Shown here in pieces: positions 1 to 56,967 of a stretch of DNA of 56,967 nt; within the stretch, counting starts at the first letter, position 1, and each line of letters starts with the position of its first letter. The position numbers and the translations under genes are program-made. The stretch comes from a virus (taxonomy: Duplodnaviria; Caudoviricetes). The notes below the pieces were generated by a model, which had not been told where the DNA came from, did no database searches, and saw only the letters and a program-made list of their open reading frames with translations. Location: the IMG/VR virus record IMGVR_UViG_3300042524_000351, positions 1 through 56,967 of that record; one strand, given 5' to 3'.

Positions 1-37
1 GTGCATCCTATTTCCTCCGCCCCACCCAAACGGCAAA

Positions 38-119
38 GCTCGGATGGCGGAATTGGTAGACGCGCTAGACTAAGGATCTAGTAGGGAAACCTGTGGAGGT
101 TCGAGTCCTCTTTCGAGCA
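38..119 (+). tRNA. tRNA-Leu, anticodon AAG; CCA not encoded
   Basis: Acceptor stem GCTCGGA/TTCGAGC with discriminator A, D-arm TGGCGGAATTGGTAGAC, anticodon arm CTAGA-CTAAGGA-TCTAG, long variable arm, T-loop GGTTCGAGTCC. Confidence 0.93.
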
Positions 120-126
120 CTTTCCT
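69..126 (+). repeat. attL core (58 bp)
   Basis: ACTAAGGATCTAGTAGGGAAACCTGTGGAGGTTCGAGTCCTCTTTCGAGCACTTTCCT, identical to 56842-56899; begins at the anticodon loop. Confidence 0.95.
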
Positions 127-185
127 TTAATAATCAAAGGAATACGGCGGACAAAACCGCCTCGGTTGACATGCCCTACAACGGC

Positions 186-1514
186 ATGAACGAGGCTGGC
201 GACAAAATGGCGACAAATCGGGGGAACGTCCCCCCCAAGGGGCGGAGCAAAAAAGCAGGCCCTTTTCTCAAGGTCAAAGCTGGCTCCGCTGTGGTGCCAA
301 TCTATCGCACGGAATCCAAAGGACGGGTTCGTTTCACCCTGAGCTTCTACCGGGACGGCCGCCGCATGCGGAAAATGTTCAACGATCTGGAGTCTGCCAA
401 AAAGGAGGCGTTGTTCGTGGCGCAGCGAATTCAATCCGGGATGCAGCATGTGACGGACCTCAAGCCGCATGAGCGCGACAGCTTCAAAGCAGCGGAGACC
501 CTGCTGGAAAAACTCGGGATTCCACTCTATGCCGCCGTGGAGGATTACGTCCGCGCCCGCACCCTGGCCGGAACTGAATCGCTTTCGGTGATGGCCACGG
601 AATACGGGAAGATGTTCGGCAACATCGTTCGCCGCGCCACAGTCCCGGAGGTGGTGGCCGAACTGCTCAAAATCCGCGAACAGGACGGGGCGAGCACCAA
701 GTATCTCGGCCAACTCCGCACCACTCTGAATCGCCTTGCGGCCAAGTTCCCCGGACCGATTCTCGAAGTCACTGGGCCGGACGTGGACGCCTGGTTGCGG
801 TCGTTGGATATTGTGGCGGTCACGCGCAATTCGATGCTGCGCTGCATCAAGGTGCTCTTCACCTTCGCCAAGGCCCAGAACTACCTGCCAGACGAGAAGA
901 ACACCGCCGTCGAGCAGATCCAGCAGGTGCGTGTGAAATCCGAAGATACGACGATCTTCTCACCCGAGGAGATGACGACGCTGCTGCACAATGCTTCGCC
1001 CGATCTGGTGCCCATCCTCGCCATCGGTGCCTTTGCCGGGATCCGCATGGCCGAACTTGAACGCCTCGACTGGAAAGCCGTGGATCTGGAGCGGAAGTTC
1101 ATCGAAGTGCGTGCCGGCCAGGCAAAGACTGCATCACGCCGTGTGATCCCGATCAGCGACAACCTCGCCGCCTGGCTGACACCACTGGAACGGAAAGGGA
1201 AGATCGTTCGGACGAAGGAATTGCAAACCCATGTGCCAGCGTTGGCCCGCGCCCTCAAGATGGAGTGGCCGCGCAACGTGCTCCGGGATTCATTCATCAG
1301 TTACCGCATTGCCATCGTCCAGAGTGCCGATCAGGTGGCGCTTGAGGCGGGCAACTCTGCGTCGATCATCTTCAAACACTACCGGGAGCTGACCACGCCC
1401 GAGGTCGCGGAGAAGTGGTTCGGCATTCTGCCCAAGGATGGACAGTGGGAAAACACCTTCCGCTTTGACCGCAAGAAGAGACGGGTGATCCTCAATGGAG
1501 TGGAGTGCGAGTGA
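186..1514 (+). CDS. int: Tyrosine recombinase / phage integrase
   Basis: GIRMAEL (catalytic R), LRDSF (HxxR variant), HYREL (catalytic Y); adjacent to att; start placed at ATG 186, 14 nt after TTGACA. Confidence 0.92.
   Translation: MNEAGDKMATNRGNVPPKGRSKKAGPFLKVKAGSAVVPIYRTESKGRVRFTLSFYRDGRRMRKMFNDLESAKKEALFVAQRIQSGMQHVTDLKPHERDSFKAAETLLEKLGIPLYAAVEDYVRARTLAGTESLSVMATEYGKMFGNIVRRATVPEVVAELLKIREQDGASTKYLGQLRTTLNRLAAKFPGPILEVTGPDVDAWLRSLDIVAVTRNSMLRCIKVLFTFAKAQNYLPDEKNTAVEQIQQVRVKSEDTTIFSPEEMTTLLHNASPDLVPILAIGAFAGIRMAELERLDWKAVDLERKFIEVRAGQAKTASRRVIPISDNLAAWLTPLERKGKIVRTKELQTHVPALARALKMEWPRNVLRDSFISYRIAIVQSADQVALEAGNSASIIFKHYRELTTPEVAEKWFGILPKDGQWENTFRFDRKKRRVILNGVECE
197..218 (+). repeat. 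Tandem TGGCGACAAA repeats, putative integrase arm-type sites
   Basis: TGGCGACAAAA-TGGCGACAAAT; a matching tandem pair lies at 56706-56726. Confidence 0.7.
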
Positions 1515-1516
1515 TA

Positions 1517-1692
1517 CTGTTCAATCCGCGCGCCAACGGTGCCTAACGGACGCGGAATGGTTTTGTGGGGGCTGGTCATATTGCCATCCCTTGTGCGGCC
1601 GGAACGTGCTCCTACGCGGCACCAAACGCATAATCCGGGGCAAGGAGCGCAGCCTCCTCACCCCGGATTTGTGACGAACGAAAAATGGTGCC
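1517..1692. repeat. Intergenic repeat element, copy A
   Basis: Shares GTTCAATCCG-N3-GCCAAYGG, CTAACGG and AAAAATGGTGC with 24836-25049 and 25965-26091, and CATATTGCCATCCCTTGTGCGG with the 24836 copy. Confidence 0.8.
1632..1669. terminator. Hairpin between convergent integrase and late operon
   Basis: AATCCGGGG...CCCCGGATT stem with inner AGGAG/CTCCT pairing. Confidence 0.55.
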
Positions 1693-1694
1693 AT

Positions 1695-1886
1695 TCAGGC
1701 CTTGAAACTCTGGTTCGACTGCCCGTCGTCCAGCAAGTCGCCAATGCGGTTCACCGCGTCCTTGAGGATCGAGGCAGCGGCGAACACGATCACGCCGACC
1801 TTCGGGTCCACGAATGGAATGACGTTGAGTGCGGAAACAAGTCCCGCGATTTTCCCGACAAAGCTGAGATATTTGAGTGCTTTCAT
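1695..1886 (-). CDS. Small membrane protein, holin-like
   Basis: 63 aa, two hydrophobic stretches, last gene of late operon, preceded by GTTGACA motif. Confidence 0.55.
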   Translation of the reverse strand: MKALKYLSFVGKIAGLVSALNVIPFVDPKVGVIVFAAASILKDAVNRIGDLLDDGQSNQSFKA

Positions 1887-2020
1887 GGCTCCTGGGGAGC
1901 GGTGTCAACGGGCGTGGGTGGATTGTGATTGGATTCGTTCCGCTGTAAGGGTAAGAGCTTGTCGGTGAAATCGGCCTGCGAAAGTGTCACTGGACGAAAT
2001 CTGCCTTTCCTATTCCACAA

Positions 2021-2722
2021 ATGTGTCGAAAATCAAAAAGTTGCTCAGATCTTGGGACAAACGTTTCCTTATGGGATAAGCGTTCACCACTTCCTCCGCC
2101 ATCGTGGTTCAAAGACCAGTTGCTGATATTTGTGGAGGCCGCAGAGCTCGCTGCTTACGGAGATCTGGTTGGCGCAGTAATGATGATCGGTAGGATGAGA
2201 AGCGATGAGATGCGACATTGGTTCGTCGAACATGGTCAGTCGTCCGGTGGGCATCGCAAGAAGCATTTTCAGATCGCAGTCCCAGTTGTATCGCCAGAAA
2301 ATTTTGATGTGATCCGTGAGCCGAAGAGATTCGAACACCAGGTTTTTATGCGGGATAACTACACCTGCCGCTATTGTGATTTACAATTACTGTCGAAGGA
2401 GGTGCTCGTGGCGTTCGAGCGTGTAGTAGGTACTGATGTTTTTACGACTACTGGCTCCAACGCACAGCAACATGGCGCAGTTCATGCCTTCAAGATAGTT
2501 GCCGATCATGTAGTCCCCTACAAGCTGGGAGGAAGAACCAACCTAGATAACCTTGTATCAGCATGCCCCGCGTGCAACTATGGAAAGCATAATTACACAG
2601 TTGAGCAGATGGATATTCAAGATCCGCGTAACCATCAGCCAGTGATATCAACTTGGGACGGGCTCTTGCATCTTGTTCCGCAACTAAAGATTCAGAAGAT
2701 GCGCCATGACGCACACTTATAG
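2021..2722 (+). CDS. HNH endonuclease domain protein (moron)
   Basis: RDNYTCRYC...DHVVPYKLGGRTNLDNLVSACPACNYGK; lower GC; opposite strand to late operon. Confidence 0.85.
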   Translation: MCRKSKSCSDLGTNVSLWDKRSPLPPPSWFKDQLLIFVEAAELAAYGDLVGAVMMIGRMRSDEMRHWFVEHGQSSGGHRKKHFQIAVPVVSPENFDVIREPKRFEHQVFMRDNYTCRYCDLQLLSKEVLVAFERVVGTDVFTTTGSNAQQHGAVHAFKIVADHVVPYKLGGRTNLDNLVSACPACNYGKHNYTVEQMDIQDPRNHQPVISTWDGLLHLVPQLKIQKMRHDAHL

Positions 2723-2757
2723 ACTTTGCTTTACGACAAAAACACCAGGCCACACCA

Positions 2758-3324
2758 ATGATTGACTGCTCTATTGAAACCAACCCTTGCCAATACAAAG
2801 GTGATTACAGCGTGTTTGATGCTATCGCTAAGAAGGAGCTTAGAGAGCTTCCTTTAGCCAACGAAATTCTCAATCACAGTAATTTTTGTTCGTCGATATA
2901 CTTGGATATGACCAACATAGATGTTTTAACGATTAGTGACTATCTCGGTTCACTAAAAAAATTGATGGGCGTGTATTTTCTTTGGGTGGACAGCGGTGAT
3001 TATTGCGAGGTGCACCGCATTCATAAGATGATCTGTGTTTATGTTGGCAAGGGTGGGGCCAAGCTGCGGGTCGAGCAACATATCAAAGATAAATGGCCAA
3101 AGGATGAGAGGTTTTTCGTTTCATTTTTTGAGTGTTCAAATCGTATTGCCAAATACACTGAACAACTATTTCTCGATACTTACCTGTTTTATCTGAACAG
3201 CAACGAAATGAGCGGGCAGGATTACTTATTTGGATTCTGGGATAGTCATAGATACGACAACGGCACAGAGGCGCAAAGACTCGGTGACATCCTTGTAGAG
3301 CGAATTTATCCAGAGACCCTGTGA
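2758..3324 (+). CDS. GIY-YIG-like nuclease domain protein (moron)
   Basis: GVYFLW...CVYVGKG..LRVEQH and downstream E; AT-rich, co-oriented with the HNH gene. Confidence 0.55.
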   Translation: MIDCSIETNPCQYKGDYSVFDAIAKKELRELPLANEILNHSNFCSSIYLDMTNIDVLTISDYLGSLKKLMGVYFLWVDSGDYCEVHRIHKMICVYVGKGGAKLRVEQHIKDKWPKDERFFVSFFECSNRIAKYTEQLFLDTYLFYLNSNEMSGQDYLFGFWDSHRYDNGTEAQRLGDILVERIYPETL

Positions 3325-3329
3325 ACATG

Positions 3330-3352
3330 GCCGCCAAAAAAGCGGCGTTTTT
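3330..3352 (+). terminator. Putative intrinsic terminator of the HNH/GIY-YIG pair
   Basis: GCCGC-CAAAAAA-GCGGC followed by GTTTTT. Confidence 0.45.
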
Positions 3353-3365
3353 CGCATCTCGACTT

Positions 3366-3554
3366 TCACCTTTTCCGCCACTTCCGCACCATCGCCACCA
3401 GCGACATGATGCCGACGGCCAAGCCCACGAGCAATGACGCCACACGCAGGTGCCATTCGATTTGCTCTTGGTATGATGTGATGACGCCCAACACCGGCGA
3501 GGCGATGCCGACGATAGCTTTGGAAACGTAGTCGAGGTCGATGGGTGAGCGCAT
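3366..3554 (-). CDS. Holin-like membrane protein
   Basis: 62 aa, hydrophobic segments and basic C-terminus RKWRKR; preceded by GTTGACA motif. Confidence 0.55.
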   Translation of the reverse strand: MRSPIDLDYVSKAIVGIASPVLGVITSYQEQIEWHLRVASLLVGLAVGIMSLVAMVRKWRKR

Positions 3555-3569
3555 TGGCTGGGATGGCTG

Positions 3570-4142
3570 TCAACGGCCGGGTTTGCCGTCGAGATCGGGC
3601 GGATGATCGTGGCGTAGGTATTTCTCCGCCCAAGCCGTGTAGCGGGCAGTGAGAGTGTTGTAGGTATCGGTGTCACCTGCCGCCTTCGCTGCCGCGATGT
3701 CTTTGAGCAGTTGCCTCATCCATTGGCCGTGCGGCTCACTCCAGATGAACTGTAGTTTGATTGTGAACGGATCGAAGCTCATCGGCGCAATGACCGGGAG
3801 TGGTTTCGACGATGGAATTGCTTCCATGTTATCCGGAGCATCGAATGGCGTGATGGTGTGTGCGCGGATTGGCTCAGGTTTGATTGGAGACGGAACCTGA
3901 TGTGCCGGCAACTGTCTCACGGTTGGCACCGCAGTCGGCTCCATGTTTGGCACTTCCGGAAGCCGATTTGTTGTATCCATGTCGAGTGCATGTGTTGCGC
4001 CTTCCGCGAAATGCGGTGCCTTGGCTTTGCGCTCCCTGATCGCGGCTACGACTAACCCGTCCAAACCCGGTGTGACCGGGAATGGCTTGGCGTGCGCCAA
4101 GGAAGCAAGGGACGCAGTGAGGATGAATAGACGAGCCTTCAT
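3570..4142 (-). CDS. Hypothetical exported protein, Pro-rich
   Basis: Start at ATG 4142 gives a Sec-type signal peptide MKARLFILTASLASLAHA. Confidence 0.6.
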   Translation of the reverse strand: MKARLFILTASLASLAHAKPFPVTPGLDGLVVAAIRERKAKAPHFAEGATHALDMDTTNRLPEVPNMEPTAVPTVRQLPAHQVPSPIKPEPIRAHTITPFDAPDNMEAIPSSKPLPVIAPMSFDPFTIKLQFIWSEPHGQWMRQLLKDIAAAKAAGDTDTYNTLTARYTAWAEKYLRHDHPPDLDGKPGR

Positions 4143-4165
4143 GATAGTGGTTGCTGCTTCAGCGG

Positions 4166-5215
4166 TCAGTCGTTCGCAATCGTTGCTTTCCGCCACTGCT
4201 CGTATGCGACCTCGCCTTTGATGAGCATCACGCTGCCGAGTCCCTGGGCATACGACACCGACTCGCCCCATGAGGTGAGGAAGGTGCCGTTGCGTTCCGC
4301 CGCTTCTTGAACGATTTCGGCGACGGCTTCTTGGGCGGACCAGTCGAGTTCGTTCGGAAGCTCAATAGGAAGTTCGAGGGCGGCGACGGTTTCGCGAAGT
4401 CCTGTGAATTTTGGAGCCTTCAATGCAGCGAGGATCGGAGCGAATGCGGCATCGAATTGCTCTCCCTCGGTAGGCAGTCCTTGAGCTTGCCGCTTTTCGA
4501 CGAGAAGCTGGGCGAGTTTGAGCATGATCTTGTTCCGACCAGCGGTGAAGGTGTCTGCCGAAATGTGCGCGGGTTGAGTGGCGAGATCGATCCACTCGGA
4601 CACTTTCATGGAAGAACGCCAAAAACCTGGACGGCGCAGTACATAGACGTTGCGGAACTCGTAGTAGCCTTCTCCGCGAATCGCGCCCGTAGGTAGCAAG
4701 GTAGCGATGTCGTCCATTCGGGCGGCGATGCCGGGGCGGTGCATTCCGGCATACCGGATCACCTCGATGTCCTGAGGCACTAGCTTGGGCTTGGCCGCGA
4801 TGTGGTCGAGCAACTCGGCGCGCTTCAGCGGGGTGATGGACTGAATGATGTCGCTCGCTTCAAACTTCCACACGGGACGCAGATCGAATGGTTTCTGCAT
4901 GTAGCGGTCAGCGAGGATGTCGTCGGGATCTGGTAGCGTGCTTGCCTCCCATGCCTCACGCCAGTCGGGGCCGATCAGCTTTGCGACGAGATCGACGGCA
5001 TCCGACTGCGCCTTGGTGACGGCAGAGACAAGTTTGGGATCGACGGTGCCCGGAGGATTAGTCGCGGCAGCAGCAGCTTGGGCCTGAGTGAGTGCAGCTT
5101 GCGCTGCGACAATCTTGGCGTCCCGAGCTTTCGCTCGGTCAAGGAGGGTTGGTTGAGCGGCAACAGCGTGTAGTGCGCCGATGATGGTGATTGCGATGGC
5201 AGTCAGTGGTTTCAT
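4166..5215 (-). CDS. Hypothetical exported protein
   Basis: 349 aa ORF with signal peptide MKPLTAIAITIIGALHAVAA. Confidence 0.7.
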   Translation of the reverse strand: MKPLTAIAITIIGALHAVAAQPTLLDRAKARDAKIVAAQAALTQAQAAAAATNPPGTVDPKLVSAVTKAQSDAVDLVAKLIGPDWREAWEASTLPDPDDILADRYMQKPFDLRPVWKFEASDIIQSITPLKRAELLDHIAAKPKLVPQDIEVIRYAGMHRPGIAARMDDIATLLPTGAIRGEGYYEFRNVYVLRRPGFWRSSMKVSEWIDLATQPAHISADTFTAGRNKIMLKLAQLLVEKRQAQGLPTEGEQFDAAFAPILAALKAPKFTGLRETVAALELPIELPNELDWSAQEAVAEIVQEAAERNGTFLTSWGESVSYAQGLGSVMLIKGEVAYEQWRKATIAND

Positions 5216-5230
5216 TGTGGTGGTTGTTGG

Positions 5231-6106
5231 TTATGGGGTGAGAGTGATCCGGCTCTTGCGCCACTCGACGGGGTGCATGGAGTTCCAGACATCCGAGTTA
5301 TTCGGGTGCTTCGGTTTTCCAGCGGGAGATTCGACCTGATAGATCCAGACGAGCTTGTCATGGTTCTGCTGCATCCACTCAATAGCTCCGAGGTTGTCCC
5401 GGCTTGGTTGGAACAGGACCGTGTATCCAGGCGTGCCTCCAGGTTGCAGTTGGGCGGTGAGTGACGAGTTCTCGTCCCACTTCACGCGCTTGAACTCGGT
5501 GTTGTCGCCGGGGTTGGCCGACTGGTTGGCGAAGTAAACCCAAGCGTCGGGATCGCCGGATCCAAGTCCCCATTCGGCATCAGCCGGTATACCAGTGGTG
5601 CAGAACCGATACACGAAGTATTCCTTCTTCACGCTGTATGCTATCCCGGTGTTTGAACTGAATACTGAGCAATCCCAAGGGTCGGCCACGTTCTCAAAGG
5701 ATGCCAGTCCGTCCTGACCGAATGTCCATCCCGAGCCGTTCCATTCTGCCAGAAAATCGGTGCCAAGCGCACGGTATTGCTTCCGCCCATTTACCTCCAC
5801 TCCGGTCGGAATGTAGTTGTGAGTGAACAGGTCGTTCTTCTTGAGTAGGAATCCCGGCTCGAAGTTCGTGAGGCTGGCCCGCACCTGAACTTCGACGTAG
5901 CCCTCGGGGATACGGATCTGAAAAACCGGGAAGCCGTCCTTGGTGGTGACGCTCGGTTGATTGATGTCGTCAGTCGGAGTGAGCACCTTTGATTCGCTGG
6001 TCAAATTGCCCAAGCGCGTGCCTGTCTCCGCAGGTGGAAACGCGAACACGGTCGCAACGGCGGCAATGGTCGCCAAGGACAGGAGTATGACAGATGGCTT
6101 CATCAA
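5231..6106 (-). CDS. Hypothetical exported or tail-associated protein
   Basis: 291 aa with signal peptide MMKPSVILLSLATIAAVATVFA; start overlaps the upstream stop. Confidence 0.65.
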   Translation of the reverse strand: MMKPSVILLSLATIAAVATVFAFPPAETGTRLGNLTSESKVLTPTDDINQPSVTTKDGFPVFQIRIPEGYVEVQVRASLTNFEPGFLLKKNDLFTHNYIPTGVEVNGRKQYRALGTDFLAEWNGSGWTFGQDGLASFENVADPWDCSVFSSNTGIAYSVKKEYFVYRFCTTGIPADAEWGLGSGDPDAWVYFANQSANPGDNTEFKRVKWDENSSLTAQLQPGGTPGYTVLFQPSRDNLGAIEWMQQNHDKLVWIYQVESPAGKPKHPNNSDVWNSMHPVEWRKSRITLTP

Positions 6107-6747
6107 ATGACGTTCTTGGATTTGAGTGTGGAAATGAGGGTTGCCAGCACATCCATGGTGTCGTCGATGGATGCGGAGTTTGGATTGAACGACTTGAGTT
6201 CGTTGCGCAGCGTGACGGTGTATCCCTCGTCGGATTTGAGAACGATGTTGCCGGGAGGTGGGTATGGCGGGTTCGCGCTCTGTGGCGTTCCCTCGTCTCC
6301 CCGGTTCACATCGTTCTCGACGATCACGAGGAAGGTGCGCGTGCTGGTCGAATCACTCGCTCCGTCGCGCCATGTCACTTCACCCATCAGGGTGATTTCC
6401 GAAAGTTCTGATCCGGTGGATGATCCGACACCCAGAGCGGAATCAAGCTCCAGCGTGTTGAAGCTTGGCGAGCATTGGTAAACCGGACTTTCCGCACCCG
6501 GGTCCGGCATGGTCCATTCGTCGGTGTGGACGAGATAGCCGACATCGTATCGTGCGCGTGGCTTCACCCCGAATTTGATTTCGAGGCTGACGGGATCGCC
6601 AATCGTCACGCTGGTTGATCCATTCCGCAGGAACGCGACTTCTAACCGAGCAGCATCACCCCGCTTGAATCGCAACGAAGTGACCGGATTACGGAAACCC
6701 GGACCTTCGATGAGTTGGAGCGATTCAAGATCGACGTAGAGCTTCAC
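6103..6747 (-). CDS. Putative distal tail / fibre-attachment protein
   Basis: 214 aa, predicted beta-rich N-terminus reminiscent of BppU-type domains, short helical C-terminus; position in tail region; GTG start. Confidence 0.5.
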   Translation of the reverse strand: MKLYVDLESLQLIEGPGFRNPVTSLRFKRGDAARLEVAFLRNGSTSVTIGDPVSLEIKFGVKPRARYDVGYLVHTDEWTMPDPGAESPVYQCSPSFNTLELDSALGVGSSTGSELSEITLMGEVTWRDGASDSTSTRTFLVIVENDVNRGDEGTPQSANPPYPPPGNIVLKSDEGYTVTLRNELKSFNPNSASIDDTMDVLATLISTLKSKNVI

Positions 6748-6771
6748 GCCAGTGCCCTGCTGTCAACCGAG

Positions 6772-8778
6772 TCATGTCTGCGCAGAGTAGGTGAGTCGTT
6801 GCCCCTCCACGAAGACGCTTGATCCGGCGGCGGGCGGCATGAGGTCAGTCCAATCGGTGACGTTTTGATTGCCCACGGCGGAAACCGGCAGAGGCACATA
6901 GATGGTTTCGAGAACCCGTCCGTCTGGATCGGGGGTGTCGAGCATGGGACCGGAGTGACCGTAGTCCTCGGAATCTCCCGAATTGGTTGCACGGCGCAGG
7001 GTCGGTGAAATCATTTCGGTGGGCCACGCACCAGGAAGCGATTGGTGTTCGTAGGGCACGTAGTCCGGATTTGTCCAATCCACCCCGCCAACTTGGAGGC
7101 TGTGCGCAATGACCTGTGGTGGTCTGAGTTCGCCCTCCACGTATTCTTCGGAATACTCATAGGTCGCGCTTCCCTGTGGGTAGGCCCCGCCACAGCCCGA
7201 GATTCCCGGTTCTCCTGCTTCTGGGGTAGTCCGGTGGCTGCTAAACGTGCGCTTCCGGTATCGGGTGGTTGATTCCCAATCGAACGAGGAAAATCCGAAT
7301 GCTGATCCGTTGCGTTCCTGAGTGGCCGCCAACAGGTGGATGCCGGGGACCGTCACCTTGTCACTGATCATCGTTGCGGGATCAGGCAGTATTTCATGCT
7401 CCGCCTCAGCGATCACTTTCCAGGGTTCCGGCTCGATGCCCGTCCATTGTTCCAGGCGGAAAATTCGCGCTTCCGTGAACTGTGCGTCCGAATCGAGTTC
7501 AAGCCGGAATTGAACCCGCAGCGATTCTGTGTCGGTTTCAAGAACGTGCTCCGTGTGCCAGTTCATGCTCCCTTCCCACGTCTCTTCGTCATACTGCCAC
7601 TCTCCAAGCTGGATGGTGATCCGGTATCGGCGACCTGTGCGGGAAATCAGGTTGAGTTGGCTGAGATACACGTATGAAGGGGAAGCAAACGTCTGAAAGC
7701 CGTAGAGATGACCAATCGGCCTCCATGGAGTGGCAGCAAAAACCGGATCAGGCGAAGAGTCGGGATTCCATTCAAACTCGCCGCCCCCGTATAGGGACCA
7801 ATGATTTGTGGTTTCGTCCTCAAGCTCTTCCTCAACAACCCCGTTCGGGTAGCTCACCTTGGTGTAGATGCCATAGTTGGCGAAGTTCAGCCCGGTATTC
7901 ACCGTGAATCCGCCGTAACCGTTGGGGACTTTTGTTGGCTCCCTGTAAATCGTGGGCCGGTTCATTCGCCGACGCAGGCAAAGCATCACAGTGTAATTGC
8001 CATTCCACAGATTGGCCAGCGATCCCACGGTGCCGCTCGACCACCCATCAAGAAACCATGTTCCCCGTGTCTTCGCCTGCCCGCCTGAAACCTTGTAATA
8101 CCTCGCCCCCGAGCTTTCGGCACGTGTGGCGCATGAGTTGAACCCAGCCTGAGCATCCACCACAGCCTCATTCGTTGCATTGCGGAAGGTAAACGACTTG
8201 CCCATCCATTCCGAGAGCCAGCCATCGATGACGCCCGATGTGACGGCGTTGGATAGTGTTTCAGTTCCCTCGCGGTGGAATCGCTCGCAACTGGTTGGCG
8301 AACGCTCCCAGTCATACGACATGGTGACTGTTGTAGCGGTAAGAGTTTTCGTGTTTTCCGGAAATCCGCCAATCCCGCTTCCTGATTGCTCTATGTCTTC
8401 CGCCCAAACTATGCTGACAGTGTTTGCCGTCTCATTGAAGGTCATCGTGCGGGTCCGAGTGACGGTCTTGCTGCCGGAATATGCGGTGCATGGGGAGTTT
8501 GGCGCAGGTTTCCAGAATCCATCCTCCGAGTAATCCCCGGTCCACGTCTGGAACATCTGATGGCCGCAGATGGCTTCGACCTCAGAACTGGCTGTGAGTT
8601 TTGTGCGGTGGTTCTGCGGGAAGAATCCGCCTCCTGAGAACACGCGAGTCAGCTTGGTGATCGTCCCGACCTCATCCCCAAAAAAGAACGGGGTCAGGGG
8701 GGCGCGGGTGCGGATGGATTTCCAGTCGCCTGCCTTTTGCACAGGCCATGGACGAAGGTCATCGTGATGGTAGGACAT
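6772..8778 (-). CDS. Putative tail tip / structural protein
   Basis: 668 aa, rich in Thr, Gly and aromatics; downstream of the tape measure cluster. Confidence 0.55.
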   Translation of the reverse strand: MSYHHDDLRPWPVQKAGDWKSIRTRAPLTPFFFGDEVGTITKLTRVFSGGGFFPQNHRTKLTASSEVEAICGHQMFQTWTGDYSEDGFWKPAPNSPCTAYSGSKTVTRTRTMTFNETANTVSIVWAEDIEQSGSGIGGFPENTKTLTATTVTMSYDWERSPTSCERFHREGTETLSNAVTSGVIDGWLSEWMGKSFTFRNATNEAVVDAQAGFNSCATRAESSGARYYKVSGGQAKTRGTWFLDGWSSGTVGSLANLWNGNYTVMLCLRRRMNRPTIYREPTKVPNGYGGFTVNTGLNFANYGIYTKVSYPNGVVEEELEDETTNHWSLYGGGEFEWNPDSSPDPVFAATPWRPIGHLYGFQTFASPSYVYLSQLNLISRTGRRYRITIQLGEWQYDEETWEGSMNWHTEHVLETDTESLRVQFRLELDSDAQFTEARIFRLEQWTGIEPEPWKVIAEAEHEILPDPATMISDKVTVPGIHLLAATQERNGSAFGFSSFDWESTTRYRKRTFSSHRTTPEAGEPGISGCGGAYPQGSATYEYSEEYVEGELRPPQVIAHSLQVGGVDWTNPDYVPYEHQSLPGAWPTEMISPTLRRATNSGDSEDYGHSGPMLDTPDPDGRVLETIYVPLPVSAVGNQNVTDWTDLMPPAAGSSVFVEGQRLTYSAQT

Positions 8779-8782
8779 GGCT

Positions 8783-9424
8783 TCAGTAGGTTTGGCGGTA
8801 GAAATAGAGCCCCTTGCCGTAGATCACTTCGCCGCCCCCGGTGCCGGGGCTGATTTCGGTTAGGTGCTCGCTCACCAGAATTGATCCGCCGCCGTTGTTG
8901 GTGATGTAGGTCGCTCCGTCTTGAAAGATCACGCTGCCAATCAAATACACCGCTTCACTCGGGCGCGGAGCACCCACGGGCCAATCCGCCGTCTGGTGGC
9001 TGTCGTAGTTGGGGCCGGTGACGATTTCCCAATTTTCGACCGAGAGCGTGCTGGTTGTCCGCAGCGTTGCTTTCGCAAAAAAGTAGGTCGTTTGGCTGAT
9101 GTCGAAATGGGAATCCCAGTTGTTGGCGAGATGATCGTTGAGCGTGCCCCACTCGATGTAGAATCGCTTGCTGCCTTCGGCTGGCGGCTGTGACGGGGCT
9201 GGGATGTAGCGTGGCCGAGACCCGACGATGGTGAGCGGCACGGGTTTGCCGCCGACCACCGGAGCACCCTTGGCGCGGTAGAAGAAGCCCCGCCTGTCGC
9301 GGTAAAGTTCCATGCCCTCGCAGCGTTGTGGTGTGCGGGCCTCGATGGCATCGATCATCATGTTCCAGTCCTTGGCGAGAACCGGCTCCTTCGGGTTTCG
9401 TTTCTTGGGAAGTCCTTCGATCAT
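8783..9424 (-). CDS. Putative minor tail protein
   Basis: 213 aa, translationally coupled within tail operon. Confidence 0.55.
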   Translation of the reverse strand: MIEGLPKKRNPKEPVLAKDWNMMIDAIEARTPQRCEGMELYRDRRGFFYRAKGAPVVGGKPVPLTIVGSRPRYIPAPSQPPAEGSKRFYIEWGTLNDHLANNWDSHFDISQTTYFFAKATLRTTSTLSVENWEIVTGPNYDSHQTADWPVGAPRPSEAVYLIGSVIFQDGATYITNNGGGSILVSEHLTEISPGTGGGEVIYGKGLYFYRQTY

Positions 9425-10170
9425 GGCGGTGACATCACTTCATCGGAATACACTTTCTCGTCCCACCCGCCCCGGTCGCTGGCCATCCACTCGATTTCTA
9501 TTCGGAATGCCTTCTTGGATTCCTGGGTTTGCGTGATTCCTGTGCATAGCCAGTTGCGGCCTTGGCCAAGCTCGGGCGGGTCACCATCGGGTGTGGAAAC
9601 ATTGCCGATGTCGTTGAGATCCGAGTTGTCGAGTTTGGTGTCCTGCACCCATGACTGACGCCACGTGATCTTCGGGGCGAGGTAAGAGGTTTGCCCACGG
9701 TCAAAGCGTTTGAGGATTTCCAATCCGATCTCAGAACTCACCAAGGACCGGTATGAATTGCCCTGAGCGTCCTCTTCCTTCCCTGAGCCGATGTTGCGCA
9801 ACGCCTCGCGCTCGGCATCGGGAAGGTGCTGGTAGCGATTGTGGGAAAGTAGAGGCTCTTCCGAAGTCGCAACGCCCAAGGAATAGACGGTCGTCCCCTT
9901 GTTCTTGTCGCGATTTGTCTCATCGGTCCCTGCGAAATTGCAGACCACCTCGGCGACATCGCCCTCCATGATGGTGACGGACACGCCGCTGAGCACCATG
10001 AAACTGAAATCCGGGTGTGGCGTGCCAATCGCAGGGATGTATCGGGCGAGTCCCTCGCGCTTGGCGACGTAGGTGAGCGTGCTGCTCCACTTGCCTTCGG
10101 CATCCACGCTGATTGTGGCCCCTGGCTGGAGCACCAATCCCGCTGGAATCCCGATGTGCTTGCTCTTCAC
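9421..10170 (-). CDS. Putative distal tail (Dit-position) protein
   Basis: 249 aa, immediately after tape measure. Confidence 0.55.
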   Translation of the reverse strand: MKSKHIGIPAGLVLQPGATISVDAEGKWSSTLTYVAKREGLARYIPAIGTPHPDFSFMVLSGVSVTIMEGDVAEVVCNFAGTDETNRDKNKGTTVYSLGVATSEEPLLSHNRYQHLPDAEREALRNIGSGKEEDAQGNSYRSLVSSEIGLEILKRFDRGQTSYLAPKITWRQSWVQDTKLDNSDLNDIGNVSTPDGDPPELGQGRNWLCTGITQTQESKKAFRIEIEWMASDRGGWDEKVYSDEVMSPP

Positions 10171-10185
10171 GCCACAGGGGGCGCG

Positions 10186-11934
10186 TCAACCGAATGCGGC
10201 TGCACCTGGGGCTGTCTTTGCACCCGCGATCTTCACAAGCAGTCGATTGGATTCAGATGTCAGTCGGTTGTTCTCCCGCTGTGCATCGAGCATTGATCCG
10301 CCCGAGTATCCGCCGCCGCCGATTTTTCCGAGCGAAGTGACAATCGGTTCAAAGCCCTTGGTTTGTCCGGTGCGGGCAGTGATTTCCGTGGTGGCCTTGG
10401 CCGTGTTGGCTGCCACCTGCTTGATGGTTTCCGGCTTGGGCATGGCATCACGGATCTTCTGAATGATTCCGGTCATGTTCCGCTGCAAGGCAGAGGTGTC
10501 GATAACCTCGCCCTTCGCTGCGGTGTCCTCGATGGCCTTCGCTGCTGCGGCTGCAAGACGATCCGCAAGTCCGGACGAACCCTCTGCCGTGAGTTTGTCG
10601 CCGAAATCCTCCATGCCATCGAGATCGAGACCGAAAAGCTTGCCGTCTTTCCTACTGTTATACAGGTCGCCGAAGTTGGTGTTCACGTCCTGAGCGCCGA
10701 ATCCAAGCAGTTTCTCCATGCCTGGAATCTTGAGGATCTGCTTTACCAGAAGTCCGCCGACCCACTCCATGCCTGCCGCAAGGAAATTGATGGCGGCCTC
10801 AAAGCCACGGAGGATTTGATTGTAGAACTTCACTGCCACTCCCAAGTAGAGCTTGCCGAGGTTGACCCACATGGTGCCGTCGGTGATCGCGTTCCAAAGG
10901 AATCCAACCGCAATACGAAATCCGTCGATCAGGCTGTTGACTCCTGTTAGGAAACCGAGCTTCAGCGTGGTGATGATCAGGCTGATCACCTGTCCGCTCT
11001 TGAATGCGGCAATGACAAACTGAATCGAGTCGCGCACTGCCTCGCCGACACGTTTAGCCAATGGAGCCAGCTTTTGCGACAGGGTGATCGCTTCGGTGAC
11101 CAGCGGACGAATCGCGTCATTGATGGGAGTGCCAAGTGTGAGCAGCACCTCGTTGAGGGTGTCCTTGAGTGTGGAGAATAGGCCCGAGGTTGTCTTGCTC
11201 TGGGCTTCCATCATGCCTGAAAACCTGCCGCCTTGGGAAGTGAGCGAAATGAATGCCTGTTCAATCGCCGGGAATCCGACCTTACCGGACTCCACGAGTT
11301 TCTTCACCTCTGAATCCGACACGCCGAACTGCTTGGCGAGTTCCTGGATGATCGGGATGCCTCGTCCCGTGAGCTGGTTGATGTCCTCGGCAAAGAGTCT
11401 CCCCTGGACACGAGCCTTGCCGTAGAGTTCCGCGATTTCATTGACCGGGGCCTGAATGCCGGCGGAAATGTCACCGATGCGACGCAGGGTTTCGGGCACG
11501 GTGTCGGCCGATTCGCCGAATGCGATCAACTTGCGTCCCGCGTCTGCCAACTCTGGAAATTCAAACGGTGTTTGCGCACCCAGCACACGCAGCTTGGCCA
11601 ATGTATCCTCGGCTTTGGCCGCATCACCGATGAGGGTGGTGAAGGCCACCTTGGTTTGCTCGAAGTCGGCGGCGGAATTGATCGCCTTCACTCCGATGCC
11701 GATAGCCGCAGCTCCACCCGCAAGTGCTCCGCCGATGCCCGCCTTGAGAGCGACACCGCTGAGTGCAAAGCCCTTCTGCAACGCGATTGCGCCACCTTTG
11801 CCAAGACCCGCCAGTCCGGCACCTGTGATCTTGCTCATTCGACGAGCTGATGCCGCCACCACATCACCAGCGCCCGCCATTGCCCGCCTCAATGCGGAAA
11901 TGTCGGCTCCAAGTGTGACGGTGATGGCGCTCAC
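10186..11934 (-). CDS. Tail tape measure protein
   Basis: Ala/Gly-rich; tape-measure domain motifs FEQTKVAFTTLIG, TPFEFPEL, EDINQLTGRGIPI. Confidence 0.92.
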   Translation of the reverse strand: MSAITVTLGADISALRRAMAGAGDVVAASARRMSKITGAGLAGLGKGGAIALQKGFALSGVALKAGIGGALAGGAAAIGIGVKAINSAADFEQTKVAFTTLIGDAAKAEDTLAKLRVLGAQTPFEFPELADAGRKLIAFGESADTVPETLRRIGDISAGIQAPVNEIAELYGKARVQGRLFAEDINQLTGRGIPIIQELAKQFGVSDSEVKKLVESGKVGFPAIEQAFISLTSQGGRFSGMMEAQSKTTSGLFSTLKDTLNEVLLTLGTPINDAIRPLVTEAITLSQKLAPLAKRVGEAVRDSIQFVIAAFKSGQVISLIITTLKLGFLTGVNSLIDGFRIAVGFLWNAITDGTMWVNLGKLYLGVAVKFYNQILRGFEAAINFLAAGMEWVGGLLVKQILKIPGMEKLLGFGAQDVNTNFGDLYNSRKDGKLFGLDLDGMEDFGDKLTAEGSSGLADRLAAAAAKAIEDTAAKGEVIDTSALQRNMTGIIQKIRDAMPKPETIKQVAANTAKATTEITARTGQTKGFEPIVTSLGKIGGGGYSGGSMLDAQRENNRLTSESNRLLVKIAGAKTAPGAAAFG

Positions 11935-11994
11935 GCGCTTGGGTTGGAGTCAACTACCCCATCGACTCAAAGTGTCCAGATAGGCGCCAAAGGA

Positions 11995-12363
11995 CTATTT
12001 GTAGACGGAGAGGAATGGGAGCAGGAACTTGAAATCCCCGTCTTGTTCAGGCATGGCGTAGGGCTCGTGCCAATCAATGCTGTTGTTATCCAAATAACTC
12101 CGCACGGCGTTGATTAACTGTTCCGCATCGCAGTTCGCGCCCGGAATCACAATTTCATATTCTGAATGCAGGTTGCCAGATCCTGACTCAATGCATACTT
12201 GGGAAGCGAAACCACCAATTCCAGCGTCAATCAAGGCCTGTTTCATTCCCATTACATGAGGCTCACTGAGGTCGATTCCATGCTCGTCTTCAGGATCAAT
12301 CGAAAGGGATATTTCTTGTGCGAAAGTAGTATCTGTCGGCAGTTGATCAGCTCTGAGCCTCAT
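11995..12363 (-). CDS. Acidic hypothetical protein (moron between tail chaperone and tape measure)
   Basis: Lower GC; start placed at ATG 12363 downstream of TTGACT-N17-CATCTT. Confidence 0.55.
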   Translation of the reverse strand: MRLRADQLPTDTTFAQEISLSIDPEDEHGIDLSEPHVMGMKQALIDAGIGGFASQVCIESGSGNLHSEYEIVIPGANCDAEQLINAVRSYLDNNSIDWHEPYAMPEQDGDFKFLLPFLSVYK

Positions 12364-12395
12364 GGATTGAAAGATGACTTGTGGCCCAAGGACAG

Positions 12396-12647
12396 TCAAC
12401 GCGGCATTTCATCAGGAATCCACGTTTGTCTGAGAGCTTGGAGATGGGACTTCAGGCTGGTTTCATCCTGGGTGCCATTGGACCAGCGGGTGCGGATGCC
12501 ATTGCGGCGGAACAGGCAATGTTGGTATTGGGCAAGGCGTGAGAGGGACATGAATAGGATTCTTTCCTCTGGCCATCCGGTCTCGGCGGCGATGGCAAAC
12601 ACTTGGGCGGCTAGGAACCCCGGTTCGTCGCACGGGATGGCTTTTTT
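12396..12647 (-). CDS. Tail assembly chaperone frameshift extension (gpGT-like)
   Basis: -1 frame open from slippery A-AAA-AAG (12641-12647) through FAIAAETGWPEERILFM to TGA. Confidence 0.75.
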   Translation of the reverse strand, partial: KKAIPCDEPGFLAAQVFAIAAETGWPEERILFMSLSRLAQYQHCLFRRNGIRTRWSNGTQDETSLKSHLQALRQTWIPDEMPR

Positions 12648-13030
12648 CCGCCCAACTCCGATGCGGGTTCGACCTGCGCCGCCTCCAGTTGCTTCGATTG
12701 TTCCTCCAGTCGCTTGAATGCGGTGTGGAAGTCAAACGGCGTGAAGTCGCCGCAGTAGATCAATGCCTCCTCGCGGAAGCGGTGATCATCGAATGAGGCT
12801 CGCACGACATCCGGCCACGGGGCGCAGTGAACAAAGACGAAGCCCATGAGCGCGGAGGTAAATTCCGGTGTGCCTTCCTCGGGCATCTCACCCTTCACCA
12901 GTGGGTTATTGGTTCGCAGTAGCACGTCATAGCTCGCCAGTGAAAGCGGGCGCATCAGGCTGTTGCCGATCATCGTCTCCACATCAGCGAATGCGGCGGA
13001 CTGGAGTTGTTGTCGTTTTGGATCGTTCAT
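12611..13030 (-). CDS. Tail assembly chaperone (gpG-like)
   Basis: Between tail tube and tape measure; GGA AAA AAG slippery site near 3' end. Confidence 0.75.
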   Translation of the reverse strand: MNDPKRQQLQSAAFADVETMIGNSLMRPLSLASYDVLLRTNNPLVKGEMPEEGTPEFTSALMGFVFVHCAPWPDVVRASFDDHRFREEALIYCGDFTPFDFHTAFKRLEEQSKQLEAAQVEPASELGGKKPSRATNRGS

Positions 13031-13034
13031 GGCT

Positions 13035-13436
13035 TCAGAGGTGACGGAGGAAGAAATCTTCGGTGCGCGGCGAAGCATTGAGGGGAAGGAGGGCGATTTT
13101 GCCCCGGCGCTTCACACAGGCGAGCGGCACGTCCTGCTTCACCTTATCGACCAGACGCTCGCGGTTGAGCAGGGCACACTTGATGTAGGCGAACGGGTGC
13201 TCTGGATTGGAGACGTGCCATGCATCGTCGTTCCATGCAGCGATCATGTCCTTGGTCTGGAATTTGCCATCGGGACTCTGTGGCTCGAAGAACCAGACAA
13301 AGCGTTCGCCACGAATGCCATCGCCGACGACGCGGACGAATGGTTTTTCGGCAAGGTCGATGCCGATGGCGGTCAGTGCAGCGGCCAGACAGGTGTTGCT
13401 GGTCGCGGTGGAGGAAAGATGGGATACGGCGTTCAT
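13035..13436 (-). CDS. Hypothetical phage protein
   Basis: 133 aa ORF within tail operon. Confidence 0.6.
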   Translation of the reverse strand: MNAVSHLSSTATSNTCLAAALTAIGIDLAEKPFVRVVGDGIRGERFVWFFEPQSPDGKFQTKDMIAAWNDDAWHVSNPEHPFAYIKCALLNRERLVDKVKQDVPLACVKRRGKIALLPLNASPRTEDFFLRHL

Positions 13437-13461
13437 GGATGGATCTCAGGTTGGAAGGGGA

Positions 13462-13833
13462 TCAGGAACCCGTGACGTGCGGGTAGTGCTTGGCGGTGAC
13501 GTCAATCTTCTCGAAGTCCTCGTTGTTGAGGCTGCGGCTGATTTGCGTGATGATCGTCATCCCGCCGCTCTGGTTGAGGTGCGCAGGCACGGTGTTGGAC
13601 AAGGTGAGCGCGACGCCGATTTTGCCGTTGAACGGCGAATCCTTGGCGACGAGGCCCGAGAGTTTGATCTCGGCCATTTCCTGGTAGAGCGACAGGCCGA
13701 TGATTTCTCCGCCCTTGTCGAGAACGGTCTTCTCCTGGTTCGAGAAGTCGAAAGACAAGTCGGTGATCAAGATGCCGGATTCATCCCCGGGGATTCCCCA
13801 GTTTCCGGTTTTGCCAAGGAGCGATGCGGCCAT
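13462..13833 (-). CDS. Putative major tail (tube) protein
   Basis: 123 aa, predicted beta-rich, between tail terminator and chaperone; preceded by GTTGACA motif. Confidence 0.6.
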   Translation of the reverse strand: MAASLLGKTGNWGIPGDESGILITDLSFDFSNQEKTVLDKGGEIIGLSLYQEMAEIKLSGLVAKDSPFNGKIGVALTLSNTVPAHLNQSGGMTIITQISRSLNNEDFEKIDVTAKHYPHVTGS

Positions 13834-13863
13834 TTGCTCCCGGTTGGGATGTCAACCGCCAGA

Positions 13864-14289
13864 TCACACCGCTGAAACCACCGGCTCGTAACTGATGACC
13901 GTCTCGCGGCCACGAGTCTCGTCGGGCACGGTCGAGGAATCGCGAAGCAACAGGTCGTGCAGGCAGAAGGTTTCCGAATCGAGGGCGGCCTTGATCGTTT
14001 GAATTCCGGCGAGAACATTCACCAGAGCGACGGCCCAGTTGGCGTGATCGGTGATCGGTGTGTCATCGACCTGAGTGAACAGGTGAATGTCGAGCTTTAG
14101 CCTAGCCGTGTGGCGCATGGCTGGGATTGGCTTCGTTTCCGAAGTCGCCAGCACGATGCACGGGCGGGAGCGAAGTTCGTCCCTGTTAGCGACTTGAATG
14201 GTAACGGATACAGGAATCTCCGCTGGCCGATTGTCGTTGAGCCATGCGGCGAGTTTGGAAGTAAGTGCGTCTTCGATCAGGGTGGACAT
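13864..14289 (-). CDS. Putative tail terminator / completion protein
   Basis: Synteny and size; start placed at ATG 14289 (MSTLIED), 15 nt after TTGACT. Confidence 0.55.
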   Translation of the reverse strand: MSTLIEDALTSKLAAWLNDNRPAEIPVSVTIQVANRDELRSRPCIVLATSETKPIPAMRHTARLKLDIHLFTQVDDTPITDHANWAVALVNVLAGIQTIKAALDSETFCLHDLLLRDSSTVPDETRGRETVISYEPVVSAV

Positions 14290-14306
14290 CTGATCGTTGA
14301 ATGAAG

Positions 14307-15095
14307 TCAACCCGCACGCCTTCTGAGTGACCGATCCACCCGCTCATTGATCTTCCTCACCGAAGTCACCAGAGCCTTGCGGAGTTTTCCTGAGGCCACA
14401 TTGAGAGCGATCCTGATGCCGGTGTAGCTCAGCACATCGTCCATGTAGTCAAGGCGGCTGATGAGGGTGACGGATGGCCTGGTGCCGGTCTTGATCGTGG
14501 CACTGCCGGGTGCCTTGCGATGACGAGATGCCCATTGAGCAGCGCCCCGCACCCGTCCGCCAATCGACTTGGCCGCATTGATCCACGTGCCCTTCGCAAA
14601 GCCGACCCGCTTCTGGATCCGCTGGATGTAGGTTTCCCGGGTCTTGGGGCTATTGACGATCTGCTTCGGCATTCTGCCGCCGAACTTGCCCCATCCGTGA
14701 AGATTCGGATCGAGACGGCCGACAGTGAGATCACTCCATGCCGATCCTGAAGATCGAAGCGCGGTTTGCGCTCTTGAAAATCGGCGGTTCTGAATGTTGG
14801 CCCAGAATCGATCTGCGGCATTTGGATCAGACTTGCGGATTTCCTCGAAAGCATCGGACGGCAAGGCGAACACGCTACCGATGTCCTTGGCCACGGCTCT
14901 CTCGCCGTGTTTCCGCGCCTTTTCTGAAAACCCGTGCGGACGGGTGCAACGTGCCAATTCCACTGCCAGCCCCCGTGCCTCCTGTTTCACCAGCGACTCA
15001 AGGGTGCGTCCAATTTTCTCCGGATGCCTTTTGAGCAACCGGATTACCTCACTGGTGCCCTGCATCTTGGCTGTAAATCGGATTTCATCACTCAT
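14307..15095 (-). CDS. Putative neck / tail completion protein
   Basis: Very basic 262 aa protein following the head closure gene. Confidence 0.55.
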   Translation of the reverse strand: MSDEIRFTAKMQGTSEVIRLLKRHPEKIGRTLESLVKQEARGLAVELARCTRPHGFSEKARKHGERAVAKDIGSVFALPSDAFEEIRKSDPNAADRFWANIQNRRFSRAQTALRSSGSAWSDLTVGRLDPNLHGWGKFGGRMPKQIVNSPKTRETYIQRIQKRVGFAKGTWINAAKSIGGRVRGAAQWASRHRKAPGSATIKTGTRPSVTLISRLDYMDDVLSYTGIRIALNVASGKLRKALVTSVRKINERVDRSLRRRAG

Positions 15096-15399
15096 CGGTG
15101 CTGGTCAGGCTGAGGGTGAGAATGGGGGAGCGAGGATGGAGACCGACCTTGCAAATTCGGTAGTCCGTCCCATCCAACTGAATGCGTTCGCCGAACTTCG
15201 GCAACTCGGCTGGAAAAGATGATTTCAACACACGCAGGCTCAGTTCGGGCGATTCCACAAAACCACCGATCTCAATTTGCTGGTCGCTGCGCACACGGCT
15301 GACAAGCACGTGCAATGGCGTGTTTTTCCAAATCGCCTGAGTTCCATGCTCGGCCAGCAAATGGTTGAAGTCCCTGAGGATTTCGGAATCGAGGCTCAT
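15088..15399 (-). CDS. Head-tail joining protein (gpFII-like)
   Basis: 103 aa, PKFGERIQLDGTDYRI motif, follows capsid. Confidence 0.65.
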   Translation of the reverse strand: MSLDSEILRDFNHLLAEHGTQAIWKNTPLHVLVSRVRSDQQIEIGGFVESPELSLRVLKSSFPAELPKFGERIQLDGTDYRICKVGLHPRSPILTLSLTSTDE

Positions 15400-15420
15400 G
15401 CCCTCGTCACGTTGTCAATG

Positions 15421-15457
15421 AAACGCCCCCTCCCGGTTTTCCAGGAGAGGGCGTTCG
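15421..15457 (-). terminator. Hairpin after major capsid gene
   Basis: AACGCCCTCTCC...GGAGGGGGCGTT stem on minus strand with a short T tract. Confidence 0.5.
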
Positions 15458-15479
15458 ATGAACCACAACCAAGGATGGG

Positions 15480-16379
15480 TTAGGGGGTGGGCTTGACGAT
15501 GCGCTCGATGACAGGGGCACTGCCTTTGGCGAAACCATACATGAGCGTGAAGCTTACCTCCTGCTTGCCAAGACGGCCGTCGTAGCGGTCGCGAACTTGC
15601 ACGGAGAGTCCAGTGCGCGGGTCGGTGACCACACGGATCACGGTGTCGCCGGTGTTGGCAGGCACGTCCGGCACACGAGCGGCCATGATGAGGCCCTCGC
15701 GGATACCTGCAAAGCCGACTAGGTTCTCGGCGTTTTCGGGAAGTGCCGAGTATTCGATGACGGCGAAACCGTTCACGTCCGGCAGCATGCCGCTGACCAC
15801 CACGTTACTGGCGGCCGGGGTGATGTATGCCTTGTAAAGTGCCTCGTCCTTCTGGAGCGCGTTGTAGTAGTCCGAGTTCACGAACATGAAGCGGCCCATG
15901 TCGGGGATGAAGCGCTTGTTGAGCTTGGTGCCGATGTCCACCACCGAGTCACGTCCGAAGGTGGCTTGAGCTACCTCGGTTTCGTTGGTGAAGTTCGCGG
16001 CGATAATGAGTGCCATCAGATCATCGCACACCTTGCGACCGAGGGCGTAGGCCACCTTGTCGGCATAGCGTTGGTTGAGATCGATTTCACTGGTGGAACG
16101 CTCGACATCGGTGATCGAGTAACCCGCGTATGCGTGCTTGTCGATTTTCACAGTGACATCGACTTGCGCTTGGTCGTCGGGGACGTAACCGGTGGCAGGG
16201 TCGAAGTCATGCGCCACGGTTGGCGTGACGATGTGGGTGACGATGTCCTGGTTGAACTTCACGCTGGAGGACGAAAAGTCCGTGGCGATGCGGCTCAGGA
16301 TCGGGAACTTCGCGAGCAGGGTGTTGAGCGCTGTTTGGGCGATCAGCGGGGAATTAACGGTGGCGTTGCTGTTGGACAT
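15480..16379 (-). CDS. Major capsid protein
   Basis: 299 aa after protease/scaffold; VTVKIDKHAY, ALGRKVCDDL, IPDMGRFMFV pattern typical of HK97-fold coats. Confidence 0.8.
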   Translation of the reverse strand: MSNSNATVNSPLIAQTALNTLLAKFPILSRIATDFSSSSVKFNQDIVTHIVTPTVAHDFDPATGYVPDDQAQVDVTVKIDKHAYAGYSITDVERSTSEIDLNQRYADKVAYALGRKVCDDLMALIIAANFTNETEVAQATFGRDSVVDIGTKLNKRFIPDMGRFMFVNSDYYNALQKDEALYKAYITPAASNVVVSGMLPDVNGFAVIEYSALPENAENLVGFAGIREGLIMAARVPDVPANTGDTVIRVVTDPRTGLSVQVRDRYDGRLGKQEVSFTLMYGFAKGSAPVIERIVKPTP

Positions 16380-16385
16380 GGCGGC

Positions 16386-16850
16386 TTAGCGGTTGAAGTG
16401 GGAAGCGAGGTGTTGGTGATAGAAGGCGGCGGCTTCGTCGGGCTTGTTGGCGTTCACGAGGCGCGTGTATTCGGCGACGAGGTCTTGAAGCGAAGTGGCC
16501 TGGGTGACGGTGGCTTGGTTGTCCCCGGCAGGAGTGACACGGGCTGGCATCGTGGTGCCGGTGGAGGCGACGACTCGGGCGACTTCGGTTTGCAGTCGCT
16601 TGTCGAAATCGGACTGCGACGCATTGAGTTCCGTGATGCGGGCTTGCAGTGTGGAAACTTGCTCCGTGGCCGAATCGCGTTCGCCGGTCAGCGTTTCGAG
16701 TTGGGCGGAAAGCGTTTCCACTTCGCCGCGCAGCGAATCCGTGGTGACGGATGCTTCGTTGAGCAGTTCGGTCTGGGCTTGGTGGTCCCGCGTGAGTTTT
16801 TCAACCTGGGTGCGGGCTTCGGCGAGTTCGTCTTCGATGGCGGTGTTCAT
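16386..16850 (-). CDS. Nested in-frame scaffolding protein (Nu3-like)
   Basis: Internal ATG (MNTAIEDEL) at start of coiled coil, 14 nt after GTTGACA. Confidence 0.6.
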   Translation of the reverse strand: MNTAIEDELAEARTQVEKLTRDHQAQTELLNEASVTTDSLRGEVETLSAQLETLTGERDSATEQVSTLQARITELNASQSDFDKRLQTEVARVVASTGTTMPARVTPAGDNQATVTQATSLQDLVAEYTRLVNANKPDEAAAFYHQHLASHFNR

Positions 16851-17669
16851 CGCCCGTGATGCCGTGTCAACCGACGCGTGATAGACACGGAGCCGACGCA
16901 TGGCATCGGCACGATCCGGGACCATACCCGCGAGGTTGTGGCGCTGGGCCTGCTTGCCACTGAAGGTCTGTCCTTCCATGGCCTCGGCGGGGATCGCACG
17001 ACCCTTCGCCAAAACCGCTGCATGAAACTCCCCGGCGATTTCGGCGAGGTTGGAAGAGATCAGTTCGCGCTGGTCGTCGGTGAGCGGGGTGCCGGGTGCG
17101 CCCATCGCCTTGTATTTGCCGACGGAAAAGACTTCGACCTTGATGCCCGCCTTGTCGAGAGCCGCACTGTTGTCGAGCACCGCCTGCACGACGCCGATGG
17201 AACCAACCTGTGCGGATGGCGTTGCGTAGATAGCTCGGGCCTGGCTTGCCACCCAGTAGGCAGCGGAGCACATGAGGCCGGACGAGAAAGCATAGACAGG
17301 CTTTTTCTTGTCGAGAGCAGCGACGGCATTTGCGAGTTCCGGAGTGCCGGCCACTGTGCCACCAGGGGAGTCGATGTTGAGAAACACCGCCTTGATGTCA
17401 TCGCGTCCTGACGCCTCACGAATCGCATCGCCAATGTCCTCGGAGCTGGTCGCGCCGAAGAAAATTCGGGCGAACAAATCTGGCTTGCGAAGAATTGGGC
17501 CTTCGATAGCGACTACGCCGATGCCGTCCTCGACGGAAAGAAGCGAACTTTCTGAAGCCTGCTTTGGAAGCATTCCGCCTCGATCCACAAGCCCCCGCAG
17601 AGAAGCGGCCATGGATTGCAGGGCATCAGGTTGGATCAACCATTCACGGGTTTGCAGGAGCGGATTCAC
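16386..17669 (-). CDS. S49 family head maturation protease with C-terminal coiled-coil scaffold
   Basis: IDSPGG, CSAAYW, GSIGV motifs; coiled-coil C-terminus. Confidence 0.92.
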   Translation of the reverse strand: MNPLLQTREWLIQPDALQSMAASLRGLVDRGGMLPKQASESSLLSVEDGIGVVAIEGPILRKPDLFARIFFGATSSEDIGDAIREASGRDDIKAVFLNIDSPGGTVAGTPELANAVAALDKKKPVYAFSSGLMCSAAYWVASQARAIYATPSAQVGSIGVVQAVLDNSAALDKAGIKVEVFSVGKYKAMGAPGTPLTDDQRELISSNLAEIAGEFHAAVLAKGRAIPAEAMEGQTFSGKQAQRHNLAGMVPDRADAMRRLRVYHASVDTASRAMNTAIEDELAEARTQVEKLTRDHQAQTELLNEASVTTDSLRGEVETLSAQLETLTGERDSATEQVSTLQARITELNASQSDFDKRLQTEVARVVASTGTTMPARVTPAGDNQATVTQATSLQDLVAEYTRLVNANKPDEAAAFYHQHLASHFNR

Positions 17670-19086
17670 TTCCCGTCAGTGGTGTCAACGAGCCACCCGA
17701 CGGCTTCCAAAGCATCTCGACTGGCACGCCGTGTTTTTCGGCGGTTTCGAGAATGAGCTTCGCGTCACTGGCGCGGCGTTCGATTTCCTCACCAAAGTCG
17801 GCACCGAGTTCCTGAAAGTGGTCTGATAGAGTCTTGAGTCCCATCTCCACGTCGGCGCGGTTCTGTTGGGCTTCGCGTCCGGCGTCCACGGTCACACGCT
17901 TTGGGGGAACGGAAGAAATCTTCCACCATCCTTCGATGGCTGGTAGGATTCCACGGCTGATTGCGTCGCCAATCACGTAGGCCCACACCGGGCGGATCAG
18001 TCGGCGTTCGAGAATCATCTGGCGGAATGAAAATCGACGGTCAGCCTTGGCGACGATCAATCTAACACCTGCGCCACCGATCTTGCTCGAATCCGCCGCG
18101 AACTCGAAAGGGATCATGCCGAGCGCGGAGTCACGCCGCAGGTGTTCTAGGAAACCTGTGAATGTTGGCGATGGGCGGTTGGACTGGAAGCTGTCGAGTG
18201 ATTCATCTGGTTTGAGAGCCACCAATTTGCCGCCGACGATCTTTTGGAGCGAAACCGGATCGCTAGGTTCGCCCGCGCCTGTTCCGGCTCCGACCACGAA
18301 GTCACCGTTGTCGTCCAGTTCGCCGCGTGCAGTTTTGAGGATGCGCGACACGTCGGCATTGTCCTTCACCGCATGCTTTTCCAACGCGAGAAGTTCCATT
18401 TCATCGAGGACGTGATTGATGGAATGCTGGATTGTCGGATGCGCTCGCACACCGCCCGCCCATTCAGGTTCGTGGACGTGGAGGATGGAATCAGCAGGCA
18501 TGTCGCGGGATTTGCCGTTGTCTTCGATCACACGATAGAAAATGGGAGCGCCAAACGGATCCAGTCCCACGCCATCCACGGTTTCTTGAGAGCCGTATAG
18601 GTCGCCGATGCGGTGGCTTTCGAGCAACTGGATGCGCGGCTCTCCGTCGCGGTCGCGGGTCTTGTGAATGAAATACTCGCCGTCGATGTCCATGCCCCGG
18701 CAGACGAGTGCCTGGCATTCCTCGAATGAGAATCGCCGGGTGATTTCGCAGCGGGCCGACCAGAGAGCGAAATACGCCTCGGCAGAGCGGTTCCACTCGG
18801 GTTCGTGTGATTGCGCCTGCACGCGGATGCCGTCGCCGGTCGAGTAAATCGCCATGTTGGCGACCAGCTCTCGAACGAACCCCGAGTTCTTGTGCATGTA
18901 GCGCGACTTGCGAACCAGTTCGGTGCGCACCGAAGAAGTGAGTTCATTGCGCGAGTCGGTCGGTGCGGCACCTGGAACCGATCCGCGACGCGGCGACCAG
19001 TTGGCTGCTTCAAACGGCGAACCCCATGCTTTCGGAATAAGCACCGGTGGCAGAAAGAGGCGGGCTATGGATTGGAGACGGTTCAC
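17644..19086 (-). CDS. Portal protein, lambda family
   Basis: Between gpW-like gene and S49 protease; VDAGREAQ and LGADFGEEI C-terminal motifs; GTG start overlaps upstream stop. Confidence 0.88.
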   Translation of the reverse strand: MNRLQSIARLFLPPVLIPKAWGSPFEAANWSPRRGSVPGAAPTDSRNELTSSVRTELVRKSRYMHKNSGFVRELVANMAIYSTGDGIRVQAQSHEPEWNRSAEAYFALWSARCEITRRFSFEECQALVCRGMDIDGEYFIHKTRDRDGEPRIQLLESHRIGDLYGSQETVDGVGLDPFGAPIFYRVIEDNGKSRDMPADSILHVHEPEWAGGVRAHPTIQHSINHVLDEMELLALEKHAVKDNADVSRILKTARGELDDNGDFVVGAGTGAGEPSDPVSLQKIVGGKLVALKPDESLDSFQSNRPSPTFTGFLEHLRRDSALGMIPFEFAADSSKIGGAGVRLIVAKADRRFSFRQMILERRLIRPVWAYVIGDAISRGILPAIEGWWKISSVPPKRVTVDAGREAQQNRADVEMGLKTLSDHFQELGADFGEEIERRASDAKLILETAEKHGVPVEMLWKPSGGSLTPLTGSESAPANP

Positions 19087-19343
19087 TTGGGCAGGTATCC
19101 GGAGACATGGGAAACAGCGATGGTGCGCGGACGGCCGTAGGTGACAGGATCGAGCACGCGAAGGGCATGGCCGCATTCATCGAGCACCTGATCGACGGGC
19201 ATGGTGAACTGCTTGGAGGCGGAGGTTTCCGCATCGTTCCAGTTCATGATCGTCTTGCCTTCCAGCAACAGTTCCTTCGCTCGATTCTGGATGGCCAGAA
19301 CTTCGGAAATCGTGAAACCGGTGATGAAGAGTCCTCGGGCCAT
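19083..19343 (-). CDS. Head completion protein (gpW-like)
   Basis: 86 aa directly upstream of portal as in lambda. Confidence 0.6.
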   Translation of the reverse strand: MARGLFITGFTISEVLAIQNRAKELLLEGKTIMNWNDAETSASKQFTMPVDQVLDECGHALRVLDPVTYGRPRTIAVSHVSGYLPK

Positions 19344-19355
19344 GGCAGTGTAAAA

Positions 19356-19790
19356 TCAGGAACCCCACCAGGTGGCATTGCGGGGACGGGTGTCGATATG
19401 GACGAAGCCGGACGACGGGTAGTAGCCGAGACCTCCGGTAAACTTGCCCTCCTTGCGCCACTGGAGCAGGCGCTCATAGACAAGGCGGGCGGCAACGCCA
19501 TCGATGGCGATGTCCAATGCGGTGAACTCAAGATGCTGGCTCATCGATGCACCACCGACTGCCCGGTTGTAATCGGGTGAGCGGTAGGAACTTAGAATGC
19601 GGCAAGGCTTGCCGAATGACTCGCGGAGTTCGTCCACAATGCGGAGCGTGGACACGATGCTTTTCCAGAGCCGTTTCGGGGGCTGGCTGTTCTTCACACC
19701 TTTTCGCTGCGCGGCGAAGTAGGATTCGAACTCGCGTGCGCCGAAGTGCTTAAATTCCTGGGATTCGAACCAGTCGCTGAACGTGCTCAT
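19356..19790 (-). CDS. Peptidase M15A family Zn peptidase, probable endolysin
   Basis: SSYRSPDYN, SQH-x6-D (SQHLEFTALD), GFVHID motifs. Confidence 0.85.
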   Translation of the reverse strand: MSTFSDWFESQEFKHFGAREFESYFAAQRKGVKNSQPPKRLWKSIVSTLRIVDELRESFGKPCRILSSYRSPDYNRAVGGASMSQHLEFTALDIAIDGVAARLVYERLLQWRKEGKFTGGLGYYPSSGFVHIDTRPRNATWWGS

Positions 19791-21610
19791 GTGTCCTCTT
19801 CCGAGGTGTCAACTGCTTGGGACGCGACAGCCTCCCGGCCTACGATCTTGAGCATGGTGGCGGCAGCGACTTGTTCCGCCTCGCAGTCGTAGTAGTGGTT
19901 CGGTCGGGAACCGATCCGCTCATACAGCCACTTGCCGTTTTTCTTGATCCGATGCTCGCTTTCCATCTGGGCGAGGTAGTCATCGTCGATGTCGTCGGGC
20001 ACTTCCCAGACCGGGCCGTCGTCGGGATTTTGATTCCGGCGCAAGCGGGCGAGCGTGTCCTTGATGTTGAGGTTGGACCAATAGAACACCGAGCAGGTTT
20101 GCCCCCGACCTAACACCACCTTGCGGCGAGGCGAATAGAATCGCTCCACCGACTTCCGGCCTTTGACCTTGTGGGTGAAGGTCGCCCGTTTGTCGCCCAT
20201 GAGTGCAGTCCATCCATGCGCCGCGCACTCGCGATAGACGTCATAGGTGGCATGGCCCGCGTCGATGAATACCAGGTTCGGATGAATGCCGAAGCGCTCT
20301 TGGACGGTTTGAACGTCGGTGAAGGTCAGGATCCGTTCGTTCCAAATCAGTCGGCTCGATCCGTCCTCGGCCCATGCGCGGACAACGAGGAACAAGTGAT
20401 CCATTTGGCAATCGACCGTGAGGATGCGGAGAGGACAGGCACATGGTTCGCCGGCCGGAACCAATCGCCCGTGTGCATCCACGCCTGCCTCGCCATCCCA
20501 AGTTTCACCTTTCAGATAGCCGCCCGGGACGATGTCGAGTTTGTAGTCCTCCAGATACTCACGCCATGCGAGAGCGAGACGCTTTTGATAAAACTGCTGG
20601 ATCAAGCTCACGTCGCCTTTGCGGGCGGCGGCCTTGGCGCGGAGATAGAGTTCGGCCAGACGGCCCCAGCTCATCGCGCACATGGCGTTCCAGTGGAACC
20701 CTGCGTTTTCCTTTGGTGCGTTCGGGTTGGTGGTGACGTAGCGACCCGTTAGATTCAGTTCGCGGCGGGTGCGGTCGCTGTCATCGAAGTAGTGGTTACA
20801 GGACGCGCAACGCATCGAGGTTGTGTCCCGGACCTTCTGGAAATCCCACTCGCCGGATTCGTCGCGGGCGTCCTTGCTCCATTCAACCTGCTCCCATTTG
20901 AATGGTTGGCGCTGGTGGCATTGCGGGCAGGTGAATGTCCACACCCGCATGTCGGTGGTTTCGTGTTTGCGGTGGGTGTCGTCATCATCCTCGCCGCCCT
21001 GACTCATGAACAGGCACTTGCCCAGCCAACCGAACGCGGTGACACGAGCTTCGGCTTCCGCCATATGGCCGACGGGCCAGCGCCATGTTTCGTCCCCGAT
21101 GAGCCAACGGATTGAACGTCGCTGAAGGTTTGTCTTGTTGTGAGCACCCAGCACCCAAAGCGTCATGCCGTTGGCGAAATGCACGGTGGCGAGTCGCTTC
21201 TTGTGGCGGTTGGCCGGGTAGAGGGCTTTCACCGGCCCGCATTCGTCGAAGAGTTTTTGGAGACGGCTTTCGCTTTGGTCCTTGGCGTCGTCGTCAGTTT
21301 GGTCGAGCCACAACGTCGGGCCTGGGTGGTTGGCGATGATGTGCGCGAGGCCAAGTTCACCGACGCTGGTTTTGCCGCTTTGGATCGCCGCGATGATGCT
21401 CACCAGGCGGATCTTCGGATCGACCAAGGCTTCCATCGGTTCGCGCATCCACGGCGAGTTGCCCGAGCGGAACCGTCCGGGGATGGGGGAATACGGGATC
21501 GAGGTGATGTGTTCCTCACACCACGCCCACGGCGGACGACGATCCGGTGGACGCCAGGCATTTCGCCAGATGCGTTCGAGTTTCCTGCGTGCTGGCTCGA
21601 CGGTTTTCAT
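19787..21610 (-). CDS. terL: Terminase large subunit (GpA family)
   Basis: AAIQSGKT Walker A, LIGDE Walker B, CPQC/CASC, TVDCQ and IDAG nuclease motifs, NHYYDC. Confidence 0.92.
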   Translation of the reverse strand: MKTVEPARRKLERIWRNAWRPPDRRPPWAWCEEHITSIPYSPIPGRFRSGNSPWMREPMEALVDPKIRLVSIIAAIQSGKTSVGELGLAHIIANHPGPTLWLDQTDDDAKDQSESRLQKLFDECGPVKALYPANRHKKRLATVHFANGMTLWVLGAHNKTNLQRRSIRWLIGDETWRWPVGHMAEAEARVTAFGWLGKCLFMSQGGEDDDDTHRKHETTDMRVWTFTCPQCHQRQPFKWEQVEWSKDARDESGEWDFQKVRDTTSMRCASCNHYFDDSDRTRRELNLTGRYVTTNPNAPKENAGFHWNAMCAMSWGRLAELYLRAKAAARKGDVSLIQQFYQKRLALAWREYLEDYKLDIVPGGYLKGETWDGEAGVDAHGRLVPAGEPCACPLRILTVDCQMDHLFLVVRAWAEDGSSRLIWNERILTFTDVQTVQERFGIHPNLVFIDAGHATYDVYRECAAHGWTALMGDKRATFTHKVKGRKSVERFYSPRRKVVLGRGQTCSVFYWSNLNIKDTLARLRRNQNPDDGPVWEVPDDIDDDYLAQMESEHRIKKNGKWLYERIGSRPNHYYDCEAEQVAAATMLKIVGREAVASQAVDTSEEDT

Positions 21611-22206
21611 TCGCCCTCATGCAGAATCGTCAACACCTCGTCGATGGCGCGGCGGGCTTCCTCCTGAATGCCGGTGGCGTCCAGTCCCGATAGAATCGGC
21701 GGCAATTCCTGCTCAAATTTCTTTCGGAGCATCGACGTTGCCTGCGCCACGAACTCAGTCCATGCCTGCCGGACTTCCTCGACGGCCACATAGTCACCGC
21801 GCCGGATACCGAGCCGCAGTTCCCGTTCTTCGACCTCCGCTAACAACTTGCGGGCTTTGAGTGACGATTCGATGTCACCGGGCTGTTCAATCTCGCCACC
21901 CTTGAGATCATTGCGACGCATGAACTCCCGCCACGCTGTCACGTCGTGTAGTCCGTTGGCTGCTGGCTTTGGCGCGTCCTTGCGCTTCTTCCATGTGTTG
22001 AGCGATTGGCGGGTGATTCCCAGAATGGCGGCCAGTTCGACGTAGCTCGGTGCGGTTGTTGGCGCGGCCCCTGTGCCGGTGGCCAGAGTTTGCAGCATGG
22101 CACGCTCGGCACGAGTCAGCTTGCCACCCTTCTGCACACGACCAACCAGATTGGCGAAGTCGCGGGAAAGTAGCTTTTTTGCGATGTCGGGTGATACGGC
22201 TTCCAT
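21607..22206 (-). CDS. terS: Terminase small subunit (Nu1-like)
   Basis: HTH (ELAAILGITRQSL) and coiled coil; coupled to terL. Confidence 0.75.
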   Translation of the reverse strand: MEAVSPDIAKKLLSRDFANLVGRVQKGGKLTRAERAMLQTLATGTGAAPTTAPSYVELAAILGITRQSLNTWKKRKDAPKPAANGLHDVTAWREFMRRNDLKGGEIEQPGDIESSLKARKLLAEVEERELRLGIRRGDYVAVEEVRQAWTEFVAQATSMLRKKFEQELPPILSGLDATGIQEEARRAIDEVLTILHEGE

Positions 22207-22220
22207 CCGCAGATTGCGGA
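22206..22220. promoter_or_regulatory. Palindromic operator-like site TCCGCA-GAT-TGCGGA
   Basis: Perfect 6-3-6 inverted repeat abutting the terS start; near copy at 22438-22452. Confidence 0.55.
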
Positions 22221-22235
22221 CACGTCAACCGGGCA

Positions 22236-22430
22236 TCACTTGCGCCCGCGCTTGGGTCGGATGATTTCTAGCATCATTTGAAGACCGAAACCCTGCGGCA
22301 TCGCCCGTTCCTGCTCCCAGTTCTCCAAGCTGCGTTTTGAAACCTTCAACGCCACGGCGGCGTCACGCTGGCTGTAACCGTTGCGGTCCCTCCATTTGCG
22401 GAGCAGTTGGGCGAAGGTTGTGTGATCCAT
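22236..22430 (-). CDS. Small XRE/Cro-like HTH regulator
   Basis: LRKWRDRNGYSQRDAAVALKVSKRSLENWEQ. Confidence 0.85.
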   Translation of the reverse strand: MDHTTFAQLLRKWRDRNGYSQRDAAVALKVSKRSLENWEQERAMPQGFGLQMMLEIIRPKRGRK

Positions 22431-22436
22431 GAAGCT

Positions 22437-22453
22437 ATCCGCAGACTACGGAT
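22437..22453. promoter_or_regulatory. Operator-like site ATCCGCAGACTACGGAT upstream of HTH gene
   Basis: 13/15 match to 22206-22220; followed by back-to-back TGTCAA-GG-TTGACT at 22468-22481. Confidence 0.55.
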
Positions 22454-22495
22454 GAACGCTGAGGCGGTGTCAAGGTTGACTCCCGGCACCGGACC

Positions 22496-23275
22496 ATGAG
22501 CATCCCTGTGCATTGCGCCCATACCACCCTTGTTGATCCGAACACGCTGAAACCGAACCCGGTCAACCCGAACCGACACAGCGCCCACCAGATCCAGCTT
22601 CTCGCGTCGATCATCCAGGAACAAGGCTGGCGCAATCCGGTCACTGTGTCGAAACGCTCAGGTCTGATCGTTCGTGGCCATGGCCGCTTGGAGGCTGCGC
22701 TCTTGATCGGTTGCGAGACGATCCCCGTGGACGAACAGGACTATGCGAGCGAAGCGGAGGAACTGGCCGACCTGCTTGCCGATAACCGCCTGTCTGAACT
22801 CGCCGAACTCGATGAAGACGATTTGCGGCGGGTGCTCAAATCCATCGCTGACGCCGACCCCGACTTCGACATCGAATTGACCGGCTTCATGGAGGACGAG
22901 ATCCGCAAGCTGATGGACGACGCAGGAAATCCCGAGGACGAACTCGAAACGATTCCCCGGATGGAATGCCAAGCATTCGAGACTCACGACTACCTCGTGT
23001 TCATGTTCCACGACCTGCGGGATTGGATGCAGGTGCTTCAACTCATGGGTGTGAGTGAGGTTGACTACTCGATCACCCGCAGAACCAAAAAAATCGGCAT
23101 TGGCCGTGTGCTCCATGGAAAACGACTCATTGAACTCTGCCGCCGCGCCAGCATGGCCGGAATTCCGCCCGTTGAAACTTCGTCTGGTGATTCTGTCCCG
23201 GAGCCGAAGCCGCTCGATCACGAGCCACAAGCTGTTCCCGACGGCGACGCTGCTCGTTCCCGTAAGCGAGGCTGA
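22496..23275 (+). CDS. ParB/Srx N-terminal domain protein
   Basis: LKPNPVNPNRH, IIQEQGWRNPV, GHGRLEAA, LADNRLSE. Confidence 0.88.
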   Translation: MSIPVHCAHTTLVDPNTLKPNPVNPNRHSAHQIQLLASIIQEQGWRNPVTVSKRSGLIVRGHGRLEAALLIGCETIPVDEQDYASEAEELADLLADNRLSELAELDEDDLRRVLKSIADADPDFDIELTGFMEDEIRKLMDDAGNPEDELETIPRMECQAFETHDYLVFMFHDLRDWMQVLQLMGVSEVDYSITRRTKKIGIGRVLHGKRLIELCRRASMAGIPPVETSSGDSVPEPKPLDHEPQAVPDGDAARSRKRG

Positions 23276-23906
23276 GCATTACCGCCACACCGGGCTTGAA
23301 ATCGAAACCATCCCCGATGAGATCGCCGGCATCAGCGCCGTGCGGAATTGGGTGCTGCGGCATTTCAAGGACGATGCCATCGTCATGCTCGACGATGATA
23401 TTTCCGCGTGCGTTTGCATGGTGTCCCTCCGGTGCCGGAAACTGTCCATCGCTGAAACGATTGCCATGCTTGAAAACTCGGCGTGGTGTGCGCGTGGGGC
23501 AGGGGCAAGGTTATTCGGATGGCACCAGCGCAGTGATCCGCGGCTTTTGCAACGCAACGATCCATTCGGCGTGAACCACTGGGTCGGTGGGGCGGTCGGC
23601 GTGGTGCGCGATGGAAAGGGCGGCGTGCCGAAGTGGGATGAACTTCTCAAATGCAAGTGCGACATCGACGCCACGTTGCAAGAACTGATGGACAACCGGC
23701 TTGTTTGGAATGAAGCGAGGTTCTGTTTTGTGCAGGAGCGCGACAAGAACCTCGGCGGCAACAGCCTGTTCCGCAGTGAGGAACGCATCGCCACCGAGAA
23801 GCGATACCTCAAGCGCAAGTGGAAGGCTCACATCCGTCTTGAAACCTACAAGAGCCAGGACCGCGTGGCGATGGACGCTCCACGTCGGCAATCGGTGAAG
23901 CTATGA
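23115..23906 (+). CDS. GT-A fold glycosyltransferase, TET-associated (TAGT/GREB1-like) family
   Basis: ILSRSR, GISAVRNW, VMLDDD (DxD), KCDIDATLQ, GGNS; follows ParB; start uncertain. Confidence 0.7.
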   Translation: MENDSLNSAAAPAWPEFRPLKLRLVILSRSRSRSITSHKLFPTATLLVPVSEAEHYRHTGLEIETIPDEIAGISAVRNWVLRHFKDDAIVMLDDDISACVCMVSLRCRKLSIAETIAMLENSAWCARGAGARLFGWHQRSDPRLLQRNDPFGVNHWVGGAVGVVRDGKGGVPKWDELLKCKCDIDATLQELMDNRLVWNEARFCFVQERDKNLGGNSLFRSEERIATEKRYLKRKWKAHIRLETYKSQDRVAMDAPRRQSVKL

Positions 23907-23963
23907 TAAATGGCGTCCAATACTGCTTTCACCTCGTGTGCCAAACTGACATTCTAGCAGACG

Positions 23964-24521
23964 ATGAGTTATCACTTACACACTAAGCGCGGATACTCCT
24001 TCCCTGGAGTGTCGAGCGCGATGCAGAAGGCGATCCGGCGCGGTGACGCAAAGCTGGCTGGCTATTGGGCACTCGAACTTTGGGCGAGCGGATTCGGCCA
24101 GTATGTCTGGCGGCGTCTGCTCACCGTGAGCGCGGAGGATTGTTGGGGAATCCTCACGGCGGAGGTCAAGGCGCTGCACGACAGCTACACCGAGATCAAC
24201 CGCAACAGTCCGGCGAAGACACCCAAAGGCCGCATCTTCATTTCCAAGGCTGTGATCCTGCTTTGCCTCGCCAAGAAGAGCCGCGACCCCGATCACCTTC
24301 AAAACTTCGTCTATGACCAGCAGGCTGGATTGGACCCTGAAACCCTCACCGATGAACTCGAACAGGCAGGCGAATACATCCCGATCCCTGACTACGCATA
24401 CGACTGCCACACGCCGCAGGGCCGCAAGATGGGCAAGACGAAAGCCGAGTTCTTCAAGGCAGAGCATGAAGCGCTCAATCCCTTCATTCCCGGCCTGTTC
24501 GATAACCTGATTGATTCCTGA
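23964..24521 (+). CDS. RarA/MgsA C-terminal-like domain protein without ATPase
   Basis: SAMQKAIRRGD, WRRLLTVSAED, IPDYAYDCHT. Confidence 0.75.
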   Translation: MSYHLHTKRGYSFPGVSSAMQKAIRRGDAKLAGYWALELWASGFGQYVWRRLLTVSAEDCWGILTAEVKALHDSYTEINRNSPAKTPKGRIFISKAVILLCLAKKSRDPDHLQNFVYDQQAGLDPETLTDELEQAGEYIPIPDYAYDCHTPQGRKMGKTKAEFFKAEHEALNPFIPGLFDNLIDS

Positions 24522-24544
24522 TAAACCACCAACCCCGAGATCCT

Positions 24545-24826
24545 ATGGGCATACACCTGATGCAACCCCGCTTCCCGCTTGGGAAGATTTACGCCACACC
24601 CGGAGCGCTTGCGCTGGATGTGGACCTGACGAAATACCTCCACCGTCACCATTGCGGCGATTGGGGCGAAGCGCTCTGCGCCGAAGACAAGCAGGCGAAC
24701 GAGCATTCGCTCAAGGATGGCACCCGCCTGCTGAGTTGTTATCGCACCACTGGCGGCGACCGTCTCTACATCATCACCGAGCATGATCGGAGCATGACGA
24801 CCTTGTTGCTGCCCAGCGAATACTGA
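24545..24826 (+). CDS. Conserved-looking small mobile-element protein
   Basis: FPLGKIYATPGA...RHHCGDWG...IITEHDRSMTTLLLPSEY; function unknown. Confidence 0.7.
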   Translation: MGIHLMQPRFPLGKIYATPGALALDVDLTKYLHRHHCGDWGEALCAEDKQANEHSLKDGTRLLSCYRTTGGDRLYIITEHDRSMTTLLLPSEY

Positions 24827-24835
24827 TGCGGCTCC

Positions 24836-25049
24836 GTTCAATCCGTATGCCAACGGTGCATTTCAGCGCCTAACGGCAGACTAACAAACGCGGATGGTGG
24901 ATGTGAGGGCCGACCATATTGCCATCCCTTGTGCGGGGGTCGTGTGTCCCTACGCCTGATTACGCGGCAATAAATCGCTCTGAAAAATGGTGCGGATGGC
25001 ACGCGACAAACGACGAAATTGACTGGCAGGAAGGAGGATGTCGGAACGC
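24836..25049. repeat. Intergenic repeat element, copy B
   Basis: 22-bp block identical to copy A and 27-bp CTGGCAGGAAGGAGGATGTCGGAACGC identical to copy C. Confidence 0.8.
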
Positions 25050-25955
25050 ACAACCCTCCGACCCACAGACACCATGAATGCCATTACCAAGCCAATGCTC
25101 GCCTCTAAGTGTGAGCGCCCCGACCTGCTCCCATTCCCCGTGCTCGCCACGCCCAAGCTCGACGGCATCCGCTGTCTCAAGCTCCGCGGCAAGGCGCTCA
25201 CGCGATCATTCAAACCAATCTCCAACCGATTCGCCCGCGAGTGGATCGAAGCCAACCTACCCGACGGCGTGGACGGCGAACTCATGCTGCGCGACGGCAC
25301 GTTCAGTGAAACCACCAGCGCGATTGGCCGTCGTGACGGCACACCTGACTTCGTCTTCCATATCTTCGATCACGTCATCGGCTCCATCGATTCTCCGTAT
25401 CACGAACGGATGGCTCATCTAGCCGAACTGCCTGATTCGGTACGCATCGTGAAGGTTCTGCCAATCCTCATACGCAACGTCGCCGAACTGACCACATACG
25501 AGGAAGAGTGCATCGCCGCCGGATACGAGGGTGTGATGGTCCGCACGCCGCATTCACCCTATAAGTGTGGACGTTCGACGGAGCGCGAAGCGTGGTTGCT
25601 CAAGATCAAACGCTTCGAGGATGCCGAAGCCGTGGTGCTTGAGCCTTACGAGGGCATGACCAATCAGAACGCCGCCGAACAGGACGCCTTCGGCAGAACG
25701 AAACGCAGCCTCGCCCAGGCTGGCATGATTGGCCGGGGAGAACTCGGCGGGTTCATTGTCCGCCACCTTTCGACCGGCGTGGAATTTCGGCTCGGATACA
25801 ACCATGTCGTCGGCGGCATCGACCGGGTGACTCTCTGGATGAAACGCGAAACCCTGATTGGCCGCGTGGTGAAGTTCAGCCACCAGCCAAGCGGTGCGAA
25901 AGAGGCACCACGGTTTCCGAAATTCATCGGCTTTCGGGAAGCATGGGACATGTGA
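25038..25955 (+). CDS. ATP-dependent DNA ligase
   Basis: PKLDGIR (KxDG), DGEL, YEGVMVR, LLKIK, PRFP. Confidence 0.92.
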   Translation: MSERTTLRPTDTMNAITKPMLASKCERPDLLPFPVLATPKLDGIRCLKLRGKALTRSFKPISNRFAREWIEANLPDGVDGELMLRDGTFSETTSAIGRRDGTPDFVFHIFDHVIGSIDSPYHERMAHLAELPDSVRIVKVLPILIRNVAELTTYEEECIAAGYEGVMVRTPHSPYKCGRSTEREAWLLKIKRFEDAEAVVLEPYEGMTNQNAAEQDAFGRTKRSLAQAGMIGRGELGGFIVRHLSTGVEFRLGYNHVVGGIDRVTLWMKRETLIGRVVKFSHQPSGAKEAPRFPKFIGFREAWDM

Positions 25956-25964
25956 TTTACGGCC

Positions 25965-26091
25965 CTGTTCAATCCGCATGCCAATGGCATCTAACGGTTT
26001 AAAATGGCTGATAAAAATGGTGCGAATTGGCGTGCGGATGGTGCGCGACAAACGACGCGGGTGGCTGGCAGGAAGGAGGATGTCGGAACGC
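25965..26091. repeat. Intergenic repeat element, copy C
   Basis: GTTCAATCCG, CTAACGG, AAAAATGGTGC, GCGACAAACGACG and 27-bp RBS/start block. Confidence 0.8.
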
Positions 26092-27081
26092 GCCACTCAT
26101 TGGCTCACCGGCCTCAGATTCCAACCAGATCCACAAATGAAGCCACAAGATCCCCAAGCCGAATCCATCACCTTCGGAGTTGAACTCGAAACCACCATCC
26201 CCGCCACCTCGGGAGTCGTAGTTGGTCCCTACCACGGTGGCAGCACGGTGCGCAACGGAGCGCATGTAGGAACCAATCTGCCCCTTGTGGCTCCGACCTA
26301 CAATGGCTCCCACTGGAAAGCCGAGCGCGACGGTTCCATCCGCGTCAACCCGGGCCGCATGGCCTGTGAGTTTGTTTCACCCATCCTCCAAGGCGGCGAC
26401 GGGGTGGAGCACCTGCTCCAATTCGTCGATTGGGCCAAAGTAATCGGGGCGAACGTGAACGGCTCATGCGGCGTCCATATCACAGTGGGCGTCAAATCCA
26501 TCATCGGCACGGACGACCCGCAAGCCATGAGCGAATACGGACGCAAGCTCGCCCACATCGCACGGTGGCACGCCATGAGCCTCTACGGCCAAACGGGAAC
26601 CGGACGCCACCTGAACCGATACAGCCACACTCTCGGCGACGATGTGGGAACACTGGTTCGCCAGATGGAACGCAACAGCAACCCTGCCAGGAAAGCCGAC
26701 GCCGCCAGCCGGTGCGGACGCGGGATGATCAATTTCAAAAAGCTCTTCACCCACGGAGTCATCGAATTTCGGGTCTTCGCGGGCACACTCAATCGCCACA
26801 AGCTCTTGCACCACCTTGCCACGGTGTTGGGCCTTTGCCGCCGCGCCGCCGAACTCGAATGCCTCGGTGCCTTCACGAAGAACAAGTCGCAGACGAAGCG
26901 CACGGCTACGGCGAAGGACGCACTCCGCTTTCTCTGGGATTACCTCGGATGGACCGGATCAAAGCGCCCCGTCGCCCTGGGTCTGGTCGGCCCCCTGCAT
27001 TCGGAGTTCAAGCACTACCGGAAGATCGCCGACCGGATGTGCCGCCGCTTCGATTCCCGCTTTCCCTACGCCAACCTCTAA
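26080..27081 (+). CDS. Putative amidoligase (COOH-NH2 ligase fold)
   Basis: TFGVELE, WKAERDGS, EFVSPIL, SCGVH, IEFR; start 26080 (after AGGAGG) or 26137. Confidence 0.85.
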   Translation: MSERATHWLTGLRFQPDPQMKPQDPQAESITFGVELETTIPATSGVVVGPYHGGSTVRNGAHVGTNLPLVAPTYNGSHWKAERDGSIRVNPGRMACEFVSPILQGGDGVEHLLQFVDWAKVIGANVNGSCGVHITVGVKSIIGTDDPQAMSEYGRKLAHIARWHAMSLYGQTGTGRHLNRYSHTLGDDVGTLVRQMERNSNPARKADAASRCGRGMINFKKLFTHGVIEFRVFAGTLNRHKLLHHLATVLGLCRRAAELECLGAFTKNKSQTKRTATAKDALRFLWDYLGWTGSKRPVALGLVGPLHSEFKHYRKIADRMCRRFDSRFPYANL

Positions 27082-27094
27082 CCAAACGAAAACC

Positions 27095-27736
27095 ATGTGT
27101 GTAATCCTAGTATGCCCCGCCGATGTGCGGCCTGATAGAAAAACCATTGATGCCTGCCACGAAGCGAACCCTCACGGTGCCGGTGTGGCGTGGCGGGAGG
27201 ATGGAGTGGTGCGTTGGTTCAAGGGACTCGAACCCGATGAACTAGCAAACCTGATCGCCGGACTCGACGGTGAAATCGTGATCCACTTCCGGTGGGCGAG
27301 CGTGGGGGAGGTCACGCCGAAACTGTGCCACCCGTTCCCAGTTTCCGCGAAAGCCACAACCCGCCTGTCCGGCAATGCCCGCGCCGTGCTGTTCCACAAC
27401 GGGACATGGAGCCAGTGGCGCGAGACCCTGCGGCGGATGCCCCGGCACCGGATACCCGACGGCCTGTTGTCTGATACCCGCGTTGCCGCGTCCGTGGTCG
27501 ATCTCTGCGGCATGGACACGCTCGACCGGCTTCCGGGCAGGTGGGTGTTCTTCGACCGCGATTTCACCGAACTCTACGGCGACTGGCGCGAGTGGCGCGG
27601 CATGCATGCGAGCAACCTCGGATTCACCTACGGCCTGAACACGCGACCCACTCTTTTTGCGCCAAAGCATACGCAGTCTGCGGATAGCCAGCCCTATCTC
27701 GATTTCTCGGACACCTGCGGCAACTCGGACACCTGA
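27095..27736 (+). CDS. Class II glutamine amidotransferase (Ntn hydrolase)
   Basis: N-terminal MC, NPHGAG, HFRWAS, HPF, HNG, SDT. Confidence 0.85.
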   Translation: MCVILVCPADVRPDRKTIDACHEANPHGAGVAWREDGVVRWFKGLEPDELANLIAGLDGEIVIHFRWASVGEVTPKLCHPFPVSAKATTRLSGNARAVLFHNGTWSQWRETLRRMPRHRIPDGLLSDTRVAASVVDLCGMDTLDRLPGRWVFFDRDFTELYGDWREWRGMHASNLGFTYGLNTRPTLFAPKHTQSADSQPYLDFSDTCGNSDT

Positions 27737-27767
27737 GCCAGCCGCATGTGCCCACTCCAACGAAACC

Positions 27768-28208
27768 ATGAACCAAAAAACAGATACCATGAAGACCATG
27801 ACCAAACCAGTCGTGCAGATCGGATACCCCGTGAACCGCACGTTCCACCCCGCCTTTGAAATCGACGCCCATGCCTTGTTGTGGGCGAGCGCCAAGGGAC
27901 GGGACTTCATCCCCGCCATCGCGACCATAGGCCGCAAGAGCTATCAGAATAGACCTTTGCGCAAGGAACCGCTGCCGGACGCCCGCAAGTATCCGGTGCT
28001 GCGCGAACGCATCGGCTATTGGGAAACCGCACTAGAACTCGATGATCCACAAATCCTGCTAGAAGCCGCTGTGACTTCTGCGCTCAACAGCTTCCATGAC
28101 CTGATGGGAGAGAACCCGCTGGCGGCAGACCCACAAAAGTTCGTCGCCACCATCACTCAGGCCGCCTGCGAATGGGCGCAAGAATGCTTCAACACCGAAC
28201 AGCCATGA
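27768..28208 (+). CDS. Hypothetical protein
   Basis: ORF coupled to next gene by ATGA overlap. Confidence 0.55.
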   Translation: MNQKTDTMKTMTKPVVQIGYPVNRTFHPAFEIDAHALLWASAKGRDFIPAIATIGRKSYQNRPLRKEPLPDARKYPVLRERIGYWETALELDDPQILLEAAVTSALNSFHDLMGENPLAADPQKFVATITQAACEWAQECFNTEQP

Positions 28209-28444
28209 AAGCCACGATCCAATTCTCACCGATGCTGGTCGGTTCGCCACGCGAGGATCACCAGCACCTCTACACCGAGCAGGAACTGGCTGATTACCTG
28301 CGGATCTGTCGCCGTCAGCTCTACTCGTGGCGTATGAGCGGACTCATTCCCTACATCAAAATTGGCAAAGCAGTGAGATTCCGCCTCGCCGATGTCGAAG
28401 CCGTTCTCGCAACCCTCACCATTCAACACGAACCAATACCATGA
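28205..28444 (+). CDS. Excisionase-like HTH protein
   Basis: YTEQELADYLRICRRQLYSWR..GLIPYIKIGKAVRF; paralogue of 56378-56578. Confidence 0.8.
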   Translation: MKATIQFSPMLVGSPREDHQHLYTEQELADYLRICRRQLYSWRMSGLIPYIKIGKAVRFRLADVEAVLATLTIQHEPIP

Positions 28445-28941
28445 AACGCACATACAAACTGATAGCAAGCCGTGGAAACGAGATCGTCTTTGATGACCGT
28501 CTCCAAGCGGACAGCCCCCGCGATGCACGCCGGGAAATGAAGAAGCTGCTGGGCCTCGAAAGCCTGAGCGGAATCGTGTATTCCATCACCGAGATTCCCG
28601 TGGAGATGATCCGCGAGATCGTGGACGCCAGGATTGCTGAACTTGCCGGCGGAGCGCCGATTCAAACTCCGGTGCCCGCTGATGTGGAGTCTCTGGTGAT
28701 GGACCGCTTGAAACCGATACTCCGCCGACTGGCAGCATTGGAGCAGATGCCGAATGAACCCGAGCGTCCTACCCGCTTCGATCCGCTAGCCATCCTGCCG
28801 GACACGCCACCGGAGCCGGACTGGAATCTGGTTCGCCGCCACTTCCGCCGCTACGGGGATCCGCGCAAGACGGCGGAGAAATACGGCCTGAACCTGCGCG
28901 ACCTGAACACACGCGCCAGAAGGGAGGGATGGTCAGCATGA
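28441..28941 (+). CDS. Hypothetical protein
   Basis: ATGA-coupled ORF; possible C-terminal HTH. Confidence 0.6.
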   Translation: MKRTYKLIASRGNEIVFDDRLQADSPRDARREMKKLLGLESLSGIVYSITEIPVEMIREIVDARIAELAGGAPIQTPVPADVESLVMDRLKPILRRLAALEQMPNEPERPTRFDPLAILPDTPPEPDWNLVRRHFRRYGDPRKTAEKYGLNLRDLNTRARREGWSA

Positions 28942-29108
28942 TCGAGGTCAAACGCTACCGGAAACCCGACGGCTACCCGTCACGATATTGGGCCGTGTAT
29001 GTCGATGGCGAGTTGCTGGCCGTGGTGCTTTACCGTAAGGGCGCAATGGCCATCGCCGATATTATCCTCAACACCCGTGTGGGAAAGGCGGCGAGTGATG
29101 CCGCGTAA
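28938..29108 (+). CDS. Small hypothetical protein (56 aa)
   Basis: MIEVKRYRKPDGYPSRYWAVYVDGELLAVVLYRKGA...; ATGA-coupled; absent from the ORF track. Confidence 0.6.
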   Translation: MIEVKRYRKPDGYPSRYWAVYVDGELLAVVLYRKGAMAIADIILNTRVGKAASDAA

Positions 29109-29721
29109 GCCACCGGTTGCGCCCACCTGCTTCGTCCCGTCCTGTCCTGCGGATTTCGTGGGGCAGGCGGGTAAGGTGGCGGAGGTGTTGATGCGTAAGG
29201 CCGAGCGTCTGCGGACGAATCCCGACCAACCGCTCAAGTTGCTTGTGTCCGGCGCTCCCGGTATCGGCAAGACGAGCTTGGTGAACATGATCGCCCGCAC
29301 TCTCGCCAACCACCCCGTCGCCATCGAGGACGTGAACGGCAAGGAAGTGGGACTCGAACTCGCCCGCGAATGGACGCGCTCACTCGCCTACGGATCGCTG
29401 TTCGGATCGTGGTCGGTCAAAGTGGTGAACGAACTCGACCGCTGCTCCAAGGACGCGCAGGACATGCTTCTCACGTATCTCGACCGGATGAAGCCAGGCC
29501 ACGCATTCCTCGGCACCACGAACCTCGACCTCGGCAGCCTGACCGAGCGATTCCAAACCCGATTCCAATCGGTCCGACTCCAGCCCCCTGATAACGAGGT
29601 TCTCGCGGCATTCCTCGCGAGGCGGTGGGCTGTCCCTATCGCCACCACCCGGATGATTGCGGCCGGGGCAGCAGGGAACGTCAGGGCGGCGATGGCGGAC
29701 TTGGAGATGTGGCTTGGATGA
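29098..29721 (+). CDS. AAA+ ATPase, clamp-loader/RarA clade
   Basis: DFVGQ, GAPGIGKT, VVNELD, TTN, FQTRF, GNVRAA. Confidence 0.8.
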   Translation: MPRKPPVAPTCFVPSCPADFVGQAGKVAEVLMRKAERLRTNPDQPLKLLVSGAPGIGKTSLVNMIARTLANHPVAIEDVNGKEVGLELAREWTRSLAYGSLFGSWSVKVVNELDRCSKDAQDMLLTYLDRMKPGHAFLGTTNLDLGSLTERFQTRFQSVRLQPPDNEVLAAFLARRWAVPIATTRMIAAGAAGNVRAAMADLEMWLG

Positions 29722-29768
29722 CTGATTCAGAGTGTGCTAACAGGCCCTGCTTTCACTTGGTCTGACGT

Positions 29769-30092
29769 TCAGAAATCAACCTTGGCGTCATGGCTTTTGC
29801 TCCAAATCGGACAGCCAATCTGCCCCCTAAGAACTTTTGCGGCAAATTCAAGTGCAGCTACGAATGTCTCAGCCTCGTGGTCGCCACCGAGCGCTATTTC
29901 AATCTCTCGCGGTTGATCAAAAACTTTCCCATCAATCTTAACACACCAAGATGTCGCAGCTTCGTCGTGCAGTTTAATAAAGGTTCTACCGCCGTGCCCG
30001 TAATCGCCCCCTTGTGGGCAGTTCGACCCTGCCTCAACGGAGAGTATATTAGCGGCGGTGAATGTTTCTGAATATGCTTTTACTGTTGTCAT
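29769..30092 (-). CDS. Hypothetical protein
   Basis: 107 aa ORF in low-GC insert. Confidence 0.6.
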   Translation of the reverse strand: MTTVKAYSETFTAANILSVEAGSNCPQGGDYGHGGRTFIKLHDEAATSWCVKIDGKVFDQPREIEIALGGDHEAETFVAALEFAAKVLRGQIGCPIWSKSHDAKVDF

Positions 30093-30132
30093 AGAATGAA
30101 TATGTGGTTCTTAATGGTTTAATGGGAATTGC

Positions 30133-30753
30133 TTATTTCTCCACGGCTAGTATACGATGGTATGCTGCATCCGACAAGAGTCCTGCGCCATGAAATGCTT
30201 TTGCCAAAGACACCTGCCGGTCGCCTATTTTGTCGTTCTTCTTGCGGTTTAGCGTCAGGGGCATCAGCTCTAAATTTGCGATCACATTATCAAGTTCCGG
30301 TGCTACGGCCCGTGGGATGATGTGATCCACCGAAAGCACCTCACCGGCATACGGACCTTTCCTTACGGTCGCCGTCTTCCCATGTCTCATATCGTCTAGG
30401 TCTGCTGGCGTGGTGGAACCAAGGCGTTCCAGAATCGTGACATTACGGACCATTGCCGCCGAAGTCAGACGGCCCTTTTCGGTGCCACCCCAACCGATAC
30501 TTTCAATGGCACTATCTGCCACCTTGGCAGGATCCTGCCCGTTCACTTTGGCTTGCCACAGAATCTCGGTGACCTTCTGGATTCTCGAATTGGCTCCTCT
30601 GTCCCCAAGCGTGGCGAGCTTGGCCGGGTCAATGAGGGGGTGGATGAGTAAGGCAGCGTCATTGGTCTTTGTCGAAGCAACCGGACGGCCGCAGCAAGGG
30701 AGGAAGAGGCAGAGGGAAAGAAGCAAGAGAGGGCGAAGCATCTGGATTGTCAT
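30133..30753 (-). CDS. Putative lipoprotein with HNH-type nuclease motif
   Basis: LRPLLLLSLCLFLPCC signal/lipobox-like N-terminus; SVDHIIPR...NLELMPLTLNRKKND. Confidence 0.6.
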   Translation of the reverse strand: MTIQMLRPLLLLSLCLFLPCCGRPVASTKTNDAALLIHPLIDPAKLATLGDRGANSRIQKVTEILWQAKVNGQDPAKVADSAIESIGWGGTEKGRLTSAAMVRNVTILERLGSTTPADLDDMRHGKTATVRKGPYAGEVLSVDHIIPRAVAPELDNVIANLELMPLTLNRKKNDKIGDRQVSLAKAFHGAGLLSDAAYHRILAVEK

Positions 30754-30997
30754 AATCGTATCTACAATGGTATTGCAGTTCAATTGTTGTTCTGGCAAAA
30801 AATGATCACCTTTGATGCCTCCACCTTTTTCAGTCGCGCACCAAGTCGCGGAAGAGGAGGCTGGCAAAGCGTTTGAAGCTCAATAACAGCTTCTGAGCCT
30901 GGCTGAAGTTGCCGGATACGTCAGTCCGTTGCCCATAAGTCGGAGTTCTTCGACTCAAACCGCTTGATTTTCTGCCTTTGGTCAGAGATTATCGCTC

Positions 30998-31942
30998 GTG
31001 TCTTACGAGGCGATTACTCTCACACTCCTTAGTCTCAGGGGCGTCGGTCCAAGGTCCGTCGCCGACTTTCTTTCGTCTGGATACGAAGCAACAGAAGCTG
31101 ATTCCTTGCATAAGGCTCTTCTTCGAGGAGCCATTTCTCGTTTGTCGTCAATCCCAGGTGTCGATGATGTCCGGTTGGCATGGGAGAGAGCTGAGCGGCT
31201 AATTGACGACTGTGCGAAGCAGGACGTAACTATCCTAGGTGGAGTCAATCCGCTCCCAGTAACACTTTGTAGTATTCCTAATCCGCCTTTGCTCTTGTTC
31301 GTGCTTGGTAATTACAAGCTTGTCTATTCAAAAGGGATTGCTGTCATCGGAACAAGAGAACCAACTGATTTCGGCAGGAAGGCAGCACATCGAATGGCGC
31401 ATGTTCTCGCTGAGAATAGTTGGACAGTAGTCAGTGGCCTTGCCGAAGGATGTGACACAGAAGGGCACGAAGGTTGTTTGGCAGCCAATGGGGGAACTAT
31501 TGCAGTTTTGGCCCACGGTTTTGGGAGGATTTATCCCTCAAAAAACAAGATGCTTTCAGAAAGGATACTGGAGTCCGGTGGTTGTTTAGCAACAGAGTAT
31601 CCCCCTGGTGTTCCGCCGACGAAGAGTTCATTCATTGAACGTGATCGGCTTCAGAGCGGATTGTCTCGCGGAATAGTCGTTGTTGAGACTGATGTTCGGG
31701 GTGGAACTTTACACACAGTCGCCCATGCGAAGTCTCAGGGTCGAGGTATAGCCGCACTAGCTCACCCCTCCCACCTTATTGGCGAGCCAAAAGCTCAAGG
31801 TAATCAAAAGCTAATAAGAGAAGGTGTCGCTAGACCACTTTCCAATAGATCCGACTTGATTGATTTCGCTGACTCGCTTGATGACAAGATTCCACTTGAT
31901 TCTGGAGACGATTCACATGTTCAAACAACTTTTGATCTCTAA
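30998..31942 (+). CDS. DprA/SLOG family protein, ShosA-like antitoxin
   Basis: IAVIGTR, VVSGLAEGCD, ERDRLQSGLS, GGTLHT. Confidence 0.88.
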   Translation: MSYEAITLTLLSLRGVGPRSVADFLSSGYEATEADSLHKALLRGAISRLSSIPGVDDVRLAWERAERLIDDCAKQDVTILGGVNPLPVTLCSIPNPPLLLFVLGNYKLVYSKGIAVIGTREPTDFGRKAAHRMAHVLAENSWTVVSGLAEGCDTEGHEGCLAANGGTIAVLAHGFGRIYPSKNKMLSERILESGGCLATEYPPGVPPTKSSFIERDRLQSGLSRGIVVVETDVRGGTLHTVAHAKSQGRGIAALAHPSHLIGEPKAQGNQKLIREGVARPLSNRSDLIDFADSLDDKIPLDSGDDSHVQTTFDL

Positions 31943-31944
31943 TC

Positions 31945-33123
31945 ATGAATGCGGCTGTTCTTTTTGACTTGGATGATACGCTTGTGGATACCCACCACCT
32001 CCGGACATATCGTGACACGCAACAGTGGACCGAATTAACTGATTCTATTCTGGGGCAGGTTCAGCCATTCACCGGGGTAACTGAATTGCTGGGTAATTTA
32101 CGCATGAACGCCTGTGGAATTGCGGTGGTTACAACTTCCCCCAAATGGTATGCTGAGAAGCTTCTAAAGCGCTTGAGCTTGCCGTTTGATGTCATTGTTG
32201 CGGCGGGCGATACCCGCTATGGAAAGCCTAGCAGAGATCCATCCAAGCTTGCTCTACAAAAGCTCGGCCATTCAGATCAAAATACGTCATTTGTGATCGG
32301 AGATCGGTGTGTTGATATTGCTTCAGGTGATTCAGTATGTAAGTGGACAATCGGCGCTGGTTGGGGCACAAAAAACCGTCGCGACCTGATGATGGCTTAT
32401 CCCAAAGTAATTGCGGAAGATCCATCTGAGGTGTTCAGCGTTGTTAATGGCGTGCTCTCCGGAAATGAACCTCAAGAATATGCATGGGCAGATAAGACGA
32501 CTGCAGAACGGTGGATCGATTCTCCTGTATGGGATAGAAGAAAGCATCTAACGGACTACCGCATTCCTTACAAGTTCGCCAGGGTTTATCGAAAGTGGGG
32601 ATCTTGGACGGATGAAAGCGTCAGATTGTTCAAGAGTAAGAACCCCAAGCAGTGGTGGTTCAAAGATAAAGCGGCTTCTCTTTTCGCTTTAGAACTTCAA
32701 GATGTGATTCCGGATGGAGGCTACGTTATGTTTGTCCCACCGGCAGCGCTCAAGGGGACGGATGGTTATGATAATCGATGGGAATTGGTTGAGCAATTTC
32801 TTGGTGACGAAGCAAAGAAGAAAGGGTGGAAATTCTGTCAAGCTGTGATCCCAACGGAATCCTCCGTTCCCGCACACGAGCAGGAAGCTGATTCAGCAGA
32901 TAGAGATCCTGAGGTTATCAAATCAAGATTGAGATGGGTCGGTGGCATACCTGCTGATGCAACTGATGTTGTGATCGTTGATGACGTTCTGACAACAGGT
33001 GCACATCTGCGTGCTTACCACGACGTGGTCACAGCCAATCTTCCTAAGACCAGAATCAGCCTCGTTGCGTGGGCTGTCTTTTCTTCGATTCCTTGGCACA
33101 GATGCCCGTCGGCTAATTGCTGA
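31945..33123 (+). CDS. HAD hydrolase-PRTase fusion, ShosT-like toxin
   Basis: FDLDDTL, KP, IGD (HAD motifs); VVIVDDVLTTGA (PRPP-binding loop). Confidence 0.85.
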   Translation: MNAAVLFDLDDTLVDTHHLRTYRDTQQWTELTDSILGQVQPFTGVTELLGNLRMNACGIAVVTTSPKWYAEKLLKRLSLPFDVIVAAGDTRYGKPSRDPSKLALQKLGHSDQNTSFVIGDRCVDIASGDSVCKWTIGAGWGTKNRRDLMMAYPKVIAEDPSEVFSVVNGVLSGNEPQEYAWADKTTAERWIDSPVWDRRKHLTDYRIPYKFARVYRKWGSWTDESVRLFKSKNPKQWWFKDKAASLFALELQDVIPDGGYVMFVPPAALKGTDGYDNRWELVEQFLGDEAKKKGWKFCQAVIPTESSVPAHEQEADSADRDPEVIKSRLRWVGGIPADATDVVIVDDVLTTGAHLRAYHDVVTANLPKTRISLVAWAVFSSIPWHRCPSANC

Positions 33124-33216
33124 GTGTGACCGGGCAGGAAATCTATTTACGAGACCGTTCCAGTCCTTGGGTCTCCCCACCCCCATCCAAATCTTGTGAA
33201 TGGAGCCATTTCAGCT

Positions 33217-34149
33217 TTACACTTTTTTCACGTCGGAAGTCGCCTCGTTTGGGAAGAAAATCCGAGGTGACCAGCCAAGACTTTTCCTTACGGCCACAGG
33301 GGATGCGCGGGTTTCCGGCACGTCCGCTGGGTGGGCATCTTTGTGGATCACGGTAGGTGTAAAATCAGTAAAGCTGGACCCCGAAATCTGTAAAGCGGCG
33401 GCGGCTTTCGTCGCGGCATCCAGCATGTCCATGACGGAGTGGTTTTTGCCAGTGCCGACGTTCAGAACGGCCGATCCGGGACCGGGCCAGTGGAGAGCAA
33501 GTTCGACCGCCCTGGCCACATCGGAAACGTGCGTGAGGTCGCGGCGGTGGCTCCCATCACCATTGATTACGACTGGCTGGCTCGCCTCGATCTTGCGACG
33601 GAACGCTTCCAGTGCGAGGTCTGGGCGCTGACCTGAACCCCAGACGGAGAAGAACCGCAGGGCGAGAAAGCGCAGACCGTGGAGGCGGGAGTAGAGTCGG
33701 CCCCATTGCTCGCCGTGGAGTTTGGTCAGTGCGTATGGGCTGCATGGATCAGGCGTGGTCGATTCCTCGGCCGGCAGTGGCGTGTCCGGTCCATAGACGC
33801 TGGACGACGAAGCGAAGACGAAATGGCGGATGCCGTGGATTCGGCAATGCTCCAGGAGCCGCAGGGTGCCGACCACGTTCGTTGAGTCATAATCGAAAGG
33901 CCGGTCCATAGAGGGGCGCACACCGGCCAGAGCTGCGAGATGAACAATGGCGTCGATTCCTTGGTCTGGCAGGCGGGCGGTCCTAATGTCGCCGCAGAGG
34001 TAGATGCTGCCGTCCGGAAATCTGTCCTCGGGCGGGATCAAGTCGTAGCCGATGACTTTGTGGCCTGCATCGCATAGGTGCCGCACGACATGGTTGCCGA
34101 TGAAGCCGGACGACCCGGTGACGAGGACGGTGAGCGGTTTGAAATCCAT
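33217..34149 (-). CDS. NAD-dependent nucleotide-sugar epimerase/dehydratase
   Basis: TGSSGFIG, HLAALAGVR, SSSSVYG, YALTK (YxxxK), LRFFSV. Confidence 0.92.
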   Translation of the reverse strand: MDFKPLTVLVTGSSGFIGNHVVRHLCDAGHKVIGYDLIPPEDRFPDGSIYLCGDIRTARLPDQGIDAIVHLAALAGVRPSMDRPFDYDSTNVVGTLRLLEHCRIHGIRHFVFASSSSVYGPDTPLPAEESTTPDPCSPYALTKLHGEQWGRLYSRLHGLRFLALRFFSVWGSGQRPDLALEAFRRKIEASQPVVINGDGSHRRDLTHVSDVARAVELALHWPGPGSAVLNVGTGKNHSVMDMLDAATKAAAALQISGSSFTDFTPTVIHKDAHPADVPETRASPVAVRKSLGWSPRIFFPNEATSDVKKV

Positions 34150-34164
34150 GCCCCGCGCCGGGAG

Positions 34165-34518
34165 TCAACTCGCACGCACCAGGGAAACGAGGCGTTCGAT
34201 GTGAGCCGTCGTCAGTTCGTTTGGTCCGAGGCGGACGACATGCCATCCGGCCAAGGTGGCTTCGAGGTATTTTTCCAGGTCGGCGGCGAAGCCCGCCCCG
34301 CGGTTGTGACGCCCGTTCACGTAGATACCGCCTTCGATTTCGATCAGGGTTTTCGATTCCTGGTGAGCGAAGTCCGCTCGCCATTTCCGCACGGGGTGAA
34401 ATCGGAATTCCTTTTCCAACTCAGGTCCACCCAGCGCCCGCCACAGAAGTTCAAAGCGTTTCTCAAGCCTGCTTGGCGGCTTGGCACCCCGGAACACTTT
34501 GCGGGCGCGGGTCGCCAT
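34165..34518 (-). CDS. Vsr/DUF559-like PD-(D/E)XK endonuclease
   Basis: [14 protein letters not shown]...IEIEGG...KY..A.L.GW. Confidence 0.75.
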
Positions 34519-34760
34519 CAGAGGGGCAATTTCGGCTGATTAGGATCGTCGATGGAGCACTCGATTTCATCGGTCGTCACCTTGGACACGCGGCACGTCA
34601 CCTTGAGTTTGGTGGGTGAGTGCGAACGGTCGAAGGTCACGCGGAATCCGAGGCTGAACTTGCCGTCGTCGGCGCTGTCCTCGGCTTCATCGAAGTGGGC
34701 ATCGAGGAGTTCCTTCACCGCGTCGATGGCGGCTTTGCATTCGGTGGGCTTGGTGTTCAT
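34518..34760 (-). CDS. Hypothetical protein
   Basis: 80 aa coupled ORF. Confidence 0.6.
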
Positions 34761-34942
34761 GGCTTGGTGTTGCGGAGGGTTTCTTCAATGCGGCGGAGTG
34801 ATGCCATTACCGAGGCGTTGTGATCGGCGAGGGTGCGTTTGCGTTCCTCGCTGGCCTTGAGCCATTTTGAGATCGTGCCTGCCGCGCCGAAGGTGATGGC
34901 GAAAAAGCCAACGAAGGTGAGGATGTCAGTGAGTAGGTTCAT
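34757..34942 (-). CDS. Small membrane protein
   Basis: One hydrophobic segment; ends [10 protein letters not shown]. Confidence 0.55.
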   Translation of the reverse strand: MNLLTDILTFVGFFAITFGAAGTISKWLKASEERKRTLADHNASVMASLRRIEETLRNTKP

Positions 34943-35103
34943 GGCTTTTGGTTGCGGAGTTGTTCTTCAATTTTGGTGAGCGACTTGGTCACTGCTTCGC
35001 GGAACTCTTTGAAGAACCACACGGCTTCGATGGCTTTGATGACCGCGATTCCGATTGCGATGATGCAAGACACGAATCCGATTGAGAGTAGGAATGCTTC
35101 CAT
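34939..35103 (-). CDS. Small membrane protein (54 aa)
   Basis: MEAFLLSIGFVSCIIAIGIAVIKA...IEEQLRNQKP; ATGA-coupled; absent from the ORF track. Confidence 0.55.
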   Translation of the reverse strand: MEAFLLSIGFVSCIIAIGIAVIKAIEAVWFFKEFREAVTKSLTKIEEQLRNQKP

Positions 35104-35115
35104 GATTTTGTATTG

Positions 35116-35796
35116 TTAGAGTTGGTTGTAGATGGTGACGATCGGTTCGAGGTCTCGTTTGAGAGCCTCCCGCTGTTCGTCGGTGGCGGTGTCCAGAAAA
35201 CGATTTGCCTTCATGCGCTTCCACCAGACGGAGAGGCGGTTCACGAATGGGATGTGGTTGTCGATGCCCTTGTCGGAGTCGTCGGGTTCGAGATCCTTGT
35301 CGGTTGCGATGCGGCCAAGGTTGAGCGACTTGCGCAACCGGCGCGTGGACATCCGGCGTCCGGCATCCTCTTCGGCGACGCAGGCTTCAATCCAATCCTG
35401 CATGTCACCGTCGGGCAGCTTGGCCATCAGGCGGTGGTGTTCCCACGAGAGACGTTCGGTGCGCAGCGAAAACGGGACGTTACGTGAAACGTAGGCGTAG
35501 TTCTGGAGGGTGGAGAGGTCGAGGCCGGTGGCTTTGAGCGCGAGCTGATAAGAGGGATGATCCACTTTGCGTTCTGGATCGCCTTCGGTGCCGAACAGGC
35601 TTTGGCCATAGACGAGCCAGTCGCCGACGATGAAGGCAATCGAACTGGCGGCTTCACCGATGCTTGTCGCGAGTTCCTGCCATTCCTCGACGCTGAGTTT
35701 GTCGGAGATTTGCAGGCCAACGCGACTGACGGCGACCTTCGGGTTTGGGAGTCTAAGTGAGTTCATGGGATCTGGTGGATCGAATGCGGGCGGCAC
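35116..35796 (-). CDS. LmbU-like DNA-binding regulator
   Basis: IVGDWLVYG, TGLDLSTLQNYAYVSR, LSWEHH, MSTRRLR. Confidence 0.7.
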   Translation of the reverse strand: MPPAFDPPDPMNSLRLPNPKVAVSRVGLQISDKLSVEEWQELATSIGEAASSIAFIVGDWLVYGQSLFGTEGDPERKVDHPSYQLALKATGLDLSTLQNYAYVSRNVPFSLRTERLSWEHHRLMAKLPDGDMQDWIEACVAEEDAGRRMSTRRLRKSLNLGRIATDKDLEPDDSDKGIDNHIPFVNRLSVWWKRMKANRFLDTATDEQREALKRDLEPIVTIYNQL

Positions 35797-36304
35797 GATA
35801 CCGCTTGCGGGCTGTCAACGAGCGCATGGCGCGGGAGGGTTTGAGGTCGAGCAGTTCGGTTAGTTCGACACAGCGTTTGCTGACCGCCGCTCTGGTGATG
35901 CCGTGGCGTTCGGCGATTTCAGTCATCGAGGAACCGGTGTAGGAAAGGCCGCTGACCAGGGCGATGCACTCGGCGGTGAGGCGGGCGTTGTCGTGGCAGA
36001 GGATTTCACCCAGCACACGCCGTAGTGATGACCACACTGATTCTGTGTCGCAGGTTTCGTCATCGGATTCCGGTTCTGGTTCGGGCATCACGGCGGGATC
36101 GTCGCCCTCCTTCATCAATGGACTGTCGGCGGCATCACCCTTGGCTGATCCGTTGCCGTGGTTGGCGAGGCATGGCGCGGCAAGACCTTGGGCTTCGAGT
36201 TTGCGGCGTTCATCCGCAGGCAGGGATTCAATCCACGCCCGGTATTCGCGCTGATACTCGGCATCGCGGGCGGATTGCTTTTTGGAGTAGTCGTCGGAGT
36301 TCAT
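35753..36304 (-). CDS. Protein with C-terminal sigma-region-4-like HTH
   Basis: GSSMTEIAERHGITRAAVSKR; ATG 36304 overlaps the polymerase stop. Confidence 0.6.
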   Translation of the reverse strand: MNSDDYSKKQSARDAEYQREYRAWIESLPADERRKLEAQGLAAPCLANHGNGSAKGDAADSPLMKEGDDPAVMPEPEPESDDETCDTESVWSSLRRVLGEILCHDNARLTAECIALVSGLSYTGSSMTEIAERHGITRAAVSKRCVELTELLDLKPSRAMRSLTARKRYRAARIRSTRSHELT

Positions 36305-39300
36305 TTTTCGGCCCAGGTGGTGCAGATGTTTGCTTCGACTTCGACCGGCACCTCTGGGAAGAGGGCGGCCATGGCTTCGACCATCGCGGTCGTGATGATT
36401 TCCCGGCACTCGTTGGCGGATTCCTCGCGGCACTCGACGACGACTTCGTCATGCACGGTGGAGACGAGGCGGGCTGACTTCGGAAGGCGCTCGTGGATCA
36501 GAATGAGGGCGTGTTTCATGCCGTCGGCGGTGCCGCCCTGGACTGGAGTGTTCACGAGCGCGGTGAAGCGTTCCCACTCGCTGGCTTTTTCCGGGACGAG
36601 ACGGCGACGGCCGGTGCGGGTGCGAACTTCGGTGACGCCCGCCTCTGCTTGGTTGTGGCTGGTGCCGTGCCATTGGCGGAGACGTGAGTAGGTGCGGAAG
36701 AATGCCTGGCGGATGTCGGTCGCCTGATCCTCGTCGAGGGTGACGCCGTAGGAGCTGGCGGCGTATTTCACCAGACCTGGGGCCGACTGACCGTAGAGCA
36801 GGCCGAAGTTCACTGCCTTCGCCAACTGCCGGTCGGACTTCGTCACCTGATCCTCGGGTTTGCCAAGCACGGTGGCGGCGGTGAGTTTGTGGAGGTCCGC
36901 GCCCGACTTGTAGGCGTCGATCATCTTGGTTTCGCCCGCGATGGCTGCCGCCGCACGCAATTCGATCTGCGAGTAGTCGGCAACGATGAGGCGTTTGCCG
37001 TTCGGTGCGGTGAACGCTTCACGCATTTCACCCCGTCCGATGTTCTGGAGGTTCGGTTCCTTGGATGAGAAGCGACCGGTGGCGGTGCCGAGTGGTTCAA
37101 AGCGTCCGTGGATGCGTCCGTCTTTCTGGATGTGACCGACCAGCGATTCGGCTTGCTGGGCGCGTTTGCTCGCTTCGCGGTAGGCCAGCACCAGGGGAAC
37201 CAGGAGGCCGTCGTCAGCCGCTTTGAGAACTTCCTCGGCGGTGGATTCCAGTTTGAGACCCTTGGCGCGGAGGGCCGCGAGAATTTGGCTCGGGCTGGCC
37301 GGATTGATTCCTGGATTTTCCAGGGCAACTCGAAGATCGTCGGCAGCCTTTTGAGCAAGTCGGTCGGCTTCGGCGGCGATGGATTCCAGTTTGGATTTAT
37401 CGGTGTGGATGCCTGTCGCCTCCATGCTGACTACGCAGGGCAGGAGATTGCTTTCGAGCGCCCAAACGGTATCGAGTCCTGAAAATTCCAACTCGCTTTC
37501 CATGGTGCCGAGCAAGTCGTGGAGGTGAGCCACGTCGCGGGCCGCATAGGCGAGTTGGTCATCGGTGAGCAGCATCGACGCCCAATCGGAACGGCTGTGG
37601 TCGGCGGCTGGTTGGATACCGAGGTATCGCTCCAGGCATTTGTCGAGGTCGTTGCCGGGTTTGGTGCCGGCACTCAGGATGCGGGCTGCGGTGAGCGTGC
37701 AATGGACGCGCTTGGCGAACAGCCCGCACTTCACACGCAGCCAGAGCAGATCGAACTTTGCATTGTGGGCGATGATGCCGGTTTCCTCCAAGATTGGCCT
37801 GAGCGGTCCGAGATCGTATCCGACGGCGCGGAGGTCGATGGTCCAGATCGGGCCACCGTGGCGGCAGACGGTGAGCAGGCGGATCTCACCCTTCCACGGG
37901 TCGAGGCCATCGCCTTTGCGCTCGCCGTAGGTTTCGATGTCCAGAGCGATGCGGGATGCACAGGTCAGGTCGAGGGCGACGCGGTCGAGGTCGGTGCGGA
38001 TGGAGCAGAAAACCTGTTTGAGGGACGTAGGGACATTGGGGGAGTTTTTCCTATCCCCCTTATAGAGACCTTTTAATTCATCATGATTTTTATTTTTTTC
38101 ATCGTCATTTTTTTCTCCCATATAAGGCGTATGGAAATGTCCCTCAATGTCCCTACGTCCCTCAGTGGATGTGGCAGGTTTGGGCGTTGAGAGGCAAATG
38201 GGCAGTTCTCCATCACCTTCGCGGAAGAAACGGTAGATGCCGAAATTCTTGGATGTCTGCTTGAGACGGAAGGTGATGCCCCCGAGTTCACGCTTATCAA
38301 ACTTCGCGACGATCTTGCCGAAGCTGGTCAGTCCTCGCCGCGCGGCGAAATCAAGCCAGTCAAACAGCTCGTGGACCTCCTCGCTCTGCTGGATGAAAGC
38401 CTGAAATTCCTTCTTCAGCACCTCGCGGTCGCCGAAGTGGTCGAAAGCCAACACGAAGAAATCCCGCATCGCCTTGGTCGCTTGGTCACCGGACGATTGG
38501 CTGTCTTCATGTGGGCGGCACGGGTCCGGCAACCCGGCACAGTGGAGGATACCACCGACTGTCTGCCCCCATTCCGGGAACGAGGTGAATGGTGACGGAC
38601 CGGGCGGACATCCTTGCCGCACCCATTCATTGACCAGAGCGGCGACGGCCGAGAGCAATTCCGAACGGTGGCGACGAACCCAGCCTTTGATGTCGATGTG
38701 ACGATAGCGGTGGCCGTTGATGTCGTCTGGCGAGAAGCGCAGGCGGATGCGTCGGCAGCGGCGTTCGATGTCGGGTTCCCACGTCGCATTGTTGGCGGAG
38801 AATGAAAACTCGGTTTCGTTGGGGAGCGTCATGGTTTCACTCACACCGAGGCGGCGGTCCTCCCACACGCCCGAGTTGTCAGTGGCGGCTTCGAGCGAGG
38901 CATAGCGGACGTGCCCCTTCATGTTTGCCAGATGGAAGAAGCGACTGCCGGCCATGAGCGCGGAGGTGATGCGTTTGCGCATCTCGTCGTCGCATTCCTT
39001 GGAGAGCGGGGCGCAGACGATCGAACGCCCGGTGTAAGCAATGTGGGTGAGGTCGGCGCAGGTGTCCTTGCCGCAGCCTTCGCGGTTGCCGTCGTAGATC
39101 CAAAGCGGGGTGCGCATCCATCCCATCAGGCCCCGACAGAACGGGGTGATGAAGCGTGCCAGCGCGTGGATGCGCGATTGTTCGTCGTGCCACCAGAACC
39201 CGCCATGCTCGGGCAGGCCGAAGAGATCCTGGAGCAACCAGCGCAGTGCCTCGCTGTGGCCCATCGTCTTGAGCTGTGGGGCGTGCGGATTGAGCCAGGT

Positions 39301-40710
39301 GCCGAAGCGTTCGTCGTATCCTGGTTTCGGATAGACCAGCTTGCCATCGTCGGATAAGTGCGGCACCGGAACGTCGAGCACGCGGTGGATTCGCGGCAGG
39401 CACGAGCTGAAAAACCCGCTGACAAGTGTGATGCGGGCGTCCTGCTCGCTCATGCTTTTCGGGACGAAAACATGGTCGCCAGCATCGTCTTCCCTGGTGA
39501 CACCGGTTTCGACGGTGCGCTCGATGGCGGTGACCAGTTCCGCGGCCTTGATGGTCGAGAGCATGTGGCCGGGGATCGACCCCGCCTTGTCGGCGGCCGG
39601 AACGGTGGTGATTTCCACCACGTTGTTTGAGAAGCGGAACAGATCGAGAGCTGGGGCGAGGTATTGGCCGAGTTCCTTGCCGAACTCACCTTGGGCGCGA
39701 CCGAGTGCCGGGAGAATGATGCGTGGCCTGCCCGAGGCGTTGGTGTTGCCTGGGGACCAGACCCGGAGATTTGAACAACGGGCGGCGATGATCCCTGGTT
39801 TCTGAGCCTCCGCCCATTCGACCAGATCCCGGATGCCGTGTGATTCGCAATGCGAGTGCAGGCACTTGAACCCCGGCATGGTTTCCGGTTGGTTGAAAAT
39901 GATCGTGTCAGATCCGGGAGCGTCGGACACGCCTCCGGTGTGATCGGATTCCCACGGGCAGCGCACCGACCACTTGTTGTGATCCGGATCGAGGCAGGTG
40001 CCCAAACGGCCAAGGTCTTCCATCACCCCGGCGAGATCGAGTGTGCGGAGGTCTTCATTCCATCGCGCCCACCATGGTTTTTCCTTCGACGGGCGACCGC
40101 GTTTCTTGGCTTCCGGTGCCGAGAATCCAAACCAGCGGCAGAGGTTGTTCCAACTCACTTCCGGGATGTCGCCGGTGACTTCCCAGGAATATGTGTGGCC
40201 GCTTTTGTGGACCGATGGCGAGAGAACGAGATTGAGTCCGTCCAGATAGAGTTCGGCGGTGACGGCATCATTGATCTGGCAGGTGGGTGCCTTCTTCGAC
40301 TTCATCACTTCCTCGGGGATGTCGCGGCAGATGAATGCCAAGTGCGCTCCGCCGCCAGTGCGTTCACGGGGGACGGCGACAAGATCCGGTTGGGTGGCGA
40401 GCCATGCCATCACCGAGGCACCTGCATCCGGCTTACTGTCGAGATCAACATGGACGAATGGCGCACGCACCACGCAACCGATATTGTGGCTGGATCCGTT
40501 GGCGAAATACTTGGTTAGGAAATCTGGGCTGATCTCGGATGCCATGTGGTTGCGCCAGCCTTTGAGGATCGGTTTCTTGCCGCGCTCATGGTGGTCGCCA
40601 CGGTCGGGAGGCAGTAGGGGATGGATCGCCCAGCCGAGAGTGGTGGCGTAGAACTGCGCGGCGGCAAGTCGGTCGAGGGAGTTGATGTCGGGTGGAATTG
40701 AGGGCTTCAT
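36301..40710 (-). CDS. Fused primase-polymerase (AEP) / helicase-like / family A DNA polymerase with 3'-5' exonuclease
   Basis: GKKP, NIG, VDLD, TGGGAH (PrimPol); GNREGCGKD P-loop; LDIET, HNAKFD, YAARD (exonuclease); TGRFSS, ADYSQIELR, RQLAKAVNFGLLYG, VHDE (PolA). Confidence 0.9.
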   Translation of the reverse strand: MKPSIPPDINSLDRLAAAQFYATTLGWAIHPLLPPDRGDHHERGKKPILKGWRNHMASEISPDFLTKYFANGSSHNIGCVVRAPFVHVDLDSKPDAGASVMAWLATQPDLVAVPRERTGGGAHLAFICRDIPEEVMKSKKAPTCQINDAVTAELYLDGLNLVLSPSVHKSGHTYSWEVTGDIPEVSWNNLCRWFGFSAPEAKKRGRPSKEKPWWARWNEDLRTLDLAGVMEDLGRLGTCLDPDHNKWSVRCPWESDHTGGVSDAPGSDTIIFNQPETMPGFKCLHSHCESHGIRDLVEWAEAQKPGIIAARCSNLRVWSPGNTNASGRPRIILPALGRAQGEFGKELGQYLAPALDLFRFSNNVVEITTVPAADKAGSIPGHMLSTIKAAELVTAIERTVETGVTREDDAGDHVFVPKSMSEQDARITLVSGFFSSCLPRIHRVLDVPVPHLSDDGKLVYPKPGYDERFGTWLNPHAPQLKTMGHSEALRWLLQDLFGLPEHGGFWWHDEQSRIHALARFITPFCRGLMGWMRTPLWIYDGNREGCGKDTCADLTHIAYTGRSIVCAPLSKECDDEMRKRITSALMAGSRFFHLANMKGHVRYASLEAATDNSGVWEDRRLGVSETMTLPNETEFSFSANNATWEPDIERRCRRIRLRFSPDDINGHRYRHIDIKGWVRRHRSELLSAVAALVNEWVRQGCPPGPSPFTSFPEWGQTVGGILHCAGLPDPCRPHEDSQSSGDQATKAMRDFFVLAFDHFGDREVLKKEFQAFIQQSEEVHELFDWLDFAARRGLTSFGKIVAKFDKRELGGITFRLKQTSKNFGIYRFFREGDGELPICLSTPKPATSTEGRRDIEGHFHTPYMGEKNDDEKNKNHDELKGLYKGDRKNSPNVPTSLKQVFCSIRTDLDRVALDLTCASRIALDIETYGERKGDGLDPWKGEIRLLTVCRHGGPIWTIDLRAVGYDLGPLRPILEETGIIAHNAKFDLLWLRVKCGLFAKRVHCTLTAARILSAGTKPGNDLDKCLERYLGIQPAADHSRSDWASMLLTDDQLAYAARDVAHLHDLLGTMESELEFSGLDTVWALESNLLPCVVSMEATGIHTDKSKLESIAAEADRLAQKAADDLRVALENPGINPASPSQILAALRAKGLKLESTAEEVLKAADDGLLVPLVLAYREASKRAQQAESLVGHIQKDGRIHGRFEPLGTATGRFSSKEPNLQNIGRGEMREAFTAPNGKRLIVADYSQIELRAAAAIAGETKMIDAYKSGADLHKLTAATVLGKPEDQVTKSDRQLAKAVNFGLLYGQSAPGLVKYAASSYGVTLDEDQATDIRQAFFRTYSRLRQWHGTSHNQAEAGVTEVRTRTGRRRLVPEKASEWERFTALVNTPVQGGTADGMKHALILIHERLPKSARLVSTVHDEVVVECREESANECREIITTAMVEAMAALFPEVPVEVEANICTTWAEK
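38019..38164. repeat. 20-bp perfect inverted repeat flanking an AT-rich core, candidate replication origin
   Basis: TGAGGGACGTAGGGACATTG (38019-38038) and its reverse complement (38145-38164). Confidence 0.7.
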
Positions 40711-41960
40711 GGGTGTGAGTGGGGAAAGTGGAAATCGAGTGCTCGCTGGGAGACAAAGACGCCACGCGGCCAGTCCTTGAGGTGGAGTCCGGCGAGCGTG
40801 CGGACACGGGAAAGGGCGACGTATGCCTGGCCCGGTTCACGGGCGGCACGGATGTCGATGAAGGCGGAGTCGAGCGTGAGACCTTGCGCTTTGTGGATGG
40901 TTAGGGCGTTGGCCAGCCGTAGCGGCATTTGCTCGAACCAGGCGGAACCCGGATCGTTGGAGTCGTAGCGCCAGCGGTAGGGCGACACTTCCAGCTCGCG
41001 GCCTTCGGTGAAGACGACGGCGGAGGTGATGCCGATGGATACCACTTCACCGGTCTGACCATTGACGAAGCCGTCGTCGGGGCGATTGACGGTGAACATG
41101 ACCTTGGCACCCGGCTTGAGTCGCAGGACTTTTGGCGTGAGCAGGTTCTTTTCGAGGAAGTCGATTTGGTGCTGTGGTCCCCAAGTTTCCGCCTCGCGGA
41201 CGGATTCAGGGCCGGGAAGTTCGCCGAGACAGTAGTCGTTCCAGCGATCCACCATCGAGTTGTGTGTGAAGAGTCTAGTGATGTCCCTGGCAGGGAACGT
41301 GGTGATGCGTGGACGCAGCAGACGTTCGGTGTCGCCGTCGATCTCACCGCGTCGAAACTTGGCAAGAGCCGCCACGAAATCCGGTTCGTCCTGCCGCATG
41401 ATCCGTCGCAGTTCGACGGTCTGGAATTTCGCTGCCGACCATGCCGATGAATCAAAGGCCCAGTCATAGGATTGCGTCGGGTTGATTCTAACGGGTGGCA
41501 GTTGCAGAAAGTCACCGGTGCCGATCACCTGAATGCCACCGAAGGGGCGTTTGTCCTCACGGATTTTACGGCAATGAAAATCGAGATAGTCGAACGCACT
41601 GCCTGAGAGCATCGAGATTTCATCAATCACGAGCCGCTTGCAGCGACGCACCCTGTTGAAGGCAGCACGCACGCTCGGTTTCGGATCGCGGGCTAGTTGT
41701 TCAAAGAATCGCTCGAAACTCTGCCCTTTGGCGGGACCGAGAAGCATTCCGGCCCAACGGTGAACGGTCATGCCGCCGACGTTGAGGGCTGCCACTCCGG
41801 TTGATGCCACGACGTGCGTGTCCGGGTGACGTTTCAGGTAGTCCCGGACGTTGTGGCTTTTCCCGGACCCTGCTGGGCCAGTGAGAAACGTGTTCTCACC
41901 AGCCGTGGCAAGGTCGAGGAATCGGTCGGATGGACTCCGTGCAACCAGGCTTCCGCTCAT
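40707..41960 (-). CDS. PIF1/RecD-like SF1B helicase
   Basis: TGPAGSGKS, IDEISM, GDFLQLPPV, RQ, TIHKAQG, YVALSR. Confidence 0.92.
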   Translation of the reverse strand: MSGSLVARSPSDRFLDLATAGENTFLTGPAGSGKSHNVRDYLKRHPDTHVVASTGVAALNVGGMTVHRWAGMLLGPAKGQSFERFFEQLARDPKPSVRAAFNRVRRCKRLVIDEISMLSGSAFDYLDFHCRKIREDKRPFGGIQVIGTGDFLQLPPVRINPTQSYDWAFDSSAWSAAKFQTVELRRIMRQDEPDFVAALAKFRRGEIDGDTERLLRPRITTFPARDITRLFTHNSMVDRWNDYCLGELPGPESVREAETWGPQHQIDFLEKNLLTPKVLRLKPGAKVMFTVNRPDDGFVNGQTGEVVSIGITSAVVFTEGRELEVSPYRWRYDSNDPGSAWFEQMPLRLANALTIHKAQGLTLDSAFIDIRAAREPGQAYVALSRVRTLAGLHLKDWPRGVFVSQRALDFHFPHSHP

Positions 41961-42124
41961 GGCAGCCACGCGCCTCCGCCGCGAATCACCCAGCCTGCAA
42001 GTAGGCCGAGGAGGAATGACAGGACGATCATCGGCCAGCGGCGACGACGGCGGTTTTGACGCACGACAAATCCCTGGATAGGGAAGCGTCGATACGCAGA
42101 CTGCGGATAGATGGGAGTGGTCAT
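41957..42124 (-). CDS. Small membrane protein (55 aa)
   Basis: MTTPIYPQ...RRRRWPMIVLSFLLGLLAGWVI; stop overlaps helicase ATG; absent from the ORF track. Confidence 0.55.
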   Translation of the reverse strand: MTTPIYPQSAYRRFPIQGFVVRQNRRRRRWPMIVLSFLLGLLAGWVIRGGGAWLP

Positions 42125-42150
42125 GGTTGTGGATCTTAATTTTGATTTTG

Positions 42151-43017
42151 TTAGGCCGGGACCAACGCGGTCGGCGGTGTTTCATCGCCTGCATCCGGTG
42201 AGTCCTTCACCGGGCAGTAATTTTTCTGCCAGACCCACAAGTCGCGGGCGGCGAGGAAGGCGCGGAAGAATCCGGGTTTGTCGGCATCGTCCCAAACCTG
42301 CGTGACGACCGGCACCGGTTCGGTGGAACCGATGACAACCGAGGCGATGGCGGCGTCCAGCAATCCCTTGTCGCGGGAAGCGAGCGCCTGATGGTAGGCT
42401 TCAAGTTGCAGCGGCCAAGTATCGTGGAGGATCGGCTTGAACGATCCATTCTTGTCACGCCGGGTTTTTTGCGTTTTGAAGTCGATGACGGTCGGACGCC
42501 CGGTGGATTTGAGCGTCGCCACCAGATCCACCCGTCCGGCGTATCCCCATTCGAGGTGACCGGTGGCGATTTCAACCGAGTGTACCTGTGTGACCTCCGC
42601 ATCGAACCACTGGCGAGCCGGTTCAAAGAGGCGGGCAACCTCCTTGTCCTCGGGCAACCAGCGACCTTGCGCATAACCTTCGATGGCGGCGTGAACCGCG
42701 CTGCCAAGATCAGCAGCACGACCAACTTCGCTGTGCATGTCAGTGATGACACGCTTGGCGAAGTCGTCGAGGGATTCGCCTTCGGTGCGCGGCAGGGTGA
42801 GTGCCGCGAGGATGGCCTGTTCCTGTTTCCATGCGTCCAACCCCGGCTTGGCGAGGATGGACAGCACGTTGGTCACGGATGGGAACAGGCCGAGTTTTCT
42901 AGCGTCACGCAGACTGGTTGGGCGTGAGCCCTTCCCGTCGGCACGCGGCACCTCATGAAGGGGCGTGCCGTCCGGGAAATACCAGTGCGATGCGGACTCT
43001 CGTGGAACGATGAGCAT
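42151..43017 (-). CDS. PD-(D/E)XK exonuclease (RecB/Cas4-like)
   Basis: PSVTNVL, GSAVH, YAGRVD, IDFKT, QLEAY. Confidence 0.85.
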   Translation of the reverse strand: MLIVPRESASHWYFPDGTPLHEVPRADGKGSRPTSLRDARKLGLFPSVTNVLSILAKPGLDAWKQEQAILAALTLPRTEGESLDDFAKRVITDMHSEVGRAADLGSAVHAAIEGYAQGRWLPEDKEVARLFEPARQWFDAEVTQVHSVEIATGHLEWGYAGRVDLVATLKSTGRPTVIDFKTQKTRRDKNGSFKPILHDTWPLQLEAYHQALASRDKGLLDAAIASVVIGSTEPVPVVTQVWDDADKPGFFRAFLAARDLWVWQKNYCPVKDSPDAGDETPPTALVPA

Positions 43018-43036
43018 TGACGTTGCGGATCGGATG

Positions 43037-43750
43037 TTAGAACGGGATGTTGTCCTCTTCATCGTCCTGAGACGAGAGAGCCTGCTTGGCCTGCTGGATG
43101 GCAGCGATGAGTTCGCGGTCGGCCTTGAGCGGCTTTTCCATTTCAAGTGCGGTTGGCAGCCACTTGGTGAGCAGTGCCTCCACTGATTCGCGGTCGAGTT
43201 CGCCAAGGTCGATTCCGGTGTGGCGGCCAACGTGGACTTTCACGCGACGCCAATCGGACGAAGCCTCGCCGCTGTTGGATGCTGGACGGAACTTCTCGTC
43301 GTTGCTCTGGCGGTCCTTCTGGCGAACATACTTACCAGACGGCTTGAGCGGTTCGCCGGATTTGTCGGCGCGGATCAGGCCGATGTTTGCATAGACCGTG
43401 CCGTTGTAGTCGTTGTGAACTACGGACACACGGGCTGGACGACCAATGAGTGATTCGGTGTCGAACTCGTTCTGTTCGGCGGCTGTCAGATCGCGACCGA
43501 ACCACTGTTTTAAGAAAGCTCGGAGAGCGGCCTTCTCATGCAGACTCGGTGTGAAGCTGCGGGAGAATAGCAAGTATGGGCTGCCGTTCTGACGGATTTC
43601 AGTGGTCTCATAAACGAAGCGAAATGTCTCGCGCTCGCCATAGGCTGATTGGGTTTTCTTGAGTGGAGTCACGTCAACGCAGACAGCTTGGCCGTCATAC
43701 TCGGGGTGTGCCTCGAATGGTGAATTAGATCCAGATGCGGATAGTTTCAT
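43037..43750 (-). CDS. Putative single-stranded DNA-binding protein
   Basis: OB-like pattern and acidic C-terminus DDEEDNIPF; upstream of exonuclease. Confidence 0.65.
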   Translation of the reverse strand: MKLSASGSNSPFEAHPEYDGQAVCVDVTPLKKTQSAYGERETFRFVYETTEIRQNGSPYLLFSRSFTPSLHEKAALRAFLKQWFGRDLTAAEQNEFDTESLIGRPARVSVVHNDYNGTVYANIGLIRADKSGEPLKPSGKYVRQKDRQSNDEKFRPASNSGEASSDWRRVKVHVGRHTGIDLGELDRESVEALLTKWLPTALEMEKPLKADRELIAAIQQAKQALSSQDDEEDNIPF

Positions 43751-43843
43751 GGTATTTGATGTGGTTTGGTTTGTTGATGGAGGCCGCGTAAATGTTAGAC
43801 CATGTCCCGTGCGGCCTGCCTCAGACCGGAACACGGAAGATTG

Positions 43844-44488
43844 TTAGACCGATTTCGCAGGTTGTGGCTGATCGCAAAGAAGGGAGCAGCGCAGATCGAA
43901 GTCACTGGTGCGCTCACCAGGATCGTTCGGGAATGGGGTAGCCATTACCTCGGCAGCGCGAATGTCCGTCGTAACCATGCAGTTGCGCTGATCTGCTCCG
44001 GCTTTACGGATAGCGACCCACATGAGGTGGCGCTCGTGATATTCGCCCGTATGCCCGGTGAAGACGGAACTCCCATCCGGGTTGCAAATCATGCTGATGA
44101 CATGCGTACCAGCGGGGATGCGGTGGAGGAGCGACCATGTTAGCTTTCCATGGAATGGCAGGTGGATCTCGTGATTGGTAAACGAACGGCGCTCCAGTTC
44201 ATCGCGACTCACTTCTGAGTTGTCTTCGTCCCCGGTTTCGGCGATGTCGGTAAGCTGGCGGCCTCTCTCATCGGATGGGCTGTAATGATCCTTTTCCGAA
44301 AGCCATGCTCGCACCTTGGATGGATCGAAGCGCACCATTCCTCCGACTTGGAGGGCAGGAAGTCCCTGTTGACGTAGGGAGTAAACTTGGCGTTCGGAAC
44401 AACGCAGGAACTTTGCAACGTCTGGAGTTGACCAGAGGATTTCCTGCGATTCAGACGGATCATTTCGGTATTGGTTGGTAGGCTTCAT
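43844..44488 (-). CDS. HTH (excisionase/Cro-like) domain protein
   Basis: WSTPDVAKFLRCSERQVYSLRQQGLP..QVGGMVRFD; first gene of replication operon. Confidence 0.75.
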   Translation of the reverse strand: MKPTNQYRNDPSESQEILWSTPDVAKFLRCSERQVYSLRQQGLPALQVGGMVRFDPSKVRAWLSEKDHYSPSDERGRQLTDIAETGDEDNSEVSRDELERRSFTNHEIHLPFHGKLTWSLLHRIPAGTHVISMICNPDGSSVFTGHTGEYHERHLMWVAIRKAGADQRNCMVTTDIRAAEVMATPFPNDPGERTSDFDLRCSLLCDQPQPAKSV

Positions 44489-44515
44489 GAACTTTCAGGG
44501 GTTCATAAAGCTGGC

Positions 44516-44553
44516 CGGACAAATGATGTCCGATTCCGGACAAACCGTGTCGG
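44516..44553. promoter_or_regulatory. Tandem palindromic operator-like sites
   Basis: CGGACA-N5-TGTCCG (44516-44532) and CGGACA-N5-TGTCGG (44537-44553), 21 bp apart. Confidence 0.6.
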
Positions 44554-44557
44554 GTGT

Positions 44558-44586
44558 AAAAAAAAGAGCGACCTGACTGGTCGCTC
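44558..44586 (-). terminator. Intrinsic terminator
   Basis: GAGCGACC-AGTCA-GGTCGCTC followed by T8 on minus strand. Confidence 0.85.
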
Positions 44587-44617
44587 GGGGATTGAAGGCG
44601 CATTTGGACCGCCGTGA

Positions 44618-45883
44618 TCACGTCTGCCATGGGAGAGGCTCAGGAGGGTTGTATGCGAAGTTGGTTCCTCGCGTAATATAGCTGTCCAAGTGGCGAGCCA
44701 AGGCGTCGAGGTCACCACCCAGATTTGCGTCGATCCATCGGTCTATCGACCTTTTCAAGGTCTCTGCCTCCTTCGATTCATCATTGCCTTCTCTCTTGAC
44801 CTTCCCGCCATGAATGCCAGCCAGACCGAATTGGTTGCAAAATTCCTGCCACGCTTCTTCCGCATCTCGAAACTCACGGCTTTCTTCACCATATTGGTCC
44901 TTCGCTGCCATCATCTCGGCGTGTATTTCCTTTCCCTCGTGCTTTTGATCCTCGGTGAGATCGTTTGTGGTCCGGCCGCGTGTGCCCTTTGATCGGACGA
45001 GGGCACTGTTGGAACCGTCCGGTTGACCATTCCGCTTACGGTCGTTAGAGCGACCATTGAGTTCGTCCGTCATGAGAGAGGCGGTGTATTCTTTATCTGG
45101 ATTGCGCAGTAGCAGCCACAACCGCTCCATCGCAACGCTATGGGGAACAGCTCTTTGCTCTGCTGTATTGAAGCCGACTTCCCAGGAGTTGCCCCCCTTC
45201 ACCTTCCGGAAGTAGTATCCCGGCTTGCGGTCCAGCATGGCAGCGGGAAGCCTTACCAATTCAAGATTCAAACCCTCTTCAGTGGTAATCTGATAGAGAT
45301 ACTCCAAAAACAACCCTTGTCTTTCCAGTCGCAACAACTCGGTTGCGGCGATAGCCATCGTAAATGGAAGCAAAAGAAGGTGTTGATTGCCTGCTCCGTC
45401 AAGATCAAGTGTCCTGATCGCCGCTAACAACTTTTCAGTCGAGACCGGTCCATGGTAGTAGAGAAGACGAAGGAGCCTTCCGCTTATGGATGTCGTGCCG
45501 ACCGTCCAGACGGGCCCGTCCATGCTGACTTCACGCTCGGTTCCGCAAAGACGTGCAATCCACTTAATCATCCCCTGATGGCTGAACCGGAAACGCTCCA
45601 CTTCCGCTGCCTCAATCTTGATCCAATCGCGAGCCGGGTCCGACAAGTCCACCAAATGCAGGCCGCCCTTGGTTTTTCGGACCGCGACGCGGCCAAATGA
45701 TGGGTGGTCTATTTCCTCAGCCACTCCGGTCTTCACCAGAACCTTGTTGGAACGGAGAAGATCGAAGCCGGCCGAGGAAATGGCATTCAATTCGGCAACG
45801 GCGAAGCATGGGCTGGACGTTTGACTGGCGCGATCAACCAAGGACCGCATCAAACTCCGGAAGGAGGAGGACATTGGCGTCAT
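44618..45883 (-). CDS. Hypothetical protein, possible transcriptional regulator
   Basis: C-terminal LWLLLRNP...LARHLDSYITRG..FAYNP resembles winged-helix regulator tails; start uncertain. Confidence 0.55.
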   Translation of the reverse strand: MTPMSSSFRSLMRSLVDRASQTSSPCFAVAELNAISSAGFDLLRSNKVLVKTGVAEEIDHPSFGRVAVRKTKGGLHLVDLSDPARDWIKIEAAEVERFRFSHQGMIKWIARLCGTEREVSMDGPVWTVGTTSISGRLLRLLYYHGPVSTEKLLAAIRTLDLDGAGNQHLLLLPFTMAIAATELLRLERQGLFLEYLYQITTEEGLNLELVRLPAAMLDRKPGYYFRKVKGGNSWEVGFNTAEQRAVPHSVAMERLWLLLRNPDKEYTASLMTDELNGRSNDRKRNGQPDGSNSALVRSKGTRGRTTNDLTEDQKHEGKEIHAEMMAAKDQYGEESREFRDAEEAWQEFCNQFGLAGIHGGKVKREGNDESKEAETLKRSIDRWIDANLGGDLDALARHLDSYITRGTNFAYNPPEPLPWQT

Positions 45884-46991
45884 AAAGTTTTGAGATGATC
45901 TGAGAGGTATCCGCCCCACGCTTGAACTCGATTTTGTTCGGCGCGGTGAGGATGACTTTACGACGACGGGTGACGCCATCGATTGGCATTTTCAGGGTAA
46001 CTCTCCGTATGGATGCCTGACGGACTGTATCCAATCGCTGATCACGCCGCAGGATCTCAAGGATGTCTGCACCGGTTATGCGGTAGCGGGCCATCATCTC
46101 ATCGTGTGCCGGGGAGTAGTCCACCTCTGTGATGAGAGTGCGGTCCTCCAGTGCATCAGGTATATCCGCATCGTCGGCAAAAAGTTCCGACAACTGGAGA
46201 ATGGATGCCGCACCAGGCCATTCATAGGCACTCGGATCTGCAAGAAAGGACTCTGCAAATGCGCGCCGTATAGGATCAGTCAGGCGACCGTAACCGGAGC
46301 GAATGCCAAGCATGCCGGTGGCCGGTTCAAATAGGGCGGCATCGAACTGGAGATCCCTCGCCTCTTCCCTGGAAAGGCTAGGCGAGGTTTCCGTGCCGCT
46401 GAGGCGACGCTGGGCGCGAGGCGATTTCTCAAAATAGAAACCAATGGTGAACAGCTCGGTATTCTCGAAGCGACGCAGCAAGACCCGACGGCTGCCGAAT
46501 TTACTGCCGCAACTGGCGGCGATGAGGGTGCGAAACGTATTGGTGGCGGTATTCAAATCGCTGACCAGTGTGACGGGCCGGCAAGGTTTGAACATTTGCA
46601 GCGAATCGCATTTGCGCACCTCATCCAGGCTCAACGCCGTTTCAAAGAGGTCGCGCCGGTTGGAAAGAACGTGGAGAGCGAGGCACTCGGATGTCAGATT
46701 CAGGTTGTATGGAGTAGATAGACCTGCCGCCCTGAGAGCTGCGAGGATTTGGTCGTGACCTTCAGGAGAGGTCATTTCCCAAGCTTCCACCATGCCAGAC
46801 GTCAAGACGCGGTATTCCTCAGGAGGGCAGGTGCCCAGATGAGTTGCGAATGCGGCAGCGGACACGACTGGACGTGGTAAGGTCAACCCTGCGGCGGGTA
46901 TGGATTGGAGGTATTCTTCGAGGATTTCCTCGTGCCCCGCAAAGGTTTGGAGGAAAGCCTCGTGATCGAAGTGGTTCGAGTTACGGGACAT
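45834..46991 (-). CDS. Hypothetical protein
   Basis: Long ORF overlapping the next gene; no motif recognised. Confidence 0.6.
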   Translation of the reverse strand: MSRNSNHFDHEAFLQTFAGHEEILEEYLQSIPAAGLTLPRPVVSAAAFATHLGTCPPEEYRVLTSGMVEAWEMTSPEGHDQILAALRAAGLSTPYNLNLTSECLALHVLSNRRDLFETALSLDEVRKCDSLQMFKPCRPVTLVSDLNTATNTFRTLIAASCGSKFGSRRVLLRRFENTELFTIGFYFEKSPRAQRRLSGTETSPSLSREEARDLQFDAALFEPATGMLGIRSGYGRLTDPIRRAFAESFLADPSAYEWPGAASILQLSELFADDADIPDALEDRTLITEVDYSPAHDEMMARYRITGADILEILRRDQRLDTVRQASIRRVTLKMPIDGVTRRRKVILTAPNKIEFKRGADTSQIISKLYDANVLLLPEFDAVLG

Positions 46992-47167
46992 GGTTATTGG
47001 CTGGTTGTTGGTTCTTAGCAATACACCGCGCCGGAACTCTTCCCGGCAGTATACGTTGCACCGCGCGGAAGATTCTGCACGATTCTGCTTGCATGGTCAA
47101 ATTGTTTCTGCAATTTTCCTCCCGCAGTGCTCGTTATACTGTGATCAGCATTACCAAATCTCCCACC

Positions 47168-47770
47168 GTGAACTCCACCCACAGGCATCCCACAATCAAG
47201 GAACTCGCTCAGATTCGAGCCGGTTACCAGAGCCGTAAAGAGGTGAAATCTACCCCCAATGGTTCCCATGCCCTGCTACAGATTCGCGATTTCGATGAAG
47301 GGCGCACACAGATCGACTTGGAAAACATAGCCCGCATCGAGCCTGGAGCGATCAACGAGGACCAAGTTCTCCGCGATGGGGACGTGATTCTTCTGTCGAA
47401 AGGTGCCAAGAATTTCAGCTTCGCGCCTTCCGGACTCCCTAAGCCCGCGCTCGCCGCGTCCTACTTCTTCATTCTGCGCCCGTCGCGGCGTATCTGTCCT
47501 GACTACCTCACCTGGTACTTGAATCTGGACACCACCAAAAACGTGCTGCGCAAATACGCCACCCAAGGGGCCCACATGCCCGTTGTCCGCCGGGATGTCC
47601 TCGAAAATCTCGAAATCCCGGTGCCCAACCTCGCCACCCAGCGCAAAATCGTGGAACTCGCGGCTCTAATTAACCGCCAAGGCCAGCTCATGGCCGAACT
47701 CACCGACAAGAAGAAAATCTTTGCCAACGCCGCCTGCCTTCGCGCAGCCAAAGAATCCACCAACCAGTAA
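47168..47770 (+). CDS. Half-size HsdS-like protein (single TRD)
   Basis: LRDGDVIL, PDYLTWYLN, LENLEIPVPNLATQRKIV; GTG start assumed. Confidence 0.8.
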   Translation: MNSTHRHPTIKELAQIRAGYQSRKEVKSTPNGSHALLQIRDFDEGRTQIDLENIARIEPGAINEDQVLRDGDVILLSKGAKNFSFAPSGLPKPALAASYFFILRPSRRICPDYLTWYLNLDTTKNVLRKYATQGAHMPVVRRDVLENLEIPVPNLATQRKIVELAALINRQGQLMAELTDKKKIFANAACLRAAKESTNQ

Positions 47771-47775
47771 GAACA

Positions 47776-49284
47776 ATGACCGACCAACAAATTAAAGACG
47801 AGATCTTCAACGTCGTCTGGAGCGCTTGCGACACCTTTCGGGGTGTCATCGACCCCAGCGACTACAAAAACTACATCCTCACCCTCCTGTTCGTGAAATA
47901 CCTCAGCGACGCCCGCAAGGGGAAGCTGGAGGAGTTCGAGAAGAAGTATAACGGCGACAAGACACGCATTGAGCGGGCTATGTCCCGCGAACGCTTTGTC
48001 ATCCCCGAGGAATGCACCTTTGATCACCTTTACGCCCACCGCGAGGACACCGACATCGGCCAGGTCGTCAACACGGTCTTGGAAGCGATTGAAGACGCCA
48101 ACAAGGCGAAGCTGCACAACGTGTTCCGCAACATCGACTTCAACAGTGAGGCGAACCTTGGTAAGACCCGCCAGCGCAACCAACGACTCAAGCAGCTCCT
48201 GGAGGACTTCAATAGCAAGAAACTCGACCTACGTCCGTCAAGGGTCGGCCATATGGACATCGTGGGCGACGTTTATGAGTACCTGATTGGCCGATTCGCT
48301 GCGCAGGCGGGCAAAAAGGCCGGGGAGTTCTACACCCCTGCCGAGGTCTCAGAGACCCTTGCTCGCTTGGTCAAGCCGCAGGATGGTGACCGCATTTGTG
48401 ACCCGACCTGCGGATCTGGCTCACTACTCATCAAGGCATCCCAGCGTGTAGGATCGAAGAACTTCTCGCTCTACGGCCAAGAGATGAACGGGAGCACGTG
48501 GGCGCTCTGTAAAATGAACATGTTCCTCCACGAAGTCGATGCTGCCCGCATCGAGTGGGAAGACACAATCAGACACCCGCAACTCGTCGAAAATGATGCT
48601 CTGATGAAGTTCGACATCGTGGTCGCCAACCCGCCGTTCAGCCTAGACAAGTGGGGACAGGAGATCGCCGCGTCGGATCAGTTCGACCGCTTCCACCGAG
48701 GCATTCCGCCAAAGAGCAAGGGGGACTGGGCCTTCATCAGCCACATGATTGCTACCGCAGTTGAAAGCAAGGGTCGCGTCGGCGTAGTCGTACCCCATGG
48801 TGTCTTGTTCCGTGGGGGGCAAGAAGGCGTTATCCGCAAGTCCTTGATTGAGGAGAACGTGCTGGCTGGTGTGATTGGTCTGCCCGCAAATCTGTTCTAC
48901 GGGGCCGGCATCCCAGCCGCCCTAGTCATCTTTGACAAGAGCCGTAAACCAAAAAGGAAAGATCCTGTGTTCTTCATTGATGCCTCCGCTGAATATGAGC
49001 AGGGCACGAACCAAAATCGCCTACGCCGTCAGGATATGGATAAGATCGTCGAGACCTTCCACTCGAATAAGGAGATCGAAAAATACTCCAAGCTGGCAAG
49101 CTTCGCAGAGATAGAGGAAAACGACTTCAATCTCAATATCCCGCGATATGTCGACACGTTCGAACCTGAGCCGGAAATCGAGATGGTTGATGTGCAGAAG
49201 GACATCACCCGCCTGAATGCAGAGTTGGCCGAAGTAGAGGCTCAGATGAACACTTACCTGGAGGAACTCGGTTTCAAGTCATGA
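47776..49284 (+). CDS. hsdM: Type I R-M N6-adenine methyltransferase
   Basis: GEFYTP, DPTCGSG, ANPPF, NLNIPRYV. Confidence 0.95.
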   Translation: MTDQQIKDEIFNVVWSACDTFRGVIDPSDYKNYILTLLFVKYLSDARKGKLEEFEKKYNGDKTRIERAMSRERFVIPEECTFDHLYAHREDTDIGQVVNTVLEAIEDANKAKLHNVFRNIDFNSEANLGKTRQRNQRLKQLLEDFNSKKLDLRPSRVGHMDIVGDVYEYLIGRFAAQAGKKAGEFYTPAEVSETLARLVKPQDGDRICDPTCGSGSLLIKASQRVGSKNFSLYGQEMNGSTWALCKMNMFLHEVDAARIEWEDTIRHPQLVENDALMKFDIVVANPPFSLDKWGQEIAASDQFDRFHRGIPPKSKGDWAFISHMIATAVESKGRVGVVVPHGVLFRGGQEGVIRKSLIEENVLAGVIGLPANLFYGAGIPAALVIFDKSRKPKRKDPVFFIDASAEYEQGTNQNRLRRQDMDKIVETFHSNKEIEKYSKLASFAEIEENDFNLNIPRYVDTFEPEPEIEMVDVQKDITRLNAELAEVEAQMNTYLEELGFKS

Positions 49285-50555
49285 TTACCACGAATGCAAA
49301 TCGTAATGGCTTTAAGCATAGCAAGGTTGGGTGGATTCCAAAAGATTGGAAAACGCAAGCCATATCAAGCGTTGCAGACATCCGCTTTAGTGGGGTTGAC
49401 AAAAACACGATAGAAGGCGAAACGCCAGTCAGACTTTGCAACTACACTGACGTCTATTATAGGGATACGGTAGGTCCTGACGTGGACTTCATGAGCGCTT
49501 CCGCAACAGCCACTGAGATTTCCCGCTTTGAGCTACGAGAAAACGATGTGTTGGTGACAAAGGACTCAGAGTCAGCCGATGACATAGCAGTTCCTTGTTT
49601 TGTTAAAGCTGATGCCCCTGGAGTTTTATGTGGCTATCACCTGGCCCTTATTCGTCCCGACGCCAATGTGCTATGTGGTCGCTATCTCAGCTATGCCCTT
49701 AAGACCGATCATGCTCGCAATGATTTTAGAAGATTTGCTAACGGTGTGACAAGATTTGGTTTGACGTCGGATACCTTCGAGAAGGTTCTGATTCCGGTCC
49801 CTCCTTTGGAGGAGCAGCATGAAATTGCTAAGATAATTTCTAAATGCGATGATTTAATAGATGTGCATGGTGATCTGATCACAGCTAAGAAACGACAAAA
49901 ACGAGCTCTTCAGCAGCAATTACTAACAGGAAAAAAGCGCTTACCTCGCTTCAAGGCAGTATGGCGAGAAGTATGTCTCAACGATCTCTGCACTCGATTG
50001 ACTACTGTGGCCGAGGACCCTAATGGATACCCAGTACTCAGCATAACCGCTGGGACCGGCTTTGTCTCTCAAGAGGACAAGTTTAGTCGCGTCATCGCCG
50101 GTAAGCAGGTAGAGAATTATGTCCTCTTGAGGCGTGGTGAGTTCGCTTACAACAAGGGAAACTCATACCGCTTCCCGCAAGGATGTGTGTATCAGCTTAG
50201 TGAATACGATGAGGGTCTAGTCCCTAATGTGTTTTATTCCTTCAAGCTTAATGAGCGAAAGGCTGACCAAGAATTTATCAAACAGTATTTTCTATCAGGT
50301 ATGCACAACAAAAACCTTTACCGTTGGATCAACTCTGGTGTTCGGAACAACGGATTGTTAAATTTGAATGCATCTGACTTCTTTAAACTGCCAATCGACC
50401 TGCCCCCACTTGATGAACAACATGCGATTGGAGATGTTCTGCGAACGGCCGATGAAGAGATCAAGTCTCTGAATGATAAGCTGGTTGCTCTTAAAGATCG
50501 AAAAAGCGGGCTCATGCAGAAACTGCTAACCGGTCAAGTCCGCATAAAAATATAA
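49281..50555 (+). CDS. hsdS: Type I R-M specificity subunit
   Basis: IPKDW, two TRDs each ending PPLEEQ/PPLDEQ, LMQKLLTG. Confidence 0.93.
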   Translation: MITTNANRNGFKHSKVGWIPKDWKTQAISSVADIRFSGVDKNTIEGETPVRLCNYTDVYYRDTVGPDVDFMSASATATEISRFELRENDVLVTKDSESADDIAVPCFVKADAPGVLCGYHLALIRPDANVLCGRYLSYALKTDHARNDFRRFANGVTRFGLTSDTFEKVLIPVPPLEEQHEIAKIISKCDDLIDVHGDLITAKKRQKRALQQQLLTGKKRLPRFKAVWREVCLNDLCTRLTTVAEDPNGYPVLSITAGTGFVSQEDKFSRVIAGKQVENYVLLRRGEFAYNKGNSYRFPQGCVYQLSEYDEGLVPNVFYSFKLNERKADQEFIKQYFLSGMHNKNLYRWINSGVRNNGLLNLNASDFFKLPIDLPPLDEQHAIGDVLRTADEEIKSLNDKLVALKDRKSGLMQKLLTGQVRIKI

Positions 50556-50568
50556 ACCAAACGAGGAA

Positions 50569-53500
50569 ATGGAAGACGAAGAGCATTACCAAACTCCAAG
50601 CTATCTCGAAGCCGTGCAGAGCCAACTTCCGGCATTGCAACTGTTGATCGGGATGGGCTGGGCATACCTGCCGCCTGAAGAGTGCGTTCGTTTGCGAACT
50701 GGCCGTCTTGGCACCTCTATCATGGACTCGGTCTTGATCGACTTCATTCGTCGGCATGGTCGTTATACTTTCAAGGGCAAGGAGCACGTCTTCACTGAAA
50801 ATGCGATTGCCAACGCCGTTCAGTCACTCAAGTCCTTCCGTGCCACTGGGGCGATTCACCAAAACGAGGAGGTCTATGACCTGCTCTGCCTGGGGACCAG
50901 TGTTCCGCAGACCGTGGAGGGGGACACCAAGAGCTTCTCCATCGGCTACATCGATTGGAAGAATCCTGAAAACAATACCTACCATTGCACGGCCGAGTTC
51001 AAGGTTGAGCGCGTAGGCCTCCAGAAGCACTTTATCCCGGACATCGTTCTTTTCATCAATGGAATTCCCGTGGTGGTAATCGAGTGCAAGCGCAGCGCCT
51101 ACACAGATCTTAAGAAGCAGCCGGTGGATCTCGCTGTGGAACAGTTGATCGGGTACCAGGAGAAGGATGGGATTCCGCAGGTGTTTCTGTATTCCCAGCT
51201 TCTCCTCGCCCTTGCCCGCGACAAGGCCGAATACGGCACCACTGCCACTCCACGCAAGTTTTGGACCGTATGGCGCGAGGATGGATTGGATGACGCGATC
51301 CGGCAACTGATCAACCGTCCGATTGCGGATAACTCTCCACTGCTGACCGGCCCCTTCGAGCAATCAGCGCAAGGCTTCATCAAACTGCATGCTGCGGGCC
51401 GAGAGATCTATGAGCAAGACCGAGCCCTTTATGCGCTCTGTCGCCCGGAGCGACTTCTGCGACTAATTTACCAGAACATCGTCTTCGACAATGGGATAAA
51501 GAAAATCGCTCGCTACCAGCAGTTCTTCGCTGTTGAGGACATACTCAAGCGGATTCGTGGGGGCAGGCCGGATGAGCCTCGCGCTGGTGGCGTCGTCTGG
51601 CATACACAGGGCAGCGGCAAGTCACTCACGATGGTGATGCTCGCCAAAGCGTTGATCCTAGCTCCCGACATTCTCACACCCAAAGTCATCCTAGTCACTG
51701 ACCGCATCGACCTCGACGACCAAATCTGTGGTACCTTCCGCGCCTGTGGTTTCGAGCCTGAGCAGGCCAGCACTGGGCAGGACCTGGTGAAGCACCTGAC
51801 GGATGACAAGGCACACGTCGTAACCACGCTAATCCACAAATTTGAAGCTGCCACCAAGGCCCGAAACCTCAAGGGAGCCAGCCGCGATACCTTTGTGTTG
51901 GTCGACGAAGGCCACCGGAGCAACTACTCTGAGCATCACGCCCGCATGAAACTCGCTCTCAAAGGGGCCTGCTTTATCGCCTTTACCGGCACACCACTGG
52001 CTACCAAGAAGGTGGTGAAGGTAAGCCAGGATGGGAAGAAGACGACGAAGACCATCAATCCGAAGAAGAGCACTTTTGATCAATTCGGTGCGCTGTTTAC
52101 TCCGCCTTATACGATTGCTCGTGCTGTTGAAGACAAAGCTGTCACCCCGTTGCTTTATGAAGCGCGCCACGTTCCACAGACAGTGGATCAAGGGCCAATC
52201 GATAGCTGGTTTGAAAAGCTGACTCTTGGCTTGAACGAGAAACAGAGGGCAGATCTTAAGCGGAAGTATTCTTCCGATAGGCAACTCAACAAGGCCGAGC
52301 AGAAGGTCCGCATGATCGCATGGGACGTATCTCTCCATTATGCCAGGACTTATCAAGGGACCGGGATGAAGGGACAGCTCGTCGCGCCCGACAAAGCCAC
52401 GGCCCTACTTTACAAAAGCTGTTTCGATGAGTTCGGTCAAGTTAGCACGGAAGTCCTGTTTTCGGGTCCAAACCAAGCCGAGGGCGAGAATAACAAAAAG
52501 GAGCCCTCGCTTGAAGAGAGGAAGTTCTGGCAATCGATGATGGATCGCTATGGCTCTGAGGACAAATACAACAAGCAGCTCATCAACGCGTTCAAAAAGG
52601 GCGAGGAACCTGAGATCATCATTGTGGTCGACAAGCTGCTGACCGGCTTCGACGCCCCCTGCAACACGGTCCTCTACTTGGCGCGTAAGCTGAAGGCGCA
52701 CACCTTGCTCCAGGCGATTGCTCGTGTGAATCGACTTTTTGAAGGCAAGCAGTATGGTCTGATTCTCGATTACAGTGGAGTGATCGAAGATCTGGACGAT
52801 GCCATCGACTTTTATACCAAGCTCGCCGACTACGACAAAGACGACCTCGCGGAAACCGTGCATTTTGTAATAGAGGAGGCTGCAAAATTGCCGCAGCTCC
52901 ACTCGGATGCATGGGAGCTATTCCCGGGTCTCAAAGGCACCACCGATCCGGAACCGTTTGCTCAGAGCCTTCGGGACGAGGCAAAGCGTAACCGCTTCTA
53001 TGAGCGCTTCGGTGCCTTCGCCCGCACCCTGGCACTGGCGCTGTCCTCAACCAGCTTCCTTGAAACGACAGCCGAAATGACGATTCAGCGCTACAAGGCT
53101 GACCTGAAGTTCTTCCAAAACCTCCGGGCTGAAGTAGCCCATCGATTCCAAGAGCGCATCGACTTCTCCGAATACGAACCAAAGATTCAGAAGCTGATCA
53201 ACACCCATGTCAGCGCCGACGAAGTGGTGCAGCTATGTGATCCGATCAACCTGTTTGATGCAACGGAGAGGCGGCAGGTTCTCGAAGATCAGGGTAAGAG
53301 CGCCGAGGCCAAAGCGGACATGATTGCTTCCGCAACGCAGCGCACGATCGACAAGGAAATGGAGAAGGATCCGGCTTTCTACACCAAGTTCTCCAAGATG
53401 ATCCAGGAAGTGCTGGCCGCGATCTACAGTGGACGTATGAGCGCTATCGAGGCCCTGCCTACTCTAGAGGATTACGCAAACAAGGTGGCCACCCGCACTG

Positions 53501-53814
53501 ATGATAGCCTTCCCGAGGAACTTGCAACCCGTGACATGGCACGCCGCTACTACGGCGTTGTTCGAGATGAGATCATGAAATACCACCCAAATCTCAAAGC
53601 CGCCGTTCGCATTGCGGTTGAAATACAGGATCGCTTGGCAGATCACAAGATCCGCGATTTCAGAGACAATCACGATGCCCTGAATCGGATGCGAAACGAA
53701 ATCGACGACGTGTTTTTTGATGTGTGCGAAGAGATGGGCATGGAGATCCCGCTCGAAGTTCAGGACAAGCTAATCGATCAATGTATTGAGCTCACAATCG
53801 CCAATGAAGACTAA
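50569..53814 (+). CDS. hsdR: Type I R-M restriction subunit
   Basis: PDIVLFINGIPVVVIECK, HTQGSGKS, DEGH, FTGTP, LLTGFDAP, QAIARVNR. Confidence 0.95.
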   Translation: MEDEEHYQTPSYLEAVQSQLPALQLLIGMGWAYLPPEECVRLRTGRLGTSIMDSVLIDFIRRHGRYTFKGKEHVFTENAIANAVQSLKSFRATGAIHQNEEVYDLLCLGTSVPQTVEGDTKSFSIGYIDWKNPENNTYHCTAEFKVERVGLQKHFIPDIVLFINGIPVVVIECKRSAYTDLKKQPVDLAVEQLIGYQEKDGIPQVFLYSQLLLALARDKAEYGTTATPRKFWTVWREDGLDDAIRQLINRPIADNSPLLTGPFEQSAQGFIKLHAAGREIYEQDRALYALCRPERLLRLIYQNIVFDNGIKKIARYQQFFAVEDILKRIRGGRPDEPRAGGVVWHTQGSGKSLTMVMLAKALILAPDILTPKVILVTDRIDLDDQICGTFRACGFEPEQASTGQDLVKHLTDDKAHVVTTLIHKFEAATKARNLKGASRDTFVLVDEGHRSNYSEHHARMKLALKGACFIAFTGTPLATKKVVKVSQDGKKTTKTINPKKSTFDQFGALFTPPYTIARAVEDKAVTPLLYEARHVPQTVDQGPIDSWFEKLTLGLNEKQRADLKRKYSSDRQLNKAEQKVRMIAWDVSLHYARTYQGTGMKGQLVAPDKATALLYKSCFDEFGQVSTEVLFSGPNQAEGENNKKEPSLEERKFWQSMMDRYGSEDKYNKQLINAFKKGEEPEIIIVVDKLLTGFDAPCNTVLYLARKLKAHTLLQAIARVNRLFEGKQYGLILDYSGVIEDLDDAIDFYTKLADYDKDDLAETVHFVIEEAAKLPQLHSDAWELFPGLKGTTDPEPFAQSLRDEAKRNRFYERFGAFARTLALALSSTSFLETTAEMTIQRYKADLKFFQNLRAEVAHRFQERIDFSEYEPKIQKLINTHVSADEVVQLCDPINLFDATERRQVLEDQGKSAEAKADMIASATQRTIDKEMEKDPAFYTKFSKMIQEVLAAIYSGRMSAIEALPTLEDYANKVATRTDDSLPEELATRDMARRYYGVVRDEIMKYHPNLKAAVRIAVEIQDRLADHKIRDFRDNHDALNRMRNEIDDVFFDVCEEMGMEIPLEVQDKLIDQCIELTIANED

Positions 53815-54544
53815 GTCATCTGACCATGTTCTCGTATACGGCGAGCGACGCATCCCTTACTTGCTCCGACTTTCGGATCGGAAGCGCTTACGCATCATCG
53901 TGAAGCCCGATCTTAGCGTAACGGCCGATGCTCCGAGTGGATTCTCCGAGGAGGAGGTTAGAGATGCTATCCAATCAAAGGCCCCGTGGATTGTCAGGCA
54001 GTTGGCGGAGCTTGAGGATTACCACCCGTTGCCAAGACCGCACAAATTCGTCAGCGGGGAGACATTCGTCTATCTCGGCAGGCAATACCGGTTGAAGGTC
54101 GAGACAGGGGAGAAGGCTCCTGCAAAATTACGTGGCCGATTTCTTCACGTTACGGTTTCCAACAAGACTAATTCGGATTTAGTTAGAAAAGTTGTGAATG
54201 CATGGTATCGAACCCGTGCCGAAGATGTTTTTCGGCGTTACCTCGATGCCTGTATGGAAGTTGCAGTCCGCCACGGCATCAATGAGCCAACTCTGACGAT
54301 ACGGGAAATGCGCACCCGGTGGGGTAGCTGCACTGCCAAAGGCCTTGTCACCTTGAATTTACGCCTGATCCACGCTCCCGTGCACTGCATTGAATACGTA
54401 GTGATGCACGAACTTTGCCACCTCGTCCACCACGATCACTCGCCAAAGTTCTTCCGCCTCCTGACCCGCTGCATGCCAGACTGGAAGAAAAGGCGGGATA
54501 TACTGAGTCGAGTCGTCCCTAATCCGCCGGGAGCTCGGAACTGA
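53804..54544 (+). CDS. YgjP/M48-like Zn metallopeptidase
   Basis: RWGSC, YVVMHELCH (HExxH); common companion of hsdR. Confidence 0.88.
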   Translation: MKTKSSDHVLVYGERRIPYLLRLSDRKRLRIIVKPDLSVTADAPSGFSEEEVRDAIQSKAPWIVRQLAELEDYHPLPRPHKFVSGETFVYLGRQYRLKVETGEKAPAKLRGRFLHVTVSNKTNSDLVRKVVNAWYRTRAEDVFRRYLDACMEVAVRHGINEPTLTIREMRTRWGSCTAKGLVTLNLRLIHAPVHCIEYVVMHELCHLVHHDHSPKFFRLLTRCMPDWKKRRDILSRVVPNPPGARN

Positions 54545-54568
54545 ACCGAGTCAAACTGTCTGCATGTC

Positions 54569-55192
54569 ATGTATTACTCCGCTAGAGTCCGCCAGAATAT
54601 CCTTCCACTGTCAGTGGGCGATACGCTTCCTCAAGCGTTCGAAGAATGGTCGTTTATTGACCACACCATTGATCACGAAACTCCGGATGAAAAATGTCAG
54701 CTCTGCGACAAAGATGGTTTGCGCTATCACTTCGAGATTCAGAATGTACTGACGGGGGCGAGTTTGATGGTCGGTTCTCATTGCATCCTTCAGTTTGGAC
54801 TGTCTGTTTTCGACGAGGGCCGTCGACTGAATCCGAAGGAAGCAAAAAGGAAACTCGACCGGCTCACAAACAAGATGAGGTTGGATTCTACGATCAGCTC
54901 GCTCGAACGCCTCGCTGAGAAGGAGAACGATTCTAGGCTCTCTGGAGCGCTGGCCTATCTGAAGGTCAACAAGAAGCTGACCCCAAAATATGCGGCAATG
55001 GTATTATGGCGCTTGCAGGAGCGGCACATCGACCATTGCCCGTCGTTCTTCAAGATTTCGCTTAAGAGAGACGACCACAAAGAAGCACTGCGAACCATGA
55101 AGTCCAAGATGCTGAACTACCTGTGGCCAGCCCTCACCTCCTCACAGCGAAAGCTGGCTCAATCACTAGGAAGGGTTCCTCCTGTTTCATGA
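54569..55192 (+). CDS. Hypothetical Zn-finger protein
   Basis: CQLC...VGSHCI putative metal ligands; basic helical C-terminus. Confidence 0.6.
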   Translation: MYYSARVRQNILPLSVGDTLPQAFEEWSFIDHTIDHETPDEKCQLCDKDGLRYHFEIQNVLTGASLMVGSHCILQFGLSVFDEGRRLNPKEAKRKLDRLTNKMRLDSTISSLERLAEKENDSRLSGALAYLKVNKKLTPKYAAMVLWRLQERHIDHCPSFFKISLKRDDHKEALRTMKSKMLNYLWPALTSSQRKLAQSLGRVPPVS

Positions 55193-55278
55193 TCATCAGT
55201 CATGCTTTGGAGCATGCGCATATAGGCCACAGCAATTCTTAAGCTCAAGAACGAAACCTTGCACTAGCATTACGCACA

Positions 55279-55422
55279 TTACCCCACGGGCATACTCTCA
55301 ATCGTTGCCGCCACATCCGCCACCCGAAACCGAACGGCCTTGCCCATCTTGATGTAGGAGATCAGGCCGCCCACGCACCAGTTGTAGAGTTGGCGGCGGC
55401 AGATTTTGATGTGGCGGGCAAG
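55279..55422 (-). pseudogene. 5'-truncated copy of the excisionase-like gene
   Basis: Translates LARHIKICRRQLYNWCVGGLISYIKMGKAVRFRVADVAATIESMPVG*; in-frame TAG upstream and no ATG. Confidence 0.8.
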
Positions 55423-55442
55423 CCCTGGTTTGTTCAGGCTCT

Positions 55443-56375
55443 ATGCGGAACCGCTCGATCATGCAAAAAAAGAAGAAATCCTCAGCACCCGGCCCGCAAT
55501 TTGTGCGCTTTTTTTGGCCACTTATCCGCTCCCTTCAAAAGTTAGGAGGGTCTGGCAATGCAAGCGAAGTCATTCAAATGATCGTGCAGGATGAAATGAT
55601 TCCTGAGGACGTCCAGCAGGAGAAGCTCAAGAGCGGCGGCTTGAGGGTGAACAATCAGATCTATTTTTGCAGACAGTATTTGGTCTGGGCTGGTTACGTG
55701 ACGTCATCGTCGCGTGGGGTCTGGACGCTTACCGAGTCCGGACAATCCCTCAAGGGTATGAGCCAGGAAGATGCGCTCAAGGTATTCAAGGAGCAGTCTG
55801 TTCTCAACAGAACAAAGGCCAATAAGAAGAAAGCAATCGATGGGGCACAAGAATCAGATGATATAGATGGCGAGGACGAGAGCGGCATTCCTGGGGGCAC
55901 CGAAGCGTATGACTACAAGAAGCAAGCGTTAGCCCGAGTTTACGGCCTGAGCCCGAAAGGCTTCGAGCACTTCTGCAAGCGCCTACTTCGGGAATCCGGC
56001 TTCGAACGGGTCGAGGTTACTGGTGGCCCGAAAGACAAGGGAATTGATGGTGAGGGGCTACTGAAACTAAATTCCTTCATGAGTTTCAGGGTTGTTTTTC
56101 AGTGCAAACGCTATGCGGAAGCCGTAACATCCAGCCATATTTCGACATTTCGTGGCAGTATTCCATCCAGCGCCGACAAAGGCATTCTTATCACCACAGG
56201 ATATTTCACCTCTGACGCCATTAAGATGGCGCAGGAAAAGGGACTCAAACCAATTGAACTGATCAACGGAGACCAGCTCGTCCGGCTCATGGAAGAACTC
56301 CAGCTAGGACTCCGTCCTACATATTTGGTGGATGATGAGTTTTTCGATGATTTTGCGGTGAATGGGATGGCCTGA
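55443..56375 (+). CDS. mrr: Mrr family (type IV) restriction endonuclease
   Basis: Mrr N-terminal winged helix (RGVWTLT), FEHFC, DKGIDG, QCKRY, LINGDQL. Confidence 0.9.
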   Translation: MRNRSIMQKKKKSSAPGPQFVRFFWPLIRSLQKLGGSGNASEVIQMIVQDEMIPEDVQQEKLKSGGLRVNNQIYFCRQYLVWAGYVTSSSRGVWTLTESGQSLKGMSQEDALKVFKEQSVLNRTKANKKKAIDGAQESDDIDGEDESGIPGGTEAYDYKKQALARVYGLSPKGFEHFCKRLLRESGFERVEVTGGPKDKGIDGEGLLKLNSFMSFRVVFQCKRYAEAVTSSHISTFRGSIPSSADKGILITTGYFTSDAIKMAQEKGLKPIELINGDQLVRLMEELQLGLRPTYLVDDEFFDDFAVNGMA

Positions 56376-56377
56376 GA

Positions 56378-56578
56378 TCACCCCACCCTCATCCGCTCAA
56401 TCGCCGCGGCCACATCCGCCACACGGAAGCGGACGGCCTTGCCCATTTTGAAATAGGGGATCAGGCCGCCCACGCGCCAGTTGTAGAGTTGGCGGCGGCA
56501 GATTTTCAAATGGCGGGCGAGTTCCTGTTCGGTGATCAGGTCGAGTTCGGTGCGCAGCGAAGTAGATTGCGTGTCCAT
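56378..56578 (-). CDS. Excisionase-like HTH protein
   Basis: LITEQELARHLKICRRQLYNWR..GLIPYFKMGKAVRF, next to attR; ATG 14 nt after TTGACA. Confidence 0.8.
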   Translation of the reverse strand: MDTQSTSLRTELDLITEQELARHLKICRRQLYNWRVGGLIPYFKMGKAVRFRVADVAAAIERMRVG

Positions 56579-56705
56579 GCCCTGTGTTTCCATGTCAATG
56601 TGGGCGGGGCGACTAGACCGGAAAATCTAGTGGGGAAACATCGGTTTCGTGGCTGGAAAATGCCATTCCGACGTGTGCCTAAAAATGCCATAACCTATTG
56701 ATTCT

Positions 56706-56726
56706 AGGCGACAAATGGCGACAAAA
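56706..56726 (+). repeat. Tandem GGCGACAAA repeats, putative integrase arm-type sites
   Basis: AGGCGACAAA-TGGCGACAAAA, matching 197-218. Confidence 0.7.
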
Positions 56727-56841
56727 TACCTTCCCGTTCGTGCTCAAACTTGCTCCAATCTAAGCTGCCCCATTTAGAAAAACTGGGCAAAACAAAGCAC
56801 TGAAAGGAATGCAAATGATTGAAAATCAAGCTGTTAGGTCC

Positions 56842-56899
56842 ACTAAGGATCTAGTAGGGAAACCTGTGGAGGTTCGAGTCCTCTTTCGAGCACTTTCCT
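56842..56899 (+). repeat. attR core (58 bp, duplicated tRNA 3' half)
   Basis: Identical to 69-126. Confidence 0.95.
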
Positions 56900-56908
56900 A
56901 TATGGAAT

Positions 56909-56944
56909 AAAAAATCCCGAAGCTGCAAAGCCTCGGGATTTTTT
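56909..56944 (+). terminator. Host tRNA terminator displaced by integration
   Basis: AAAAAATCCCGA...TCGGGATTTTTT hairpin. Confidence 0.8.
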
Positions 56945-56967
56945 GTGTCGTGAAATGACTTGTCCCT

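Follow-up and report, generated by a model that had tools for sequence, protein, structure and literature searches.

A start-associated RTTGAC box in temperate Verrucomicrobiota siphoviruses, possibly a compact promoter-type element

Introduction

What is the function of a six-nucleotide box, RTTGAC, that precedes about a quarter of the genes of a prophage at a nearly constant distance from the start codon? The question arises from a stretch of viral DNA of 56,967 nucleotides (the window: the whole of record IMGVR_UViG_3300042524_000351). The original prediction listed 18 such starts and offered two explanations, a single-box promoter or an RNA-level signal for translation. Both remain the leading explanations. 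The box is a real expression signal that belongs specifically to a single large family of temperate Verrucomicrobiota siphoviruses, and its geometry matches no known promoter or ribosome-binding site. The best reading, to which we assign a probability of roughly 40%, is that the box is a compact promoter-type element, acting at the level of DNA and giving leaderless or near-leaderless transcripts.

Results

Position of the box in the window

RTTGAC is found 49 times in the window, counting both strands. This is no overall enrichment (shuffled sequences give 63.6 +/- 7.6 copies); the signal is purely positional. Twenty of the 49 copies lie 13 to 17 nt before the ATG or GTG of an open reading frame of at least 50 amino acids, with spacers of 13 (eight starts), 14 (four), 15 (two), 16 (five), and 17 nt (one). 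All 18 starts listed earlier are among them, at the spacers given then, and the base preceding TTGAC is, as was claimed, G in 15 and A in three (15399, 25038, and 56578). Two go beyond that list: TerL at 21610 and a GTG at 46865.

The positional enrichment holds when starts are picked independently. For 56 genes chosen by codon score, with the start taken as the first ATG or GTG, the most frequent 5-mer in the 40 nt upstream is TTGAC, and 16 of its 18 occurrences there fall at -23 to -19. Starting from the sites gives a similar picture: of the 79 TTGAC sites, 18 are followed by the start of an ORF (at least 100 amino acids) 14 to 18 nt past the 5-mer, where the background is about 0.5 per spacing, and none of four control words shows a spacing peak by this test in the window.

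Away from starts, TTGAC is depleted about two-fold on both strands. In the coding sequence of the window, the sense strand carries 24 non-start copies (32 in total) where 47 are expected, and the antisense strand 31 where 60.4 are expected, making TTGAC the 10th most under-represented of 854 5-mers. In hosts, the observed/expected ratio of TTGAC is 0.84 to 0.99.

Boxed genes and their neighbors

The integrase gene, recognized by its Pfam match, has the box GTTGACA and a spacer of 14 before ATG 186 (165..188, plus strand). At the other end of the window, an excisionase-like helix-turn-helix (HTH) gene has ATTGACA, also with a spacer of 14, before ATG 56578 (56576..56599, minus strand). Each of the two has a second in-frame ATG overlapping the box, at 171 and 56593, respectively.

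The next boxed starts are all on the minus strand: ATG 1886 of a 63-amino-acid membrane-like protein (1884..1909, spacer 16), ATG 3554 (3552..3574, spacer 13), GTG 6747 (6745..6767, spacer 13), GTG 10170 (10168..10190, spacer 13), GTG 11934 of the tape measure (11932..11954, spacer 13), ATG 13833 of what was earlier labeled the tail tube (13831..13856, spacer 16), and ATG 14289 (14287..14311, spacer 15). A head-tail attachment-like gene follows, with ATTGACA 13 nt before ATG 15399 (15397..15419, minus). Its box directly abuts the U-rich tail of a strong terminator hairpin, found by folding, that follows the major capsid gene (15422..15455, minus; stem of about 15-16 bp); the 116-nt terminator stretch has a minimum free energy of -48.2 kcal/mol (z = -3.1).

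In the packaging and head region, still on the minus strand, each box tends to lie within the gene before it. The scaffold, at ATG 16850 (16848..16871, spacer 14), is a nested in-frame start within the S49 protease gene, and its box is translated as Val-Asp codons of the protease. The protease itself, at GTG 17669 (17667..17689, spacer 13), has its box within the 3' end of the portal gene; the M15 peptidase, at ATG 19790 (19788..19813, spacer 16), within that of TerL; and TerL, at ATG 21610 (21608..21634, spacer 17), within that of TerS. With the box of 35796, described below, this makes five boxes within upstream coding sequence, and at four more starts the box supplies the TGA stop of the upstream gene: 3554 (stop of ORF 3570-4271), 10170 (of the tape measure), 14289 (of 14307-15095), and 34149 (of 34165-34518). 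Both kinds of built-in copy had been predicted.

TerS has a box with spacer 16 before ATG 22206 (22204..22229, minus), and in the spacer sits a palindrome, TCCGCA-N3-TGCGGA, likely an operator. Beyond it, an XRE-type HTH gene (ATG 22430) has an ordinary promoter-like arrangement, TTGACA, about 19 bp, TAGTCT, and a short leader (22443..22473, minus). This promoter stands back to back, with 2 bp between, with the box of the ParB-like gene (22475..22498, plus; spacer 14, ATG 22496), which sits in a 65-bp divergent intergenic region. An ATP-dependent DNA ligase has ATTGACT and a spacer of 13 before ATG 25038 (25018..25040, plus), and an NAD-dependent epimerase a box with spacer 13 before ATG 34149 (34147..34169, minus).

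Two sites merit less trust. That of the LmbU-family regulator, spacer 16 before GTG 35796 (35794..35819, minus), is doubtful in the window, because the box coincides with S-L-T codons conserved in the upstream gene, and ATG 35766 offers an alternative start; the orthologues in low-GC and Akkermansia relatives do have the box. GTG 46865 (46863..46887, minus; spacer 15) lies inside ORF 45834-47021 and is probably internal rather than a true start, given that the usual CA-rich leader is found before ATG 46991. No box precedes the R-M, Mrr, or HNH cargo genes of the window, in keeping with what had been noticed earlier.

Related phages, hosts, and unrelated phages

The box stands before the same genes in hundreds of related Verrucomicrobia phages and, gene by gene, stays in place while its flanks diverge. 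It is found with orthologues of TerS (76/77, and 72/72 where starts were located by protein motif), ParB (87/93), the S49 protease (38/38), the nested scaffold start (27/27, GTT GAC in all), TerL (33/45), the head-tail attachment-like gene (13/14), 14289 (10/10), 13833 (9/9), and the tape measure (4/4). The M15 peptidase has it in 13 of 35 cases, the remainder having a TAA-3 nt-ATG junction, and the major capsid gene in none of five. Where the box lies within coding sequence it is under synonymous constraint. Its consensus reads gGTTGACa in the lineage of the window, and wwTTTGACA among low-GC and Akkermansia relatives. TerS is conserved codon by codon, without indels, from the boxed ATG onward, and its spacer varies from 14 to 18.

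Is the box rather a signal of the host lineage? Two samples of host chromosome, 400 kb each, show no TTGAC peak at the spacing of the phage box. There TTGAC clusters about 36 nt before starts, with -10-like partners (10 of the 14 occurrences at -40 to -34), and is the -35 box of ordinary leaderless-type promoters. The same is true of an unrelated family of Verrucomicrobia phages, with TTGAC about 36 nt upstream, and the unrelated Verrucomicrobia phage P8625 has four canonical starts of the form TTGACA-N17-box-N6-7-ATG.

Sequence context of boxed starts

The original prediction held that the box is not a standard promoter, and indeed a -10 partner 16-18 bp from the box is missing at every site; sequence logos show neither A at -11 nor T at -7 in any lineage. 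What follows the box is a C-rich segment, then a G-rich one, then ATG or GTG at 13-17 nt. Positions -12 to -1 are 68% GC at boxed starts, as opposed to 53% at unboxed starts and 57% genome-wide, and some protease spacers consist of G and C throughout. The frequency of G at -7 to -2 is 0.44 at boxed and 0.15 at unboxed starts. GTG serves as a start in boxed genes only (5/19 vs 0/33).

In low-GC relatives, none of 31 boxed starts has a Shine-Dalgarno-like word, compared with 39 of 100 other starts (Fisher, 3e-6), and the gap before a boxed gene is 4-105 nt or more, whereas unboxed genes overlap their predecessors by 1-17 nt. Also in these relatives, boxed starts have more structure over -14 to +27 (mean z -1.53) than other ORF starts do (-0.13). 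At five of the 10 boxed starts tested, however (protease, 14289, tape measure, M15, and scaffold), the spacer is about as structured as its shuffles (mean z -0.32 to +0.29). Hairpins near boxed starts vary in form between relatives. At one orthologous start, comparison of L035 with L038 shows what we read as a compensatory hairpin.

A search of a host 16S rRNA for a complement to the box found none, the 3' end being an ordinary anti-Shine-Dalgarno, and no regular in-frame start was found downstream of boxed starts.

A candidate reader

A gene absent from the original prediction (35753..36304, minus) encodes a protein of 183 amino acids, laid out as an N-terminal helical hairpin, an acidic linker, a sigma-region-4-like HTH domain, and an Arg-rich tail. 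The protein has 1027 homologues and is present in four of the five host genomes searched. It is a candidate for the reader of the box. The modeled C-terminal domain matches sigma region 4 in 17 of the best 20 VIA rows (Z 5.3-6.3), among them sigma-E region 4 bound to -35 DNA. The model has a mean pLDDT of 70 and a modest fold match; Foldseek gave no match to it at an E-value of 0.001 or better. Sequence matches to Sigma70_r4 are weak (E 0.008-0.03), and a MarR-type HTH scores equally well. In a control phage family, two records with a weak homologue (E ~1e-8) have three box-type starts each, and three records lacking it have none or one. The first two are near-identical over the loci compared (L239/L240), and the co-occurrence comes from very few independent records.

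RNA near boxed starts

Metatranscriptome contigs from three runs of one study, which cannot show the ends of transcripts, hint weakly at 5' boundaries of RNA at three of the boxed starts. Deep contigs cover the scaffold and capsid genes (mean word depth 7.4-36, in two bins spanning 15505-16838), and depth upstream of the scaffold start is 0.6-2.0. Loose contig ends extend 94 and 106 nt past 16737, which would place their limits near 16831-16843, just within the start at 16850. Contigs over the gene starting at 6747 stop at 6725 and 6735, with 6834-9501 uncovered, and one M15 contig stops at 19777, near the start at 19790. One contig spans the TerS box and continues for at least 32 nt, therefore at least some RNA contains the box.

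Discussion

A compact promoter-type element

Most likely the box would be read as double-stranded DNA by an HTH of the sigma-region-4 type, which could be that of the host's primary sigma factor or that of the phage protein encoded at 35753-36304. The box would then open an expression unit as a compact, non-canonical promoter-type element, and the transcript would begin at the start codon, or a few bases before it, yielding a leaderless or near-leaderless mRNA. Later genes in the unit would rely on overlaps or CA-rich leaders, or on Shine-Dalgarno sites in the low-GC relatives.

The evidence leans toward action at the DNA level. The box is identical to the -35 word of the hosts. It opens units, at ParB, integrase, and excisionase and after the capsid terminator; in relatives lacking the HTH gene, TerS is the boxed first gene of a divergent region, opposite ParB, and in low-GC relatives boxed genes are set off by gaps and lack Shine-Dalgarno-like words. 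Both strands show depletion of the word away from starts, the G at -7 to -2 and the bias toward GTG resemble the context of transcription starts, and a candidate reader is conserved in the family. The RNA boundaries provide weak hints.

Against this, a -35-type box that ends only 13-17 bp ahead of the presumed start has no space after it for a -10 element, such a geometry fits no known holoenzyme, and the DNA to be melted is GC-rich. Integrase, excisionase, and early and late genes all have the box, which would be odd for a single class of promoter. Some RNA contains the TerS box, and the extra structure at boxed starts could equally be a feature of RNA.

A signal in RNA

The main rival, possible though we incline to doubt it, is that UUGACA, 13-17 nt before the start, would recruit or position the ribosome, either by itself or with the help of a phage or host factor, at genes with neither a Shine-Dalgarno site nor the CA-rich, unstructured leader used elsewhere. 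The distance between box and start codon is fixed to within about 5 nt, much as at ribosome-binding sites, and all temporal classes of genes use the box. It also occurs at the nested scaffold start (27/27) and in coding sequence at packed or overlapping junctions, e.g., ATGA. Box and Shine-Dalgarno sites are mutually exclusive, and at the M15 gene evolution swaps the box for a close-coupling junction. The RNA contig containing the TerS box fits as well, as do the added structure near boxed starts and the one compensatory hairpin. However, the hairpins are not conserved in form, half the tested spacers are barely or no more structured than shuffles, and Shine-Dalgarno-independent initiation usually needs the opposite of a spacer that is G-rich and structured. 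The host 16S rRNA offers no complement, and the explanation accounts neither for the depletion of TTGAC on the antisense strand nor for the identity of the box with the host -35 word. Moreover, first genes of units, with no visible promoter upstream, would still need one.

Less probable explanations

It is improbable that the boxes are DNA sites at which the phage's sigma-region-4-like protein, bound to some 20 oriented copies and to the -35 of the canonical early promoter, silences or gates transcription with no direct role in the choice of start, much as the repressor of cluster A mycobacteriophages does. Many asymmetric sites whose orientation tracks transcription, as in L5, a conserved HTH protein, depletion of the word on both strands, and the same hexamer as the -35 of the XRE gene's promoter all fit this reading. 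But a roadblock needs no register of 1-2 nt with the start codon, and that register is tight even as the distance from the upstream stop ranges from 4 to more than 100 nt. Left unexplained are the G-rich proximal block, the GTG bias, and the want of any other initiation signal in boxed genes.

We give little credence to processing, in which cleavage of long transcripts at or near UUGACA would leave stable downstream RNAs with short leaders. Abundance boundaries near three boxed starts agree with this, and hairpins just downstream could protect the new 5' ends. Yet we know of no nuclease with specificity for UUGACA, boxes at the first genes of units have no upstream RNA to be cut, and neither the antisense depletion nor the identity with the -35 word is accounted for.

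Almost certainly wrong is the notion that the boxes, matching the -35 consensus as they do, are ordinary sigma-70 elements with mis-called starts, transcripts beginning about 30 nt downstream and start codons lying further 3': conservation of the proteins sets in at the boxed ATG, which shows the starts to be correctly called (in TerS it runs codon by codon from that ATG, with the box in 72/72, although the spacer varies in length), there is no -10 partner and no regular downstream start, and the ordinary arrangement in the hosts and phage P8625 is different.

Comparison with known systems

Small phage sigma-like factors serve single-box promoters, e.g., those of T4 late genes, where the box is A/T-rich, at -10, and read by a region-2-like protein. 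They share with the RTTGAC box a single short conserved element, no second element, a small phage protein of sigma lineage, and many copies in the late region; the present box is instead a -35 word at about -20, and the phage protein is region-4-like only.

Promoters of leaderless genes, as in the host chromosomes and phage P8625, offer another parallel. In Akkermansia, 10% of transcription starts are reported to be leaderless (PMC4782308). Such promoters and the box have in common the hexamer TTGACA, a fixed distance to the start codon without Shine-Dalgarno, and the opening of an expression unit. The ordinary leaderless form has its hexamer about 36 nt upstream, and about 6-7 nt separate its TAnnnT-like -10 from ATG; the box is 16 bp closer, has no -10, and is followed by a GC-rich spacer.

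The original prediction likened the box to the start-associated sequences (SAS) of cluster K mycobacteriophages. The concept stands: in both cases a short, asymmetric word recurs in a single orientation ahead of many genes, is kept with the same gene families among related phages, and is essentially missing from the host genome. The details differ. SAS, 13 bp long, lies 3-7 bp from the start, includes a Shine-Dalgarno core, is confined to non-structural genes, favors ATG, and is of unknown function (PMC3203893), whereas the box is a word of 6-7 bp, 13-17 bp from the start, without rRNA complementarity, GTG-enriched, and found with structural, replication, and integration genes.

Stoperators number more than twenty orientation-dependent 13-mer sites in L5; those of cluster A lie in short intergenic spaces with no fixed start-codon register, and the repressor that binds them has two domains, with its HTH at the N-terminus (PMC9283540). 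The box is a shorter word, in register with the start, and its candidate binder has the sigma-region-4-like domain at the C-terminus. The two systems are alike in having more than 20 asymmetric sites per genome, at promoters and gene junctions and oriented with transcription, and cluster A phages, like the present ones, each encode an HTH protein of about 183 amino acids.

Occurrence of the box in the window

All 18 sites at which the original prediction placed RTTGAC (the box) shortly before a start codon are present as described. RTTGAC is not enriched overall, since the window holds 49 copies versus 63.6 +/- 7.6 in shuffled sequences. Twenty of the 49 are followed, 13-17 nt later, by the start codon (ATG or GTG) of an ORF 50 aa or longer. 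Among them are two sites missed by the prediction, that of TerL (21610, with a spacer of 17 nt between box and start) and that of a GTG at 46865, the latter probably spurious. On either strand, each of the 20 points in the same direction as the gene that follows it. The positional enrichment persists when starts are called anew: in 56 genes picked by codon score (gene calls throughout being our own heuristics) and begun at the first ATG or GTG, TTGAC is the commonest upstream 5-mer, and 16 of its 18 upstream copies lie at -23 to -19. Site-based histograms give a peak for TTGAC and none for four control words. The TGA within the box is in frame with the start at 13 of the 20 sites, but this is not the purpose of the motif, as low-GC relatives favor the out-of-frame spacings of 15 and 16 nt (28 of 35).

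The phage family

The record behind the window is complete at 56,967 bp. It begins with a tRNA-Leu (38-120, by tRNA scan), the only RNA gene found by Rfam and tRNA scans of the window, and a tyrosine integrase comes next. The head/tail module, on the minus strand, is lambda-like, with a gpA-type TerL, a lambda-family portal, an S49 protease, a tape measure, an M15 peptidase, and a major head protein. Replication genes include a PIF1-like helicase and a PrimPol-exonuclease-PolA fusion of 1469 aa, in which one ORF (36301-40710, minus strand) joins a PrimPol domain, a 3'-5' exonuclease, and a family A DNA polymerase. The cargo comprises a type I R-M system plus Mrr. In the proteins that were scanned, Pfam, PHROGs, and NCBIfam gave no hit to a phage RNA polymerase or a complete sigma factor.

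The closest relatives by TerL (88-98% identity) come from Luteolibacter, Haloferula, and Akkermansiaceae MAGs and from lake viral contigs, and remoter ones from Chthoniobacter (~75%), Prosthecobacter (~72%), Opitutales and Puniceicoccaceae (~63%), and Akkermansia (57-61%). The window therefore represents a family of temperate siphoviruses spread across the Verrucomicrobiota. Megablast with 15 kb of the window found no match among records of cultured phages, and the closest cultured phages by TerL protein are only ~25% identical.

Conservation of the box, gene by gene

N-termini of window proteins were projected onto relatives, and boxed sequences were counted among all distinct upstream sequences found, the relatives being non-independent samples. 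By this count, the box precedes the starts of TerS (76/77), ParB (87/93), the protease (38/38), the nested scaffold (27/27), the head-tail attachment-like gene g15399 (13/14; genes so labeled are named by start position), g14289 (10/10), the tail tube (9/9), and the tape measure (4/4). It is found less regularly before TerL (33/45) and the M15 peptidase (13/35) and in no instance before the major capsid gene (0/5), the XRE HTH gene (0/33), g23964 (0/23), g24545 (0/20), g15095 (0/9), g13436 (0/8), or g13030 (0/7). When TerS starts were located by protein motif alone, the box was present in 72 of 72. TTGAC stays constant while the flanks and mid-spacer drift, as does the length of the spacer (14-18 nt).

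The box internal to the protease gene is made up of Val-Asp codons, written GTT GAC in 27 of 27 sequences, whereas a Val-Asp pair taken as neutral, lying 5' of the portal ATG, is so written in only 4 of 37. The nucleotides of the box themselves are therefore under selection. Coding conservation starts 13-17 nt after the box, against the ~30 nt expected between a -35 hexamer and the start of its transcript, and at TerS, indel-free, codon-wise variation starts exactly at the boxed ATG, which rules out mis-called starts and with them the notion that these are ordinary -35 boxes before wrongly placed starts. The fixed register with the start, the use of the box at a nested start, and its presence in every gene class could be accounted for if the box were a signal for initiation at the level of RNA.

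Within TerS itself (codons ~33-37), some relatives, for example the fetched loci L080 and L084, encode Lys-Leu-Thr as AAG TTG ACT, 16 nt before an in-frame internal ATG; the window reads CTG ACT at this point. The match could be fortuitous, or it could mark an internal start.

The box is particular to the phage family

The possibility that the box belongs to the host lineage was checked in two host samples, and the box spacing shows no peak in either. The first sample, 400 kb from the chromosome of a host with a 91%-identical prophage, has 434 TTGAC sites, 15 of which precede the start of a long ORF at box spacing; this is the background level. Of its 255 genes, only 2 have TTGAC at -23 to -19, and most upstream copies (10 of 14) are instead at -40 to -34. 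A second host, a Puniceicoccaceae isolate, is likewise at background (18/541). Upstream TTGAC copies in both hosts have -10-like partners and resemble ordinary promoters of leaderless genes, in agreement with the report from Akkermansia of 10% leaderless starts and normal -35/-10 logos (PMC4782308). The box is thus a property of the phage family. In 153 loci of the family, 432 of 2095 distinct TTGAC sites have the first start codon of an ORF 14-18 nt on, versus 18 of 1014 in 40 loci of the unrelated family that resembles the Verrucomicrobia phage P8625. There, TTGAC peaks at 29-38 nt (55 sites). P8625 itself has the box at -23 to -19 in none of its 52 annotated starts, and four of its starts have the canonical arrangement TTGACA-N17-box-N6-7-ATG.

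Anatomy of the box and its leader

TTGAC is invariant here by selection of the sites. The share of sites with A as the next base ranges from 48 to 91% between lineages, and the bases just 5' vary: G or GG in the window's lineage, CG in Chthoniobacter types, and TT in Akkermansia and low-GC types. Common to the lineages, 3' of the box, are the A, a C-rich stretch, a G-rich stretch, a pyrimidine at -1, and ATG or GTG. In the window, GC at -12 to -1 is 68% before boxed and 53% before unboxed starts, and G takes up 44% versus 15% of positions -7 to -2. GTG start codons are found in 5 of 19 boxed and 0 of 33 unboxed genes. Unboxed genes have ATGA-type overlaps or CA-rich, G-poor leaders (C+A of 0.67 versus 0.55). 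A positioned CA-rich host motif was considered and rejected, since neither hosts nor phages have CCAAC, CAACC, or ACCAA sharply concentrated at any one position; the CA-richness of unboxed leaders is a matter of composition.

Predicted folding does not support a universal hairpin or conserved RNA structure at boxed starts. Start codons fully paired with upstream sequence in minimum free energy folds are more common than in controls in low-GC types (10/35 versus 6/58) and Akkermansia types (15/45 versus 26/173), but not in high-GC lineages (7/66 versus 51/316). Folds of the spacer alone are structured at TerS and g15399 and unstructured at the scaffold, g14289, the tape measure, and M15. An RNA-level signal would have to act through a structured, G-rich spacer.

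Comparison with promoters and ribosome binding sites

The box is close to TTGACA, the -35 hexamer. A canonical -10 element (A at 2, T at 6) 16-18 bp downstream was sought among promoter-like pairs in positions 1-20000 of the window and in L034, a low-GC prophage of a Puniceicoccaceae host, and no box site had one. Aligned logos also lack an A/T signal at the expected position, bearing out the claim that the box is not a standard promoter. Nor does it share the arrangement of host-type leaderless promoters, seen in the hosts and in P8625, where the start is preceded by TTGAC at ~36 nt and by a TAnnnT-like box at ~7-12 nt; at box sites TTGAC is at -23 to -19 and there is no -10.

Pairing with rRNA is rejected as the function of the box: the host 16S rRNA has the usual anti-Shine-Dalgarno sequence at its 3' end, and a search of the host 16S for the complement of the hexamer gave no perfect match and one wobble match, which is internal. 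Among low-GC relatives, GGAG, GAGG, or AGGA accompanies 0 of 31 boxed starts versus 39 of 100 others. Most genes of the low-GC prophages have textbook Shine-Dalgarno sites and overlap their neighbors, and boxed genes follow gaps. Termination-reinitiation cannot be the general mechanism, because the first genes of units carry the box. L034 and L035, a second prophage of the same host, are 43-44% GC, versus 57% in the sampled host chromosome, and have strong Shine-Dalgarno sites, of which the host sample shows little usage (13% versus 8% in a control window).

Transcription units and RNA

Several results, among them the gaps before boxed genes of the low-GC prophages and the lack of Shine-Dalgarno sites there, point to a role at the level of DNA, at the opening of units. 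In a divergent region of 65 bp, the first genes on both sides are preceded by a box, the two lying back to back, one of them supplying the -35 element of the XRE gene's promoter, which is of ordinary type. After the major capsid gene, a very strong terminator hairpin (15422-15455, minus strand) runs straight into the box of the next gene; the relatives have there a stem containing GGGAGGGGG, then a T-run. Outside the start-linked sites, TTGAC occurs about half as often as expected in the window's coding sequence, on either strand. On the antisense strand, there are 31 copies versus 60.4 expected from a second-order Markov model, which is not codon-aware (10th lowest of 854 words), and an RNA-level signal leaves this antisense scarcity unexplained. 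Depletion is slight in the hosts.

Three metatranscriptome runs of one study contain 6-11% of sampled window words, as assembled contigs; parts of the window without coverage carry no weight. The contigs are deepest over scaffold and capsid, and their apparent ends lie a little inside the nested scaffold start; those on g6747 and M15 stop 12-22 nt inside the gene, and one contig of low depth crosses the TerS box. Because contigs cannot prove ends, these boundaries are a weak hint only. All three runs also contain a contig of ~250-280 nt at 23029-23316, covering the 3' end of the ParB-like gene and the sequence just beyond, which could represent either a stable RNA or the beginning of a unit.

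The TerS box is separated from its ATG by a spacer that includes the palindrome TCCGCA-N3-TGCGGA (22207-22223, minus strand), and a related CTGCGGA element, conserved in relatives, is upstream of the XRE-type HTH gene (22431-22450, minus strand). These are probable operators for the XRE-type regulator.

A candidate protein reader of the box

Between PolA and the LmbU-family gene, at 35753-36304 (minus strand), lies a gene unlisted in the prediction that encodes a protein of 183 aa. The stop of the 1469-aa ORF overlaps its start (ATGA). The protein has 1027 homologs. Of five genomes searched, four carry it in their prophages, namely those of Luteolibacter type, Chthoniobacter, Puniceicoccaceae, and Akkermansia. 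Ten of 14 family members match Pfam Sigma70_r4, weakly (E of 0.008-0.03), and 13 of 14 match MarR_2, these sequence matches being weak and generic for HTH domains. The AlphaFold model (mean pLDDT 70.4) has a helical hairpin, an acidic linker that is disordered, a domain of four helices, and a terminal helix rich in Arg; residues 1-48, considered for a sigma region 2 (core binding and -10 melting), match no family and are modeled as the helical hairpin only. Foldseek found nothing at an E value of 0.001 or better. In exhaustive structural alignment with VIA-align, sigma region 4 domains make up 17 of the 20 best rows, at a Z of only 5.3-6.3, which suggests a modest structural match.

In the control family, three box-type starts are present in each of the two records that have a weak homolog (their fetched loci, L239 and L240, are near-identical), and 0-1 in the records without one (P8625 and two others), a tiny sample for co-occurrence. 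No match to the protein came from three records, all fragmentary, of the window's own family. One of the two Puniceicoccaceae prophages, L034, has a copy (L203) that appears split into two overlapping ORFs, perhaps by a frameshift.

Possible function and known systems

The leading reading, with a probability of about 0.4, is that the box is a compact, promoter-type element that gives rise to leaderless or near-leaderless transcripts. This would best account for the identity of the box with the -35 word, its unit-opening positions, the depletion of TTGAC on both strands, the RNA boundary hints, and the existence of a sigma-4-like protein. It must assume, however, a geometry without precedent, in which GC-rich DNA melts with no -10 element. 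An RNA-level initiation signal is the next candidate, somewhat less probable; it has no plausible reader. What weight remains goes to repressor-site, processing, or mixed roles. The boxes may also serve in the manner of stoperators, alongside a promoter or RNA signal, but such a role cannot account for the register with the start.

The promoter-type reading can be made more specific, at the price of becoming improbable. Perhaps a near-minimal sigma region 4 protein of the phage steers the host RNA polymerase to a one-box promoter, a -35 word ~14-18 bp from the start codon, with no -10 element, in GC-rich DNA. Roughly a third of the phage genes, the nested scaffold gene included, would then be expressed as leaderless mRNAs. 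Such a promoter architecture, if real, is not described for any bacterial or phage system and would make the box categorically new.

Literature searches brought up no account of the box or of promoter or start signals of Verrucomicrobia phages, and no experiments on any member of the family. The nearest concepts are the start-associated sequences of cluster K mycobacteriophages, promoters of leaderless genes, and stoperators, and the box departs from each in at least one defining feature. The likeness to cluster K drawn in the prediction holds for orientation (one only), linkage to starts, conservation by gene family, and rarity in the host. It fails for word, length, and distance, the cluster K consensus being 13 bp with AGGAG, 3-7 bp before the start (PMC3203893). 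Stoperators of cluster A are similarly numerous, asymmetric, and oriented with transcription (PMC9283540). They are bound by an immunity repressor that blocks elongation; the HTH protein described above is a candidate for such a binder of the box.

Verrucomicrobiota abound in lakes, soils, and guts (Akkermansia), and phage gene expression in them is almost unstudied. The box is a strong, simple, and testable signal common to hundreds of uncultured phage contigs, and it improves at once the calling of start codons in these genomes, the nested scaffold and GTG starts included. If a promoter, it departs from the customary -35/-10 geometry and would offer a new route to leaderless mRNAs; if an RNA signal, it is a new initiation element independent of Shine-Dalgarno sequences. 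Either would provide a handle on regulated expression in a phylum without genetic tools.

Other features of the window

A GC hairpin at 146-161 separates tRNA-Leu from the integrase box. It has a T-rich tail on the minus strand only and so resembles a terminator for leftward transcription. Upstream of the portal ATG (19176), positions 19177-19200 (minus strand) show coding-like conservation in 37 relatives, with an in-frame TGA immediately before that ATG or two codons upstream. The true portal start may be elsewhere, or there may be a small upstream gene or a recoding event. The palindrome GTAC occurs 12 times in the whole window versus 72 +/- 7.5 expected, which looks like avoidance of a restriction site; 5-mers containing GTAC are among the most depleted words of the coding sequence, and 7 of the 12 copies sit between 47.5 and 54.7 kb, in the cargo region, where GC is lower.
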